Translations under genes and position numbers: made by a program
Assembly (NCBI GenBank): GCA_964490765.1
Contig: CAZBDV010000007.1
Location: 8,065 to 72,064 of the forward strand
Direction: 5' to 3'
Source: an uncultured Candidatus Cloacimonadota bacterium
Lineage (GTDB): Bacteria; Cloacimonadota; Cloacimonadia; Cloacimonadales; JAJBBL01
Length of the DNA stretch: 64,000 nucleotides
In this document: positions 1 through 64,000 of the stretch, piece by piece
Layout of the letters: each line of letters opens with the position of its first letter
How positions within the stretch are numbered: the stretch's first letter is position 1
The notes under the pieces: model-generated
The model's database searches: none
The model's input: only the letters and a program-made list of their open reading frames with translations
Told to the model about the DNA's origin: nothing

Positions 1-130
1 AGACTAACTGTTCTAAGAAACTCTTCTCTCTCTCAAAGTTTTGTGACCAGTGCGGGTCATGTTCTCTGATGATTATCGGGAATAGCTTCCAGAGTTCCTC
101 TTTACTCATCTCACTCAACTTTTTTCTCAT
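1..130 (-). CDS. GrpB/UPF0157-family protein, N-terminal part (runs off window start)
   Basis: Manual translation MRKKLSEMSKEELWKLFPIIIREHDPHWSQNFERE; the 'EELW.LFPI...H.P.W' N-terminus resembles GrpB-like proteins; not in ORF track. Confidence 0.55.
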   Translation of the reverse strand, partial: MRKKLSEMSKEELWKLFPIIIREHDPHWSQNFEREKSFLEQLV

Positions 131-303
131 GAGTCGAGCAACGAAGAATTATAGTTTGATGTCAATCATAATATTCATCTGAATGGTCAAAGAGTACCAA
201 CAGGCTACCATGTATAATATCAGTTACAAGAAAAGTTCTTGCCTTAGAAGTTGAGTTAGAAAATAATGTAAGCAGGAATATCAATGATATAGAGGAGATT
301 AGA

Positions 304-1092
304 GTGATGAGAAGAATTATAGTAGCCGGAAACTGGAAGATGAATAAAACAAGGTCAGAGATGCAAGACTTCATAACCAATCTGGTTACAGAGCTCGATT
401 CTTTCGAAGAGTTATTGGCTCTTCCCTTGATCTGTCCCCCTTATGTTTATCTTCAGGAAAGCAAGAGAATTTGCGGGCAGAGCAAATTAGAAATAGCAGC
501 TCAGGATGTGAGCAAATATGAGTCTGGAGCCTATACAGGTGAAATATCAGCCCCGATGCTCAGTTCAATCGGAGTGAGTTATTGTATCATTGGGCATTCT
601 GAAAGGAGAGAGTATCACAATGAAACAGACAATGAGATCCGTGATAAACTTCTCATTCTCCGCAAAGAAAGAATAGTTCCAATCATCTGTGTCGGAGAGA
701 AGCTGGAAGAGAGGGAAAAGGGCACAACTTCAGATACCATAATCAGCCAGTTATCGGAGATTTTCCGAGATGTAGAGGTTAATGATCCGGCAGAACAGAT
801 CATAGCTTATGAGCCGGTTTGGGCAATCGGAACTGGTAAGACTGCTACCCCTGAACTTGCTCAGGAGGTTCATTCACTGATCAGGGAGTGGCTTGCTGAA
901 AGATATTCATCAGATATGGCAGCAGGAATCAGCATACTTTATGGTGGTAGCGTCAAACCGGATAACTTTGCCAGCTTACTGCAGGAGCCTGATATCGACG
1001 GTGGATTGATCGGTGGAGCTTCTCTGGCGTTAGTAGACTACTTAACCCTACTGAAAACGGGTAACAGAATAGCTGGAACTTTACAATCATAA
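304..1092 (+). CDS. tpiA: triosephosphate isomerase
   Basis: AGNWKMN, IIGHSERR, AYEPVWAIGTG, YGGSV, GGASL motifs. Confidence 0.98.
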   Translation: MMRRIIVAGNWKMNKTRSEMQDFITNLVTELDSFEELLALPLICPPYVYLQESKRICGQSKLEIAAQDVSKYESGAYTGEISAPMLSSIGVSYCIIGHSERREYHNETDNEIRDKLLILRKERIVPIICVGEKLEEREKGTTSDTIISQLSEIFRDVEVNDPAEQIIAYEPVWAIGTGKTATPELAQEVHSLIREWLAERYSSDMAAGISILYGGSVKPDNFASLLQEPDIDGGLIGGASLALVDYLTLLKTGNRIAGTLQS

Positions 1093-1129
1093 TCCAGGCG
1101 AAACATAGCAGAGAGGAGAGAATACGATA

Positions 1130-2422
1130 ATGATAGATATTAAGTTCATCCGAGAGAATCCGGAAGTTATCAAAGATGCTCTGAAGAAAAAAAGATGTGA
1201 TGTCGATATCGAACAGTTACTTCAGTTCGACAGTGATAAACGGAAACTCCAGTATGCATTCGATACCGATAAAGCTCACCAGAATACGATTTCCAAAGAG
1301 ATTGCCAGTAGAAAGAAGAAAAGAGAGGATATTTCCGGCATTATAGCCGAGATGCAGAAGGTCGCAAACCGGGTCAAAGAAGCGTCTAACAACCTTAACA
1401 GGCTCAATGAACAGATCAATACGCTTCTGCAATCAATTCCCAATATTCCGGATGATACTGTTCCGGTCGGTAAGGATGAGAATGATAATAGACTTGTCAG
1501 AGAATGGAAAGGTTCAGCAGAAACCGATCAGGAAGAACCTTCTCCCCTTTTAGATCATCTGGAACTTGCAGAAGGGCTCAATTTATTGGATTTACCCCGG
1601 GGCACCAAAATCAGTGGTTCTGGTTTTCCTGTATATCGCCGCTACGGTGCCTTACTCGAACGAGCTCTTATCAATTTCATGCTCGACTATCATATAATAA
1701 ACCATAACTATCAGGAGATTGCAGTTCCTGTTCTGGTCAACCGTCAGGCTATGTTTGGCACAGGCCAGCTTCCGAAGCTGGAAGATGATATGTACCGGAT
1801 AAGCGAAGACGACCTGTTTCTAATCCCGACCGGGGAGGTTCCTGTAACAAACATCTATTCCGGCGAGATTCTCCGTCACGAGCAGTTACCTGAGAAATTC
1901 GTCACCTTTACCCCCTGTTTCCGGAGAGAGGCAGGCTCATATGGTAAGGGAACGAGAGGATTGCAGAGAATACATCAGTTCAATAAGGTCGAGATGGTCA
2001 GATTCGTCAGGCCGGAAGAGTCGGGAACTGCTCTGGAAGAGATGATAAACGAAGCAGAGAGCATTCTCAAAGCCCTGGAACTCCCTTACAGGGTAATGGA
2101 ATTGAATACATCCGATCTCAGTTTTGCCTCTGCCAGGACCTATGATCTTGAGGTCTGGACACCTGGCATGAAGAAGTATCTGGAAGTTTCATCTGTGAGC
2201 AATTTCCGTGATTTTCAAGCCAGAAGGGCATCTATCCGTTTTCGTGATGACAATGGCAGGGTGAGTTTCGTCCATACACTCAACGGATCAGGACTGGCAA
2301 CACCAAGAACCTATATTGCCATTCTGGAGCATTATCAGAATCAGGACGGTTCTATCACCGTTCCGAAAGCTCTGCAGAAGTATATGCAGGGAATGACCAG
2401 GATTGAACCTGAGGAGTGTTAA
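1130..2422 (+). CDS. serS: seryl-tRNA synthetase
   Basis: N-terminal coiled coil, FRREAG..R.HQF.KVE motif 2, HTLNGSGLA motif 3. Confidence 0.98.
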   Translation: MIDIKFIRENPEVIKDALKKKRCDVDIEQLLQFDSDKRKLQYAFDTDKAHQNTISKEIASRKKKREDISGIIAEMQKVANRVKEASNNLNRLNEQINTLLQSIPNIPDDTVPVGKDENDNRLVREWKGSAETDQEEPSPLLDHLELAEGLNLLDLPRGTKISGSGFPVYRRYGALLERALINFMLDYHIINHNYQEIAVPVLVNRQAMFGTGQLPKLEDDMYRISEDDLFLIPTGEVPVTNIYSGEILRHEQLPEKFVTFTPCFRREAGSYGKGTRGLQRIHQFNKVEMVRFVRPEESGTALEEMINEAESILKALELPYRVMELNTSDLSFASARTYDLEVWTPGMKKYLEVSSVSNFRDFQARRASIRFRDDNGRVSFVHTLNGSGLATPRTYIAILEHYQNQDGSITVPKALQKYMQGMTRIEPEEC

Positions 2423-2446
2423 ACATAAACATTATATGGTGGTTAT

Positions 2447-3370
2447 ATGAAGATACGCAAAAGTGACTCGTATCGTAACGCTGAAGCGCGAAGAATTCCG
2501 ATAGTTGCCTTCGAATCGGCAATTATCAGTCATGGACTTCCCCATCCTGATAATATCAAGCTTATAGAAGAACTTCATGAAACAGCCGGATGTCTTGGGA
2601 TTTATCTGGCAGTGATCTGGCTGGACGAGGGATATGTAAAGGTCGGTTTTGATAATCAGGAGTTGAAGAAACTGGCTTCAGACGAGAATAGAACCAAAGT
2701 TTCCGGAAGAGATATACCGTATGTTCTGGCTACCGGGTTGACCGGAGGAACCACCGTTTCTGCTACTCTACTTCTGGCCAGAAGACTCGGTTTACAGGTT
2801 TTTGCTACCGGCGGCCTGGGTGGTGTGCATTACCGTGCCGAGACATCATTCGATATCTCAAACGATATCTATGCGCTCTCCAGAAATCCTCTTGTTGTTG
2901 TCTCTGCCGGGATTAAGTCTGTTCTCGATGTAGCCAAGACACTGGAATTGTTCGAGACATTTGGTATTCCGATTTTCGGTTATCAGACAGATACTCTACC
3001 CCTCTTTTACTCCCGATCTTCAGAATATAGCATCAAATCGGTGCAAGATGTGAAAGAGATCTGCCGGCTGTATGATCTGCATAGAACCCTGGATCTCTCA
3101 TCGTCAATGATAGTTGCCAATCCCGTCCCGGAAGAGTGGAGTATCCCGGCTGAAGATATAGATTGCCTGCTCGAGAAGGCAATCAGAGAAGCTGAGAAAC
3201 ATGCGATTTCCGGATCTGACGTAACCCCATTCCTGCTTCACAAGCTGAGTCAGTCAAACCTAAACACGGTTAAAACCAATATCGAACTGGTAAAGAACAA
3301 TGTCAGGCTGGCAGCAGATATTGCCATTCATCTCAAGCGTTACTCTGAGAATCGGGAAAGCAATGATTAA
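2447..3370 (+). CDS. psuG: pseudouridine-5'-phosphate glycosidase
   Basis: VAFESAIISHG, GGTTVSAT, FATGGLGGVH, GIKSVLD, VTPFLL, N.ELVKNN motifs. Confidence 0.9.
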   Translation: MKIRKSDSYRNAEARRIPIVAFESAIISHGLPHPDNIKLIEELHETAGCLGIYLAVIWLDEGYVKVGFDNQELKKLASDENRTKVSGRDIPYVLATGLTGGTTVSATLLLARRLGLQVFATGGLGGVHYRAETSFDISNDIYALSRNPLVVVSAGIKSVLDVAKTLELFETFGIPIFGYQTDTLPLFYSRSSEYSIKSVQDVKEICRLYDLHRTLDLSSSMIVANPVPEEWSIPAEDIDCLLEKAIREAEKHAISGSDVTPFLLHKLSQSNLNTVKTNIELVKNNVRLAADIAIHLKRYSENRESND

Positions 3371-3421
3371 GATAAAAGTTCATTACTCTATTTTTTGCGT
3401 TAGAAAGCAGAAAGGTGAAGG

Positions 3422-5548
3422 ATGAAGATACGGAGCGATTTAGAAAACAGGATATTTATCACTTTCTTTGTCATCGTTTTTGTCCTGATCCTTCTCATGA
3501 CCCTGGCAGAATGGATGGTGATTACCCATCTGATCAACCAGCATGAAGACAGAGAGATCAACAGCAGAATTGTACGTATTGAAAGTGTTCTCAGCAATTT
3601 CACCTCAGAACGGACCAATCTTGTAGTCAATCTGGCAAATAATCCGGTTCTGGCAAGAGCTATAGCCGATCAGAATAACAGGCAGATTGCTGATGTATTA
3701 TCAGAGGGTTCCCGAAATTTTCAGGGGTTGTTCGCTATCTATGACTTAATAGATAACCAGTTGTTCGATCTCTACGGAGAGAGGATCGTACCACTTGAGA
3801 ATAACCTGCAGGCTATATTTAATCAGGGAATAAATCCTCCCGGTGAGTTCTTTGTTAGTATGGGAGGGAGTAGTTATTTTGTCGCGTTTGATTATCTGGA
3901 AACAGATATTCCGGTTGATACTGCAGCCCTGATCTTCTATCTGGAGGAATTCTCGCTCCGTCATCTCGGTATTTCGTTTGATTTCGATTATTACCAGATC
4001 CCCCGCTTCGAAGATATTGGGTTCTTACCGTTACCTTCAACCTTTCAGGATTCAGAATCAGATATAAAGAGAGCACTGGCCAGATCGACAGAAAACCAGA
4101 TCGAGTCAACGATCAGCAGGCTCTCTATTGATAGTGCCATGGGTCAGTTAATCCGATATGACCTGCAAAAAACTCCTAATCTCATAATTTTAATCCCCTT
4201 CGATAGGGATTTCAATGCTTTCGCTCACAGAGGTTTGCTGATTTTTGTTCTCTTACTCATGGCTATGGCATTGTTAATGATTGCTATCTCTGGTGCCTGG
4301 TTCAGCAGGCAGGTCTTATCACCCATAAAGAATATCAGCAATAAGATGCACGAGATAGAGCAGAATCCCTCCTCTCTCGAGCCGTTACCGAAGAAATATC
4401 ACGGTGTTCTCGGCAAGATGATCAATACCTTCAACTCGATGAACAAATCACTTTCACGCTACAGTCAATCTCTTCTCGACTACAAGACGATCATCAATAA
4501 TCTCGATTCGGGAATTCTCTGGATGGATGAAAATTTTGATATAATCCTCTGTAATCCCAGTATTCTGAAAATCTTCAAATTGGAAGCCTTTCAGGATATT
4601 ATTGGCAAGAACCTCAATGATTTCGTCAATCTTAGCGACCGGTCGTTTGAAAAAGCACGAAACAAAGAGCTCTTCATTCCCCATCTCGAGATTAACCATC
4701 CGCAGGAGAAGAAGATTATCAAGTTCGTTCTCTTTAATCTGAGAGCTGTTGATGATTATTCGGGGCTCCGGTTCGTGGCCAGTATTACCGATATAACAAA
4801 AGAGAGCAAGGAGGCACGAGCAAGAGAGCGTCTCGAACTGGAATTGATCAAGAGTAATAAACTGGCTGATCTGGGCAGGCTTGTTGAGGGTATTGTCCAT
4901 AATCTGAACTCCCCTCTGAACACGATCGTCGGCTATGCTCAACTGATTAAAAAAGATCATCCCGAGAATGGTGATGCGGACAAGATCATCTCTTCGGGCA
5001 GGAATATAGCCAAAATCATCAAACAGTTGATGTTAAAGGTTCGGGAAGACAGCATCTCTATGATGCGCCTGATCGATATAAATGATGTAGTTACTCAGGA
5101 ACTCGATATGTGCAGGCACAATATCTTCTTTGCCCAGCATATCAATCTGATTACCGATCTAAAACCAATCAGGCAGAAAATCAATGCTGCCCATGGAGAG
5201 ATCAGCCTCTGTATCGCCAACCTGCTTAATAATGCGATCCAGGCGATGGAGAAGAGTGAAAAGAAGGAATTGACTGTCAAAACTGACCTTGACAGGCAAA
5301 TGATAACAGTCGAGATTAGCGATACAGGTTTCGGGATACGAGATGAGGATTTACAGAAAATCTTTACCCCGGAATACTCAACCAAAAAGACATCTACCGG
5401 TGAGGGTTTCGGGCTTGGACTGCCAATGACAAAGAGTATCATAGAGAAATATAAGGGTTATGTTACCGTGCAGTCGACGATTGGTGTGGGAACTACCTTC
5501 ACAATCTTCATACCCTGGTATGGCGAAGAGAGAACAGAAAGCGAATAA
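3422..5548 (+). CDS. membrane sensor histidine kinase (2 TM, periplasmic sensor, HAMP, PAS, HisKA, HATPase); NtrB/PilS-like
   Basis: H-box GIVHNLNSPL, N-box NLLNNAIQA, G1 DTGFGI, G2 GFGLGL; directly upstream of a sigma54 activator. Confidence 0.9.
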   Translation: MKIRSDLENRIFITFFVIVFVLILLMTLAEWMVITHLINQHEDREINSRIVRIESVLSNFTSERTNLVVNLANNPVLARAIADQNNRQIADVLSEGSRNFQGLFAIYDLIDNQLFDLYGERIVPLENNLQAIFNQGINPPGEFFVSMGGSSYFVAFDYLETDIPVDTAALIFYLEEFSLRHLGISFDFDYYQIPRFEDIGFLPLPSTFQDSESDIKRALARSTENQIESTISRLSIDSAMGQLIRYDLQKTPNLIILIPFDRDFNAFAHRGLLIFVLLLMAMALLMIAISGAWFSRQVLSPIKNISNKMHEIEQNPSSLEPLPKKYHGVLGKMINTFNSMNKSLSRYSQSLLDYKTIINNLDSGILWMDENFDIILCNPSILKIFKLEAFQDIIGKNLNDFVNLSDRSFEKARNKELFIPHLEINHPQEKKIIKFVLFNLRAVDDYSGLRFVASITDITKESKEARARERLELELIKSNKLADLGRLVEGIVHNLNSPLNTIVGYAQLIKKDHPENGDADKIISSGRNIAKIIKQLMLKVREDSISMMRLIDINDVVTQELDMCRHNIFFAQHINLITDLKPIRQKINAAHGEISLCIANLLNNAIQAMEKSEKKELTVKTDLDRQMITVEISDTGFGIRDEDLQKIFTPEYSTKKTSTGEGFGLGLPMTKSIIEKYKGYVTVQSTIGVGTTFTIFIPWYGEERTESE

Positions 5549-5572
5549 AGAAATTGATAAGGAAAGAGCATA

Positions 5573-6964
5573 ATGGAAGAAAAGGCAAGAATACTGATCG
5601 TAGATGACGAAGAAGAGACCAGGCAACTGTTCAGAAGGTATCTGGAGAGTTCATACGATATCGAAGAAGCCGAATCAGCAGAGTTAGCTCTGCAAATGAT
5701 GGAACATAATGAGTATCATATGGTTATGACCGACCTCGTTATGCCGAGAGTCAATGGCCTGCAGCTCCTGAAACAGATCAAATCGTTATACCCCCACGTC
5801 GCCGTTGTGGTCATCAGTGGTAAAGCCTCGGTCCAGATGGCGGTAGAAGCTATGAAGATGGGTGCTGAAGATTTTATCGAGAAGCCGGTTGAAGATCTCG
5901 ATCTGATTAATATTGTCGTCGACAAAGTGATGCGAGTCCACTGGCAAACAGAAGAGATTACCCGTTTGAAAGAAATGCTATCTGAAGAATTCGAGCGATG
6001 TAAGGTTGCCGGTAACAGCATGGTTATCCAGAAACTGCTCGAGAAAGTGAAGATCATTGCTCCCCTCGATACGACGGTCATGATCTCCGGTGAAACAGGG
6101 GTCGGAAAAGAGGTTTTTGCCGAACTGATCTGGTATAACAGCAAAAGAAGAGAAAAGAAATTCGTCGCGGTTAACTGCGGCAGTTTACCCGATACCCTGC
6201 TCGAGAGTACTCTCTTCGGCCATAAGAAAGGCTCTTTTACTGATGCAGTCCGTGACAAGATCGGCTATTTTCAGGAAGCTAATGGAGGAACTCTCTTTCT
6301 GGATGAAGTTACCGAAACTTCTCCCGCCTTTCAGATTAAACTACTCAGAGTACTGGAAAAGGGACTTGTCAGACAGGTTGGCGGTGACACCGATATCCCG
6401 GTTAATGTAAGAATCATCACAGCTTCGAACCAGGATATCGAAGCTGAAGTCAGAAAGGGTAACTTCAGAGAAGATCTCTATTACAGACTGAATGTTATAC
6501 AACTCACTATCCCACCGCTCAGGGAGAGAACTGAAGATATTCCTTTCCTGGCCAGAGAGTTCATGCGAGAATTCTCGGAAAAGCATAAAAAACCGATCAG
6601 AGATATCTCCGACCCGGCATTGAGCCTCTTAATGAGCTATTCCTGGAAGGGAAATGTCAGAGAACTCAAAAATGCCATGGAGCATGCTGTTATTCTCGCT
6701 ACTCACAACCTGATCCTTCCTAAAGACCTCCCTGCTACAATCTATAACTCCGGTAAGTTCGAAGACTCAGAAATCGATAACAAACTACTTCTCCTGCAAT
6801 TCCATGAAGCTAAAGAACTCTTTGAAAGGGAATATGTCCAGAACCTGTTGAAAAGACACAAAGGAGACGTTACGAAAGCTGCCGAAATATCCGGTATTAA
6901 GAGGCAAAACCTCTACGAGAAGTTCTCCAAATACGCTATTGACCCTGCTAAATACAGAGAATGA
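5573..6964 (+). CDS. sigma54-dependent response regulator (REC-AAA+-Fis HTH), NtrC/PilR-like
   Basis: REC (DD, D-LVMP, KP), Walker A GETGVGKE, GSFTDA loop, LFLDEV, FREDLYYRLNV, WKGNVREL, C-terminal HTH. Confidence 0.95.
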   Translation: MEEKARILIVDDEEETRQLFRRYLESSYDIEEAESAELALQMMEHNEYHMVMTDLVMPRVNGLQLLKQIKSLYPHVAVVVISGKASVQMAVEAMKMGAEDFIEKPVEDLDLINIVVDKVMRVHWQTEEITRLKEMLSEEFERCKVAGNSMVIQKLLEKVKIIAPLDTTVMISGETGVGKEVFAELIWYNSKRREKKFVAVNCGSLPDTLLESTLFGHKKGSFTDAVRDKIGYFQEANGGTLFLDEVTETSPAFQIKLLRVLEKGLVRQVGGDTDIPVNVRIITASNQDIEAEVRKGNFREDLYYRLNVIQLTIPPLRERTEDIPFLAREFMREFSEKHKKPIRDISDPALSLLMSYSWKGNVRELKNAMEHAVILATHNLILPKDLPATIYNSGKFEDSEIDNKLLLLQFHEAKELFEREYVQNLLKRHKGDVTKAAEISGIKRQNLYEKFSKYAIDPAKYRE

Positions 6965-7017
6965 AAGGTTCTTTCAAAAATCTATCTCACCTGCTATGAA
7001 ATTGATCACTCAATCAT

Positions 7018-7066
7018 TGTCAGAATTATATGACAGTAATTCCTCGTCTGTAGTATTTGAATGACA
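7018..7066. promoter_or_regulatory. putative tandem enhancer (UAS) for sigma54 activator
   Basis: TGTCA-N8-TGACA (7018-7035) and TGTAG-N8-TGACA (7049-7066), 31 bp apart; same architecture recurs upstream of other pilin promoters. Confidence 0.6.
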
Positions 7067-7255
7067 TTAATGCCTCTAATCACGATATCGGAATTAGCTC
7101 GTTTTGTCCCTGTTTTGAGTTTTCTTCTGACTTACAGAATGAGAAAAATAAAAAAAGAAAGGTCACCGGGTTGGAGTCTTATCCTTCGATTCTAAGCTTT
7201 CATCAGCGCAGGTGATAACATCAAAACAGATAGGTGAACGATAAATTCTTTTGTC

Positions 7256-7284
7256 TTGACAGTATTATAGTTATCATATATTAG
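7256..7284 (+). promoter_or_regulatory. possible sigma70-type promoter
   Basis: TTGACA-N17-TATTAG. Confidence 0.35.
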
Positions 7285-7320
7285 TCTCATTGGTTTTTGG
7301 ATAGGAATGTTAGAATTTTA

Positions 7321-7336
7321 TGGAACATATCGTGCA
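7321..7336 (+). promoter_or_regulatory. sigma54 -24/-12 promoter of minor-pilin-like operon
   Basis: TGGAACATATCGTGCA, GG-N10-GC, ~40 bp before start codon. Confidence 0.65.
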
Positions 7337-7375
7337 TATAATAGTTAAGATTGTTAAGAGAATAGATAAGGGAAG

Positions 7376-7792
7376 GTGATTATGAACTTGGGGCAAACCT
7401 TGTTGGCTGTATTAGCTCTGACATTGCTGCTGACAATAGCTGTGAATATAAACAAGGCCCGTCTCGGAGCTGTTGCTGCTACGATAGAACAGATGGTAGA
7501 TCAGGAGGCAATCAATTTTGCTCAATCCATTCTTGAGGATTATTCCCGGAAAGCGATCACTGAAGAAGGCTATCTTGATATGAGCAGTACAACAACGACC
7601 CTGACCTTCGATTCAGGTAGAGTTCTCTATGCCGATATCGATGTTTCAGATTATACAGATTACACTCATGAGATTGATGAAATCCAGGAAGGAAAGCAGG
7701 TCATTGTCTCGATCTATGCCGAAGAAGATGAGGGAGAGTATTCCGATCTTCGGGCCCGTAACAGTGCAACTTTCTACACCTGGTGGAAATGA
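7376..7792 (+). CDS. minor pilin-like protein (PilV-like position); ATG at 7382 possible
   Basis: MNLGQ followed by ~20-aa hydrophobic helix then amphipathic helix; first of three co-oriented pilin-like genes in T4P locus. Confidence 0.6.
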   Translation: MIMNLGQTLLAVLALTLLLTIAVNINKARLGAVAATIEQMVDQEAINFAQSILEDYSRKAITEEGYLDMSSTTTTLTFDSGRVLYADIDVSDYTDYTHEIDEIQEGKQVIVSIYAEEDEGEYSDLRARNSATFYTWWK

Positions 7793-7801
7793 GGTAGATT
7801 T

Positions 7802-8302
7802 ATGAATTCAATGTTAGATATTATCCAATCGGTAATCATAGCGGGGCTGATAGCAGTGCTCGTTTTCGGTATTCATATAATGACGATGAGGACCGGCCAG
7901 GAGAACAGGGTAATTCAGCAGATGCAGGGGAAAGCGGATGCTGCCATTGCTCTGTTACAGGAGGAGATCAAAACAGCACGGCAATCTATCAGTATCTCTG
8001 CAGACAAAGATTCACTCTCTTTTGTCAATACCAGCAGCGAAGTTGTTACTATCTGGAGAGAAGAGAGAGCTCTCAAAATTTCCCGCAATGATGGAATCAA
8101 CGAGCCGGTAGAACAGAGTTTTGTTTATGATCTTGAAGAACTCGAATTCAATCTGTCCGGTAGCGATGTTATCAGAGTTGAAGTCAGGATTCAGAACAGG
8201 CCGGAAGATCTCTATGAAGGGAGTAATAGTGATCTGTATGTAACCGGCAAGAAAGATCTGTTTCTGAGGAATATGAGGATTGCTGATCTTCAGTCCCAAT
8301 GA
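7802..8302 (+). CDS. minor pilin-like protein (PilW/PulJ-like position)
   Basis: N-terminal hydrophobic helix, 'ADAAIALLQEEIKTA' helix and C-terminal 'LRN' typical of W/J-type pseudopilins. Confidence 0.6.
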   Translation: MNSMLDIIQSVIIAGLIAVLVFGIHIMTMRTGQENRVIQQMQGKADAAIALLQEEIKTARQSISISADKDSLSFVNTSSEVVTIWREERALKISRNDGINEPVEQSFVYDLEELEFNLSGSDVIRVEVRIQNRPEDLYEGSNSDLYVTGKKDLFLRNMRIADLQSQ

Positions 8303-8328
8303 TATTATCTTAACCTAGGAGGTTTAAT

Positions 8329-9528
8329 ATGGGCAAATATGCAATTATACTGGTTATCTCACTGATAATCCTGTTATCTTATTTTGTTATCTCTACGAAC
8401 AGGGCTAATACGATTGCCACTGAACGTAATGTCGAGACCTTTGCCTATAACCAGGCTAAGAATGTCTCTAACAGTGCAGCCCAGATCATTGTAAGAGAGA
8501 TCATGGAGGTCAAACCGTCCAGCAGATGGAACTACCTGATGAACACAGAGGCGAGTTCTATCAACCCTCCCCCTTATTATAGTGACTGGCGGGATTGGCC
8601 GGAACTGGAAGGTCGATACAAAATCAAGAGTCTGGCAAAGAGTGTAGAATTTGCTGATGATATCCTCTTAGTCGTTTCCGGTGAAGCACACGACAGAACC
8701 TATGACTCCAGAATCCACCTTGTTAGACGCACCAGTCAGGATCCCTATTTCGATTATGCCGTTTATGCCAGAGAAGAAATCAGTATTAATAAGCTATCTT
8801 ATGTCGATAGCTTTAATTCTGATAATGAACCCTGGAATTATGCAGGAGAACATCGGAATGGCAAGATAGCAGTTCAGGGACCCAAAGTAAGCGATACTGA
8901 TCCAATCTATATACATCAGAATAGCAATGGTGTATATGCTCCTGATGGAGAAACAAATATTGAATACGGACAGGATAAATACCTCCCGGAAATAGAGGAT
9001 CCAGGTGGTGGAACTACTTTCGATACTGGTGCAAATGAAATACATTTAGTAAACGGGACATTCAGAATAACTGAATCTTTAACACTGGCCGACAAACAAA
9101 ATATTATCATCGAAGGTGATGTAACGTTGATTATAGAAGACAACTTTTCAATGGCTGGTCAGAGTACTATTCAGATAACACCTGATTCATCACTAACGAT
9201 TTATATGATGGGAAAAAAACTAGGTATTGCTGGTAATGGAATTCTTAATGAGAATGGTTTGGCTTCCAGTATGATGATCCTCGGCGGTCCGGAATGTAAA
9301 GATATCAAACTCTCTGGTAATGGTGACATTACAGCCTGTGTATATGCTCCGGAAGCTGATATTGAAATAACAGGTAATTCTGCCGGAATTTATGGAGCAG
9401 TAGTGGGTAACAATGTTACTCTATCGGGTAATGAGGTAAGCTCCATGCACTACGACGAAGCACTGATGGGAATAGAAAGCGATTGGGTATTCTATAAGTT
9501 CAAGTACTATGTCCATTCCTGGGAATAA
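8329..9528 (+). CDS. PilX-like minor pilin with C-terminal Gly/Asn-rich beta-solenoid domain (putative tip adhesin)
   Basis: MGK + hydrophobic helix, 'QAKNVSNSAA' PilX-like helix, C-terminal G.G/VYAPEA/GAVVG/HYDEAL pattern; paralog at 17859. Confidence 0.65.
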   Translation: MGKYAIILVISLIILLSYFVISTNRANTIATERNVETFAYNQAKNVSNSAAQIIVREIMEVKPSSRWNYLMNTEASSINPPPYYSDWRDWPELEGRYKIKSLAKSVEFADDILLVVSGEAHDRTYDSRIHLVRRTSQDPYFDYAVYAREEISINKLSYVDSFNSDNEPWNYAGEHRNGKIAVQGPKVSDTDPIYIHQNSNGVYAPDGETNIEYGQDKYLPEIEDPGGGTTFDTGANEIHLVNGTFRITESLTLADKQNIIIEGDVTLIIEDNFSMAGQSTIQITPDSSLTIYMMGKKLGIAGNGILNENGLASSMMILGGPECKDIKLSGNGDITACVYAPEADIEITGNSAGIYGAVVGNNVTLSGNEVSSMHYDEALMGIESDWVFYKFKYYVHSWE

Positions 9529-9561
9529 GAATCAGAACTCAGATTTCGCAATAACAGTATT

Positions 9562-9594
9562 AAATCCCCTGCTTGTTTAGCAGGGGATTTTTTT
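9562..9594 (+). terminator. intrinsic terminator
   Basis: AAATCCCCTGCT-TGTTT-AGCAGGGGATTT + T tract. Confidence 0.85.
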
Positions 9595-9687
9595 ATTATC
9601 ACCGTCCATATTATATCGGGTTGAATATCGATAAGGATATATCGATCTGAGCGAATCTGACCTGGAAGCATCAGGCAATAACCTGAC

Positions 9688-9715
9688 AAAGAAAAACCCC
9701 TGCTGAGCAGGGGTT
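9688..9715 (-). terminator. intrinsic terminator of pilC-pilB-REC/PilT operon
   Basis: AACCCCTGCT-G-AGCAGGGGTT preceded by A tract on + strand. Confidence 0.8.
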
Positions 9716-9742
9716 CGATACATTAAAGCGTGTTATATATCT

Positions 9743-11287
9743 TTACGATGAAGCATACTGCATAAGATCCTTCAGCAGTTTAGCCCTGTTTGCTGCCTCC
9801 ATGGCAATCTCAACCGCAATCTGCCCTGTTTTGATATATCCTAACAGGTCCTGTTCCATGGTCTGCAAACCGATCTTTCTGTTTCTCTGCATGATCGGAT
9901 AGAGCTCTTCGATGTTACCTGAGTATATTATCTGTGAGATCTGCTCGTTTGCTACCAGTATCTCTTTTACTGATACCATTTTTTCATTTGTTGTCGGTAG
10001 TAACTGAACGCAGATAACAGCAGCCAGAGTTCTGGCCAGATGTCTTCTGATCAGATCTCTCGAATCGGCAGGGTAGAGTGCCAGAAGTTTATAGATCACG
10101 TCGGTAACGCTCTTGTTTTTCATGGTAGCAAAGACCAGGCTACCAGTATCTACCAGTTTCAGAGCTCCGTCGAGTAATTCAGGACTCGTAATATCTTCGA
10201 TGACTACCATATTAGGATGATAATCAAGACATCGATCGAGTGCGTCGGTTACGGAGTTAACATCACGATAGACTTTCTGGTATCTGATAACACTGTTCTT
10301 TGACTCGTGGTAATACTCCAGTGAATCATTGATAAGAAAGATACTTCCGGAGTAGTGTGTATTATTGTGATTAACAATAGCGTCAATCAAACTGCTCTTA
10401 CCAGAACCGGGAGGGCCGGCAATGATAACCAACCCCTCGTTTTCATTTTTGAAGGAGAGACGGTTGAGCACCAGATTGCTGAATTTCATCTCTTCCAGGC
10501 TAATCAGGCTTCTTCTGGTCGTCTTGACCCCGATCACGAGTTCGTCCATATCGAAATAGATAGTCAGACGGTATCTGTAGGTAACATCACTGACAGTAAA
10601 CTCGAAATTTGCCTTTATAGACTTCTGGTCAACCAGAGTTTCAAGTTGTGAGTTACTGAGGATACTGAGGATCATGATATTGATTTCGTCCTGTGAGAAA
10701 AAACCGTCAATCGGCATCGGTTTGAAGGCTGAGTAGAACTTGCCCCAGATCTTTCCCTGAGAACCGGCTCCACCGATCTCTATGTAGCTCGGTTTCATCT
10801 CTTCCATGGTAATCAAGAATTCCTGGAATTTACGAAATACCCTTTCCCGAAGTTCGACATTGGTATTCAGTTTCTGCTTCATCCTCAGCAGCTTTTCAGC
10901 AGTTGTCGATTGAAAGAGCTTCCTTCTCTCCAGTAAACCTAACTCTACTATCGAACGGAATTCGGCCATCTTTACCGGCTTGGTCAGAAACCGAAAAGCT
11001 CCATACTCCAGAGCCTGTTTCGTATATTCCATCTTGTCGTAACCGGTGATAATGACGACTACTGCATCCGGGTCAAATGTTTTTAATATTTTCAAAAACT
11101 CGATCCCGTTCATCTCCGGCATGAAAACGTCGGTTATATAGAGATCGAATATCTCACTACTAACCAGATTAAAAGCTTCCTGGCCGTTTTCAGCCTCATG
11201 GATCTCATAATCGTCTTCTTCCAGAAAGCTCTTGAACAGATCTCTGGTTTCTTTCTCATCATCAATAATCAGGATTCTCGGTTTCAT
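9743..11287 (-). CDS. receiver-domain / PilT-PilU-like ATPase fusion with degenerate catalytic motifs
   Basis: N-terminal REC (IIDDE, D-VFMP, KP); Walker A GPPGSGKS; C-terminal MQTMEQDL-like PilT tail; Asp box, Walker B and His box altered. Confidence 0.8.
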   Translation of the reverse strand: MKPRILIIDDEKETRDLFKSFLEEDDYEIHEAENGQEAFNLVSSEIFDLYITDVFMPEMNGIEFLKILKTFDPDAVVVIITGYDKMEYTKQALEYGAFRFLTKPVKMAEFRSIVELGLLERRKLFQSTTAEKLLRMKQKLNTNVELRERVFRKFQEFLITMEEMKPSYIEIGGAGSQGKIWGKFYSAFKPMPIDGFFSQDEINIMILSILSNSQLETLVDQKSIKANFEFTVSDVTYRYRLTIYFDMDELVIGVKTTRRSLISLEEMKFSNLVLNRLSFKNENEGLVIIAGPPGSGKSSLIDAIVNHNNTHYSGSIFLINDSLEYYHESKNSVIRYQKVYRDVNSVTDALDRCLDYHPNMVVIEDITSPELLDGALKLVDTGSLVFATMKNKSVTDVIYKLLALYPADSRDLIRRHLARTLAAVICVQLLPTTNEKMVSVKEILVANEQISQIIYSGNIEELYPIMQRNRKIGLQTMEQDLLGYIKTGQIAVEIAMEAANRAKLLKDLMQYASS

Positions 11288-11396
11288 CTTAGCCTCTTTA
11301 TGTAAATTGATCTCTTGATTGTTTCCACCAAACAGGCAGCAACGCTGAGAAATTTAGGTCCTGAAAAGAACTATCCGTTCTCGCCTGTCTTCCTCT

Positions 11397-13181
11397 TTAG
11401 GAAATTGTTGTTGTATAGATAACTTCCTCAACTGACGTTAATCCCTGACGAACAAGCTCCATTCCGGCTTCCCGGAGTGATAACATCCCCTGTCCTTTGG
11501 CAATGTCACGGATCAAATCTTCATTGATATCAGTCTTGGCACTCACTATCGCCTGACGGATTTCCTTGGTGAAGAGGATTACCTCGTGAATGGCAGCACG
11601 GCCGCTGTAACCTGTAGTCCGGCATTTTTCACAACCGACAGCTTCGAAAATCTTGCCTGACTTGATCTCTTCTTCTTTGATCCCGTTCCTGATCAGATAC
11701 TCGTGTTTGTCACTGGAAACGACTCTCTTACACTCACTGCAGAGCTTTCTGACCAGACGCTGAGCTACAACGATATTAATCGCATAGGCAAGGAGGAAGG
11801 TCTCGATATCCATCTTATAAAGACGTGAAATAGCACTCGGTGCATCGTTAGTATGCAGGGTCGAGAAGGTCAGGTGGCCGGTATTAGCCAGCTTTATCGC
11901 TACTTCGGCTGTTTCCCTGTCGCGCATCTCACCCACCATGACGATATCGGGGTCGTGGCGGAGTATAGACCTAATCGCCTGGTTGAAGTCAAGCTTGTGC
12001 CCTATCTTGAGCTGTCTCGCTCCGTTAATGACATATTCCACCGGATCCTCTACCGTCAGGATGTTCTTCTCAGGTGTGATCACATGATAGAGAGCTGCGA
12101 GCAGAGTCGTGCTCTTACCACTACCGGTCGGGCCTGTAACGATAACCAATCCCTGTGGCTTTGTAACTGCCTCTTCGAAGTCCTTACGCGCTTTTGGCAG
12201 GAAGCCGAGTTTATCGATATTATCGATAACATTTCTATCGTCGAGGATTCGGATAACGATACTCTCATAGTGGCGGTTATGTTCTTTGGAAACGAGTGGC
12301 AGAATAGAGACCCTGAAACGGATCGTATGTCCCTCTATCTCTCTCTGAATAAAGCCGTCCTGTGCTTCGTCAACCTTGAAACGGTCCACGTTACTGGAAC
12401 GATCCTTTACAACAGAGAGAAAAGCCTGGGGATTGATCCCCTCTCGCCGTTTCCATAGTTGCAGCCTCCCGTCCCGCCTGAATCTGATATCGACACTCGT
12501 ATTGTTAAAGGGTATGACATGAATATCACTTACCTGCGATTTAACACCCTCGATGAGTGCAGCTTCGAAGAGATAGACAAGAGCTCCTTTATTGCTCTCC
12601 TGTTCGATCAGTTCTTCCTTGTCCTCTTCGTAAGCCTGATCAGCATCCTGAATCTCGCTTTCCGACTCATCAAGCATCTCCTGAAGTTTGTCATCCTCTT
12701 CCGTCTGAGCTATATGACGGATGAGCGCATCGATCTTATCGAACGGACAGTAGAAGAGTTCATATCGCTTGTACTTCAGGGTACTGGCCAGGACCTTCGT
12801 AAAACTATCGGTCGGATTGGAAGAGAGTATGATCAGTGATTCGTTCTTCTTCCGCTGAACTTTGTAGGGTATGATCCGTTTTCTGTAAACCTCTTCCTTA
12901 ACCTCCTTGGGAAGGCTTTTCAGCAGGCTGATTACCTCTTCGACATCTTTCGAACAAAGGTCATCTATATTGATCGCTATCTTGGGGATAGCATACATCT
13001 TGGCTATCTCAGTATATACAGCATCACGATCCACGTGATATTCGTCTATTAGTATCTCATCTACTCTCGCTTTATTGCCAAGAACATTAGTCTTGGTGAT
13101 TACAGCATTGTAGATATCCTCACTGATGACATTCTTTAATCTTAACAGCTTAGCCAGTAATTGATCATTATTCATATGCAA
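11397..13181 (-). CDS. pilB: type IV pilus / T2SS assembly ATPase (PilB/GspE); ATG at 13175 likely
   Basis: SDIH, GPTGSGKST, VEDPVEY, LRHDPDIVMVGEMRD, TGHLTFSTLHTND, CxxC..CxxC Zn motif. Confidence 0.93.
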   Translation of the reverse strand: MHMNNDQLLAKLLRLKNVISEDIYNAVITKTNVLGNKARVDEILIDEYHVDRDAVYTEIAKMYAIPKIAINIDDLCSKDVEEVISLLKSLPKEVKEEVYRKRIIPYKVQRKKNESLIILSSNPTDSFTKVLASTLKYKRYELFYCPFDKIDALIRHIAQTEEDDKLQEMLDESESEIQDADQAYEEDKEELIEQESNKGALVYLFEAALIEGVKSQVSDIHVIPFNNTSVDIRFRRDGRLQLWKRREGINPQAFLSVVKDRSSNVDRFKVDEAQDGFIQREIEGHTIRFRVSILPLVSKEHNRHYESIVIRILDDRNVIDNIDKLGFLPKARKDFEEAVTKPQGLVIVTGPTGSGKSTTLLAALYHVITPEKNILTVEDPVEYVINGARQLKIGHKLDFNQAIRSILRHDPDIVMVGEMRDRETAEVAIKLANTGHLTFSTLHTNDAPSAISRLYKMDIETFLLAYAINIVVAQRLVRKLCSECKRVVSSDKHEYLIRNGIKEEEIKSGKIFEAVGCEKCRTTGYSGRAAIHEVILFTKEIRQAIVSAKTDINEDLIRDIAKGQGMLSLREAGMELVRQGLTSVEEVIYTTTIS

Positions 13182-13190
13182 CTCTTCTCT

Positions 13191-14537
13191 TTATACTGTA
13201 TGGGTTGGCGGCCTGATAAAAGCACTCTCCGAAGAGACGATGATCAGAAATGTCATTACCACCATGATGACCAGAGCAGTAGTAACATCGATCGAATTGA
13301 GAATTGCCCTGAATTTATAACTCGTTTCCTTTTCGTAATACATGGCGATCTGTTCAGCCGATTTCTTGACCGAACCTGTAGCCGAGCCTGCATTCAACCT
13401 CGATATGACAGTCTCGGTAAAGACATCCGCTTCGGCCAGAGCATCAATCAGCCCGGCACCATCCTTCAACATTCTCGGGATCGTGATCTCCTTGACCCGC
13501 TTCTCCATGTATTCATTACCGCACGCTTCAGCCGATAGCTGAATTACTTCCATGTTATTACCCGCTCCGGTATATACAGTCGAAAAGACCCGGAAAAAGA
13601 TCTCGATACTCATCTTGTGGATCAGATTGCCGACCAGAGGAATCTTCAAAATCATCTGATCCCTGAATAACCGCCCTTTCGGTGTGCTCAGCCAGTAGCC
13701 TAAGATCAAAATCGGCAGGAAGAAGGCAAGTGTCATCCACCACCAGTTTACCTGGAGGAAATAACTCACCTCGAGTGTTGCTGCTGTCATTGGCGGTAGC
13801 TCGATATTATGCTCCATAAACATCTCGGTCATTTCAGGAAATAGAACACCGATATAGTAAGCCACGGCAATGATAATCGCGATTATAGTTATGCCCGGCA
13901 TGACGAGCGCCTGGCGGACATTCTTTTTGAATTCGTGCTGACGCTCCAGATACTTGGCTGTATTGTCATAGATCCTGGCCATATTACCCGATTTAGAGGC
14001 CAGGCCGAGCATATAGGAGGTAAAACGGCCAAAGACATCAGAGTATTTCATAAAGACTACAGAGCCGTCCTGCCCCTGCTTCAGATCCCTGGAAATATAC
14101 TTGATCGTTCGCTTCAGGGTCTTGTTCGGCATATCTGTCCCGAGAATCTTCAAGATCTCGTCATAACGCATATTCTCCTTCAACATCTCCGAGGCCAGGG
14201 AAATGAACATCACAATATCCGCAAAGGGTGGCTTCGGTTGAAAATCGAGAAGAACCGGCTGGATCTTGATATTAGTCATGTTCAGCCCGGCCAGAACCCG
14301 AAAGAGCTCTTCCTTGGTGTAAGCTTCCTGTTCACCTTTGATCTTGTTGCCGGTTTGAGTCGTGCAGCTGTAGAGAAACATCTTCTTCTTCTCTATCGAA
14401 TCGACCCGAAAATTGTTATCCTTCGCTATTGTCCCGATCTTTTTCCGGGCTGCCGACATATTCTTCGCTGAACAAACCCCCTTGATCTGAACTGCATTAT
14501 CCAACCTTGTTCCCGTATAACGAAACTCTTTTAACAT
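13191..14537 (-). CDS. pilC: inner-membrane platform protein (PilC/GspF)
   Basis: Two GspF repeats, ELPPMT motif, LKIPLVG, three TM segments; adjacent to pilB. Confidence 0.9.
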   Translation of the reverse strand: MLKEFRYTGTRLDNAVQIKGVCSAKNMSAARKKIGTIAKDNNFRVDSIEKKKMFLYSCTTQTGNKIKGEQEAYTKEELFRVLAGLNMTNIKIQPVLLDFQPKPPFADIVMFISLASEMLKENMRYDEILKILGTDMPNKTLKRTIKYISRDLKQGQDGSVVFMKYSDVFGRFTSYMLGLASKSGNMARIYDNTAKYLERQHEFKKNVRQALVMPGITIIAIIIAVAYYIGVLFPEMTEMFMEHNIELPPMTAATLEVSYFLQVNWWWMTLAFFLPILILGYWLSTPKGRLFRDQMILKIPLVGNLIHKMSIEIFFRVFSTVYTGAGNNMEVIQLSAEACGNEYMEKRVKEITIPRMLKDGAGLIDALAEADVFTETVISRLNAGSATGSVKKSAEQIAMYYEKETSYKFRAILNSIDVTTALVIMVVMTFLIIVSSESAFIRPPTHTV

Positions 14538-14616
14538 ATCAGCCTCTCTATTCTCTTTTCTACCATAGCTTCAACGCTCTCCTGGATCCAGTAAAACAGA
14601 CTACGGTAATCATAAA

Positions 14617-14826
14617 TCAATCAAGCCCATTACTATATGTAGCATACATCTTTTCCCAGCTTATGATAGAGTCAATAAAAATCTCAACTTTTTCGCTTTT
14701 AACCTTAGATAATCTGCTGAATTCAGAGTCGATCAAATAGTGCGGAAAGAAGGTTAATTGCCTGCTCTGATGAATGTTCCGGATAGCTTGATACAGACTG
14801 ACACAATTACAAATTTTCCGACTCAC
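14617..14826 (-). CDS. hypothetical 69-aa protein, putative first gene of pilC operon
   Basis: GAGGAG SD 6 nt before GTG; lies ~60 bp downstream of sigma54 promoter at 14885-14900. Confidence 0.45.
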   Translation of the reverse strand: MSRKICNCVSLYQAIRNIHQSRQLTFFPHYLIDSEFSRLSKVKSEKVEIFIDSIISWEKMYATYSNGLD

Positions 14827-14884
14827 GGCAATCTCCTCTTTTGCTTTTTTGACCTGTTTCTATCACAGGCAGATGATTTTGAAG

Positions 14885-14900
14885 TGCAATCTCTGTTCCA
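14885..14900 (-). promoter_or_regulatory. sigma54 -24/-12 promoter of pilC-pilB operon
   Basis: minus strand TGGAACAGAGATTGCA, GG-N10-GC. Confidence 0.75.
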
Positions 14901-15014
14901 AACCATTATTACCTGACTTACCAGGATGAATAGAAAGAAAACCCAAAGTCAACCTGAGCAAAAGGGTGCAGGATCTCTGTATGAGTTAGCCTTCAGACAG
15001 AAAACCTGCTGCCC

Positions 15015-15064
15015 TGACATACCTTAATGACATAAAACCCTCTTTCTGTCACCTTGTCGTGTCA
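15015..15064. promoter_or_regulatory. putative tandem enhancer shared by divergent sigma54 promoters
   Basis: TGACA-N8-TGACA (15015-15032) and TGTCA-N8-TGTCA (15047-15064), 32 bp apart. Confidence 0.65.
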
Positions 15065-15197
15065 TTTTCCCCGCCTGATGACTTACCCTTATCATTACGA
15101 TCCCTTATATACATATTATAGGTGAATCATCTCTTCTGTCAGTCATCTGTTTTTTTTATCCGCTTCAGATCGGCTTACCGGAAAACTCTTCACCGCT

Positions 15198-15214
15198 TTG
15201 GCACGGAGATTGCC
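15198..15214 (+). promoter_or_regulatory. sigma54 promoter of pilin 1
   Basis: TTGGCACGGAGATTGCC matches TGGCACG-N4-TTGC. Confidence 0.9.
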
Positions 15215-15252
15215 TCATTATTGGCCAGAAACAAAATTCTGGAGTGGAGAAC

Positions 15253-15729
15253 ATGGGACAACAACAGATTTTATTGATTATTCTCGGAGTTATTCTTGTA
15301 GGGATAGCAATTACTGTCGGTATCACGATGTTTAATAACCAGGCCCGGCAGGGTAATATCGATGCTATAATCTCCGATTTGAACAATCTTGCAGTTATAG
15401 CTTTTCAGTACAGGATAAGGCCAATATCTCTCCGTGGTGGCGGTGGAAGCTTTCTTGGCGGAGAGCCGGGACGATACATCGATTTCGCTGATTTCTTCTA
15501 CGATCTTCCAGAAGGATTGATAGATAATATGAACGGGAAATATACAATTTTCTCCTGCGCCGAAAATTATGTCATCATCCAGGGTGTCTCCAAAACCCAG
15601 AAAGACCCTGATGGAGTTAACGGCCTTCTGACCCGCTGGATCAGAGTCGATGACATCGGCTCAACAGAACTATACCTTACCGAACCCTCAGATTCAGATC
15701 TTAACCTTACAATACCTACTGGTACCTAA
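15253..15729 (+). CDS. MGQQQ-type pilin-like protein 1
   Basis: MGQQQ + 22-aa hydrophobic helix + conserved IISDLNNL..AFQYRIRP..GGGG; GGAG SD; own promoter and terminator. Confidence 0.75.
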   Translation: MGQQQILLIILGVILVGIAITVGITMFNNQARQGNIDAIISDLNNLAVIAFQYRIRPISLRGGGGSFLGGEPGRYIDFADFFYDLPEGLIDNMNGKYTIFSCAENYVIIQGVSKTQKDPDGVNGLLTRWIRVDDIGSTELYLTEPSDSDLNLTIPTGT

Positions 15730-15731
15730 CC

Positions 15732-15777
15732 AAACCTCAAACCCCTCGAAAACCCCTCAAAACCCCCTCGAAAACCC
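15732..15777 (+). repeat. imperfect short tandem repeat AAA(A)CC(C)CTC(G)
   Basis: aaacctc aaacccctcg aaaacccctc aaaaccccctcg aaaaccc. Confidence 0.6.
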
Positions 15778-15800
15778 ACACCCCCGCGTGTGGGTTTTTT
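15771..15800 (+). terminator. intrinsic terminator after pilin 1
   Basis: AAAACCCACAC-CCCCGC-GTGTGGGTTTT + TT. Confidence 0.85.
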
Positions 15801-15911
15801 CTTTCATAAAAAACCTGAATTTATATATGAGATAAAGATAAGAAATCCTGACTTAACTCTCTTCGTCTGGAATTATTTATCTTTCTAGTCAACAATATAC
15901 GATTATGAACA

Positions 15912-15960
15912 TGACACCTTTCAATGACATAAACAGGTTCAATGTAACCGGCTCATGACA
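15912..15960. promoter_or_regulatory. putative tandem enhancer for pilin 2
   Basis: TGACA-N8-TGACA (15912-15929) and TGTAA-N8-TGACA (15943-15960), 31 bp apart. Confidence 0.65.
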
Positions 15961-16093
15961 GTTCTCCGGTTTGATACATCAATCGCAATATATTTATTTT
16001 CTTAACTATCGACTCCAGACAATACCCTGTTTATCCAAGTTTGCCATCTCTTTTGATGCACAATTATCAATTACTTCTTTTTGTATTATAGCA

Positions 16094-16110
16094 TTGGCAC
16101 GATTATTGCT
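16094..16110 (+). promoter_or_regulatory. sigma54 promoter of pilin 2
   Basis: TTGGCACGATTATTGCT, consensus match. Confidence 0.92.
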
Positions 16111-16146
16111 TAATTATTGTAACCATAAACTTTTGGAGGTAAAAAA

Positions 16147-16626
16147 ATGGGACAACAACAGATTTTGTTAATAGTTTTAAGTGTAATACTGGTCGGCATA
16201 GCAATTGCTGTCGGTATAACTATGTTCAGGGCTCAGGCCAGAAACAGTAATCTTGATGGTATTATTTCTGACCTGAATAATCTTGGTTCTATCGCTTATC
16301 AGTATAAGATCAGACCCGTCAGCATGGGTGGTGGTGGCGGTGAATATGGAGAAAACGATACTACTAGCGCTATAGGTTTTGGAGCTTACTTTGCACAACT
16401 AGATCTTAGCATGCGAAAAACCGACAATGGTTGGTATTTCTTTGATTCTATAGGTTCTGCTATACCTCCTGGTGGTACAACTGAAGATGAAACTGTTGTT
16501 TTACATGGTTGGAACGATACTTACAAACACGGTAGAGAACTCACTATCTATGCTAACGGACAAATGAGAGTAACTGATTCTTTTGACGAAACTGATGATG
16601 GTTCTTTTACTGAACCTACTGAATAG
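16147..16626 (+). CDS. MGQQQ-type pilin-like protein 2
   Basis: MGQQQILLIVLSVILVGIAIAVG...RPVSMGGGGGEY constant region then variable acidic C-terminus; GGAGGT SD. Confidence 0.78.
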   Translation: MGQQQILLIVLSVILVGIAIAVGITMFRAQARNSNLDGIISDLNNLGSIAYQYKIRPVSMGGGGGEYGENDTTSAIGFGAYFAQLDLSMRKTDNGWYFFDSIGSAIPPGGTTEDETVVLHGWNDTYKHGRELTIYANGQMRVTDSFDETDDGSFTEPTE

Positions 16627-16648
16627 TTAATTATCATCAAGTTGTTTT

Positions 16649-16678
16649 AAACCCACACAATATTGTGTGGGTTTTTTT
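16649..16678 (+). terminator. intrinsic terminator after pilin 2
   Basis: AAACCCACACAA-TA-TTGTGTGGGTTT + T tract. Confidence 0.88.
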
Positions 16679-16707
16679 ATTGAGTGAAGTTCTGTCTTGG
16701 CCACGAA

Positions 16708-16757
16708 TGACATGAATCCGTGTCAGATTGTAACGAAGCTGTAATCTAAATATGACA
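16708..16757. promoter_or_regulatory. putative tandem enhancer for pilin 3
   Basis: TGACA-N8-TGTCA (16708-16725) and TGTAA-N8-TGACA (16740-16757), 32 bp apart. Confidence 0.6.
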
Positions 16758-16904
16758 CAAATACTTTGAGAAACATTAATTTTCGTTATTCTTTGCTGTA
16801 TCCCTCAGGAAAGGATTAATTGTTAGAGTATTCATTACTATTGTGGTTAACTATCGGCTTGCTATATCTACTTATAAAATAAACATAGGGTTTGTTATTA
16901 TTGT

Positions 16905-16921
16905 TTGGCACGAGGTTTGCA
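16905..16921 (+). promoter_or_regulatory. sigma54 promoter of pilin 3
   Basis: TTGGCACGAGGTTTGCA, consensus match. Confidence 0.92.
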
Positions 16922-16956
16922 TCTATGTCTGGCAACAATAAATATTGGAGGAAACA

Positions 16957-17400
16957 ATGGGACAACAACAAATCTTGTTAATCGTTTTGAGTGTAATACT
17001 GGTCGGTATCGCAATTGCCGTCGGTATATCAATGTTCAGGGCTCAGGCCAGAAACAGTAACCTGGATGGTATTATTTCTGACCTGAATAATCTTGGTTCT
17101 ATCGCTTATCAGTATAAGATCAGACCCGTCAGCATGGGTGGCGGTGGCGGTGAATATGATAACTTTGACGGAGAAAATGGGTATTTCGCCAATCTTCCCG
17201 ATGAAATGAAAAAGACGGACAATCTAAGTGCAGATGATACGTATCAAGCTCTGGTTACTGGCGAAGGAGCAGCTGCAATTGTATGGATCGGTGGTTACAA
17301 TACAACTTATGAACACGGACGAAGAATACGTGTTGACGCTGATGGTGCAATGCAGGTATTTAGTTGGGACGGTACTGGAAACTTAGACGGAACTGAATAG
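16957..17400 (+). CDS. MGQQQ-type pilin-like protein 3
   Basis: First ~65 aa almost identical to pilin 2; GGAGG SD. Confidence 0.78.
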   Translation: MGQQQILLIVLSVILVGIAIAVGISMFRAQARNSNLDGIISDLNNLGSIAYQYKIRPVSMGGGGGEYDNFDGENGYFANLPDEMKKTDNLSADDTYQALVTGEGAAAIVWIGGYNTTYEHGRRIRVDADGAMQVFSWDGTGNLDGTE

Positions 17401-17431
17401 TTGTTAATAAACAACCTAGTAAGCTAGTTTC

Positions 17432-17461
17432 AAACCCACACAGCAATGTGTGGTTTTTTTT
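17432..17461 (+). terminator. intrinsic terminator after pilin 3
   Basis: AAACCCACACA-GCAA-TGTGTGGTTTT + T tract. Confidence 0.85.
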
Positions 17462-17572
17462 CTGTATATTCACAGTGATCGAATACTTATTCTTATATCT
17501 TACTTTCAAAGCGAGGAGAAAAGCCTAAAACGTCGCTGGATAAGGGACCTGATTTGTTCTATTCCTGTTCAA

Positions 17573-17611
17573 CCTCTGGGGACTCCGGTAGTCGGCTCCA
17601 TCCGACTCCTG
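17573..17611. repeat. dispersed palindromic (REP-like) element, copy 1
   Basis: 30/39 nt identical to 57997-58035; contains AGTCGG-CTCCAT-CCGACT hairpin. Confidence 0.45.
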
Positions 17612-17781
17612 AGGTTCTCAGTAATATAAGGTAGAAAACAGAGATGGATGAATTCGGTAATTGGTGAGATCTGTCAAATGACTCGATAGTCGATAACCAG
17701 TCCTGACAGATTCAATTGAGCAAAAGGTATAATCTGCATAGATCTTAATAATAGAGGAAGTAATCAGTTCCAGTTCAACAA

Positions 17782-17798
17782 TTGGCAAGGATATTGCA
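17782..17798 (+). promoter_or_regulatory. sigma54 promoter of second PilX-like gene
   Basis: TTGGCAAGGATATTGCA, GG-N10-GC. Confidence 0.85.
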
Positions 17799-17858
17799 TC
17801 ATATGGAGAATAAAGAGAATCGAAACAGAGGTCAGAACAGGAAACCCGGGAGGAGATA

Positions 17859-19010
17859 ATGGGAAAACTGAGCATAGTCCTGATAACCACGTTACTGATT
17901 GCTTTAACCTATTATGCAGTCAGCACGATCAGCGGACATACTTCATCGACACAGCCTGACATCAATTCTCTCTCTTACCAGCGAGCCCGGAATATATCTA
18001 ACAGTGTAGCGGAGAACATAATCAGGAAGATAATGTCCAGGGCCAACAACTGGGATTTTTTCGACCGTCCGGACGGCCTGATCAACGACCATCCACTGCA
18101 CACTTATCAGGACTGGCCGGAGATGGAGGGGAGCTACAGGCTGACCCGGCTGGAAAAGAGTGCCGATTCTTTCAGTCTCGTTGTTTCGGGTAAGTATTCC
18201 GACTATGAGTATGAGACTGAATATCGGTTAATGAGGCGGCAACCGGATAGTGTCATATTCGATTATGCCCTCTTCGCCCGGGACCGGATCGAGATCAATA
18301 AACTCTCCTATCTGGACAGTTACGATTCGAGCAGAGGTTTCTGGGAATCACCCGGGCAATCTAACAATCTCAATATAGGCACCGGTGGGGGTGAATATAC
18401 AATCAGAAACGAAGGTAAGATCTTCGGTGATATACATTACTGTGTGGAAAAGAACCTCTCCCCTCTCCCCGATCCCGGTGGGGGTAAACTGATCACTGTT
18501 CCAGCCAAAGGTAAGGGAATCTTAGAACTGACCTCCGGACGTTACAGGATCAGGGATACCCTGTCTATTTCAGGGGCACGTGGTCTTATCATAAATGGAA
18601 ATGTCTCTCTATATATAGAAAATGATTTGATTGTAGAAGGTAATAAGGGTATAAGAATCACCGAAAACTCCTCGCTCGTCCTCTTCGTCTCCGGCTTTTT
18701 GAGAGTTGCCGGAGCGGGGTTCGTCAACGATAACCCGGCAGCAAGCAGCCTTATGATCTTCGGCACAGAGCAATGTCGTGAGATAAGCATTACCGGCTCG
18801 ACTGACCGACAACTGGTAGGGGCTGTATATGCCCCGGAAGCGCTCATAACAGTCTCAGGACCAGGGATGGGATTATACGGTGCACTCGTAGGAAGAGAGA
18901 TTCATCTCCAGAGCAATCCCTACAGCAAACTCCATTATGATGAAGCTCTCGCCAGAATGAAGGACCTTAACTACAATCTCTATTATTATGCTGTGGGATG
19001 GGATAAATAA
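17859..19010 (+). CDS. PilX-like minor pilin / beta-solenoid protein, paralog of 8329-9528
   Basis: Shares DWPE.EG.Y, FDYA..AR..I.INKLSY.DS, DPGGG, VYAPEA, HYDEAL with 8329; GGAGG SD. Confidence 0.65.
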   Translation: MGKLSIVLITTLLIALTYYAVSTISGHTSSTQPDINSLSYQRARNISNSVAENIIRKIMSRANNWDFFDRPDGLINDHPLHTYQDWPEMEGSYRLTRLEKSADSFSLVVSGKYSDYEYETEYRLMRRQPDSVIFDYALFARDRIEINKLSYLDSYDSSRGFWESPGQSNNLNIGTGGGEYTIRNEGKIFGDIHYCVEKNLSPLPDPGGGKLITVPAKGKGILELTSGRYRIRDTLSISGARGLIINGNVSLYIENDLIVEGNKGIRITENSSLVLFVSGFLRVAGAGFVNDNPAASSLMIFGTEQCREISITGSTDRQLVGAVYAPEALITVSGPGMGLYGALVGREIHLQSNPYSKLHYDEALARMKDLNYNLYYYAVGWDK

Positions 19011-19341
19011 TCATGGAACTTCTAACTCGTTATCAGCGTGATAATTCTACTTTCGAAAAAGCTAACTCTCGATGGGAGCGGATCTTTCAGAGAGAAAAAA
19101 CAGAGGCTTCACTACCAGCGGTATCTGGCAGCCTTGGCTTTTCTATCTTACTATCTTTCAGTGAGTTAGAGCAACCAGGCAGAGCTGTGAGAGTGCAAAA
19201 TATTCACTAAAGCGAGGATAAGAATATGATTATCATAGATTTAGTTCTTGACATTTATCACGGTATGTTGCATAGAAGTCCAATGAATTTCAAATCAGAA
19301 AGTGAAGGGAGTGCAAATTTGAAAGAGCAAGGCGGGTTCAG

Positions 19342-20562
19342 ATGAATTTTTCGTTTTCGAAGAAGTTGAAGGAGATTCCCTTCTATGTTCAGGGAGTGGA
19401 CCGAGTAGCGGAGATCAACCGGATTATTTCAGAGAATCCGGACTATCGTCTTGAAGCGCAGAAGGTGGTAGATACCTTTCTGGGCAAGATGATCGATCTG
19501 GAAGCATCAGATATTGATTTTGGCGGGATGGGTGCTGACCGTATGGTCTGGATGCGCATCTTCAGCCGCAAATTTCCCTATACAGAGTTTTCCCATCTAG
19601 ATCTGGACGATTCAGCAGCCCTGATCTGCTCCATACTCTCGGAGAAGAAAGTAGATTCACTTATCCTTTCCCAGAATGCCGATTTTTCATATCAGTTAAA
19701 GCGTGACAATCTTCTTCATCGTTTTCGTGCCGATGCTTATATGGATCTTGACTATTTGGCCGTGAATTTCCGGCGGATCAATCCCCAGCCATTCTCGATG
19801 GAATCACTTGGCTTCCCGCCCCCCATCGTGAGGAAGCTCGACCTCGATTTCGAGAAGAAAGGTCTGATCCTGATCACCGGTATAACCGGATCCGGTAAGA
19901 GTACCACTCTCGATGCGATAATCAATATGAACAACAATCACAACGAAGCACACTGCACCATCATCGGGAGCCCGATAGAGTATTTCCACAAATCGAATAA
20001 ATGTATAGTCAGGCATCGCGAGGTTGGGCGAGATACTCTCTCTTTCAAACAGGGGACTATCGAGTGCTTGCGTCAGGACCCCGACATAATTGTCATAGGT
20101 GAGATGCGTGATCCTGATACGATCATGACTGCCCTGGAGATCACCGATAGTGGTCATAGGGTATTCTCAACTCTGCATACAGCTTCTGCCTTGGAGAGTA
20201 TTCATCGTATAGTAGCAGAGTGTCCGGTAGAGGAGCAGCAGCGGGTAAGGATGCGTCTGGCAGATGTTCTCAGCGTCGTAATCTCGCAGAAGCTCGTTCC
20301 CTCGATCGACGGGAAGCGAATCATGGCGAAAGAGATCCTTAACGTTACTCCTAACGTAGCGGCAGCGATCATCAATAATAATATCAGCGAGATCTATCAG
20401 ATGATCACCGAGGGAAAAGAATACGGAATGATAACCATGGAGCAGGATCTGCTCCGTTTATATATGAATAAGGTAATAACCAGAAAGAATGCAATCGCGT
20501 ATGCTAACAACAAAAAAAGGATAGTCGATCTTATTCAGTATTACAAGAATAAGATGGCATAA
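19342..20562 (+). CDS. pilT: PilT/PilU-family retraction ATPase
   Basis: GITGSGKST, LRQDPDIIVIGEMRD, GHRVFSTLHT, GMITMEQDL. Confidence 0.88.
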   Translation: MNFSFSKKLKEIPFYVQGVDRVAEINRIISENPDYRLEAQKVVDTFLGKMIDLEASDIDFGGMGADRMVWMRIFSRKFPYTEFSHLDLDDSAALICSILSEKKVDSLILSQNADFSYQLKRDNLLHRFRADAYMDLDYLAVNFRRINPQPFSMESLGFPPPIVRKLDLDFEKKGLILITGITGSGKSTTLDAIINMNNNHNEAHCTIIGSPIEYFHKSNKCIVRHREVGRDTLSFKQGTIECLRQDPDIIVIGEMRDPDTIMTALEITDSGHRVFSTLHTASALESIHRIVAECPVEEQQRVRMRLADVLSVVISQKLVPSIDGKRIMAKEILNVTPNVAAAIINNNISEIYQMITEGKEYGMITMEQDLLRLYMNKVITRKNAIAYANNKKRIVDLIQYYKNKMA

Positions 20563-20572
20563 GAGACTGAGT

Positions 20573-22333
20573 ATGGCAAAAGTAACAAGATCTTTTGGTT
20601 TGATGCAGGACGGTTCTGCGATCAAGATAGCCTACCTGGAAGCCGATAAGGAACTGGTAAGGATAGTTGATCTGCAGACGGTAAAGTTACCGGAGGTGGA
20701 GGTTCCTACGACACCTGACGGTATGTTTGATGAAGCCCTGAGCGATATGGATTTCGATTTCGATTTTGAAGGTGGCAGTGATGAGGGCCCCTCTTCAGGT
20801 GGAGATCAATCCGGATCGGATCAGGATTTTCAGATTCCCAAAGGTCCGGAACCAATAGCAGCCAAATCTGACGAACCCAATCTGGAGGCCATTGCGAGAT
20901 CGATGAATTTCGAAGAAGGGAGAATCTCCCTCAATCTCGATATCTCCAATGTGACCTACAAGGAATTGAAGGTTCCCGAAAAGGCAAGCAAGAAGAAGAT
21001 ATATTCCGAGATCAAGAAATTATTCTTCGATGATGAATCACCAGCGGTGATGACCTTCTCCTATCTTCGGCGTCATGACGACTCAATCGTCGGTATCAGC
21101 CATGAAGGGAAGATGGAGCTTCTGGAGAATCTGATCAATGTCAATCGTTCCATATCCAAGAAACAGTATCATTATTCCTATATCCAGCCGAATGAATTTG
21201 CTCTGATCAATGCCCTCCGTTTTAACTACAATGTGAGGCCAGATGATATTTCTGCCATAGTCTATATCGGGACAGATTCCAGCCGTATAACCCTGGTCAA
21301 GGGTTATGACCTGCTGACAGAATTACCGATCATCAACGAAGGCTACAAGTCGAAAGATACTATCAAAACGATCTTTTCCCGTCTGATGCTGGAGAGCTCA
21401 CACCTCAACCTGACCGTAGTGAATAACTATTTCTTAGCCGGCCAGGGGTTGAACGATTCCATGCTGGAATTCATCGCAGACCGACAACCGGAATCCAGGG
21501 TCGAGTATCTTCTGCCTCAGAAACTGATCGATATGGTCGATTATTCTGATAAGTATGATGAACCGATGCTCGCCGAGTATATTATACCGATTATGCTGGC
21601 TGTCACGGCTGCCCTGCCAAAAAATCCTGTCCTGATCAGATCTAACTTCCTGCCGAGGCAGTTGAAAGAACAACAGAATCTCTTCTCGCTTAATCCGGCA
21701 GGTATTGCCATGCTGGGAGCAATTCTCATCGTTGCTCTGATTGGCCTGAATAATGTTCTCCGTCAGCAGACGGAAAATCGGAGGATTAAGCTGGAAATCG
21801 GGAGAACCGAATCTCAGATCCAGGTTAATCAGGCCAGGCTGGACACTCTGGAGGTTATCAGAGATGAAATTGCTGCTATCGAACAGAGTATATCCCGCTC
21901 TAACCTCCTGATCGGAGAGCGTAACCAGTGGCACTATATAATGGAGCGGATCTCTAATTCATTCCATCGCAACAGGATAAGCTGGCTTACCACCCTGAGG
22001 AATGAGCGAGATGGTTTCCGGGTCATCGGTAATACAACGAACCGGCTTCATATCATTGCTCTCTCGAAGCTCTTCCCCGAATCTGTTATAGAATACATCA
22101 ACGAGAATCCGATAGAAGATAATACTGTCTGGTATTTCGAGATCTTTTTCAGATTCCCTGATCCTCTGGAGACCAAGCGTCTCGATCACCTGCGAGAATC
22201 GAGGATAACGAATATGAGCATGCCAAGCCGACATAATCAGATCGTGGAACCGATAATCATTTCCAGCATTGAGAACACAGATAGATCCTATCTCTCAGAT
22301 ATTGAGGGAAATAACAATCCAGACGGGAGATAG
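20573..22333 (+). CDS. PilM-like cytoplasmic domain fused to TM + PilN-like periplasmic domain
   Basis: PilM-like 'AIVYIG..SSRITLVKG' and 'YFLAGQG'; NFLP (PilN INLLP-like) before TM, coiled coil, 'WLTTL...F.VIG'; position before pilO/secretin. Confidence 0.65.
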   Translation: MAKVTRSFGLMQDGSAIKIAYLEADKELVRIVDLQTVKLPEVEVPTTPDGMFDEALSDMDFDFDFEGGSDEGPSSGGDQSGSDQDFQIPKGPEPIAAKSDEPNLEAIARSMNFEEGRISLNLDISNVTYKELKVPEKASKKKIYSEIKKLFFDDESPAVMTFSYLRRHDDSIVGISHEGKMELLENLINVNRSISKKQYHYSYIQPNEFALINALRFNYNVRPDDISAIVYIGTDSSRITLVKGYDLLTELPIINEGYKSKDTIKTIFSRLMLESSHLNLTVVNNYFLAGQGLNDSMLEFIADRQPESRVEYLLPQKLIDMVDYSDKYDEPMLAEYIIPIMLAVTAALPKNPVLIRSNFLPRQLKEQQNLFSLNPAGIAMLGAILIVALIGLNNVLRQQTENRRIKLEIGRTESQIQVNQARLDTLEVIRDEIAAIEQSISRSNLLIGERNQWHYIMERISNSFHRNRISWLTTLRNERDGFRVIGNTTNRLHIIALSKLFPESVIEYINENPIEDNTVWYFEIFFRFPDPLETKRLDHLRESRITNMSMPSRHNQIVEPIIISSIENTDRSYLSDIEGNNNPDGR

Positions 22334-22337
22334 AAAG

Positions 22338-23249
22338 ATGGGAGAATATAAATTAACATTCCTCTATAAACGAGGACTCGATCACAAGACACGGAACGTG
22401 ATAGTATTGTTTGTTATTCTCGTATTGATAGTCGTTATCGCAATACTGATAGGTAACAAGATGAAGGCGAACCGGGAAGAGTTGCTGGCTCATAATGCCG
22501 AACTTCAGCTTGAACTCTCTAACATCATGGCAGAACTGGCAACCGAAGAATCACTGCGAGAACAGCTTGCAGAACTGAAAGAGGAGCAGTTCCTTTCGGA
22601 TAAACTGATGCCCGATTACAATAATACGACCATAACACTCTCATACATATTCGACATTTTTCAGAAATACAGCACCAATTTCCACTTCAATTACCGGCTG
22701 GTTAACACCGGTGAAGTGGAAGGGGACGAAGATGTTCACTTTATCCGTTATAATATGACCGGCCAGGCTTATATCAACCTGCTCTACGTATTTCTGGACC
22801 AGCTGGAACGACAGCCCGCCTTCTACACGATAGAGACGATAGAACTCGGGACGCAACCACCCGAAGAGAGAGGCAAGGTGAGTTTCAATATCGATTTCAA
22901 GGCTTACTATGCGAACGATGGGGCGGTTCCCCATGAAGACGTTGCCCTTAAGAATCTCCGGGAAAGAAGGCTGGTATATAATATCTTCTATCCCAGAATC
23001 CATCAACCTATGGATAGTGAAGAGCTCAGAGAAAAGCTCGATATCTCCGAAATCATGGTTGTGGGCATGACCCAGGAACGTATATTTATTAGAAACCGTC
23101 GAACCGGGAATATCCAGGTTATGTATCCCGGAGACGAGATCAGATATGGTAGTTTAATAGAGATTGATTGGATAAATCAAGAAGTTGTATTCCGTATAAG
23201 TCCTACCGGGCTGGCTGAAGAGATCCGTCTTCAGATAGAGGCTCAATAA
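22338..23249 (+). CDS. PilO-like protein with C-terminal PilP-like beta domain (ORF track start 22269)
   Basis: TM, coiled coil, 'G..YINLLYVFLDQLE' PilO-like segment, C-terminal 'MYPGDEIRYGSLIEID' PilP-like; ATG 4 nt after upstream stop. Confidence 0.6.
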   Translation: MGEYKLTFLYKRGLDHKTRNVIVLFVILVLIVVIAILIGNKMKANREELLAHNAELQLELSNIMAELATEESLREQLAELKEEQFLSDKLMPDYNNTTITLSYIFDIFQKYSTNFHFNYRLVNTGEVEGDEDVHFIRYNMTGQAYINLLYVFLDQLERQPAFYTIETIELGTQPPEERGKVSFNIDFKAYYANDGAVPHEDVALKNLRERRLVYNIFYPRIHQPMDSEELREKLDISEIMVVGMTQERIFIRNRRTGNIQVMYPGDEIRYGSLIEIDWINQEVVFRISPTGLAEEIRLQIEAQ

Positions 23250-23273
23250 CAATTAAACAAGGAGTATCCATTG

Positions 23274-23354
23274 ATGAAAACCAGAAAAAGGAGAACTGAG
23301 AAGAATGACCCTGTTGGGATTCATCAGTGGAATAAACATGGGAGTTCTTTATAA
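23274..23354 (+). CDS. possible 26-aa leader ORF coupled to secretin
   Basis: AAGGAG SD; MKTRKRRTEKNDPVGIHQWNKHGSSL; TAA overlaps secretin ATG (TAATG). Confidence 0.3.
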   Translation: MKTRKRRTEKNDPVGIHQWNKHGSSL

Positions 23355-24535
23355 TGAGAAGTAAATTAATTTATTCAACACTAGTAGCACTCATGCTCTG
23401 TATCGCTACTTGTGGCTTGTATGCCGCACCACAAGGCGAAAAGGATTTGATCAGCCTGTCGGAAAATGTTCGTTTCCCCGATGCAGTCAGGATATTCGAC
23501 ACTCTGTATCGCCAGCACGAAAACAAGGTTCTTCTCGATATGTCAGATTTTGATGCCCCTATAGGGATCAATCTCGACCGTATTCACTGGAAAGCCGCGT
23601 TTTACAGTATACTGAGGAATAATGAACTTTTGGTTCAGGAACGGGAAAACGCCTATGTAATCCGGAAAGAGAGTGACCTGAAAGCTCCCGATGATAAAGA
23701 GGTTGAGTATCTGGATGATATCCTGATCGAAGCTACATTCTTCGAAGCTGATTTTCATACTGTCAGAGAACTCGGAATAGACTGGAGTACCTTTGTCGGT
23801 GGCCGGGTCAGGATCAATGCCGATCTGGTCAGCACGAACCAGCTGGCTGAAGACCTGTTAACGGTCGATCTGGGAAATAGAGGTTTTGATATCGGCTCTA
23901 CTTCGATTGATGTCAATACCCTCTTCAAATCACTGGCTGCAACTGACAATGGACATGTGATCTCCACACCCCAGGTTACAGTTACCTCCGGTGAAACTGG
24001 AAGTGTCCAGGATGGTGTTGACTATACTATCCTGCTTGCCGGTATTACTACTACCGGAGTAGAAGTCGAACAGGCCAGAGAAGTCGAGGTTCAATCAGGA
24101 ACAATCGTCAGGGTTACTCCGACCGTCATCCTCGATGAAGAGGGAGAAAAGGCGATCAAGATGGATATCAGGGTCGAACGCAGCACGGCACAACCCAATC
24201 CGACAGGATATTCCAAAGCTACAGCAGAAGTAAACAGCCATAAGACTCTCTACAGCGGTGAGGAGACTATTATTGGTGGCCTGACAACGACCGGCACGCG
24301 GCATCTTCGTAAGGGGATACCCTTCCTGAAGGATCTACCGTGGTGGGTATTCGGGATCAGGTATTTTACCGGATATAATCGTCAGGAAGTCCAGAACAAA
24401 GAGCTTATTATCCTGCTAAAAGCTACTATCCTGCCCTCGATTCACGAACGAAGGTTCAGGCATCAGGATGTATCAGAAGAGATAGAGATCCAGAGACAGA
24501 GACAACCGGAACTGGCTCCAAAGCTCTTACCGTAA
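23354..24535 (+). CDS. pilQ: outer-membrane secretin (PilQ/GspD family), short form
   Basis: Signal peptide; ILIEATFFE, ELGIDW, STPQVTVTSGETG, GEETIIGGL, GIPFLKDLP, ELIILLKATI. Confidence 0.85.
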   Translation: MRSKLIYSTLVALMLCIATCGLYAAPQGEKDLISLSENVRFPDAVRIFDTLYRQHENKVLLDMSDFDAPIGINLDRIHWKAAFYSILRNNELLVQERENAYVIRKESDLKAPDDKEVEYLDDILIEATFFEADFHTVRELGIDWSTFVGGRVRINADLVSTNQLAEDLLTVDLGNRGFDIGSTSIDVNTLFKSLAATDNGHVISTPQVTVTSGETGSVQDGVDYTILLAGITTTGVEVEQAREVEVQSGTIVRVTPTVILDEEGEKAIKMDIRVERSTAQPNPTGYSKATAEVNSHKTLYSGEETIIGGLTTTGTRHLRKGIPFLKDLPWWVFGIRYFTGYNRQEVQNKELIILLKATILPSIHERRFRHQDVSEEIEIQRQRQPELAPKLLP

Positions 24536-24657
24536 ACTGTCCTTTGTGATTGCTCTGAATGTTGAGATATAATAATTACCTGGTTATCTCCGCACAGCAG
24601 CGGAGAACATAACCTGCGTAGATCTCATTAACAGAGTAAGAGAATAGAATTAGACAG

Positions 24658-24695
24658 AACATCGCAACAGCTTAAAGTTGTTGCGATGTTTTTTT
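24658..24695 (+). terminator. intrinsic terminator after secretin
   Basis: AACATCGCAACAGCT..AGTTGTTGCGATGTT + T tract. Confidence 0.8.
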
Positions 24696-24802
24696 GTTTG
24701 TAATTTGGGTAAGGATTGATTGGGATCCTTTGAAATGAAGAAAGGGTAAGTCTGTCTCTCTGATCGTGTATTTCCAGTAGAATCGATATTGGAATAGGAT
24801 CT

Positions 24803-27800
24803 CTAACTCTTAAGCATGCTGTTGATAGCTCTGATCAAGTTGCTGATAGTATAGGGTTTCTCTATGGCGCTGTCGAAACCGTAATCTGCATATTCGGCTA
24901 TTACCGGGTCATTGGAATAACCGCTGGAAACAATCGCCTTGATATCCGGATCTATCTCTTTCAATTTTGTAATGGTCTCCTTACCACCCATACCCTGAAT
25001 AATGATCAGATCGAGAATCAGAAAAGATATTTCTTCTCCGATAGCTTTAGCCTTCTGAAAAATATCGAGAGTCTCTTCTCCATTCTGGGTTGCTATAACC
25101 TGGAAACCGAGTGACTCGAGCATATTACCAAGAGTCATTCTGATCTCCAGATCGTCATCCATCAGAATAACCTTCCCCTCTCCTTTAAACGACAGTTCGA
25201 TCTTCTCTTTACTCTCCGGCACATATTCCCCGCGGGCAACCGGAATGAACATCGTAAATAGTGAACCCTCCCCCGGTTTTGAAGCGGCGAGCAAATAACC
25301 ATCATGCCTTGTCATTATATTGAAACTGATAGAGAGGCCGAGGCCGCTACCTTCCTGTTTCGTCGTATAGAACGGATCAAATATCTGTTCCAGTTGTTCT
25401 GCTGCTATTCCTTCACCGGTATCAGCGATCTCCATTCTTATATATTCTCCAGCTCTCAGTGGCAAATCAGACTTCTCCCCTATTTCGATATTATCGGCAT
25501 TAACCGTCAAATCACCACCATCCGGCATGGCCTGAAGAGCATTAATAACCAGATTGTTAATAACCTGGCATATCTGGTTTTCGTCGACTTCGACTGCTTT
25601 AAGATCATCAGATATATTCAAATGACAATTAACCTTTGAACCCTTGGCAGCAAAGAGAACGGTATCCTCTATCGTCTTCTCGAGTTTGATGATCTTCTTG
25701 ATCGGATCGCCACCCCTGGAGAAGGTCAATAACTGCCGTGAGAGATCCTTTGCCCTGAAACAAGCCTTCTCTGCTGTATAGAGCCGCCCTGTCAGACTCT
25801 CGAATCCACGCTCTCTCCTCAGTTTTCTGATTACCATAGAGATATTTCCCATTATGGCAGTGAGGATGTTGTTAAAATCGTGGGCTATTCCTCCAGCCAG
25901 AGCTCCTACTGTCTCCAGTTTCTGTATCTTGATCAATTCCTGCTCGATCCTCTGTTTCTGAGTAACATCACTGAAGGCTACCACTACTCCGATTATGATC
26001 CCGTTCTGATTGTATATCGGAGCTCCACTGTTAGAGACGAACAACCGTTTTCCTGTCCTTGTAACAAGTATGGAATAATGGTCATATGTAACTATCTTTC
26101 CGGAATCCAGGACTAACCGGACAGGATCATTGCACTCCTCTTCAGTTTTCGGATTCACGATCCGATAGACCTGAGAGAATTGTCTTCCCAGGGCTTCTTC
26201 CTTCTTCCAGCCGGTAAGGTCTTCTGCAACACTATTCATCAAGATTATTCTTCCTGAAATATCGGTACTGATAACACCATCTCCGATTGACTTGAGAGTA
26301 ACCGATAAGAGTTCTTTCTCTTTATGAAGAGCTAATTCTGCCTTCAGTCGTTCCTCTTCGACTCTCTTCTCCTGGGTAACGTCCCGGCCACAACCGACTA
26401 TTCCAATCATCTCCCCATTCTCATCCCAGAACGGTGCCTTATGAACATCAAAAAAGGTGAACTGGCCATGAACGAAGCCCGATTCAAGGTAACGGCCCGG
26501 CTCACGTTTCTCGATCGTCATCCTGTCAGAATCGACAATATCGTCTGCAAAGGTAAACCACTGTTTGTTGTCGCTGCGTGAATCCCTCTCACGCTGATAG
26601 AAAAACTCGTCACTCTGACCGATCGGCTCTTCAGGATTTTCTGTATTCAGAAGTTTCTCGCAGGTAGCTTTGTTGGCAAAGATATACTTGCGGTCCAGAT
26701 CCTTAGCCCAGATGAGATCGGGAACGTTGTCACACATCAGCCTCACCATAGTATAGAGCTCCCTGTACTTCTTTTCACTGCTTCGTAAAGCCTCTTCCAG
26801 CATCTTCTCATATCGGACGTCATAACCGACGATAATAGTCCCGAGAATATCACCGGCATCATCCTTAACCTCTGCAGAAGAGAGATTGAATGGTATGATC
26901 TCGCCATTCTTCTTGCGAAGATAGTAATCGTGCTGTTTTACATCCTCAAGATCATTCTGCCCGGATAGCAACTGCTGGGCCAGATCCTTATCTATCAGGA
27001 TGCTTTCGAAAGGTTTGTTGATAATCTCCGGCCAGTCAAAACCAAGTATATCCTGAGTAAATTGGTTGATCCTGATTATCTTCCCCTCACTATCGAGAAA
27101 AAAGAGAAGCTCTTTCATATTGGCTATGATCTCATTGGCTGCGATCTGGGGAGTAATGACCAGAAATTTGTATCTTACTATGGCATAGCTGAAACCGATT
27201 ACCCAGAGAAACGAAGTAACATGGATCAGGGAAGGAAAATCTACAGGCTGGATAATCGGAAGTAAATAACTGTTCAGGAATATCCCGGCAAAATATAGAG
27301 TTAGAGTGGCCATTATGATCTGCGATTGCTTCTTCTCCTTCCTGACTTGCGTTTTGAAGCTCCAGTTGATCAGCAGATAGAAACTGATTCCAATTGAGAG
27401 AACCAGGTAGATCATGAAAGAGAGATACCAGATGGATTCTATATCCGGTTTGAAGACCCACTGCTCATCTATATAGACATACTCATTCGTCAGAAGATTG
27501 CCCAGAATCGATTGAATAAAGAAAAGAATTCCTGCCAGAAAAAATGCCAGCTTCGTTATACTCTTAAAAAGCAGACTCTGTGCCCTGTTCAGATCGAAGA
27601 AGAAATTTACCAGTAAAGCCGGGAAAAATATCCATCCGAATGAGGCTACAGTCTCCCAGAACACGACAATCTGCTTATCTGTCGATGCATGTATGAACAT
27701 AAATCCGAAAGACCAGATTACCAGGCTCAGACAGAGATAGAAAAAGGAACGATTTACTTTAGAACCTGACTTTGTAAAGAGAACATAGAGCCCTAACTGT

Positions 27801-27847
27801 AAGTAGAGGAAAAACGCCAGGAACGAGAGGAAGATATCAACTATCAT
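24803..27847 (-). CDS. hybrid histidine kinase (N-terminal 7TM, 3 PAS, HisKA, HATPase, REC), CckA-like
   Basis: GGIAHDFNNILT, NLVINALQAM, DTGEGI, FDPFYTTK, GSGLGL, C-terminal REC. Confidence 0.92.
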   Translation of the reverse strand: MIVDIFLSFLAFFLYLQLGLYVLFTKSGSKVNRSFFYLCLSLVIWSFGFMFIHASTDKQIVVFWETVASFGWIFFPALLVNFFFDLNRAQSLLFKSITKLAFFLAGILFFIQSILGNLLTNEYVYIDEQWVFKPDIESIWYLSFMIYLVLSIGISFYLLINWSFKTQVRKEKKQSQIIMATLTLYFAGIFLNSYLLPIIQPVDFPSLIHVTSFLWVIGFSYAIVRYKFLVITPQIAANEIIANMKELLFFLDSEGKIIRINQFTQDILGFDWPEIINKPFESILIDKDLAQQLLSGQNDLEDVKQHDYYLRKKNGEIIPFNLSSAEVKDDAGDILGTIIVGYDVRYEKMLEEALRSSEKKYRELYTMVRLMCDNVPDLIWAKDLDRKYIFANKATCEKLLNTENPEEPIGQSDEFFYQRERDSRSDNKQWFTFADDIVDSDRMTIEKREPGRYLESGFVHGQFTFFDVHKAPFWDENGEMIGIVGCGRDVTQEKRVEEERLKAELALHKEKELLSVTLKSIGDGVISTDISGRIILMNSVAEDLTGWKKEEALGRQFSQVYRIVNPKTEEECNDPVRLVLDSGKIVTYDHYSILVTRTGKRLFVSNSGAPIYNQNGIIIGVVVAFSDVTQKQRIEQELIKIQKLETVGALAGGIAHDFNNILTAIMGNISMVIRKLRRERGFESLTGRLYTAEKACFRAKDLSRQLLTFSRGGDPIKKIIKLEKTIEDTVLFAAKGSKVNCHLNISDDLKAVEVDENQICQVINNLVINALQAMPDGGDLTVNADNIEIGEKSDLPLRAGEYIRMEIADTGEGIAAEQLEQIFDPFYTTKQEGSGLGLSISFNIMTRHDGYLLAASKPGEGSLFTMFIPVARGEYVPESKEKIELSFKGEGKVILMDDDLEIRMTLGNMLESLGFQVIATQNGEETLDIFQKAKAIGEEISFLILDLIIIQGMGGKETITKLKEIDPDIKAIVSSGYSNDPVIAEYADYGFDSAIEKPYTISNLIRAINSMLKS

Positions 27848-28230
27848 ATTCTTGTTACCTTATATGACTTGTTTGGGATAAGCAGTTTTTCAGACAAGAT
27901 TGGAGAACCGGAGTACATGCTAACATTTACCAATAAATTCATTTTATTATCCTTAGCCAGTTTACTGATTTTTTTCATTAGCGTCAGACAACACCAAATC
28001 TCGTGTTGCCACATTTCTGGACGACGTTATGGATAGGAAGGAAATACTGGCAAGCATTTTCTCTATTTATGTTATATTTTTTTAATTATCTATCTACCTG
28101 TCGGTCAAAACTGCAGCGTAATAATTCTGAAGCAGAGAGGAGAACGAAAGGAGGTTTATGGCTTCTACAGCTGGATACAGAGAGAATGTGCTTGACAGAT
28201 ATGCTCAATATATTTTCTGGAATATATTGT

Positions 28231-28307
28231 GCGCCTGTAGCTCAATTGGATAGAGCATCTGACTACGGATCAGACGGTTTGGGGTTCGAATCCCTTCAGG
28301 CGTACCA
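28231..28307 (+). tRNA. tRNA-Arg(ACG)
   Basis: Cloverleaf GCGCCTG...CAGGCGT ACCA; anticodon arm TCTGA-CTACGGA-TCAGA; GTTCGAATC. Confidence 0.96.
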
Positions 28308-28445
28308 TCTTTTTTCGCATGGTAATTTATTTAGATAATCCGGACCGGGAAAATCTTTTAAAGGATTGAGTATCAAAATGGATCATTACGGAATCTAGTC
28401 ATCATAACAGAGTTTTATCAACTGGAGTGTTTTCAGGGATAACTC

Positions 28446-29237
28446 ATGGAGTTTGAAGAGATGAACAGGAAAAAAGTTGCTTTCTATTATTTCAGCGGGA
28501 CAGGTAACACTTTGCTGATAGTCCGGGAGATGATCAAAGTTTTCCGGAAGTTAAACATTCAAGTGGAAGCACATAACATGCTTCATAGCGATCCGGAAGG
28601 AATACCCCTGCATAAGACCATCGGTATCGCCTTTCCGGTAGCCTGTTTTACAACCTATCCATCTGTCCGGGATTTTTTGACAAAACTACCTGACGGTAGA
28701 GGGACAGAGATATTCATGGTCGATACATACAGTTCTTTCTCGGGCTTGCTTACCGGCCAGATACGCTCGATAGTAACGAAGAAAAACTATATCCCAATAG
28801 GGGCCAGAGAGATAAAGATGCCCAACAATTTCAATTTCAAGCCTTACAGAGAAGAGAAATATGCCCGGATCGTCAAAAAAGGATTGCTTCAGGCCAAGTA
28901 TTTCTCACACGACATAGTATATGGTATCAGCAGTTGGAAACCTACCCCATTTATTCCGGTGTTTCTCTCTAACTCAGGTTTTGCGAGGCGCGTTTTTACC
29001 TTTATGAAACGCAAATACGCTCTGTCGATCGATAATATTAAATGTATCCGATGTGGTAAGTGTTACAAACTCTGTCCGGTCGATAATATTGAGATGGAGA
29101 ATTATCCCGAATTTCTCGACAGATGTCAGTTATGTCTCCGCTGCATTTCTTTCTGCCCCACGGAAGCGATCAGATTTAAGGAGAGGGAGGACTTCTATCC
29201 CTATACGGCAGTCGAGTACGAAGACATTATTCAGTAA
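28446..29237 (+). CDS. flavodoxin-like + 2x[4Fe-4S] ferredoxin protein (EFR1 family)
   Basis: YFSGTGNT; CIRCGKCYKLCP and CQLCLRCISFCP. Confidence 0.88.
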   Translation: MEFEEMNRKKVAFYYFSGTGNTLLIVREMIKVFRKLNIQVEAHNMLHSDPEGIPLHKTIGIAFPVACFTTYPSVRDFLTKLPDGRGTEIFMVDTYSSFSGLLTGQIRSIVTKKNYIPIGAREIKMPNNFNFKPYREEKYARIVKKGLLQAKYFSHDIVYGISSWKPTPFIPVFLSNSGFARRVFTFMKRKYALSIDNIKCIRCGKCYKLCPVDNIEMENYPEFLDRCQLCLRCISFCPTEAIRFKEREDFYPYTAVEYEDIIQ

Positions 29238-29319
29238 CCAGAGATCAGCTTTAAGACTTGTTTATAAGGATGTTCAGACATTCTTTCGTTAATATTATGC
29301 TCACCCTGAACGAATGCTC

Positions 29320-30687
29320 TCAATCAGCTTCTGACACTTTCTTCTGGATCTTAATCTCTTTTTGATTCTCTCTCAATGTGTGGATCAACATCTGGTATCT
29401 TTCTCTGACGTCCAGCCTGTCCTGTTTCTCTGGTAGAGATACTTTACTGCCATGATATATCATATCTGCCTGCCGCTTTATAGCCTGACGATGTTCTCTC
29501 AGTTTTGCCTGTGATGCAATGGCAATAAGTGCTTCCAGCAGTCTGATCGTTATAGCAACATTACTCCTGCCGTATTGTCGAATCTGGTCGAAAGCAGCAT
29601 TGGTAACACCGCTGAATGTAATAGGCTTAGCAACAACCCTTAGTTTCTTATCACTGTCATAGCGGTTAGCAGATGGTAATACTCTATTGGTAATGTTACA
29701 GAGGGCAGAACCTAACCGATCAATACAGGTTAAAGCTGTAAACGGGTCATTGATACCGGGTGAAAGAGCTCGTCCTGCAATCTCAACAAGTTGATAGATG
29801 GCAAATTCCGCATCCTGTTCTGGACTCCTTTGTCTGCCCAGGATGAAACAATCGGCGATCTTTGCAGATATGTTATCTTCTATCTCTGTATCATACCTGA
29901 CTGTTACAAGCTTGCTTCCCTCAACGACAAACTCGCCCGGCCGATAATGAATATTCAGAATTATATCTGCTTCCCGGGCTATCTCGACGAGTCCGTTCGA
30001 ATCCATTGCCTGTAAATACCCTGCCTTTGACGCATTTATGTCCTCACTTCTATGGTTCCTATCGATCTCTCTCTCTGTCTCCTCCACCTCTGATTCGTCA
30101 AACTCTTCCCCGATCTCCTCAGGAAAGAGACGTTTGACATTTTCGACCAGTTCGGTATAGACAGAAGCAATGAGAGAATCGGCCTGGATCGAAGTAGCGA
30201 TGTAATGGATGAAAAATATCAGGATCCCGACGTTACCGAGAGCGAGAATCATGGAAAATACTATTGAGAATCGGGGAACATAATTATCTCCTTCTATGCT
30301 TCTGACCGTACCGAGAATCAACAGACAATAAATAAAAGTCGAGATAAAAGTCCCCAAAACGACTTGATTACGGGGGTCTTTCATAAAATTTCTCATCATA
30401 CGGGGCCCGAATTGAGAAGAGGCAAGAGTGAGGGCTACGATCGTAATCGAGAAAGTTAAACCGGCAATAGATATCATCGATCCGGCAATCGTGGAGAGCA
30501 CGGAACGCGCCCCTTCCGGTCCTCCTGTAAATAGAATTCCGGTGATCTGAAAAGATTCATATTCCAGGCTATTATCGATTCCTATCAAGACCTGAGCGAG
30601 AATAATCGCTCCCAGGACCATCAAGCCGGGAATGAACCAGAAGCTGGTTCTTACGTCTTGCCATATATGCAGGAGTTTAGTTAACAT
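29320..30687 (-). CDS. DUF2254-family membrane protein (ORF track start 30711)
   Basis: SFWFIP, LASSQFGPR, ALSPGINDPFTA motifs; GGAGG SD before ATG 30687. Confidence 0.85.
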   Translation of the reverse strand: MLTKLLHIWQDVRTSFWFIPGLMVLGAIILAQVLIGIDNSLEYESFQITGILFTGGPEGARSVLSTIAGSMISIAGLTFSITIVALTLASSQFGPRMMRNFMKDPRNQVVLGTFISTFIYCLLILGTVRSIEGDNYVPRFSIVFSMILALGNVGILIFFIHYIATSIQADSLIASVYTELVENVKRLFPEEIGEEFDESEVEETEREIDRNHRSEDINASKAGYLQAMDSNGLVEIAREADIILNIHYRPGEFVVEGSKLVTVRYDTEIEDNISAKIADCFILGRQRSPEQDAEFAIYQLVEIAGRALSPGINDPFTALTCIDRLGSALCNITNRVLPSANRYDSDKKLRVVAKPITFSGVTNAAFDQIRQYGRSNVAITIRLLEALIAIASQAKLREHRQAIKRQADMIYHGSKVSLPEKQDRLDVRERYQMLIHTLRENQKEIKIQKKVSEAD

Positions 30688-30802
30688 CTTGATCCTCCCC
30701 CTCTTCTCCAACTCTTATTATCATAATTACGCTATACTCATATTACCGGTTACTTTTAGCCCGGGAACCTCTTAAAGGCTCTGGGAACCTTTGATTTCTC
30801 TT

Positions 30803-33800
30803 TCAAGGAAGGGTTCGTTTCGGCCTGTTCCGGAAATCGGGTTTGAGATAGGGATATTTCTTCATCTCTTTCAAGATGACTTCCAGACCCCTGTCCAGTT
30901 GAGGATCCTTTCCTGCAACATAATCCTGCGGTTTGATATCGACATCTATATCGGGATCGGTACCGTAATTCTCTACCCCCCAGCCGACATCTCTGAACCA
31001 GAAGGAGAATTCCGGCTGTGTTGTCATTCCCCCGTCAACGAGCCTGTTTCTGGGTGAAATTCCTATGACACCACCCCAGGTCCTTTTACCAATCAGTTTA
31101 CCGAGTTTCATCAGCTTGAAGGAATGACTGAATATATCTCCGTCTGAGCCGGCAAATTCATTGGTCAGGGCTACTATCGGGCCTTTGACAGAAAGATCAG
31201 GATAGGGTTCATAATCGTACCAGCGAGTGAGGTCAAAGCCGATCCTCTTTCGGGCAAGTTTCTCCAGTAGCAGCTGTGATACATGCCCGCCGCCGTTATA
31301 TCTGACATCGACAATCAGAGCATCTCGATCATATTCTGTCAGAAAATAACGGTGAAACTCGGCATAACCCACTCCCATCATATCGGGGATATGGACATAG
31401 CCGACCTTACCTTTCGTTTTCTTATGGACATATTCCCTGTTCTTCTCCACCCATTCCCGGTAACGAAGCTGACTGTCAGAGCGAAGGGTCTTGACTGTCA
31501 CTATTCTCTCGTTCCTGCCGTTCTTATCGGCAACTGTCAGTTGCACCTCCTGCCCGGCAAAGTTTACCAGAGCTTGTTCTGGCGTGAATTCCTTCCTGAG
31601 CTTCTGGCCGTTAACAGCCCTTAACTGCATACCGGTTGTTATGTTCAAGCCCGGTTTCTTCAGCGGAGGTGGATTCTTATGATCCCAGACATCACCATTG
31701 ACTATATGTTCGATCAAATAACACCCTTTACTCGTATCATACCTGAAATCTGCCCCGAGCATACCGATCTGATAGTAAGGGGATTTTCTGTAATCACCAC
31801 CAAACTCATAGGCATGAGAAGTTCCGAGCTCTCCTTGCATCTCCCAGACCAGATCGGAAAATTCTCCCCTGGTAGCGATCCTTCCCAGAAGAAGATAGTA
31901 TCGTTTATAGATCTTCTTCCAGTCTATACCGGACATATCTTCTACCCAGAAATAATCGCGCTGTAAGCGCCAGGCCTCGGCATACATCTGTTTCCACTCG
32001 GCGGAAGGATTGACTGAGATCCTGATCCTGTTTAAATCGACCCAGCCGGTCTCACGATTATAACCATGTTCTTTCGACAGGTTCGCTGGATCAGCCAGAC
32101 TGGAGATGACTCGCAGCTTCTGTTTCTGGAATATAACGAGAGCAGAACCATCTCGGGAGAGCCTGAATCCCGATATACCGCTCATCATAGTCTCCTCTTT
32201 CTGCTTGTCGAGATCATAGTATTTCAGTATCAGTTTTGGTGTCCTCTCCATCCAGTTACCATCGTCAAGTACTCCGCTTATCGGATTGACAACATAGAAA
32301 ATCCTCTTTCCTGCAGCAGAGATAGCATAATAGTTGGCTTCTTCAACAGGAAAGGGAACGATTCTCTCTTCTATACCTGCCAGGTCGACCTTGACCTTGA
32401 ACTCACCCTTATCCTTTCCCTTTTTGCCCTGCTTCTCCTCTTTTTCGCCGGAGTTGCCGAAACCCTTTGGTTCAAGGTCGAAGGGGGGTCTGGTCTCTTT
32501 AGCCAGAGGGATCACATAAGGAAGGCTCCCTCTTGGAAAGCCTAAGTCAAAGTGTAGAGAATCATAAACAGGATTCAGGATACGATAAGAGATTAGATAG
32601 AGATATTTGCCATCGGGACTGAAACAGGGATCATAATCTGACAGGACCGGCCTGGTTACCTGATAACTTTCATTTTTATCCAGACTGTATAGATAAATCA
32701 CTCTCGTCGTCCGCGAGATATTACTGGAATAAGCAATCCATTTACCGTCTGGCGACCAGCTTGCTGAACCTGTCTCTCCGTATTTGTTTCGTGCTATGAG
32801 CTCAGCTTTGCCAGACTTGAGATCGAACCAGAAGAGTTCGTTACGATGATTACTGAAGAGGATATGATCATTCTTCTTATCAGGAGAAACATCGAGTGAC
32901 ATGAACCGTCCTGTGTCTTTCAAATTTATACTCTTTCTTTTCTCGTTCTTGTCAGCTGTATAGATCTCCAGATGCTCTTCTCCTCCTTCATCGCTGACTG
33001 TTACTATCCTTTTACCGTCGTTCAGCCAGCAGGAGAGCCTGTAGCGAACACCATCGGCCTGGCCGGACTGAATAACTCCACCTTCCCAGTTCGCCATGTT
33101 ATAAAGCTTACCTCTACATCCCAGGGCAAGCCTGCTGCCATCCGGATGCACATCACAACTCTCCAGATATTTGACTGCGGGAACGAACTTCCGCTGTCTC
33201 TGAACAAAGGGGGAATTATAGACAATCTTAATCTTCTTATCCTCTTTTGCCTTCAGGTCATAACAGTAGATATCTGCACCGGCATGATATACTATCTTCT
33301 TTCCGTCCGTTTTGGCATTCCTGGCATAATACTCTTTCTGTTTCGTATGTTTCCTGATATCGTTTCCGTCCGGATTGACAGAGTAGATATTGCCCACACC
33401 TTCGTGGTCAGAGATAAAATATATCCTCTCACCAATCCACATGGGAGAAGTGAAATTACCCTTTAACTCGAACAATCTTTTAAAATTCCCTCTGCCGGTT
33501 TTATCAACCCATAACTCTCCCGCTGTTCCGCCCCGGTATCTTTTCCAGGTTGCAGGTTCCATAGCTTTTCTGCCGAGTACGACCCCTTTCTTACCAAAGC
33601 TTATCGCTGTAGCCATACCGTAAGGTAATCTCTGTGGCTCTCCACCTTCAGGACTGATGGTATATAGATAAAAATCCTGCCGGAAAGGCTGGCCGTGATT
33701 GCTATAGAAGAGAATCTCTCCATCTTTCCAGCCCAGAACACGACTATTACTGCTCAAATAGGTCAATCTTCTGGAACTCCCCCCTTCGGCTGGCATCACA

Positions 33801-34012
33801 TAAACTTCCGGACTTCCCTCTTCACTCCCCATAAAGGCGATCAACCTGCCATCCTCTGAAATTGAGGGAGATGAGGCAAAACCAACTCCTGCTGTAAGAC
33901 GAACTCCGACTCCACCAGAAGTATTAACAGTCCAGAGATCATCCTCTGATACGAAAACGATCTGATTTTTACTGATAGTAGGATGACGATAGTAACCGTT
34001 AGTCTGTTTCAT
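30803..34012 (-). CDS. tricorn protease (S41) homolog
   Basis: Two beta-propellers, WKRYRGG, ELGTSHAY, PDZ, DVRYNGGG, AGSDGD catalytic Ser, RTWGG; no signal peptide. Confidence 0.95.
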   Translation of the reverse strand: MKQTNGYYRHPTISKNQIVFVSEDDLWTVNTSGGVGVRLTAGVGFASSPSISEDGRLIAFMGSEEGSPEVYVMPAEGGSSRRLTYLSSNSRVLGWKDGEILFYSNHGQPFRQDFYLYTISPEGGEPQRLPYGMATAISFGKKGVVLGRKAMEPATWKRYRGGTAGELWVDKTGRGNFKRLFELKGNFTSPMWIGERIYFISDHEGVGNIYSVNPDGNDIRKHTKQKEYYARNAKTDGKKIVYHAGADIYCYDLKAKEDKKIKIVYNSPFVQRQRKFVPAVKYLESCDVHPDGSRLALGCRGKLYNMANWEGGVIQSGQADGVRYRLSCWLNDGKRIVTVSDEGGEEHLEIYTADKNEKRKSINLKDTGRFMSLDVSPDKKNDHILFSNHRNELFWFDLKSGKAELIARNKYGETGSASWSPDGKWIAYSSNISRTTRVIYLYSLDKNESYQVTRPVLSDYDPCFSPDGKYLYLISYRILNPVYDSLHFDLGFPRGSLPYVIPLAKETRPPFDLEPKGFGNSGEKEEKQGKKGKDKGEFKVKVDLAGIEERIVPFPVEEANYYAISAAGKRIFYVVNPISGVLDDGNWMERTPKLILKYYDLDKQKEETMMSGISGFRLSRDGSALVIFQKQKLRVISSLADPANLSKEHGYNRETGWVDLNRIRISVNPSAEWKQMYAEAWRLQRDYFWVEDMSGIDWKKIYKRYYLLLGRIATRGEFSDLVWEMQGELGTSHAYEFGGDYRKSPYYQIGMLGADFRYDTSKGCYLIEHIVNGDVWDHKNPPPLKKPGLNITTGMQLRAVNGQKLRKEFTPEQALVNFAGQEVQLTVADKNGRNERIVTVKTLRSDSQLRYREWVEKNREYVHKKTKGKVGYVHIPDMMGVGYAEFHRYFLTEYDRDALIVDVRYNGGGHVSQLLLEKLARKRIGFDLTRWYDYEPYPDLSVKGPIVALTNEFAGSDGDIFSHSFKLMKLGKLIGKRTWGGVIGISPRNRLVDGGMTTQPEFSFWFRDVGWGVENYGTDPDIDVDIKPQDYVAGKDPQLDRGLEVILKEMKKYPYLKPDFRNRPKRTLP

Positions 34013-34439
34013 AGAACCTCCAGTAATTGAACACAGGTTTGTGCCTCAATAACCGGACAGACCTGCAGTCAATGAATTTGTTACCAATGTGAGTTAAATA
34101 GCCACCTTTTGTCAAATTTAATAACAAGTTATACACCATTTTTTTTCACCAGGCAATCCAGGTTGATTATAACAGCAACCAATTCTTTTTCTGATCGGAT
34201 CTTCCATTTCTTAGGCAATCATGCTCTCGAGAGTAAATCTGGGCCTGGTTCACAATCTTTAACTGAAAAAGAGTGCAATGATCTTATAAGATCATAGTTA
34301 TCTTATCATACTCCAGCAGATAACTCCAGACTAAATCATAGCAGTTCGGAAGACAAAATTATTGACACAATACTCAATTTTAATGGTTTTGGCATAGGAT
34401 ATGAAAAACTAACATAGTGATAAAAGGAAGGAGATACTT

Positions 34440-34802
34440 ATGAAATCATTGGAAGAATTACGCAAGATTCGTGAGAAAGCACAGCAGGAAATGAAATTCC
34501 GTGGAAGCGATTACAGAATCAAAGTCGTTGTAGGCATGGGAACATCCGGGATAGCAATGGGAGCTCGTGATGTTATGAAAGCATTTCTGGAAGAGATCGA
34601 AAAGAGGTCTTTGAAAGATATTCAGGTCACCCAGACAGGAGAGAAAGGACTCTCCTCAATGGAACCAGTGGTCGATATAATCGAAAAAGATAAACCCAAG
34701 ATCACCTACGGTTATCTGACCCCGGAAAAGGTAAAACGAATAGTAGCAGAACATATAGTAAATGGCCAGATTGTAGCCGATTATGTGGTTGCTTCTGAAT
34801 AG
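34440..34802 (+). CDS. HndB-like thioredoxin-fold ferredoxin subunit lacking cysteines
   Basis: MKSLEELRKIRE..VVVGMGTSGIA.GAR..EPVV..TYG..H..NG pattern; first gene of hydrogenase operon. Confidence 0.8.
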   Translation: MKSLEELRKIREKAQQEMKFRGSDYRIKVVVGMGTSGIAMGARDVMKAFLEEIEKRSLKDIQVTQTGEKGLSSMEPVVDIIEKDKPKITYGYLTPEKVKRIVAEHIVNGQIVADYVVASE

Positions 34803-34882
34803 CAAAGATAAACCTGCTCACAAACCAATATCAATTGAAATCAGGGATAAAGACAAACAAAATCACCTATAGGGAGAGAAGT

Positions 34883-35341
34883 ATGTATAAAGATATTTGT
34901 CAGAAATATACTCCAACAAAAGATAATCTGATCTACATCCTGCATGATATACAGGATAGCCATCCACAGAACTATGTCTCAGAAGAGGCAGTTGAAGAGG
35001 TTGCTGATTATCTCAAGATACCGGTTAATCACATCTACGGTGTTCTAACTTTTTATACGATGTATAGTACTAAACCGAGAGGAAAATACGTCATCAGGCT
35101 TTGCGAGTCACCACCATGTTATCTCAGAGGGTCGACCAATATTTTGAAAAAGCTGAAAGAACTACTAAAAATAAAGGCAGGAGAAACTACCACTAACGGG
35201 CTGTTTACTCTGGAACTATGTGCCTGTTTAGGGCTTTGTGGTAATGCACCCGTAATGATGATCAATAATGATTTCTACGGTGACCTCAACGATGATAAGG
35301 TTGAAAATATAATCAATAAACTACAGGAGACAGAGGTATGA
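34883..35341 (+). CDS. NuoE/HndA-like [2Fe-2S] hydrogenase subunit (ORF track start 34835)
   Basis: TFYTMY, CESPPC...CLGLC..AP; GGGAG SD before ATG 34883. Confidence 0.9.
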   Translation: MYKDICQKYTPTKDNLIYILHDIQDSHPQNYVSEEAVEEVADYLKIPVNHIYGVLTFYTMYSTKPRGKYVIRLCESPPCYLRGSTNILKKLKELLKIKAGETTTNGLFTLELCACLGLCGNAPVMMINNDFYGDLNDDKVENIINKLQETEV

Positions 35342-36918
35342 AGTATTTCCGTAACCTGATTCTGATAGAGACAAATGAATCTTCTATCCAAAAAGGGTCT
35401 AAGGAGATATTTCAAGCATTGAAAAAAGAATTAATGAATAAAGATCTGACTGACGAGATCAATGTCCTGGAAACCGGATCACTTGGACTCTTCGGAGAAG
35501 GAGTTTGTGCTGTAGTCTATCCTGATAATATCGTCTACTGCAACCTGACTTTAGACGATATTCCAGAATTGATCGAAGAACACTTCGTAAAGGGTAGAGT
35601 TCTTACTCGACTGGTCATGAAGAAAACTGTCAGGAATGATATCCCGCTCGGTTATGAAAAGAGAATAGTCCTAAAGAACTCAGGAGTTATTAATCCTGAA
35701 AATATTAATGATTACTTAGGCGTCCAAGGTTATGAAGCCTGGGAGCATGCTCTTCTGAAGAAGAAGCCGGAAGAGATCGTCGAAATAGTAAAAGCATCTG
35801 GCTTACGCGGCCGTGGTGGAGCTGGATTTCCCTGTGGCCTTAAGTGGAGTTTCACTTCCAGTATCGAATCAGAAAACAAACATGTGGTAATCAATGCCGA
35901 TGAGGGGGAACCGGGAACCTTTAAAGACAGATTGATTATGGAAGGGGATCCTCACAAACTGTTGGAAGGGACAATGATCACGTCCTATGCTGTTGGAGCA
36001 CATACAGCTTACATCTACATCAGAGGTGAATATAAACTCTGTATAGAACGACTGCAGAAAGCAATAAAACAGGCCTATGATTATGGACTGCTCGGTAAGA
36101 ATATCTTTGATACCGGCTATAACCTGGATGTCTATCTCAGAATAGGTGCCGGTGCTTACGTATGCGGTGAAGAGACTGCCCTGATCGAATCTATGGAAGG
36201 TAATCGCGGTAATCCCCGTAACAAGCCACCTTACCCAGGTCAAGCCGGTTTTCAGCAGTATCCAACTGTCGTCAACAATGTCGAAACCGTAACCAATATT
36301 CCTTCAATAATTCTCAAAGGTGCTGATTGGTATAAGAATATCGGCACACCAGAGAGCCCGGGAACTAAAGTATTCACTATCCTCGGTGATGTTGATGTAC
36401 CCGGTCTCTGTGAAGTCGAGATGGGAACCACCCTCCGAACGATTATTAACAGATATGGTGGTGGCATGAAGCAGGGAAGCCGGTTCAAAGCTGCGCTTGT
36501 TGGTGGAGCAGCAGGTATATTCATCCCTGATGAGATGCTCGATGTAAAAATGGATTTCTATAGTCTGGCAGAATATAAAGCAATACTCGGTTCCGGTGCA
36601 ATTCTTGTTATGGATAACTCGGTCAATATCGCTGATATGCTCGAATCAATCATTCGCTTCTTCCGTCACGAATCGTGTGGAAAGTGTATGCCCTGCAGTA
36701 ACGGAAACGAGATGCTATACAGATCTATAAAAGCAATTAAAAGAGGAGAAGCTGACGAAAGTGAGCTCGATAAGATGGTTATTATTGCGGAAACAATGCA
36801 TAAAACATCTTTCTGTGCTCTGGGTCAATCTCTCTTACTTGTGGTAAAGAGTGCAATCGAGAACTTCAAAGATGATTTTCTGACCTATTTAAGGAACAGA
36901 AAAGCAGTGAATAATTAA
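35338..36918 (+). CDS. NuoF/HndC-like FMN/NAD(H)-binding hydrogenase subunit
   Basis: GLRGRGGAGFP, NADEGEPGTFKD, GAGAYVCGEETAL, ESCGKCMPC, CALG; ATGA overlap with upstream gene. Confidence 0.93.
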   Translation: MKYFRNLILIETNESSIQKGSKEIFQALKKELMNKDLTDEINVLETGSLGLFGEGVCAVVYPDNIVYCNLTLDDIPELIEEHFVKGRVLTRLVMKKTVRNDIPLGYEKRIVLKNSGVINPENINDYLGVQGYEAWEHALLKKKPEEIVEIVKASGLRGRGGAGFPCGLKWSFTSSIESENKHVVINADEGEPGTFKDRLIMEGDPHKLLEGTMITSYAVGAHTAYIYIRGEYKLCIERLQKAIKQAYDYGLLGKNIFDTGYNLDVYLRIGAGAYVCGEETALIESMEGNRGNPRNKPPYPGQAGFQQYPTVVNNVETVTNIPSIILKGADWYKNIGTPESPGTKVFTILGDVDVPGLCEVEMGTTLRTIINRYGGGMKQGSRFKAALVGGAAGIFIPDEMLDVKMDFYSLAEYKAILGSGAILVMDNSVNIADMLESIIRFFRHESCGKCMPCSNGNEMLYRSIKAIKRGEADESELDKMVIIAETMHKTSFCALGQSLLLVVKSAIENFKDDFLTYLRNRKAVNN

Positions 36919-36929
36919 GAGGTGTAAAG

Positions 36930-38711
36930 ATGGGAAGAATGATTAACCTTACAATAGATGGCAAAAAAGTAAATGTAGCAGAGAATACCACCATTATCAA
37001 GGCTGCAGATGAGATTGGGATCAAGATCCCTTCTCTCTGTTATCATGAAGACCTGATTCCGACTTCCGGTTGCGGCGTATGTGTAGTCGAGATCGAAGGT
37101 TCTGACATGCCTAAGCGAGCTTGCAGCACCACGGTCTATGAAGGCATGAATGTAAAAACAAACAGTATCCAGCTACGAAACCTGAGAAAGATGCTTATTG
37201 AACTTATACTGGCTGACCATCATGTTGACTGTCCTACCTGTATAGCCAATAACAAATGTGAATTACAGGACCTGGCCTATTACATGGGAGTCAAGACCGA
37301 AGATATTGCCTCCCTGATGAAAAAAGAGCCGGTAGACGATAGTAGTGTCTCAATAGTACGAGACCCCAATAAATGTATAGCCTGTGGCCGCTGTGTTACT
37401 GTTTGTAATGAAATTCAGACAGTATATGCTCTGACACATGTCAACCGTGGTTTTGATGTCGAGATTAATACCCCTTTTAGTAAAGGGATGGCTGATAGTA
37501 TTTGTATCAACTGTGGCCAGTGTGCTGTTTACTGTCCTACTGCCGCTTTAACCGAGAAGATAGAGACCGACCAGGTCTGGACAGAATTACTGAATCCAGC
37601 GAAGCATGTTGTTATTCAGGCCGCACCTGCGGTTAGAGTAACTCTGGGCGAAGAGTTCGGAATGGAAGAGGGCTCTCTTACAGTCGGCAAGATGTATGCC
37701 GCTTTCCGCAGATTAGGTTTTGATGCAATCTTCGATACAAACTTCACGGCAGATCTCACGATTATGGAGGAAGGAACTGAATTTGTAACACGCTTCAAAG
37801 AGGGTGGAACCCTTCCGCTCATTACTTCCTGTTCACCCGGCTGGGTTAAATTCATGGAGACCTATTATTCAGACCTTGCTGATAATGTCTCTACCTGCAA
37901 ATCTCCTCAACAGATGTTCGGTGCTCTGGTAAAAACATTCTATGCAAAAGAGAAGAACATTACACCCGAAAGCATTACATCTGTATCGATCATGCCCTGT
38001 ACAGCCAAGAAATTCGAGGCGAGAAGATCGGAGATGAACGATTCCGGATATCAGGATGTTGACTATGTTCTCACAACTAGAGAAATTGCACGAATGATTA
38101 AAGAAGCAGGTATTGACTTCAAACATCTTGAAGATGAAAAGGCTGATGACCTGATGGGTATCTATACCGGAGCTGGCACTATCTTTGGTGCCACCGGAGG
38201 AGTCATGGAAGCAGCCCTGAGATCTGCATATTACCTTATAACAGGCAAAAATCTGCCAGACTGTGAAATCAAAGCAGTTCGCGGTATGGAAGGAATCAAG
38301 GAAGCTGTTGTCGATGTTGACGGTATCAAGGTAAAAATAGCTGTTGCCCATAGTTTGGGCCATGCCAGAAAGCTAATGGACAAAATCCGTAAACAGATCG
38401 AAGAGACAGGTAAATCCGACTATCATTTCATAGAAGTGATGGCTTGCCCTGGTGGCTGTGTCGGTGGCGGGGGACAACCATTCGGCAGCAGTCTTGCGAC
38501 TCGAGCTCGTAGAGGCGAAACTCTCTATAAAGAAGATAAGGGACTCAAATTGAGGTTCTCTCATGAAAATCCAGCTGTAGCAGCTCTCTATGAAAAATTC
38601 CTTGGCTCACCAGGTTCAGAGATAGCTCATAATCTACTTCATACACATTACTTCCATAGAGATAAACTGGAAGGCAAAGTAGTCAAAGAAGCTACTTATA
38701 AAAATCACTAA
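36930..38711 (+). CDS. hydA: [FeFe]-hydrogenase catalytic subunit (group A, HndD/HydA-like)
   Basis: [2Fe-2S], His-ligated and 2x[4Fe-4S] motifs; H-cluster TSCSPGW, MPCTAKKFE, EVMACPGGCVGGGGQP. Confidence 0.96.
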   Translation: MGRMINLTIDGKKVNVAENTTIIKAADEIGIKIPSLCYHEDLIPTSGCGVCVVEIEGSDMPKRACSTTVYEGMNVKTNSIQLRNLRKMLIELILADHHVDCPTCIANNKCELQDLAYYMGVKTEDIASLMKKEPVDDSSVSIVRDPNKCIACGRCVTVCNEIQTVYALTHVNRGFDVEINTPFSKGMADSICINCGQCAVYCPTAALTEKIETDQVWTELLNPAKHVVIQAAPAVRVTLGEEFGMEEGSLTVGKMYAAFRRLGFDAIFDTNFTADLTIMEEGTEFVTRFKEGGTLPLITSCSPGWVKFMETYYSDLADNVSTCKSPQQMFGALVKTFYAKEKNITPESITSVSIMPCTAKKFEARRSEMNDSGYQDVDYVLTTREIARMIKEAGIDFKHLEDEKADDLMGIYTGAGTIFGATGGVMEAALRSAYYLITGKNLPDCEIKAVRGMEGIKEAVVDVDGIKVKIAVAHSLGHARKLMDKIRKQIEETGKSDYHFIEVMACPGGCVGGGGQPFGSSLATRARRGETLYKEDKGLKLRFSHENPAVAALYEKFLGSPGSEIAHNLLHTHYFHRDKLEGKVVKEATYKNH

Positions 38712-38723
38712 TAGTTCTTGGAA

Positions 38724-38754
38724 GCCGTTACGGAGTGTTCTGCTCCGTAACGGC
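38724..38754. terminator. strong hairpin between hydA and hydG, no T tract
   Basis: GCCGTTACGGAG-TGTTCTG-CTCCGTAACGGC perfect 12-bp stem. Confidence 0.5.
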
Positions 38755-38798
38755 AAATCTCCGCTCAGTTCCCATATCGTACACAGGTAATTCCCCTA

Positions 38799-40241
38799 TT
38801 GACATCTATACGGGAAGAACTATATTATTCTCAGGTAATGAAAATGTTAGATAGAAAGAGTTTTATAGACAATAAGTATCTAGAAGAGCTGCTTAATCGA
38901 CCTTCTAAGAATGACCCCGGCAGGATTAACGAGATCCTCGCCAGAGGTGGTGAAAAGAAAGGTCTCAATCTGGAAGATGTTGCATTTCTCAGCCGTATAT
39001 CTGATCCTGACCAGCTTTCTCTTCTATACAAGACAGCACAAAAGATAAAAAATGATATCTACGGGAACCGGATAGTTATTTTTGCCCCCCTCTATGTCTC
39101 TAATGAATGTGCTAATATTTGTGATTATTGCGGTTTTAGAGCCGACAATAAAGATCTTTTACGCAGAACACTCTCTCCCGAAGAACTGCAGCAGGAGACT
39201 CGAATCCTGGAAACTCAAGGATTTAAAAGGCTGTTGCTCGTTTATGGAGAACATCCCCGCTTCGACGGAGAATGGATAGCAGAAAGTATAGAAGCAGTTT
39301 ATCGGGGAGAAGGAACCAAAAGAGAGATTCGTAGAATCAATATAAACACAGCCCCTCTCTCTGTAGAAGACTTCAAGATAGTAAAAAAAACCGGAATCGG
39401 AACCTATCAGTGTTTTCAAGAGACATATCATCGTGAGACCTATGAGAAGGTTCATCTCAAAGGAAAGAAGAGCAACTATATCAGAAGATTATACGCTCAC
39501 GATGATGCGTTTGTAGCTGGTATTGACGATGTAGGACTGGGTGTACTCTTCGGACTGTATGACTGGAAATATGAACTCCTTGGCTTACTCAGTCACTCCT
39601 ATCATCTGGAATCGAAATATGGAGTCGGGCCTCATACGATCTCATTTCCAAGGATTGAACCAGCTCTTAATGCTCCTATCTCAGAAGCTCCACCCTATCA
39701 AGTCAGTGATACTGATCTGAAAAAGATTATCGCTATAATCCGTATTGCAGTGCCTTATACCGGAATAATTCTCACTACCCGTGAGACTGGTCAACTCCGC
39801 AATGAATTACTTAAACTGGGTGTTTCACAGATTTCTGCTGCTTCCAGAACCTATCCGGGTGGTTATTTTGACGAAATGCACAACCAACCAAGCAAGCAAC
39901 AGTTCTCCATTGGAGACACTCGTTCTCTTGACGAAGTGATCAGAGATCTTGCCCAGATGGGATATATACCCTCCTTCTGCACATCCTGCTATAGAAAAGG
40001 GCGAACAGGACAGGCCTTCATGGAATATGCCAGACCTGGTAATATCCATAAGTTCTGTAAGCCAAATGCTATCCTCAGCTTTTTGGAATACCTGCTTGAT
40101 TACGCAAGCCCAGAAACAAAACAGGAAGGACTTAAAATAGTTAAAAGGGAACTTGTTGATGTCACCGATCCCGAAATAAAGAAGCTTCTCAATGATTACT
40201 ACGATAAGACTTTAGCAGGTGAACGTGATCTGTTGCTCTAA
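38799..40241 (+). CDS. hydG: [FeFe]-hydrogenase maturase HydG (start may be slightly downstream)
   Basis: FAPLYVSNECANICDYC, FQETYH, GPHTISFPR, C-terminal CTSC..C motif. Confidence 0.95.
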   Translation: MTSIREELYYSQVMKMLDRKSFIDNKYLEELLNRPSKNDPGRINEILARGGEKKGLNLEDVAFLSRISDPDQLSLLYKTAQKIKNDIYGNRIVIFAPLYVSNECANICDYCGFRADNKDLLRRTLSPEELQQETRILETQGFKRLLLVYGEHPRFDGEWIAESIEAVYRGEGTKREIRRININTAPLSVEDFKIVKKTGIGTYQCFQETYHRETYEKVHLKGKKSNYIRRLYAHDDAFVAGIDDVGLGVLFGLYDWKYELLGLLSHSYHLESKYGVGPHTISFPRIEPALNAPISEAPPYQVSDTDLKKIIAIIRIAVPYTGIILTTRETGQLRNELLKLGVSQISAASRTYPGGYFDEMHNQPSKQQFSIGDTRSLDEVIRDLAQMGYIPSFCTSCYRKGRTGQAFMEYARPGNIHKFCKPNAILSFLEYLLDYASPETKQEGLKIVKRELVDVTDPEIKKLLNDYYDKTLAGERDLLL

Positions 40242-40251
40242 ATACTGACCG

Positions 40252-41487
40252 ATGAAGAAAACAACTGTCTCTATGCGCCCCAATATTGGTATCTTTGGTA
40301 AGAGGAATGTCGGTAAATCTTCTCTGATCAATGCCCTGACCGGGCAAGAGCTCGCAATCGTCTCAGAGTTTGCCGGAACAACAACAGATCCTGTAGGAAA
40401 GGCGATGGAGATTTTGCCACTGGGACCGGTATTCATTCTTGATACAGCTGGATTAGATGATATCGGCGATCTGGGAGCTAAAAGAGTTGAAAAGACTTAT
40501 ACTGTATTGAGAAGAACTGATCTTGCCCTTCATGTAACCACATATAATGATTTTGATCAGACTGACAAAGATTTTCTGAAAAGAGAGAAGAATGTAATTG
40601 TTGTCTTCAATAAGAGTGATCTGGCATATAGTGAAACAGCTGTTACCAATGCAGTTGATTATCTGAAAAGACAAAGTATAGACTACATATCTGTCTCTGC
40701 AATGACCGGTTCAAACATTGCACAACTAAGAATAATGATTACCGCCAGAGTACCTGAAATCATATCTTCTGAGGCTGTAATCACTGATTTGATCAAGTCT
40801 GATGACATTGTTCTACAGGTGATGCCTATCGATTCTTCAGCACCTAAAGGCAGGATTATTTTACCACAGGAACAGGTTCTGAGAGAAGCTCTTGATAACC
40901 ATGCAATATCAATCTGTATCCAACCGGAGGAAATATTACAGACACTACAGAGTCTCAAGCAGAAACCTCGATTAGCTATAACAGACTCGCAGGTTATTGA
41001 AAGAGTTACTGATATTATACCCGATGATATAATGCTAACTACGTATTCTATCCTCTTCTCCCGTTTGAAAGGGAACCTGAATACATTCATTTCAGGCCTG
41101 GAAGCTATTAGCAGATTAAGGGAAAATGATAGAGTTATGATCGCTGAAGCCTGCACTCATCACAGACAATCTGATGATATTGGCACTATAAAGATACCTC
41201 GATGGCTTCAAGACTATACAGGTAAAAAACTGAATTTTCTGGTAAATGCGGGTAAAATACTTCATCAGGACTTGAGAGAAGTGAAGCTGATAATTCATTG
41301 CGGCGGTTGTATGATAAACAAAAAAGAGATGTTATCAAGAATGGAACTGGCCAATGATATCGAGATTCCCATTACCAACTATGGAGTTTTAATCGCTCAT
41401 ATGCATGATTCTCTGAGACGGACATTACAACCATTTCCGGAGAGTTACAATACCTATAAAAGAATGGTTAATCTCAATTCCATCTAG
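40252..41487 (+). CDS. hydF: [FeFe]-hydrogenase maturation GTPase HydF
   Basis: GKRNVGKSS, GTTTDPV, DTAG, NKSD, EACTHH...HCGGC. Confidence 0.95.
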   Translation: MKKTTVSMRPNIGIFGKRNVGKSSLINALTGQELAIVSEFAGTTTDPVGKAMEILPLGPVFILDTAGLDDIGDLGAKRVEKTYTVLRRTDLALHVTTYNDFDQTDKDFLKREKNVIVVFNKSDLAYSETAVTNAVDYLKRQSIDYISVSAMTGSNIAQLRIMITARVPEIISSEAVITDLIKSDDIVLQVMPIDSSAPKGRIILPQEQVLREALDNHAISICIQPEEILQTLQSLKQKPRLAITDSQVIERVTDIIPDDIMLTTYSILFSRLKGNLNTFISGLEAISRLRENDRVMIAEACTHHRQSDDIGTIKIPRWLQDYTGKKLNFLVNAGKILHQDLREVKLIIHCGGCMINKKEMLSRMELANDIEIPITNYGVLIAHMHDSLRRTLQPFPESYNTYKRMVNLNSI

Positions 41488-41622
41488 TTATTCTCTCCCT
41501 GTCGGTAGATTTATCTTCATACAAGAAATTACTTGACCCCATACACGAGCGATATTATTTTATTGATAGTGAGTAAGATACGAAGCTTGCTCTCAAATAA
41601 GGTGCATAAATAGAGAAGTAGC

Positions 41623-41650
41623 TGTAACTAAACTTCTCAATAAACGTTAA
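41623..41650 (+). promoter_or_regulatory. ECF-type autoregulatory promoter
   Basis: TGTAAC-N16-CGTTAA directly upstream of ECF sigma gene. Confidence 0.6.
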
Positions 41651-41663
41651 AAGAGGTGATGAG

Positions 41664-42227
41664 GTGGAAATGAATGAAAAAGATATAATCCTCAAAGCAA
41701 AGTACGATATATCAGCATTTGAATATCTGTATGATAAGTACTTCTTACAGATATACAAGTTCGTAATGCTGAGAGTTAAGAACAGAGATGTAGCTCACGA
41801 CGTAGTTTCTGATGTATTCTACAAAGCTATGACGAAACTGCATCTCTTTAAATGGCGTTCTATCCCGTTCTCATCCTGGTTATACAGAATAGCAGTGAAT
41901 GAGATCAGCAATCATTACCGGAGAGAGAAAAAGAAACATAAACTCGTAGGTGAATTGATGGTGGAGAAAGATACTTTCGAGTCTCCTCCGGAAATGGACG
42001 AAACGATGAGCTATGAGTTCATACGTGAGTATATTAAGGAATTACCTCAAAGAGATCAGGATGTAATTACTCTACGCTACTTCGAGAAGAAGAGCTTTCA
42101 AGAAATTTCTGAGATAATAGGTAAAAAAGAAGGTTATATAAGGGTCATATTACACAGAGCTTTGAAAAAACTCGAACAAACGCTACCAAAAGAGGTTTTG
42201 GAATATGTCGGTCGAAAAGTATCTTGA
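41664..42227 (+). CDS. ECF RNA polymerase sigma factor (ATG 41670 likely)
   Basis: AFEYLYDKY, FSSWLYRIAVN, region 4 LRYFE..SFQEISEIIG. Confidence 0.92.
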   Translation: MEMNEKDIILKAKYDISAFEYLYDKYFLQIYKFVMLRVKNRDVAHDVVSDVFYKAMTKLHLFKWRSIPFSSWLYRIAVNEISNHYRREKKKHKLVGELMVEKDTFESPPEMDETMSYEFIREYIKELPQRDQDVITLRYFEKKSFQEISEIIGKKEGYIRVILHRALKKLEQTLPKEVLEYVGRKVS

Positions 42228-42714
42228 GAATATAAAACTTCCAGAAGACAGCCCGGGTCCTTTTTCAGTGAGACTGAGATACAATCTCAAGAACCAGCTG
42301 TATGAAAGACACCGAAAGAGAGAGAGGTTGCAGAAATTTGTCGGTAATCTTGCTCTCGTGATGTTCATACTGGTATCAGTTATGATCTACAGACCAAACC
42401 TGGCCGCAACTCTTCATGATAATCTGCTCTGCAGAACTGGTATAATCAATAATGGCAATGAAGATGAAAAGCAGCTTCTGGCTGAACAGAGGCAGGCTGA
42501 AATCGAATTACCTGACCAGGGCAGATTTCTTGGTATGGCTCATAGTGTTTCAACATCGGGACGAGGATATTCTCCCTATCAGATAATGGAACTATCCGAT
42601 CTTCCTGAAGAAACCCCTTACATAATCCGTAAAGTTAAGGATAGCAATAATAGACATATCTATATCTTAACAGAAATAGAAGCTGTAGATAATAGACGAC
42701 AAGATCTCTATTGA
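42205..42714 (+). CDS. putative anti-sigma factor, single TM
   Basis: Overlaps ECF gene, small cytoplasmic N-terminus, one TM. Confidence 0.55.
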   Translation: MSVEKYLENIKLPEDSPGPFSVRLRYNLKNQLYERHRKRERLQKFVGNLALVMFILVSVMIYRPNLAATLHDNLLCRTGIINNGNEDEKQLLAEQRQAEIELPDQGRFLGMAHSVSTSGRGYSPYQIMELSDLPEETPYIIRKVKDSNNRHIYILTEIEAVDNRRQDLY

Positions 42715-42735
42715 TGGAGGTTTTACAGACCTGAG

Positions 42736-43614
42736 ATGAAAGCGTTCCTCTATGCTGTTCTTATATTATCCCTTCAGTTCATCATCTTCCCTCTTCTCTC
42801 AATCAATAGCGCCTATCTTGGTGTTTATCTGGAGGACATGAGCGAAGAAGAGAAGAACCTTTATGATATCAATCACGGTGTGCGAATCGATACGGTGATT
42901 CCCGATTCTCCGGCAGATAGAGAAGGATTACAGACGAATGATATCATACTCCGCATTAACGATATGCCTATTACCCTACAGGATCAGGTGCGAACCATCA
43001 TCAGGTATTCACATCCCGGAGATATAATAGAGGTCGAGATACTGAGTAATAGAGAACAGAAGAATCTGAAAATCACTCTTGGTGATTTAAGGTCTGTTGA
43101 TCGTGCCCGACTTAAGTTAATGAATCCCAAAACAAAACATATTGGAGTAAAACTTCAATATCTCTCAGAACAGCTAAAGGAGTATTTTCAGATTGAGAAT
43201 GGAGTCCTGATTGCTGAAGTGAGAGCCTCTTCACCAGCAGATTCAGCCGGACTGAAAGCAGGTGATGTCATAGTAGCTATAGAAGAATGGCCTATAAACA
43301 GAGTAAGGGATGTTATCAATATAATTGAAAGCAAAGATGCCGGAGATTTGATACTGATTGATTATGTTAGGAATGGTGATAAATATCAGGTTGAAGTTGA
43401 GATTACAGAGACGGAAGAGCTGTTCAGCTTTGATCTCAACAACGAGATAATATTTCTCGGTAATCAAGAAATTGATGTTTCGGAAGTAAACAGATGGTTT
43501 GAGTCAGTCTTTTCTGATTCCACTCAAATGAGTCTTGAAGAGAAAATAAAAACCCTCCAGAAAGAGATAAATCGGATCAGAAGAGATTTGTTTGAACAGA
43601 AACAGAACCGCTGA
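42736..43614 (+). CDS. exported double-PDZ protein
   Basis: Signal peptide; YLGV..V.PDSPA..GL..ND.I and IGV..V..SSPA..AGLKAGDVI; C-terminal coiled coil. Confidence 0.85.
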   Translation: MKAFLYAVLILSLQFIIFPLLSINSAYLGVYLEDMSEEEKNLYDINHGVRIDTVIPDSPADREGLQTNDIILRINDMPITLQDQVRTIIRYSHPGDIIEVEILSNREQKNLKITLGDLRSVDRARLKLMNPKTKHIGVKLQYLSEQLKEYFQIENGVLIAEVRASSPADSAGLKAGDVIVAIEEWPINRVRDVINIIESKDAGDLILIDYVRNGDKYQVEVEITETEELFSFDLNNEIIFLGNQEIDVSEVNRWFESVFSDSTQMSLEEKIKTLQKEINRIRRDLFEQKQNR

Positions 43615-43623
43615 CCAGCCTTA

Positions 43624-44514
43624 TCATTCTTTCCCTTTCATCCTAGTAACGTTGAAGAGTAAATCGAACAACCGCCCTTCATTGCCACTTATCTCACCGA
43701 ATGTGATACCGAGTTCATTAAGCTTGTTCATGACTTTTATTGCTTCTGAATAACGATCATGCATCGTATAGATCTTAATCAGATCATAATAAGCTCCGTA
43801 ATAAGGTGGAAACTTTTCTATAGACTGATTGAGTATCTCGATAGCTTTGTTTGTCTGCCCTATCTTTTCACAGGTAAGGGCATACATACGATAGAATGAT
43901 GGAGTCTCAACCTGAGAAGACTCTGTATCCAGAAAATCGACATAAGCCTTCAGCCATTGCCTGGTATGAAAATAGGCTGCTCCACGAATATATAATAACT
44001 CACTAACCTTCCCAAAACGCTTTTCAGCTCTTTCTATTAGGTCTATTATCTTATCATATCGCTCATATTCAAGATAGAGTTTACCGAGCAGAATATAGGG
44101 TTTTTCGGAATAATCACTGCTCAGTATCAACTCCTCGAGCAGCTCTATCGCCTGATATCCTTTGTCCAGTTTATAAAGAGCTACACACCTGTTATAAGTC
44201 GCTTCAGGGATAACCTCAGAAATCAAATCAAAATACTGTTCTGCTGTCTCGAAATCTCTGTTTACGAGATGACAGTAGGCAAGTTTGAAGATAATGTCTA
44301 CATTACGGGAGTCGAGATTGAGCGCTTGTTCATAACACTTAACTGCCTGTTCATATGCATCTCTGAAAAAGTAGAGATTGCCAAGTTCGTTATGAAGACG
44401 CAACTCCTGAGGATACTTTTCGATGGCTTTCTTTAAGGTTTGTGTTGCTTTCAACCAGTTAGAGTCTACTTCATATTTAACTTGCCAGATAATCCTATCT
44501 ATCTCGTTTTTCAT
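43624..44514 (-). CDS. tetratricopeptide repeat protein
   Basis: Repeated LG..Y...A...Y..AL TPR pattern. Confidence 0.85.
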   Translation of the reverse strand: MKNEIDRIIWQVKYEVDSNWLKATQTLKKAIEKYPQELRLHNELGNLYFFRDAYEQAVKCYEQALNLDSRNVDIIFKLAYCHLVNRDFETAEQYFDLISEVIPEATYNRCVALYKLDKGYQAIELLEELILSSDYSEKPYILLGKLYLEYERYDKIIDLIERAEKRFGKVSELLYIRGAAYFHTRQWLKAYVDFLDTESSQVETPSFYRMYALTCEKIGQTNKAIEILNQSIEKFPPYYGAYYDLIKIYTMHDRYSEAIKVMNKLNELGITFGEISGNEGRLFDLLFNVTRMKGKE

Positions 44515-45469
44515 AAAGCTCTCCGATCAGATTCAATATCTCTTCCCGGTCGACACTATTATTTATTCTGTTCCGCACTTTGCTGCCACCAATAAAGCCC
44601 CTGGTATAATGACAGAAGTGAGCTCTCATCTCTTTTAATCCCCTCTCTTCACCCTTCGTACTGAGTGTCAATTCAGTATGTTGTTTGATTATTTCGTATC
44701 TTTCTTTATAAGATAATCTAAAAGGAGTACCAGTCAAAAGATAAGATTTGATCTCAGCAAATATCCAGGGCTTCCCCAGTGCTCCTCTTCCAACCATAAT
44801 AGAGTCACACCCTGTCTCTTCTTTCATCCTTACAGCATCTCTGATCTCGACTATATCACCATTACCGACTACAGGTATTTCCACTGCTGATTTTACGGAT
44901 GATATAAGTGACCAGTCACTCTTCCCGGAATAAAATTGTGACCGGGTTCGAGGATGAACAATAATGATATCAGCCCCTGCATCTTCCAGGGCTCGTGCTG
45001 CTTCGACAATTACTATACTCTCTTTATCCCAGCCGGATCTGATCTTAACCGAGAGGGGTATTCTACTCTCCTGGAGAACCGTTTTCAGAGCTTTGACAAT
45101 CTCGACAGCATTGGGTAAATCTTTCAACAATGCAGAACCCGCTCCCCGATTTACTACTTTCTTTACTGGGCATCCCATGTTAACGTCAATGAAATCCGGT
45201 TTCAAAGGTAAGATGAGTTCGCATCCCTTTGCCATAATTACAGGGCGGGAACCGAATAGTTGGATTCCAGCAGGACGTTCTGCTTCATCGAAATAAGCAT
45301 AGCCGACACTTCTTTCATAATCAAAGACCAGGCCATCTGCACTGACCATTTCTGTGACAGTAACATCCGCCCCACATCTCTTGCAGATCAGGCGGAAAGC
45401 TCTATCGGAAAAACCGGCCAAAGGTGCCAGCCATAACTTATTTTCAGTAAGAGTAGTGGTTCTGCTCAT
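44495..45469 (-). CDS. dusB: tRNA-dihydrouridine synthase B
   Basis: LAPLAG, TEMVS, DVNMGCP, HPRT, GNGDI, MVGRGALGKPW. Confidence 0.93.
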   Translation of the reverse strand: MSRTTTLTENKLWLAPLAGFSDRAFRLICKRCGADVTVTEMVSADGLVFDYERSVGYAYFDEAERPAGIQLFGSRPVIMAKGCELILPLKPDFIDVNMGCPVKKVVNRGAGSALLKDLPNAVEIVKALKTVLQESRIPLSVKIRSGWDKESIVIVEAARALEDAGADIIIVHPRTRSQFYSGKSDWSLISSVKSAVEIPVVGNGDIVEIRDAVRMKEETGCDSIMVGRGALGKPWIFAEIKSYLLTGTPFRLSYKERYEIIKQHTELTLSTKGEERGLKEMRAHFCHYTRGFIGGSKVRNRINNSVDREEILNLIGELYEKRDR

Positions 45470-46221
45470 TTAGTAAGGATATCCCTGTTAAGTCGATACA
45501 TACAGAGCCCAGCAGCCACAGCGACATTCAACGATTCTACTCTGTTAAGCATCGGAATCCTAATTCTCCTGTCAGCTTTCGCCACGATTCTCCTATCCAC
45601 ACCGAAAGCTTCAGAACCTAAAACGAGAATATACCCGTTCTCTGGCATAGGAAATGAGAACAAAGGTTCCCCCTTTTCAGAATCTGTAATTATAATCTCT
45701 TTATCAAGACCCTGCAGTTGTTCGAATTCACTTACCTTACTCGGGAGTGAAAAGAGAGTGCCGACCGAAGCACGAACAGTCTTGGGATTAAAGATATCGG
45801 AGCATTCTGGAGAGAGAATAACACCATCCATTCCGGTAGCTCTGGCATTCCGGAAAATAGCTCCCAGATTGCCTGGATCGGATATCCGATCAATATATAC
45901 TAAACGGTCCATCTTTCTAAAATCTGGAACCCGACATTCTACCAGAGCTATAATATTTTGAGCTGATTTTGCTGCCGTTAATTGTTCTATTTGATGCTCT
46001 TTCAGCACATAAATTCTCTCCGAGCCAATATGCTCAAGGATATCAGTATAGCTCTTGACTGCAGATTCCAGACAGTAAAGCTCTGACAGAGAAACCCGGT
46101 CGGTTATCAATTGCCTAATAGTTCTTGAACCTTCTACCAGAACCTGCTTCTTCTCATCTCGAAACTTCTTGAGCCGGAGTTTCCTCAGATCTTTCAATTT
46201 CTCTTTAGAGAGTTCCTGCAT
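45466..46221 (-). CDS. TrmH/SpoU-family RNA methyltransferase
   Basis: DPGNLGAIFR, LGSEAFGV, ESLNVAVA. Confidence 0.92.
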   Translation of the reverse strand: MQELSKEKLKDLRKLRLKKFRDEKKQVLVEGSRTIRQLITDRVSLSELYCLESAVKSYTDILEHIGSERIYVLKEHQIEQLTAAKSAQNIIALVECRVPDFRKMDRLVYIDRISDPGNLGAIFRNARATGMDGVILSPECSDIFNPKTVRASVGTLFSLPSKVSEFEQLQGLDKEIIITDSEKGEPLFSFPMPENGYILVLGSEAFGVDRRIVAKADRRIRIPMLNRVESLNVAVAAGLCMYRLNRDILTK

Positions 46222-46365
46222 GTATGCTCCTTATTCTCTTGTTTCTTGTCAGGAGTGAATCACTCTGTTGTCAATTATTCTGTCAATTATCTTATTGACA
46301 AATCTTTCCTTATAGTCACTCTTAAAATGTTTGATTGAGCTATATCTGTCAATAGTTAAGGAGGA

Positions 46366-46917
46366 GTGATGAGGATTGGAATCGAAGATGTTATGTTTGT
46401 AATGGTAGATATTCAGGATAGATTCAGAGGACATATCCCGGATATGAAGAACCTGGTCAGGAATGCCAGTATTCTGAACAAGGGTGCTGAACTGCTCGAT
46501 ATTCCTCTGTTAATCACAGAACAGTATCCTATCGGTCTGGGTCCTACCCTCGAGGAAATTTATACTCCACAACATGCTCGCTGGATGGATAAGACGAGTT
46601 TCAGTATCTTCGAAGATGAAATCGAGGAATTCATTAAAGCAAGCGGAAAAGAGAAGATCATTCTTTATGGTATCGAAGCACATATCTGCATTACACAATC
46701 TGTTTTAGTAGCTCGGGAGAAAGAACTAATCCCTATCGTAGTGGAGGATGCAGTCTCTTCGATATCACAACATAACAAGAATATAGCCCTGAAGAGAATC
46801 CAGGAGAATGAGGGAATTGTCGTTTCAACTGAAATGCTCCTCTTCGAATTATTGCAGACAGCCAGTCATCCTGATTTCCGGGAGATCAGTAAGATTGTAA
46901 AACTCGGTGTAAATTAA
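46366..46917 (+). CDS. isochorismatase-family hydrolase (ISOC/YcaC-like)
   Basis: VDIQ, TEQYP.GLGPT, KTSFS, GIEAHIC. Confidence 0.9.
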   Translation: MMRIGIEDVMFVMVDIQDRFRGHIPDMKNLVRNASILNKGAELLDIPLLITEQYPIGLGPTLEEIYTPQHARWMDKTSFSIFEDEIEEFIKASGKEKIILYGIEAHICITQSVLVAREKELIPIVVEDAVSSISQHNKNIALKRIQENEGIVVSTEMLLFELLQTASHPDFREISKIVKLGVN

Positions 46918-46930
46918 TCAGAATATCGAT

Positions 46931-47773
46931 TTGAGGAGGTATAGCATGAAATCGGTTTGCAAATCAGTAGTAGCTGGAACATTCTACCCTGCTGACCCGC
47001 AAGAACTATCGAAATTAATATCACTTTACCTCAGTGAAGTAGATTTGAAGCTTCCCGAGTTTAACGATATACTCGGAGTTATCGCACCACATGCAGGATA
47101 TATATATTCAGGTGCATGCGCTGCCTACTCCTACAAAGCTATCAGTAATAAGGATTTCAAGCTCGCTGTTATCATTGCCCCTTCACATCAATATGGCGAT
47201 TTTTACTATTCAGTCGGGGATTATGATGCCTGTGCTACACCATTGGGTGAGGTTGAAGTGGATCGTGAACTGACCAGTAAGCTTCTCAATGATTCAAAAT
47301 TTGTCTTCTTCCCTTATGCTCACTCTCGTGAACACTCACTGGAAGTCCAGTTGCCGTTTCTACAGACAATAAAGCCTGATATTAAAATCTTACCGATAAT
47401 AATTGGATATCAATATGCTCAGAGCAGCTTATATCTCAGTGATAAGCTAGCAGAATTGCTAAAAGACCACCTTAATGAGACCATAATCATCATCAGCTCA
47501 GATCTGTCACATTATCACGACCATAAAAAAGCAGAATCAATGGATAAAACCTTTGCTGACGCAGTAGAAAAGATCGATACTGAGTCAGTAAAGACGCTTC
47601 TCGCTGAGCAAAAGAGTGAGGCTTGTGGATTCGGAGGAATACTAACCCTCATGCAACTTGCCAGGAAGTTAAAATATAACCGAGCCAAAACCCTCCATTA
47701 TACACATTCTGGAGAGACGAGCGGTGATTACAACCATGTTGTTGGCTATCTTTCCACTATGTTTTATCGCTGA
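46931..47773 (+). CDS. AmmeMemoRadiSam system protein B (MEMO1 family)
   Basis: VAGTFYP, PHAGYIYSG, EHSLEVQLPFL, SSDLSHY, ACG, VVGY. Confidence 0.93.
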   Translation: MRRYSMKSVCKSVVAGTFYPADPQELSKLISLYLSEVDLKLPEFNDILGVIAPHAGYIYSGACAAYSYKAISNKDFKLAVIIAPSHQYGDFYYSVGDYDACATPLGEVEVDRELTSKLLNDSKFVFFPYAHSREHSLEVQLPFLQTIKPDIKILPIIIGYQYAQSSLYLSDKLAELLKDHLNETIIIISSDLSHYHDHKKAESMDKTFADAVEKIDTESVKTLLAEQKSEACGFGGILTLMQLARKLKYNRAKTLHYTHSGETSGDYNHVVGYLSTMFYR

Positions 47774-47798
47774 TAAATAACTGATACAGGAGCTTACT

Positions 47799-48344
47799 AT
47801 GTTAACAGAAGACCAGAAACTGTTTTTGTTACAGGTTGCCCGCGAATCGATCCTTTCCTGTCTCGAAAACAGAAAATTCGCCCTCGATAGGCCGACTGAT
47901 CGAATCTTTTCGGAAAAGAGGGGTGCATTTGTTACTCTTCATAAGAAAGGGGCCTTAAGGGGTTGTATAGGATATATTAAGCCGTATAAGACAATATTCG
48001 AAACCATCAGGGAGATGGCCAGGGCAGCTGCTTTTGATGACCCTCGCTTCCCGTCGCTTAAGCAAGAAGAAGTGAACGATATCGTTATTGAAATCTCGAT
48101 TCTTTCGGATCTAATTCCACTCAGCAACGAACAGTTATCTGATATAAAGATCGGACGTGATGGTTTATACATCGAAGGTCTTTACGGTTCGGGCCTGCTG
48201 CTACCCCAAGTAGCTGTCGAATTGCACTGGGACAGAGAGACGTTTTTGAGGGAAACATGTAGAAAGGCTGGCCTTACGGCCAATTGCTATCTTCAACCTG
48301 AGAACCAGGTTTACCGATTCAGTGCCGAGATTTTTTCCGAGTAA
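47799..48344 (+). CDS. AmmeMemoRadiSam system protein A (AMMECR1 family)
   Basis: GAFVTL, LRGCIG, DPRF, GLLLPQVA, KAG. Confidence 0.93.
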   Translation: MLTEDQKLFLLQVARESILSCLENRKFALDRPTDRIFSEKRGAFVTLHKKGALRGCIGYIKPYKTIFETIREMARAAAFDDPRFPSLKQEEVNDIVIEISILSDLIPLSNEQLSDIKIGRDGLYIEGLYGSGLLLPQVAVELHWDRETFLRETCRKAGLTANCYLQPENQVYRFSAEIFSE

Positions 48345-48402
48345 GACTGAAATTTATTGACATTAAGGAAGCATATAAAATATTGACAAACAGCAATCAG
48401 GT

Positions 48403-48477
48403 GCGGGAATAGCTCAGTGGTAGAGCGCTACCTTGCCAAGGTAGATGTCGCGGGTTCGACCCCCGTTTCCCGCTCCA
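48403..48477 (+). tRNA. tRNA-Gly(GCC)
   Basis: GCGGGAA...TTCCCGC TCCA; anticodon arm CTACC-TTGCCAA-GGTAG. Confidence 0.96.
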
Positions 48478-48485
48478 TTTTTTTT

Positions 48486-48559
48486 GGCGACATCGCCAAG
48501 CGGTAAGGCAAGGGTCTGCAAAATCCTCATCCCCGGTTCGAATCCGGGTGTCGCCTCCA
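48486..48559 (+). tRNA. tRNA-Cys(GCA)
   Basis: GGCGACA...TGTCGCC TCCA; anticodon loop CTGCAAA. Confidence 0.96.
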
Positions 48560-48568
48560 TTTTTTTTC

Positions 48569-48656
48569 GCCGGAGTGGTGGAATTGGTAGACACAAGGGA
48601 CTTAAAATCCCTCGAGCCTCCAGCTCGTGCCGGTTCGAGTCCGGCCTCTGGTACCA
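48569..48656 (+). tRNA. tRNA-Leu(TAA)
   Basis: GCCGGAG...CTCTGGT ACCA; AGGGA-CTTAAAA-TCCCT; long variable arm. Confidence 0.96.
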
Positions 48657-48661
48657 TATAT

Positions 48662-48693
48662 AAAAAAAACAGCCTGTAACCAGGCTGTTTTTT
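48662..48693. terminator. bidirectional intrinsic terminator
   Basis: AAAAAAACAGCCTG-TAAC-CAGGCTGTTTTTT between convergent units. Confidence 0.88.
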
Positions 48694-49327
48694 ATTCCAG
48701 AATTTTCGATATGCAGGATTTATTCAGCGGACAATCCCTGCAAATGGGTTTCACCCGACAAAAAGCTTTACAATGTTTCACAATAAGAGCGTGATATTCG
48801 TTATAGAGTGAATGATCTAAGGGGAGACCATCCATAAAGTAGTTTTGATAATATTCGTATCTATTATCGGTCGGAACTCTCTTCACTCTTCCCAGAAGCC
48901 TCACAGTATAAGCATCAATAACAAAAACAGGGATTTGATAGGCATAAAGCAGGATAGAATCTGCCGTTTCGTTACCGATACCTTTGAGATTGAGCAGAAA
49001 CGCTCTGGCTTCTTGAATCGGCAAGTTCTCCGGTGACCAATCTTTGAGTTGTTCGGCGATATTCTTCAATCTGGCTGCTTTGACATTATAATATCCAGCA
49101 GATTTAATCAGAGGAGCAATGGTTTCGGCAGGCTGTTGCGACAGCTTGTTCAGAGTACAGAGATTCTCCTGTTTTAAGTTGTCCAGAGCTCTGATGACAT
49201 TTGACCAGTTAGTGTTCTGGGTTAGAATCGCTCCAATGATAACCTCTTCTCTATTATCAGCAGGCCACCAGTTTTGCTTGCCATAATGTTTCAGAAGCTG
49301 TTCATATAAGCTAAAAAGTTCATTCAT
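48692..49327 (-). CDS. endonuclease III-related HhH-GPD protein
   Basis: WWPA, GAILTQNTNW, KGIGNETADSILLY, C-x6-C-x2-C-x5-C. Confidence 0.9.
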   Translation of the reverse strand: MNELFSLYEQLLKHYGKQNWWPADNREEVIIGAILTQNTNWSNVIRALDNLKQENLCTLNKLSQQPAETIAPLIKSAGYYNVKAARLKNIAEQLKDWSPENLPIQEARAFLLNLKGIGNETADSILLYAYQIPVFVIDAYTVRLLGRVKRVPTDNRYEYYQNYFMDGLPLDHSLYNEYHALIVKHCKAFCRVKPICRDCPLNKSCISKILE

Positions 49328-49901
49328 AATTCCGGGGAAAGAGTAATCTTTCTGTCATCTCTATCAGGATATGGAGGATTGTCATATGAACTTCCTGTAT
49401 TCTGTCTGTAGTTTCCCCCTGGACAATCAGCTCGTGGTCACACATACCTTTTATCTTGCCTCCATCCTTACCGAGAAGCCCCACGGTCAGCATATCAAGT
49501 TCTTGTGCCATAGATATAGCTTTGCTAATATTGGGAGAATTACCGCTCGTAGATATAGCGATCAGTATATCCCCTTTGAGGCCATAAGCTCTGACTGCCC
49601 GGGCAAAGATCTCCTCAAACCCGTAATCATTACCCACACAGGTAATGTGGCTTGAATCAGAGAGAGAGATTACCGGCAAAGGTTTGCGGTCATTACGATA
49701 CCTGCCTGTAAATTCCTCGGCAAAATGAACAGCATCACAATTGCTGCCACCGTTACCGCAAATCAGTATCTTTCCCTGATTATTGAAACATTTGGCCAGG
49801 TTTTCAGATATTTCACCCATTATATTGATGTTATCTTTATTGATGAACTCAGTTAGAACGTTCCGAGCATCTTGAAAGGCATTCTTAATTCTTTTTTGCA
49901 T
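49320..49901 (-). CDS. gmhA: phosphoheptose isomerase
   Basis: CGNGGS.CDA.HFAEE, GNDYG, STSGNS, RIQEVH. Confidence 0.95.
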   Translation of the reverse strand: MQKRIKNAFQDARNVLTEFINKDNINIMGEISENLAKCFNNQGKILICGNGGSNCDAVHFAEEFTGRYRNDRKPLPVISLSDSSHITCVGNDYGFEEIFARAVRAYGLKGDILIAISTSGNSPNISKAISMAQELDMLTVGLLGKDGGKIKGMCDHELIVQGETTDRIQEVHMTILHILIEMTERLLFPRNYE

Positions 49902-49912
49902 CTTCTCCTCAC

Positions 49913-52900
49913 TTAAAATTCTGCTCTTGCTTCCACCTTCAATTGATGAACAGTATCCTGTAAAGGATATTTATTCCCACTGTATTCAAACCCTCCAGTT
50001 ATGAAAGGATTTAGTTGATAATTCAGACGGACACTCCATCTGAAAATATTACCCGCTCTCTTCTCAGGCAGGAATGAGAGAAACCCCGATCCGTCTCTCT
50101 CGTTTCTTCTGTATTCGAGCCTCGATAAGAGTCTATATCTCCTCTGAAAGAAGTAGGTTACAGTCTCTGTAATACTATAGCTGCTCAGGCCGAAGAAATC
50201 ACCTCCGAGAGTGCTGTCTCCCGACTCTGTGCTATATTTTAGGAGAGAACCGATCTGAAGATTATTCCCGAATCGATTTCTTATATCGAGTGAATAGATA
50301 TCGCTTTCTGTTCTGGATTCGTAGCGGGATTCCTCTTCCGACCGTTTTTCATAGGTAAGTTCATAATCAGCACCAAAGAATCTCGAAAAGCGGAACATCA
50401 GTTCATTCGCTCTGATATCGGTCCGATACTGGTCCTGGTAACGGTTATCGAGAGTTCTGTCTCTGTTATACCCCATTTTGGCCAAAACCCTTCCCTGAAC
50501 AAGGTCCAGCCATGCTGTCTGACGGAATTGATTCCTGCCATAGATAGTAGATTCCTCATTCATCAACAGATCAGGTTTCAGAAAATAGACATCCCATTTC
50601 TGGTCTGATCTTGAATTCTCCATTACCAGAAAGTAACTCTCTGTCTGTATCCTGCTAAGCCATCTCTTTATTGTGGAGATAAAATCTTTCTGCTGCTCAT
50701 CTTCCTCTGTTTCAGAGATAAAGAGTCGAGGTGTCAGATTAAGCATTAGATCGGCATTGATCTCGATCGACATTTCAGAATCACCTACCTGCACCATGAT
50801 ATAATCATACTCCCCGTCTTCTGAGACCACCCCTGTACTGTCGTATATACCTGCACCCTCTCCGACGAAAATCAGTTCCCTTACATAGGGATAGAATTCC
50901 ACGTTTTTCAATGCATAATTGGCAAACAGGCTAACTCCCCGATTGAGTAACGAATTATTGGTATTGACCTCTGCCATATCATAAGTGCTATCTCCCCCAT
51001 CGGGTAGCTGTTTCACTTCTCTGTGAGAATAAGCTGCTCTGAACCTCTGTTCAGAGAGATCGAGAAAACCTTCACCACCAAGAGTAACAGACTCTCTCAT
51101 CCTCTCCCATCCTTCATTCAGGAGATCATTGAATTCCTGATCGATAAAGAGATTACCGGCAATTCTGCTTGTCTGATAAGTCCCGAAACTAAGACCTCTC
51201 TTTCTATATCGAGTCCCGGTTTCCTCAGTGTCTGTTTCTTCTCCGGAATACTTATCGTTAAATGTTCGATATTGATAGTCACCGGCAAGACGGAAATTCC
51301 CCAGGATATAGTTAGAATCGATCTGATTCTGCTCTATCAACAACTCCTGTTCAACAGGGGTTTCAATATCCTGCCGGGCATAGCTGTAACGGTAGTTCAT
51401 TGTTGGAACAAGAAAATACTGGTTGATTGTTGTATTGAAAGTAAGATTATCGAGCTGATAGCTTTCTCTTCCTCTCTTTCTCATATATCGAACCCTGGGC
51501 AGGAAGAAGTTTTCTATATTGAATGAGAGAGTAGTCCCTGCTTCATCTACAGCAACATCATCAGCTTCAGTGATTTCATAAAAATCGTAATTCAGTTCAG
51601 GATCTCTTATATCGCTAAAAGTATGCAGGTTTTCCGAGAGGTGGCGATAATAAACCATCCAGTTGGGATTTATTCTCGAGAAATCGGGATACATTCTCAT
51701 CTGCCAGTGCAGACCGTATCCGTCATTATCGGAACTGTCAAGCGACGAGAAGGTATTCCGGTCGAATCTCGAGAAGATACTCTCCCCCATCATTTCATAG
51801 AAATCACCATCCCACCGCAATCCGACATCGTAATTTGCCTGGAACTGCGGAGAGGGAAGCAGTCTCATCGGTATCCAGCTACCTTGATTAGGCCCTGCAT
51901 ACTCGAAACTGTTCGGAGTAACCTGTCGATAATCCCCTTCACCCTGACCAACATAGGTAAAGTGAATAATGTATTCTCCACCTGCATTCGGCCCGACGTA
52001 ACGATAATACTCCAGATCAGCCTCTATAACCTTTACATATAGCCCTTCACCCGTTTCAACCTCGATTACACCCTCTGTCCAGGCTGGATCATCACCCGCT
52101 TCTTTGAGTATCTCTCTATCATCTGGAGTGAAGCTCTCCTGCAAGGGGTTGTTCCTGTCATCATTCTGAATAATCATATGATGGTTGAGAGTAAGCTTTG
52201 GTAATAGTTGGACGCGGGAACTGTTAAAATACATATTCTGTCGATAATCCTCATCACTGTATTGAAATTTTATGTATATAAGTGAATTACTGTTGATGAA
52301 ATGTCTGGAGGTGAAACTTACGCTGCCGGCAGCGTAGTCTATCGTATAATCAGTTCCTCTGCTGAGAGCTACTCCATTGAGAAACACCTCTTCAGAACCG
52401 GGAATGACTTGAACTGATGTCCCAACATTGGCAACTGTGATAAAATATGGACCCTGCTTCCCTTCATTGCCAAAGAACTCATTACTGCTCTGTTTGCCCT
52501 TAGAGATAGCAAGGGCACCCTGAAACCTGTTCTGCCCATACCATTCCCCTTTAACTCCTTCAAAGCGACTGGTAAAGTTAATAAACTGAGTATCCTCGAA
52601 GGATATCTCGAGATCACCAAAAGCCAGTTCATATTCATTGCCGTAAAGCATAATATAGATCTGATCAAGGCTGCTTAATTCTCTGGTATCTCCTTCAGGT
52701 GTGAGAGGCGATTGACTGTCAGAGAGCTGAGCTCTGATTCTGAGGTTTCTCCTTAACTCTCCATCAATCCTCAAAAAGAGAGATTGATGAATATTAAAAT
52801 CTTCATCACTACCCACTGAAACAGAAAAGGTTTTACTGCCGGTTATATTGAGTTCGGTATCGGTGAAACCGAGCCTGAACCTGTCACCAACTGCTGTTTG

Positions 52901-53338
52901 AACCTGCAGAGAGTCCGAGTATTCACTCGTGACAAAATAATAGAATTGCCGGTTTATCTCCTCTGGGATCCTGGAATATTCAATCTCAATGGTTTCTTGT
53001 TCAAGCATATAAGAAGGAAAAGAAATCACTCCTGTTTCATAGTCGAGTTGATAATCGACATTCCGTTCAAATAGCTTTTTTTCTTTCTCTCCCTCAATCA
53101 CATCTATTTTATAAACCTTCTCCGAGTTATTGAGAATATTGCCTGAACGGAGTTGAAAGACCGTAAAACCTGACTGGAAACTTATCTGTTCTGTTTTCAG
53201 GATTGGAGAAAAATATCTGCTTAACTCGACACTCTTCCCAATCTCATCCTGACAGAAAAGGCTTTTTGAAGCGATGATAAGAATTAGAAGGATTACCCTC
53301 CCAAATATTATCCGGTTTTGCTTTACTCCTAATTGCAC
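49913..53338 (-). CDS. large putative outer-membrane beta-barrel protein
   Basis: Signal peptide, two DY.(L/I)DY..G.(I/V)SF motifs, alternating beta-strand pattern, terminal Phe (VEARAEF). Confidence 0.6.
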   Translation of the reverse strand: MQLGVKQNRIIFGRVILLILIIASKSLFCQDEIGKSVELSRYFSPILKTEQISFQSGFTVFQLRSGNILNNSEKVYKIDVIEGEKEKKLFERNVDYQLDYETGVISFPSYMLEQETIEIEYSRIPEEINRQFYYFVTSEYSDSLQVQTAVGDRFRLGFTDTELNITGSKTFSVSVGSDEDFNIHQSLFLRIDGELRRNLRIRAQLSDSQSPLTPEGDTRELSSLDQIYIMLYGNEYELAFGDLEISFEDTQFINFTSRFEGVKGEWYGQNRFQGALAISKGKQSSNEFFGNEGKQGPYFITVANVGTSVQVIPGSEEVFLNGVALSRGTDYTIDYAAGSVSFTSRHFINSNSLIYIKFQYSDEDYRQNMYFNSSRVQLLPKLTLNHHMIIQNDDRNNPLQESFTPDDREILKEAGDDPAWTEGVIEVETGEGLYVKVIEADLEYYRYVGPNAGGEYIIHFTYVGQGEGDYRQVTPNSFEYAGPNQGSWIPMRLLPSPQFQANYDVGLRWDGDFYEMMGESIFSRFDRNTFSSLDSSDNDGYGLHWQMRMYPDFSRINPNWMVYYRHLSENLHTFSDIRDPELNYDFYEITEADDVAVDEAGTTLSFNIENFFLPRVRYMRKRGRESYQLDNLTFNTTINQYFLVPTMNYRYSYARQDIETPVEQELLIEQNQIDSNYILGNFRLAGDYQYRTFNDKYSGEETDTEETGTRYRKRGLSFGTYQTSRIAGNLFIDQEFNDLLNEGWERMRESVTLGGEGFLDLSEQRFRAAYSHREVKQLPDGGDSTYDMAEVNTNNSLLNRGVSLFANYALKNVEFYPYVRELIFVGEGAGIYDSTGVVSEDGEYDYIMVQVGDSEMSIEINADLMLNLTPRLFISETEEDEQQKDFISTIKRWLSRIQTESYFLVMENSRSDQKWDVYFLKPDLLMNEESTIYGRNQFRQTAWLDLVQGRVLAKMGYNRDRTLDNRYQDQYRTDIRANELMFRFSRFFGADYELTYEKRSEEESRYESRTESDIYSLDIRNRFGNNLQIGSLLKYSTESGDSTLGGDFFGLSSYSITETVTYFFQRRYRLLSRLEYRRNERDGSGFLSFLPEKRAGNIFRWSVRLNYQLNPFITGGFEYSGNKYPLQDTVHQLKVEARAEF

Positions 53339-53455
53339 TTGCTGCTGCGTAGTTATTACTGGATAAGCAGACTACTCAAAATCGACGAGACAACAAGGTT
53401 GAGATTGCCCCAATCGAGCAGAATCTTATACCTACCCGTATCCCGTTTCTTTTAA

Positions 53456-53881
53456 TTACTCATACTCCAGAGGAAGTAGTAGCCAGAGAGCTATGTAGAT
53501 CAAGATCCCAAATCCACTCGTTAATATTGTCACAATAACGAAAACTATTCTGATGAGACTGACATCAATGCCAAAAAATCTCTCCATGCCAGAACAGATA
53601 CCGGCAATCATCTTCCCTTTGTTCAATCTGGAGAGTTTTCTTGCTGCCTCCTCTTTCGGGGTCACGTCGATCTCTTCCTTATTGTTCTGTATCCCTCTCG
53701 GCAAGATCAGTAAAAGCATAAGATAGATCAGCAAACCGATGCCATTAACAAAAATAAGAATCAGGAAAGCAAGTCTGATCAAAAGTGGATCCAGGCCAAA
53801 AGTTTCAGCCAATCCACCACAAACACCGGCAATTTGTTTATTAGTCGTAGATAAATGTAGCTTTTTGATAATGACCTCCAC
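53456..53881 (-). CDS. tandem PspC-domain protein
   Basis: IAGVCGGLAE.FG.D...IR and IAGICSGME..FG.D...IR. Confidence 0.9.
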   Translation of the reverse strand: MEVIIKKLHLSTTNKQIAGVCGGLAETFGLDPLLIRLAFLILIFVNGIGLLIYLMLLLILPRGIQNNKEEIDVTPKEEAARKLSRLNKGKMIAGICSGMERFFGIDVSLIRIVFVIVTILTSGFGILIYIALWLLLPLEYE

Positions 53882-54029
53882 AAGTTTTTTTTCTTCTTAA
53901 CTTTACAACTCTCATTGTCAATTAAATGTTTTGCCCGCAAACTGTCAATAGACGAATTACACTCGGAAACAGGTTGACATAAACGATATATCATCCTTTT
54001 TTGGGTGTTAATCATCTTGAGGAGGTTAT

Positions 54030-54728
54030 ATGATTAAGATCTTATTGATAATCGTAATAGCATTGTTAGCTGTTATATGCTATTCAGAAACAGAAAAAGA
54101 GAGCCGCATCATAGTTCTGGAGACAAATCATGGGGATATCGAGATTGAATTATACCCCCGGGTAGCACCGAGATTGGTAGAGAATTTCATCGATTTGAGC
54201 GAGGATGGCTTTTTTAACGGCACATATTTCCACAGGGTAATCCCGGATTTTATGATCCAGGGAGGAGACCCAAATACGAAAGATGGAAACAGAGCGACTG
54301 ACGGCCAGGGTGGACCTGACTACCGTTTACCAGACGAAATCAGTGCCAGTGCTCTGGGACTTGATGAACTGCTTATCAAAGATTCCTATATGGCAAATCA
54401 GGTTCCGCCTGACCATCCGGCAAATGAAATGACAATCAAGGAATTTCTGGAGACACAGGGTTATGCTTTCAGCGATAATCTCCCTTCTCTACCGAATGAG
54501 TATGCTCATATCTCCATGGCCAATGCCGGACCTAACACAAACGGGAGTCAATTCTTTATTATTACAGCAAGAGACGGTGCTCCCTGGCTGGATGGTAAAC
54601 ATACTGTTATAGGAAAGGTCATTAATGGTATGGATATCGTCCATAAAATCGAAAACCTGCCTCGTGACAGGCGTGATAATCCTTTAGAGGATAATCAGGC
54701 AATTATCGAGAACGTAACCGTCAGATAA
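54030..54728 (+). CDS. exported cyclophilin-type peptidyl-prolyl isomerase
   Basis: Signal peptide; FHRVIPDFMIQGGDP, SMANAGPNTNGSQFFI, WLDGKHTV. Confidence 0.93.
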   Translation: MIKILLIIVIALLAVICYSETEKESRIIVLETNHGDIEIELYPRVAPRLVENFIDLSEDGFFNGTYFHRVIPDFMIQGGDPNTKDGNRATDGQGGPDYRLPDEISASALGLDELLIKDSYMANQVPPDHPANEMTIKEFLETQGYAFSDNLPSLPNEYAHISMANAGPNTNGSQFFIITARDGAPWLDGKHTVIGKVINGMDIVHKIENLPRDRRDNPLEDNQAIIENVTVR

Positions 54729-54772
54729 CATCAGAAAGCTTGTTCAACAGCTTTAGCTGTTATTAATTATTT

Positions 54773-54797
54773 GGGGGACTTCCGAACGGTCGTCCCC
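54773..54797 (+). terminator. probable intrinsic terminator after cyclophilin gene
   Basis: GGGGAC...GTCCCC followed by T-rich tail. Confidence 0.5.
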
Positions 54798-54821
54798 TTT
54801 CCTTTTTGTGTTGATATTAAC

Positions 54822-55556
54822 TCAAGACAGAAGAAGCTTTTTAAGCCTCTTCACGAGAGTTTGCAACAGGAAATCCACCAGGACACCAACAACTCCCATC
54901 AGGATCAGATAGACAATCATCTCTTCATAGAAGAGCAGATAGCGGAAATCCAGGAGACGGTAACCGAGCCCGACAGACGTTCCCAGCATTTCAGCGGCTA
55001 TTACAACCGTCCAGCCAAGGCCCCAGAGAATTCTGTATAGATTGACAAGAGCAACTGCCGACAGAGGGAGTTCTATATTTAAAAATAGCTGTAGATTGTT
55101 CGCCCCAGAGACACGAGCTTCATCGAGGCAATTCTGGGGTATGATAGAAAATGCTTCAGCTACAGCAATAAGGGCAGGGAAATAGAGAGTGACAAAGAGG
55201 ACAAACAGGACTGGTGCTTCACCCAAACCGAACCAGATGACAGCAAAAGGAAACCAGGCAAAGGGAGAAATATGCCTGACAAAATTTATTGCTGGCATTA
55301 TTAATCTTTCTGTTATCCGGCTGTGATTGATTGCCCATCCTCCGATAATAGCCAGTAATCCGGCAAGAAGAGAGATTAGTGTTACCCGGCTGAACGTGTA
55401 GGACAAATCACGAAATATACTGATATGATTAACTTTTAGACTGAAAAAAGAGGTTAGTCTCAAGTCGAGTGAAAATATAAGGAAATAGATGATCAGCCCG
55501 ATGAAGATACTGGCAAGAATCCAGATATGTTTTTCAATCGTTTTCAAAAATATCAT
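54822..55556 (-). CDS. ABC permease, SsuC/TauC/NitT family
   Basis: ISPFAWFPFAVIWFGLGE, EARVSGA, VVIAAEMLG..GLG. Confidence 0.9.
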   Translation of the reverse strand: MIFLKTIEKHIWILASIFIGLIIYFLIFSLDLRLTSFFSLKVNHISIFRDLSYTFSRVTLISLLAGLLAIIGGWAINHSRITERLIMPAINFVRHISPFAWFPFAVIWFGLGEAPVLFVLFVTLYFPALIAVAEAFSIIPQNCLDEARVSGANNLQLFLNIELPLSAVALVNLYRILWGLGWTVVIAAEMLGTSVGLGYRLLDFRYLLFYEEMIVYLILMGVVGVLVDFLLQTLVKRLKKLLLS

Positions 55557-56457
55557 GATATACCTCTTTCAGTTCTACCCTCCGCCTGAGATATCCGAGA
55601 TCCTCCATTTTCTCTGCTACTCGTTCCTGAAATAGTTTCCCCTCGTCTTCCAGACCAGTAATGAATTTCTGATGATTCAAACTATTCTTGGCAATTGTTT
55701 CGTCGTAACCGAAATGATTGACTATTGCAGATACTCCCCGCTCCTGTTTGGTATTCAGAATATCACATCCCGCCTCTATAGCCCGAAGAAAATCCCTTAT
55801 CAATTCACCTTTCGATGCCAGACTTCTTTCATTTGCTATTATATCACAGCAGGGATGTTCCGGAAAAACTTCACTATACCAGAATAAGAGAGAAAATCGG
55901 TCATCAAATTGAAAGATCGGAGGAACATAGAAACTCAGGGCATCAACATGCCCGTTTCCGAAAGCTACAGCCATCTCTGTCGGAGTTCTGAAATAGACAA
56001 TCTCAGGTTCGATACCCAACTCATCAAGTGCTAGAGAGAGGAATATATCGAGAGTAGAGGCACGCAATACTCCAACTCGTATTCCATTGAGATCCTCTTT
56101 GTTCGTTATTTCCTTACGGCTGATAATTCCGTCACTTTCTCTCTCAAGAAAGGATATTATCTTCAATTCCTTACCTTCCGAAACCCCCTTCCAGGCATAA
56201 GTGAATGGCATGATTGCCAGGTCAATTCTCCCCCCGATCAAGGCTTCATTCACTTCCCAACCGGAGAGAAAACGGTGAATCATGATCTTTTCTTCACTGA
56301 TAATACCATCTTCAAGAGCTATTAGCAGTGGCAGATGATTTGTAGAAGGGGCAATTATTCCAATCTCAAGTCGATATTCATTCCGACGGCAACTCCCGAT
56401 CGATAATATCGTCATACTCAGCAATAATATTAGAATGATTACTTTAGTTTTCTGCAT
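55534..56457 (-). CDS. ABC substrate-binding lipoprotein, SsuA/NMT1 family (ORF track start 56490)
   Basis: Lipobox IGSC; HLPL..A...G, HPCC; GAGG SD before ATG 56457. Confidence 0.85.
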   Translation of the reverse strand: MQKTKVIILILLLSMTILSIGSCRRNEYRLEIGIIAPSTNHLPLLIALEDGIISEEKIMIHRFLSGWEVNEALIGGRIDLAIMPFTYAWKGVSEGKELKIISFLERESDGIISRKEITNKEDLNGIRVGVLRASTLDIFLSLALDELGIEPEIVYFRTPTEMAVAFGNGHVDALSFYVPPIFQFDDRFSLLFWYSEVFPEHPCCDIIANERSLASKGELIRDFLRAIEAGCDILNTKQERGVSAIVNHFGYDETIAKNSLNHQKFITGLEDEGKLFQERVAEKMEDLGYLRRRVELKEVYHDIFEND

Positions 56458-56475
56458 TATATTCCTCGCTGTGAC

Positions 56476-56514
56476 AAAAAAAAGAGCCACCCCGACTGAC
56501 AGTCAGGGTGGCTC
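56476..56514 (-). terminator. intrinsic terminator after rocD
   Basis: GAGCCACCC...GGGTGGCTC preceded by A8 on + strand. Confidence 0.85.
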
Positions 56515-56562
56515 GTGATATTCTTTCTCGAACCTAGATCTTTACTGTTCCTTTCTATTTGA

Positions 56563-57810
56563 CTATTTATCGAGAGATTCGATTACTTCCTTGATTATTT
56601 CCAATGATTTACGTAAATCTTCTTCTTTGATTACTAATGGGGGAGCAAGCCGGATGATATGACGGTGTGTCGGCTTACAGAGTACTCCCTTTTCTTTCAG
56701 CTTTACACAGATATCCCAGGCCTCTACTCCATCACGGGGTTCAGTAACGATGGCATTGAGCAGCCCTTTACCGCGAATCTCGATAATACGGTCAGAATTA
56801 ATCTTGCCCAGTTCTTCGCGAACTATATTACCCAGATGTTCTGATCTTTCAACGAGATTCTCGTCTCGAATTACTTCCAGAGATGCTTTCGCTACGGCGC
56901 AGGCTAATGGATATCCACCATAAGTAGAACCGTGCTGGCCGGGCTTTATAGTCAACATGATCTCTCGGCTCGAGAGAACGGCAGAAACAGGGATAACTCC
57001 ACCAGCAAGAGCTTTACCGAGTATCATCATATCCGGCTTGACATCTTCCCAGTCACAGGCTGACATCTTTCCTGTTCGGCCTATACCAGTCTGGATCTCA
57101 TCAGCTACAAAGAGAACATTGTGCTTCTTACAGAGATCGTAGCAGGCTTTCAGATAGCCCTCATCAGGAACGAAAACACCAGCTTCGCCCTGAATCGGTT
57201 CCACGAAGAAAGCACATATCTCTTCACCTTCATATTCAAGTTTGTTTGCCAATGCCTGAACATTGTTGTAAGGGACAACCTCTATTCCATCGAGGAAAGG
57301 GCCAAAATTGGTCCGGCATTCAAGATCGGTCGAGGCAGAGATAATCCCGATCGTCCGGCCGTGGAAGTTGTTTTCACAGAACAATATTTTGGCTTTCCCC
57401 TGATGAATTCCCTTCTTTTCGTAGCCCCATTTCCTGCTCAACTTCATAGCAGTCTCAACCCCTTCTGCACCTGTATTCATAGGTAATACCATCTCAAACC
57501 CAAAGTACTCGGTGATAAACTTCTCGTATTCGCCAAGTTTGTTATTGAAGAAAGCACGTGAAGTCAGGGTCAATTCTTTTGCCTGCTCTGTTAAAGCCTG
57601 AATGATTTTCGGGTGGCAGTGTCCCTGATTAACAGCAGAATATGCTGAAAGGAAATCGAAATATTTCTTCCCTTCAGGATCCCAAACATAAGCACCCTCA
57701 CCCTTTGCTATTACAACAGGTAGCGGATGATAATTATGGGCTCCATAGGTTTCTTCCAACGACATTGATTCTTCACTACTTACAGTGCCATAGACCAATT
57801 CCTTGCTCAT
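56563..57810 (-). CDS. rocD: ornithine--oxo-acid aminotransferase
   Basis: GAHNYHPLPVV, LSAYSAVNQGH, NFHGRT, EPIQGEAG, DEIQTG, LGKAL, HGSTYGG. Confidence 0.95.
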   Translation of the reverse strand: MSKELVYGTVSSEESMSLEETYGAHNYHPLPVVIAKGEGAYVWDPEGKKYFDFLSAYSAVNQGHCHPKIIQALTEQAKELTLTSRAFFNNKLGEYEKFITEYFGFEMVLPMNTGAEGVETAMKLSRKWGYEKKGIHQGKAKILFCENNFHGRTIGIISASTDLECRTNFGPFLDGIEVVPYNNVQALANKLEYEGEEICAFFVEPIQGEAGVFVPDEGYLKACYDLCKKHNVLFVADEIQTGIGRTGKMSACDWEDVKPDMMILGKALAGGVIPVSAVLSSREIMLTIKPGQHGSTYGGYPLACAVAKASLEVIRDENLVERSEHLGNIVREELGKINSDRIIEIRGKGLLNAIVTEPRDGVEAWDICVKLKEKGVLCKPTHRHIIRLAPPLVIKEEDLRKSLEIIKEVIESLDK

Positions 57811-57996
57811 ATAGTCCTCCGTATTTTTTTCCCATTTTTGAGATCAGAGTCTCGATGTCAATCTTAATAACCCCTATCAACACAAACATGCGGCTTCCGG
57901 AACCTTACATGCAGCACATCCTGTCAGCCTGATAAAAATAAGAGTCCCATAAAATCTCTAATTCAACACACAAAAGCAAAGAAAACCATACACTGT

Positions 57997-58035
57997 CCTC
58001 TGTGGAATCCAGGAGTCGGCCGTATCTGGCTCCTG
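57997..58035. repeat. dispersed palindromic (REP-like) element, copy 2
   Basis: TCCAGGAGTCGG-CCGTAT-CTGGCTCCTGG hairpin; 30/39 identity to 17573-17611. Confidence 0.45.
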
Positions 58036-58154
58036 GACTCTCCAATGGTTACCAGAAATTATCATCTATCTGATATTTATTTGACTTAATGAGTCTCTGT
58101 GTTGAATGGATCTGAGCAGTAAATTTTGTTCGGATCAATTGAAGTGAGGTTGAA

Positions 58155-58262
58155 ATGGATAATAACAATAAGAGTTGGTGGCAGAAGTACATCTTTTACA
58201 CTCTGATAGCTTTAGTATTGATTCTTTTTCTTCTCAGAAGGGTTTTTCTGAGAATGTTTTGA
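58155..58262 (+). CDS. 35-aa single-TM small protein
   Basis: GAGGT SD; MDNNNKSWWQKYIFYTLIALVLILFLLRRVFLRMF; below ORF-track cutoff. Confidence 0.55.
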   Translation: MDNNNKSWWQKYIFYTLIALVLILFLLRRVFLRMF

Positions 58263-58423
58263 AAGCCAGTTTAATAATTATAACTGTCAGCAACTACAAA
58301 CAAATAACCTCAGAGGCCAAAAGTTGAAACAATCATTAACCAGGGTTAATTTTCCTTGCCTTTTCTTGAGGTTTCAAAAAACTAACGAGCTGTACGAATT
58401 TAGTTATATAACAGTATGGAGAA

Positions 58424-59194
58424 GTGATGAAGATTCTGCTTACTAATGATGATGGAATTTATGCTCCCGGTATTATTGAACTGGCACATAGCCTGGAAGA
58501 AGAGCATCATGAAGTTATAGTAGTAGCACCGGAGATGGAGAGGAGTGCTTCGTCACATTCTATAACGGTTCGTTCCCCATTGAACATAATCGAAAAGGGG
58601 AAGAATCGCTATGCAGTTACAGGCAGTCCGGCAGACTGTGTTATCCTTGCCCTTGAGGTGTTAGTCCGTGATGGGTGTGATCTTGTTATATCCGGTATAA
58701 ACAATGGTCCTAACCTGGGAGAAGATGTTCTCTATTCAGGAACTGTAGCAGCTGCAATCGAAGCGATGTATTTTGGCTATCCTGCCATCGCAGTCTCAAT
58801 GAATTCGAGATCCCATGAATTTTTAGCTACTGCCGCTCAGTCTGTCTGCCAGCTACTTAAGAATAACGTTCATCAGATTATCAGAAAAGACGAGATCCTG
58901 AATATCAACGTTCCTTCGGTTCATTTTGACGAGATCAAAGGATATCTTCTGACTAAGACGGGGCATCGTATCTACAGAGAAATTGTTCATATTCAGAAGG
59001 ATCCGAGAGGAAGAGATATTTACTGGATCGGTGGAGACAAACCTGAATGGCAGGATGATAAGGGAACCGATATTGCAGCAGTTGCTGATAATTATATTTC
59101 AGTAACTCCCATCACGCCGAGTTTCACGAATTACAGTTCGTTTGACAGATTGGAAAAATTTCTGAACAGAGACGGTCTTAAGCCTCTCCGATAA
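58424..59194 (+). CDS. surE: 5'/3'-nucleotidase SurE
   Basis: ILLTNDDG, GSPADCV, SGINNGPNLG..YSGTVAAA. Confidence 0.96.
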   Translation: MMKILLTNDDGIYAPGIIELAHSLEEEHHEVIVVAPEMERSASSHSITVRSPLNIIEKGKNRYAVTGSPADCVILALEVLVRDGCDLVISGINNGPNLGEDVLYSGTVAAAIEAMYFGYPAIAVSMNSRSHEFLATAAQSVCQLLKNNVHQIIRKDEILNINVPSVHFDEIKGYLLTKTGHRIYREIVHIQKDPRGRDIYWIGGDKPEWQDDKGTDIAAVADNYISVTPITPSFTNYSSFDRLEKFLNRDGLKPLR

Positions 59195-59231
59195 GGGAGC
59201 CCGGAAATATTCATCCTGAGGAAAGTGGATT

Positions 59232-59891
59232 ATGAAATTCGATGATCAAAGAAAAAAGATGGTAACCGAGCAGCTGGTGAGAAGGGGGATAAAAGATCAC
59301 CGCCTCCTGGCCGCTTTTGAAAAGGTACCGAGACACCTTTTTGTGCCAGAAGAATTCCGGATCTTTGCCTATCGTGATCATCCACTTGGTATCGGCGAGG
59401 GACAGACGATCTCACAACCATATATTGTGGCTCTAACCCTTGAACTTCTTTCTCTTTCTGAAGAGGATGTCGTCCTCGACATCGGAACAGGATCAGGTTA
59501 CCAGACAGCTATTCTCGCTGAATTAGTCAAAGAGGTCTATACTGTCGAGAGAATTCCTGAACTACTAATAAGGGCCAGAACTATACTCAAAGAACTGAAC
59601 TATAATAATATTCATTACCGGATCGGAGATGGTACGAAAGGTTGGGAAAAGGCCTATCCACCGCGAAACAGTTTCGATAAAATAGTAGTCTCTGCCGCAT
59701 CTCCCGGGATACCACCTTCGCTTATCAGACAACTTGCTGGGGGGGGGAAATTAGTCATTCCTGCCGGAAATCGCATGTTCCAGGAACTCACTCTTATAGA
59801 AAAAAAAGATGAGAAAGTTGTTGAAAAGCGTTATGGTGGATGTGCCTTTGTGCCGCTTCTCGGCGCAGAGGGGTGGAAGGATGATAAGTAG
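59232..59891 (+). CDS. pcm: protein-L-isoaspartate O-methyltransferase
   Basis: VPRHLFV, GQTISQPY, VLDIGTGSGYQ, FVPL; surE-pcm synteny. Confidence 0.96.
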   Translation: MKFDDQRKKMVTEQLVRRGIKDHRLLAAFEKVPRHLFVPEEFRIFAYRDHPLGIGEGQTISQPYIVALTLELLSLSEEDVVLDIGTGSGYQTAILAELVKEVYTVERIPELLIRARTILKELNYNNIHYRIGDGTKGWEKAYPPRNSFDKIVVSAASPGIPPSLIRQLAGGGKLVIPAGNRMFQELTLIEKKDEKVVEKRYGGCAFVPLLGAEGWKDDK

Positions 59892-60564
59892 AAAGATACT
59901 GAATTTACTCGTTATGTTTCTCTGTCTCACTTCTCCGCTAATTGCTGACATATATGAGATGAGCGAAAAGAATACAGTGATAGAGTATCCAGATATAGAC
60001 GATAACCACTCTTTGAGAAAGGATATTGTAAATAGAGTCAGCAGGATTTTTACACCTGAAGTAACAATCTTTGTTATTTCGATGATACCTATATTCGAAC
60101 TTCGGGGCGCAATCCCACTTGGTATCAATCACTTCAAACTCAACCCGCTGCTGGTTTTCTTTATCTGTATTGCCGGCAATATGGTCCCAGTATTCATTAT
60201 CTTGCTTTTTCTTGATATTCTGACTAAAATCTTATTCAGGGTCCCGATTTTACGGAGATTTCTTGAATACCTCTTTCAACGCACCAGAAGAAAGAATGAG
60301 ACTATCGAGATGTATGAAGAGATGGGGCTGGTAGCCTTTGTAGCTATCCCATTGCCAATAACTGGTGCCTGGACAGGATCTCTGGCTGCTTATCTCTTCG
60401 GGCTTAAGTTCTGGAAATCTGTATTCTTTATTTTCGTTGGAGTAATTATTGCTGGCATTGTTGTTACCATTCTCAGCCTTCTCGGCTGGTTGGGTGCTAT
60501 AATTGCCTTGACGGTTTTATTGATTCTTTTTTTAAGAAAAGCAGTGAAAATAAAGAGCTCTTGA
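59881..60564 (+). CDS. small multidrug export family membrane protein (COG2426-like; ORF track start 59809)
   Basis: SMIPIFELRGAIP, FVAIPLPITGAWTG. Confidence 0.85.
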   Translation: MISRKILNLLVMFLCLTSPLIADIYEMSEKNTVIEYPDIDDNHSLRKDIVNRVSRIFTPEVTIFVISMIPIFELRGAIPLGINHFKLNPLLVFFICIAGNMVPVFIILLFLDILTKILFRVPILRRFLEYLFQRTRRKNETIEMYEEMGLVAFVAIPLPITGAWTGSLAAYLFGLKFWKSVFFIFVGVIIAGIVVTILSLLGWLGAIIALTVLLILFLRKAVKIKSS

Positions 60565-60623
60565 GTGTTCATAAAAACATTTTCATTAGAATCAGACAAT
60601 AAAAGAGATAAAGGAAAGATTAA

Positions 60624-61802
60624 ATGAGTTTGTTCGATAAGTGCTACAATTTTAAAGATGCCGATAATGTCCGGGCTTTGGGCTGTTATCCATACTTTCG
60701 GATAATATCTTCTGAACAGGACACAGAAGTTATTGTAAATAACCAGAAGATGCTTATGATGGGTTCTAATAGTTATCTAGGTTTGACCAATCATCCCAGG
60801 GTAAAAAAAGCGGCAATAGAAGCCATAGAGAAATATGGTTCCGGTTGCGCAGGATCAAGATTTCTCAATGGGACCCTCGACATCCATATTACCCTGGAGG
60901 AAGAACTGGCAAAACTCGTTGGGAAAGAGGCTTCTCTCGTTTTTGCTACTGGTTATCAGGCCAATCTCGGGGCAATCAGTGCTCTGGTCGGTAAGAATGA
61001 CTATATGATAACTGACAAGTATGATCACGCTTCAATAATTGACGGTTGTCGACTCTCTCCCGGAAATATGATCCGTTTCGGGCATAATAACATGAATAGC
61101 CTGGAACGAGCATTACAGAAACTCAATGGAGCCAATGCCCTGGTTATTGTCGATGGAATATTCAGTATGGAAGGTGATATTGCTGATCTTCCCAGTATCG
61201 TTAAACTGTGCGAAAAATATAACGCTAATTTGATGGTCGATGAGGCACACTCACTCGGTGTTCTTCACTCCACAGGTGCAGGAGCTGCTATGCACTTCGG
61301 ATGCACTGATCAGACTGATATTATCATGGGAACTTTCAGTAAATCCCTCGCCTCTGTCGGTGGCTTTATTGCAGCAGATAAAAAGATCATTGATTACCTG
61401 AAACATCATGCTCGTTCACTGATATTCAGCGCTTCGCTACCTCCCGCATCTGCCGCTAGTGTTCTCGAAGCTCTCGCTCTTATGAGAGAAGAACCAGAAA
61501 GAATCGAAAGATTGTGGGACAATACGCACTACATGTTGAAAGCATTCAAGAAGATGGGTTTCAACACCGGAGAATCCTGTACTCCGGTTATACCTCTTCA
61601 TGTCGGTGATATGATGACTGCCTTCAAGATGTGGTACAGTCTCAACGATGAAGGTGTTTTTATTAACCCGGTAATCCCACCGGCTGTTCCGCCGAATAAC
61701 TGCCTGATCAGATGCTCTTTCATGGCCACCCATACCATAGAACAACTCGACGTGGCACTCGATAAGTTTCAGCAGATTGGTAAAAGTTTGAATATCATCT
61801 GA
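60624..61802 (+). CDS. alpha-oxoamine synthase, serine palmitoyltransferase-like
   Basis: YPYFR, GSNSYLGL, GCAGSRFLNGTLDIH, DHASIIDG, DEAHS, GTFSKS (PLP Lys). Confidence 0.8.
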   Translation: MSLFDKCYNFKDADNVRALGCYPYFRIISSEQDTEVIVNNQKMLMMGSNSYLGLTNHPRVKKAAIEAIEKYGSGCAGSRFLNGTLDIHITLEEELAKLVGKEASLVFATGYQANLGAISALVGKNDYMITDKYDHASIIDGCRLSPGNMIRFGHNNMNSLERALQKLNGANALVIVDGIFSMEGDIADLPSIVKLCEKYNANLMVDEAHSLGVLHSTGAGAAMHFGCTDQTDIIMGTFSKSLASVGGFIAADKKIIDYLKHHARSLIFSASLPPASAASVLEALALMREEPERIERLWDNTHYMLKAFKKMGFNTGESCTPVIPLHVGDMMTAFKMWYSLNDEGVFINPVIPPAVPPNNCLIRCSFMATHTIEQLDVALDKFQQIGKSLNII

Positions 61803-61947
61803 TTATTCAGATTCACTGACTGGAGCATATATCTCTACTGATATGAATTACCCGGTAACACGATCGGAACAGAAAAAAAATTACGACAGGAACCATAATT
61901 GCTTTATGTATGATATATTACAACCATAAACTAGGGAGGAGTTAACA

Positions 61948-62964
61948 GTGAGATTTGCCATTATATCTCTTGCACTGCTGAGTATAATACTACTTGGCTG
62001 TGCAAAAGCAACTGATCCATTAACTGTTGAGGATAAATCTGTATTGATGCTGGAAAACACATATCAGACCGTGGGGGTTCCCTGGGATATGATCGTTACA
62101 GGGTCATCGATCTTTCTGGCTGAAGATCAGGGTGGATTATCAATCTTTGACCGTGCCAGTGGCGAACTGGCGACCCGAATGACACGCCCCGACGAGTTTA
62201 GCTATTTTCAAAATATCCGGCAATTGGGTTACAATAAATTCTATGACTATCTCTATGTCTATGACCGCTATGGTCCAGCCAGAATCTATGTTTTTGATGT
62301 GAGCGATATATACGACATCCCTGATTTCTTGCACCTGATAACCGGAGATACAGACAGGATTCATTATCTTTATACAAAGAGTGATGAAGAGGGTAGCCTG
62401 GAAGTTGGAATAACCTATACCAACAGTGTTTTCCGTTATGGAGTTACCGATTATCCTATGTATATTACCCAGGAAGCGATTCAATACAATATGCCTAATG
62501 CAGTCTTAAATTTCCATATAGCAGGGCAATACGCTTACCTTGCTGCTGCACAACGTGGATTATACATCTTCGATCTGGAGAATGGCAGCCTGGTTTCCGA
62601 ACTGAATATGACAGGTGAAGTATTAGATGTCAGGGTTCAGGGAGATTATGCTTATATGGTCGCTAAACAAGAAGGACTCTTGATAGCAGATATAAGTGAT
62701 AAGACCAACCCGCAATGGATCAATTCAAAAAGCACCGTCGGCTGGGCTCAGGCAGTCGATGTTGAGGGTGATTACCTGGTTGTCGGTTCTGGTGGTGGTG
62801 GAGCTTATCTTTATGATATAGGCCAGGATCCATCTGACCCAAAACTCTTGCAACGATTGACTTCTTCGGAAACTGACTATGTGCTTCTCGTGGCAATTGA
62901 GAATTCCAGAGTCTTTGTCGTTGGCAGATACCAGGGAATATCTGAGTATAGTATCAACCCATAA
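61948..62964 (+). CDS. LVIVD-repeat beta-propeller lipoprotein
   Basis: Lipobox LLGC; repeats GDYAY.....GL.I.DIS....P. Confidence 0.8.
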   Translation: MRFAIISLALLSIILLGCAKATDPLTVEDKSVLMLENTYQTVGVPWDMIVTGSSIFLAEDQGGLSIFDRASGELATRMTRPDEFSYFQNIRQLGYNKFYDYLYVYDRYGPARIYVFDVSDIYDIPDFLHLITGDTDRIHYLYTKSDEEGSLEVGITYTNSVFRYGVTDYPMYITQEAIQYNMPNAVLNFHIAGQYAYLAAAQRGLYIFDLENGSLVSELNMTGEVLDVRVQGDYAYMVAKQEGLLIADISDKTNPQWINSKSTVGWAQAVDVEGDYLVVGSGGGGAYLYDIGQDPSDPKLLQRLTSSETDYVLLVAIENSRVFVVGRYQGISEYSINP

Positions 62965-63009
62965 TTGAGCTTATTAGAAGGAAAGCGTTTCAGATGATGA
63001 TATATGTCG

Positions 63010-63042
63010 GCAGATTCCGGAGTGCCTATCTCTGGAGTCTGC
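63010..63042 (+). terminator. hairpin after LVIVD gene, possible terminator
   Basis: GCAGATTCCGGAG-TGCCTAT-CTCTGGAGTCTGC; weak T tail. Confidence 0.4.
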
Positions 63043-63346
63043 ATTTATAAAACAACTGAACCTTTCCAGTCCTCGAGCGTTAGAAATGAAGATTTTTAAG
63101 ACCTTATGTCAAAAAAATTGACAACAGGATATGATATGTGTTTACAAAAAGAAGAACAGGAACTGCCATATAGATCATACAGCCAGAATCGAAATCCGTA
63201 TCAGATGAGCTTCTCACTATCACTACTCATTGGCAGGACCACCCCCATCAACATACTAAAACAGACTTCCTATCTTTGCAGGCTGGATAATCACTCAGAC
63301 ACTGCAGTTAAGATAAGCGTCTCAGAATACAATTAAAGGAGACTAT

Positions 63347-64000
63347 ATGGAAAGAAAATTCGTATTAATAGGATTACTCATGTTGATATGTATGCTGAAT
63401 CTGTTCTCTATAGCTGAACAGCAGCTTTTTCAACTCAAAGGGAATACGGAGAGTTTTGCAGAAATCGAATTCAATCTTACTGACTATGAATTCATCCTCA
63501 ATGAAATAGATGGAACCACCTATCATCGCATCTATCACGATGAAGCAGGTTTGCTACTCGAAGAGGGACTCCCCGAACTACCGGTCTTTTCCGTAACAAT
63601 AGCAATACCGAATACCGGAACGGTTTATATGGATGAAGTTGAAGTTCTTGATACTGAATACCTGAATAATGTAAGAGTTTTTCCCTCCCAGGGGCCTGAT
63701 TTGTTGATTTCACCGGAAAGAGGATTTATTAAAGATAGCGCTTTCTATAACAGAAACGTTGTCTATCCCTCTTCAAACTCTGAAATCAGCACACCGGCTG
63801 TTGTCAGGGATTTTAGGTTCGTATCGGTAGCTGTTACTCCCTTCAGATACAATCCGGCCGCCTCGGAATTGACTATTGACAAAAAGATCAGACTGAAGGT
63901 CAACTACGACCCATATACCCCAGGAGAAAACGAAATAATCCCGACTAATCATAAGATCTCACGCTCTTTCGAGAATATATACCGCTCTATGTTTCTCAAC
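63347..64000 (+). CDS. gingipain-like (peptidase C25) protein, signal peptide + propeptide, truncated by window end
   Basis: AAGGAG SD; open frame to window end; 'EEGLPELP...IAIP', 'FY....YP', 'RDFRFV...PFRYNP...L' propeptide_C25-like pattern. Confidence 0.75.
   Translation, partial: MERKFVLIGLLMLICMLNLFSIAEQQLFQLKGNTESFAEIEFNLTDYEFILNEIDGTTYHRIYHDEAGLLLEEGLPELPVFSVTIAIPNTGTVYMDEVEVLDTEYLNNVRVFPSQGPDLLISPERGFIKDSAFYNRNVVYPSSNSEISTPAVVRDFRFVSVAVTPFRYNPAASELTIDKKIRLKVNYDPYTPGENEIIPTNHKISRSFENIYRSMFLN

Follow-up and report, generated by a model that had tools for sequence, protein, structure and literature searches.

The locus described here specifies a complete machine of type IVa-like kind. 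Its subunits start with the membrane helix itself, and its product is probably a retractable adhesion filament assembled with no cleavage by a prepilin peptidase. In the part of PMC4471445 available to us, a signal peptide of class III (a hydrophilic leader of 6-26 residues ending in Gly, with Glu5) and a prepilin peptidase are described as universally conserved in type IV filaments, and Glu5 mutants as unable to homopolymerise. We regard the system as a widespread, previously undescribed variant of type IVa-like pili; the paper listings on type IV pili, Ignavibacteria, prepilin peptidase and MGQQQ contain no account of it, and loci of this kind may be among the "generic" systems in the supplements of PMC6668835. 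The window is the whole stretch of DNA analysed, 64,000 nucleotides from an uncultured Candidatus Cloacimonadota bacterium, and the locus within it contains the following features.

3422..5548, + strand: sensor histidine kinase of the membrane, with a periplasmic domain, PAS, HisKA and HATPase; probably the activator's partner
5573..6964, + strand: NtrC/PilR-type sigma54 activator (REC, AAA+ Sigma54_activat, HTH_8)
7321..7335, + strand: weak sigma54-like box with 2 mismatches, ahead of the minor-pilin operon
7382..7792, + strand: leaderless minor pilin-like protein A; starts M-N-L-G-Q, residue 5 being Q or E in the family
7802..8302, + strand: leaderless minor pilin-like protein B; residue 6 is D or E in the family, fold model of low confidence
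8329..9528, + strand: large leaderless pilin-like protein 1; C-terminal DUF7305/ice-binding-like adhesive domain
9743..11287, - strand: REC-PilT fusion (PF00072 + PF00437) with an intact receiver; predicted pseudo-ATPase regulator
11397..13181, - strand: PilB extension ATPase; every motif intact, PF00437 E 5e-103
13191..14537, - strand: PilC platform protein (PF00482)
14886..14900, - strand: possible sigma54-like box with 1 mismatch, upstream of pilC
15199..15213, + strand: perfect sigma54 -24/-12 box
15253..15729, + strand: MGQQQ major pilin 1, followed by a terminator at 15770-15799
16095..16109, + strand: perfect sigma54 -24/-12 box
16147..16626, + strand: MGQQQ major pilin 2, with a type IV pilin model; terminator at 16649-16674
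16906..16920, + strand: perfect sigma54 -24/-12 box
16957..17400, + strand: MGQQQ major pilin 3; terminator at 17436-17453
17783..17797, + strand: sigma54-like box with 1 mismatch
17859..19010, + strand: large leaderless pilin-like protein 2 (DUF7305; 36% identity to protein 1)
19342..20562, + strand: PilT retraction ATPase; Asp box of a clade-specific form (ED -> GS), with Walker A/B and the His box unaltered
20573..22333, + strand: PilM-PilN fusion of GspL-like architecture
22338..23249, + strand: PilO-PilP fusion
23354..24535, + strand: short secretin, 393 aa (PF00263); terminator at 24656-24692

Domain matches and coordinates bear out the gene set of the original prediction, with PilB, PilC, PilT, PilM-N, PilO-P, the secretin, seven pilin-like genes, REC-PilT and the kinase/activator pair all where it had placed them. 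Of the elements that define the type IV filament superfamily, a PilB/GspE-family traffic ATPase, a T2SSF platform protein and, in a predicted model, a pilin-fold subunit are present, together with the type IVa alignment complex PilMNOP, as fusions, and a secretin. PilM-N and PilO-P have no Pfam match over cut-off, and a search for related loci with PilM-N as query gave no match. PilO-P does match canonical PilO in a profile search (E 1e-6); the PilM-N and PilP parts are suggested by leads from ESM Atlas, where neighbours of the two fusions carry PilM/PilN and PilO/PilP.

The seven pilin-like proteins had been said to lack a leader and a G|FxxxE motif, and the N_methyl search and inspection of the starts agree: none of the seven matches N_methyl, and none has the basic leader or G|FxxxE of class III signal peptides and N-methyl-Phe pilins. 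In all seven, a hydrophobic helix begins at residue 3-11. Mis-called starts hiding a leader can be ruled out, as a Shine-Dalgarno sequence lies directly 5' of each ATG, upstream in-frame codons yield no leader, and just 51-54 nt separate the perfect sigma54 boxes from the starts of the three MGQQQ genes downstream. At least four of the related genes listed have an upstream in-frame ATG. The N-terminus is strictly kept among the major pilins, with an M-G-x-Q-Q start in 117 of the 120 MGQQQ homologues listed and Gly2 in 118/120. In the minor-A family, G-F-x-x-x-E occurs in 0/130, a K or R within the first five residues in 6/130 and Q or E at residue 5 in 108/130, and Gly4 is not invariant (83/130).

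The MGQQQ protein is, on the evidence of its model, of type IV pilin fold, and this fold prediction was one of the checks originally proposed. The model (pLDDT 90) has a helix at 2-55 followed by a beta-meander, and each of the best 13 of 48,161 chains in a structural comparison is a type IV pilin or a pseudopilin, with Z of 6.3-8.8, where values below 8 may reflect a common arrangement. Foldseek of the same model against the PDB gave no match at E<=0.001, and the best match of the family profile to PDB sequences is Geobacter PilA (E 0.041). The equivalence of Gln5 with Glu5 is not fixed, because the register from sequence is shifted by 1-3 residues against that from structure. No Pfam match over cut-off was obtained for this pilin-fold protein, in keeping with the suspicion that standard pilin models would miss the subtype. 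The four minor candidates are predicted pilins from their N-terminal anatomy and position; only minor pilin B was folded, its model being of low confidence (pLDDT 45) and too poor for a structural search, the PDB has no sequence matching the minor-A profile, and the profile comparison of the major and minor-A families is weak (38%). Large pilin-like protein 1 is a predicted tip adhesin in a putative PilX/GspK position, a reading that draws on DUF7305/pAdhesive_15 at the locus and on LamG repeats at the equivalent position in genome G126. The major pilins are multiple and variable, a single genome having as many as 15 matches.

The proposal of a distinct subtype is supported by the distribution of machine and pilins. 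The leaderless machine occurs in 119/177 Cloacimonadota genomes and in 84 of 201 sampled genomes of a second phylum, and in many genomes it has no other type IV machine beside it. Machine and pilins co-occur, as the suggested survey of MGQQQ proteins with this gene set was meant to establish: among the 177 Cloacimonadota genomes, 113 have both an MGQQQ pilin and a leaderless-type PilC, 17 the pilin only, 6 the PilC only and 41 neither, and MGQQQ pilins are found in 79/80 near-complete second-phylum genomes with a leaderless-type PilC. In 62 of these 80, both A24 peptidase and canonical pilins went undetected; an A24 match over cut-off is present in 12 (undetected in 68/80), 11 of which also have canonical N-methyl pilins, and these counts come from PF01478 and PF06750 searches that can miss a peptidase, since 6/17 genomes with canonical pilins had no A24 match over cut-off. 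In three genomes with neither detected, the operon MGQQQ-pilC-pilB-pilT-pilMN-pilOP-secretin is kept on contigs of 3.2-3.6 Mb. At the level of gene content, peptidase independence is thus supported outside Cloacimonadota. The trees likewise place PilB (100/99) and PilT (100/100) in clades of their own; the PilB clade falls outside the GspE clade, and its placement outside all 19 reference PilB/GspE rows is tentative (58/92), with few references and no verified MshE among them. PilT matches TIGR01420 at E 4e-92, its 309 bits being just below the 319 cut-off. The first Asp-box acids (ED) are lost in 47/47 PilT homologues from several phyla, and Walker A/B, the His box and the second Asp-box Glu are kept. 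We do not take this PilT as dead, because the retained Glu maps, by an inferred offset, to the Mg-binding E357 described in the available part of PMC5424180.

The host genome itself gives a different picture. No prepilin peptidase gene lies within the locus, as had been noted, but the genome-wide A24 search found an intact PilD on contig C1 (204666-205439), which rules out a genome without peptidase. A second, complete canonical T4aP locus with N-methyl pilins lies at 35.8-48.8 kb of contig C6. The original prediction had counted pilD and canonical pilins elsewhere in the genome against its own reading; both are there, but they accompany a second machine with its own PilB, PilC, PilT, PilMNOP and secretin, which also rules out that our locus uses the C6 pilins. 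The term "self-contained" is not supported for this genome. Across the phylum, pilD is present in 162/177 genomes and in 113/119 with a leaderless-type PilC, and its loss cannot serve as proof of independence, being no commoner with the machine (6/119) than in the comparison set (2/46). Seven genomes (G161, G165, G166, G168, G169, G173 and G174) have the leaderless machine, no canonical PilC or N_methyl match, and a pilD with both catalytic Asp; in five of the seven, the leaderless machine is the sole type IV ATPase pair. Because pilD is near-universal in Cloacimonadota and persists with the leaderless machine alone, support for peptidase independence is confined to genomes outside the phylum. 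An orphan leader-bearing prepilin, found in 15/15 tested genomes of pilD-keeping Cloacimonadota families (the host copy is on contig C2), may explain why pilD persists where only the leaderless machine remains. Genome G126 (99% complete) has two machines, no A24 match and no MGQQQ match.

This retention of pilD raises the question of whether PilD processes the Cloacimonadota pilins as ordinary substrates, taking off a minimal leader of two residues (M-G, before Gln), with the peptidase borrowed as in MSH. The near-invariant Gly2 is compatible with such a leader, and pilD is intact in the host and kept both in most machine carriers and in the seven genomes without a canonical machine found. According to the parts of the sources available to us, peptidases show promiscuity and leaders tolerate shortening (PMC4471445), and MSH loci do without a peptidase of their own (PMC6668835). 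However, PMC4471445 gives known leaders as 6-26 residues, the M-G-Q-Q-Q start is retained in the 62/80 genomes without A24 or canonical pilin, Gly is not conserved in the minor-A family, and the orphan prepilin is another candidate for pilD. We consider cleavage by PilD unlikely. Trimming by an unrecognised non-A24 protease seems to us highly unlikely: first five residues so strictly conserved hint that something recognises them, and the peptidase searches covered PF01478 and PF06750, but packing in the filament core explains the conservation equally well, and no such protease is seen in the complete operons listed.

The machine might also be a secretion piston, a T2SS-like pseudopilus rather than a surface pilus, given its GspL-like PilM-N fusion, a PilC that scores slightly higher on GspF than on PilC models, and the short secretin. 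Against this stand a dedicated PilT-family ATPase in 37/42 and 11/15 loci with PilC, the multiple variable major pilins with sigma54 single-gene promoters, the adhesin domains on the large pilins and the position of PilB outside the GspE clade, and we judge a piston quite unlikely. A canonical pilus duplicate that is decaying or has lost its function is a barely credible reading of the locus, as the reading frames are intact, the PilT changes are fixed across phyla and the machine stands alone in many genomes; the altered catalytic motifs of PilT and REC-PilT are what speaks for it.

A leaderless, type IVa-like filament differs in several respects from the systems it most resembles. It has in common with the type IVa pili of P. 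aeruginosa, M. xanthus, Geobacter and Thermus the PilB/PilC/PilT/secretin core, the pilin fold, a minor pilin set and a sigma54 pilin promoter with a two-component activator. Unlike them, it has no class III leader or Glu5, has fused PilM-N and PilO-P, separate ATPase clades, a PilT without the first Asp-box acids and a PAS-type kinase in place of a 6TM PilS, and a need for peptidase is undetected in most carriers outside Cloacimonadota. The GspL-like fusion and GspF-like platform recall the T2SS (GspE, GspF, GspL, GspD), in which the ATPase belongs to the GspE clade and PilT is absent, whereas here PilT is present, PilB lies outside that clade and the pilins are leaderless. The substrates of Tad (TadE/TadF) and archaeal EppA are cleaved at G|Q and have a basic leader and Glu5; the Gly-then-Gln near the N-terminus is a likeness, but the ATPase of our locus is of PilB type, not TadA/FlaI. 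MSH pilins have canonical leaders, and the system is marked by an MshE-clade ATPase with MshM/MshN. The MSH pilus of Vibrio is, like ours, a single locus without its own prepilin peptidase, but MSH genomes are described as always holding the peptidase of another system (PMC6668835, in the part available), and none was detected in the 62/80 leaderless carriers.

REC-PilT, present in 11/177 Cloacimonadota genomes, had been listed as a second PilT. Read against the motif roles given for PilT-type ATPases in the available part of PMC5424180, it departs from active PilT/PilU: the His box is lost (His -> K/R in 29/29) and the catalytic Glu of a remodelled Walker B is kept in 5/29, with the Walker A Lys retained in 29/29 and the receiver Asp in 28/28. 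These losses disfavour a second working motor, and from its motifs REC-PilT looks like a degenerate regulator, a predicted pseudo-ATPase. PilU, a PilT paralogue acting with PilT in the part of PMC6762196 available, offers a model, but REC-PilT derives from the leaderless system's own PilT clade, carries a receiver and is without the His box.

In a retractable filament built from such leaderless subunits, the kinase would phosphorylate the adjoining activator, the three sigma54 promoters would fire and single-gene pilin transcripts would result. The N-terminal helix would take the pilins into the inner membrane, with housekeeping enzymes removing at most the initiator Met and the conserved Gln5 standing in for Glu5. 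The two small minor pilins and a DUF7305 adhesin would form the tip, ahead of pilins polymerised by PilB via PilC and the PilM-N/PilO-P alignment complex and passed out via the secretin. The Asp-box-variant PilT would retract the filament, and REC-PilT, a putative duplicate of this PilT with binding rather than hydrolysis residues kept, could control retraction or extension depending on its state of phosphorylation, probably as a member of the PilT ring or as its competitor. Host PilD would serve the C6 canonical pilus and the orphan prepilin on C2. More tentatively, and with slightly less than even confidence, we propose a separate, widespread filament branch in FCB-type bacteria (Cloacimonadota, Ignavibacteria, Kryptonia, Calditrichota and others) that may have dispensed with class III signal peptide and prepilin peptidase, substituted Gln chemistry for the Glu5-N-terminus charge pair, remodelled the active site of PilT in parallel and, in this lineage, placed the retraction motor under a phosphorylation-gated pseudo-ATPase. 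If true, a natural system without leader or Glu5 would reveal the real roles of cleavage, methylation and Glu5, and a PilT pseudo-ATPase fused to a receiver would link phosphosignalling directly to the motor. With leaderless and canonical machines side by side in the host, one may ask how the two pools of pilin are kept apart. Pilin-motif models miss leaderless subunits, which leaves the pili of bacteria from anaerobic digesters and sediments under-annotated.

The locus had also been credited with its own sigma54 regulon. Boxes and activator are indeed present: each MGQQQ gene has a perfect TGGCAC-N5-TTGC box and a terminator, and the window holds 8 sites with <=1 mismatch against 1.86 expected, a number reached in 0/100 shuffles. 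However, this control parallels the known PilSR arrangement and is not novel, and it is mostly confined to Cloacimonadota, where a close activator orthologue is found in 7/15 related loci with a leaderless-type PilC. Of the PilS/PilR hallmarks, the sigma54 box before a pilin and the NtrC-type activator are found, and the window kinase has no 6TM_PilS match. A 6TM_PilS-HisKA gene is present in a related locus.

Gene content was established by ORF calling and protein family scans of the window, and it bears out the original prediction of a complete machine with seven pilin-like genes, a REC-PilT (a receiver domain fused to a PilT-like ATPase) and a kinase/activator pair. The source genome, G000 (2.56 Mb, 99.9% complete; window at G000:C7:8065-72064), carries two further loci of relevance. 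Judging from those homologues that bear names, it belongs to Cloacimonadota.

Features of the window (window positions; ORFs and family scans) and of other contigs of G000
3422-6964, plus strand: sensor kinase and sigma54 activator
7382-9528, plus strand: three pilin-like genes, the first two small and the third large
14537 to 9743, minus strand: pilC-pilB-REC-pilT run
15253-17400, plus strand: three MGQQQ genes
between the MGQQQ genes and pilT: second large pilin-like gene
19342-24535, plus strand: pilT, pilM-N, pilO-P, secretin
G000:C6:35834-48797: canonical type IVa pilus (T4aP) locus L087, with pilA, pilT, two minor pilins, pilMNOP, secretin, 808-aa Big_1 Ig-like protein, pilB, pilC
G000:C2:78069-78494, minus strand: orphan prepilin with basic leader, Glu5, Pro22 and a non-Gly -1 residue

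PilM-N and PilO-P gave no match above the cut-off in a Pfam scan; their Atlas neighbours carry PilM/PilN and PilO/PilP, respectively, and the PilO-P profile matches canonical PilO (E 1e-6). A 1069-aa ORF at 30803-34012 (minus strand) presumably resembles a tricorn-type protease.

The pilins begin without a leader, as had been claimed. In all seven, a hydrophobic helix starts within the first 11 residues, a Shine-Dalgarno sequence precedes the ATG, and inspection of the start regions revealed no basic leader. The M-G-x-Q-Q start of the three major pilins recurs in 117 of 120 MGQQQ homologues among the matches listed. A model built from an alignment of 115 homologues (mean pLDDT 90) consists of a helix at residues 2-55 followed by a beta-meander. 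Foldseek with this model returned no significant match (PAK pilin at E 0.59); in an exhaustive structure alignment against 48,161 chains, the top 13 were all type IV pilins or pseudopilins. The Z scores, 8.8 to 6.3, are modest, yet the list is uniform, in keeping with the pilin fold originally supposed. The best PDB sequence match of the family profile is Geobacter PilA (E 0.041), with Gly17 aligned to Gly14. By the structure and sequence registers, canonical position +1 falls somewhere from residue 1 to residue 4, and the MGQQQ protein would thus be about as long as an already processed pilin. Among the matches listed for the small protein minor A, 130 of 150 are full-length; the canonical motif is absent from all 130, of which 96 carry Gln at residue 5 and 12 carry Glu there. 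Minor B, whose model is poor (pLDDT 45), has Glu or Asp at residue 6 in 18/20. Counted from the initiator Met, residue 5 or 6 may correspond to the Glu5 position. In two other genomes (L093 in G172, L098 in G074), MG(T/Q)QQ pilins form tandem arrays, with 15 matches in the first genome and 11 in the second. Many of these genes have a sigma54 box to themselves, which suggests subunit switching.

Each of the three major pilin genes has a perfect sigma54 box 51-54 nt upstream and ends in a terminator. G000 encodes RpoN and contains eight perfect boxes and seven activators in total; because three of the other five perfect boxes have a different activator no more than 3 kb away, the adjoining activator (5573-6964) is the likeliest predicted driver of the pilin boxes. 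Boxes with at most one mismatch precede 16 of 31 same-phylum pilin genes versus 11 of 103 others, and reverse-complement controls gave 0. The proposed sigma54 regulon thus stands as regards the boxes and the adjacent activator, but the arrangement is of a known type: PilS/PilR control pilA through sigma54 (PMC6058289), and the regulation here is therefore ordinary.

In an IQ-TREE phylogeny of 46 rows subsampled from 139, the 15 PilBs of the leaderless system group together (100/99), separate from the 19 PilB/GspE rows that served as references. These references, with labels checked, include the C6 PilB of G000, Acinetobacter PilB and a GspE clade, with no verified MshE among them, and the leaderless clade may lie outside them all (58/92). 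The distinctness first proposed accordingly holds for the clade, its position being tentative. The PilTs and REC-PilTs form a single clade (100/100), so REC-PilT is a duplicate of the system's own PilT. PilB motifs are canonical. In PilT, the Asp-box Glu-Asp is substituted in 47/47 homologues (AS 21, GS 12, others 14), with Walker A, the second Asp-box Glu, the Walker B Glu and the His box kept. One Asp-box Glu is described as invariant and magnesium-binding in PMC5424180; mapped by its offset from Walker A, it would be the retained residue, so this PilT is probably active but altered. Among 35 REC-PilT matches in a 5.8-billion set, 29 are full or near-full relatives; orthologues (E below 1e-100) occur in 11/177 genomes of the phylum. 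The His-box His is Lys or Arg in all 29 aligned, the catalytic Walker B Glu is retained in five, Walker A Lys in 29/29 and the receiver Asp in all 28 that have the domain. Because the residues for hydrolysis are consistently lost while the receiver stays intact, REC-PilT may be a regulator gated by phosphorylation. A hybrid kinase (HisKA_7TM, three PAS, REC; 24803-27847, minus strand), convergent with the secretin gene, is a possible phosphodonor for REC-PilT; in another genome (G098) the locus is also flanked by a kinase of this sort. Other families of the phylum have a REC-cNMP-like protein (about 285 aa) directly before pilT instead (L089-L092, L096-L099), often preceded by a 6TM_PilS + HisKA protein lacking the kinase ATPase domain.

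The original prediction saw no peptidase gene in the locus. Elsewhere in the genome, G000 encodes a single intact PilD and, on C6, three G|FxxxE-type pilins with their own complete machine, so that two machines coexist. Among 177 genomes of the phylum (at least 85% complete), 130 have MGQQQ pilins, 119 a PilC of the window type (taken as a best E below 1e-60) and 162 a peptidase of family A24. Tallied by hand from these tables, pilin and PilC occur together in 113 and neither in 41. A24 is missing from 6/119 genomes with the machine versus 2/46 with only a distant PilC, and the phylum thus lends no support to peptidase independence. Seven genomes retain pilD, with both catalytic Asp, though searches of them found neither a canonical PilC nor an N_methyl pilin; the five of these that were tested have no type IV ATPases other than the leaderless pair. 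This retention counts against a peptidase-independent reading. PilD of families f16/f17 (L117-L126) keeps both catalytic Asp and four Cys; where the canonical machine is missing, its N-terminal G-S-F-x-N-V stretch, as found in G000, is altered. This stretch would serve the methylase role. A possible explanation for retention in leaderless-only genomes is the orphan prepilin, a candidate PilD substrate or hybrid subunit, present in 15/15 genomes tested from three families, including ones with the leaderless machine only. Its -1 residue is Gln, Lys or similar, not Gly (L179-L181, L183-L196). It was found in 0/17 genomes tested from the phylum centred on G179.

In that phylum, whose loci of this kind bear the names Ignavibacteria, Kryptonia and Bacteroidota, 84 of 201 sampled genomes (at least 97% complete) have window-type PilC. 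Among the 80 carriers covered by the counts, 79 have MGQQQ pilins, 12 have A24 over the cut-off and 17 have N_methyl pilins, with 11 of the 12 among the 17; 62 have neither A24 nor N_methyl pilin. In six genomes that do have canonical pilins, A24 went undetected, so the search or assemblies miss some A24, but not enough to explain 68/80 negatives. The operon is intact on 3.2-3.6 Mb contigs in three peptidase-negative genomes. Because the carriers are kin and not independent, no statistical test is attached to these counts. Trimming of a M-G leader by PilD is consistent with the intact pilD of G000 and its retention in the seven genomes, but the 62 carriers oppose it and we consider it unlikely. 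Cleavage by an unrecognized protease outside A24 seems highly improbable. Decay of the locus is scarcely credible. That the machine is a secretion system rather than a pilus appears quite unlikely; large subunits carry DUF7305/adhesive domains in the window locus and LamG repeats in G126.

With moderate confidence, we favor a retractable, type IVa-like adhesion pilus whose pilins would be synthesized already in mature form, with no leader to cut, and whose filament would be adhesive and retractable. The likeness to T4aP lies in this working mode; the class III leader and N-methyl-Phe/Glu5, defining T4aP features (PMC4471445), are both lacking, and the system is therefore classed as a variant and not a plain member. 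MSH likewise has no local peptidase, but it is found alongside another system's peptidase (PMC6668835). A literature search of listings and selected passages found no published description of a leaderless type IV machine of this kind. The analysis adds the split on pilD, absent in most G179-phylum carriers and retained in the own phylum, an orphan prepilin that may account for that retention, and, for the main PilT, an altered Asp box in every homologue compared.

G126 has two leaderless machines (L088, L089), no pilD or MGQQQ match found, and, in one of the machines, a large pilin with five LamG domains (1257 aa). A second, remoter window-type PilC copy (35-38% identity) occurs in G286 (C1:1242172-1245169), G203, G194, G238, G378, G338, G330, G246 and G366; together with a basal PilB of the leaderless clade in G286, these copies would be a sister subtype.
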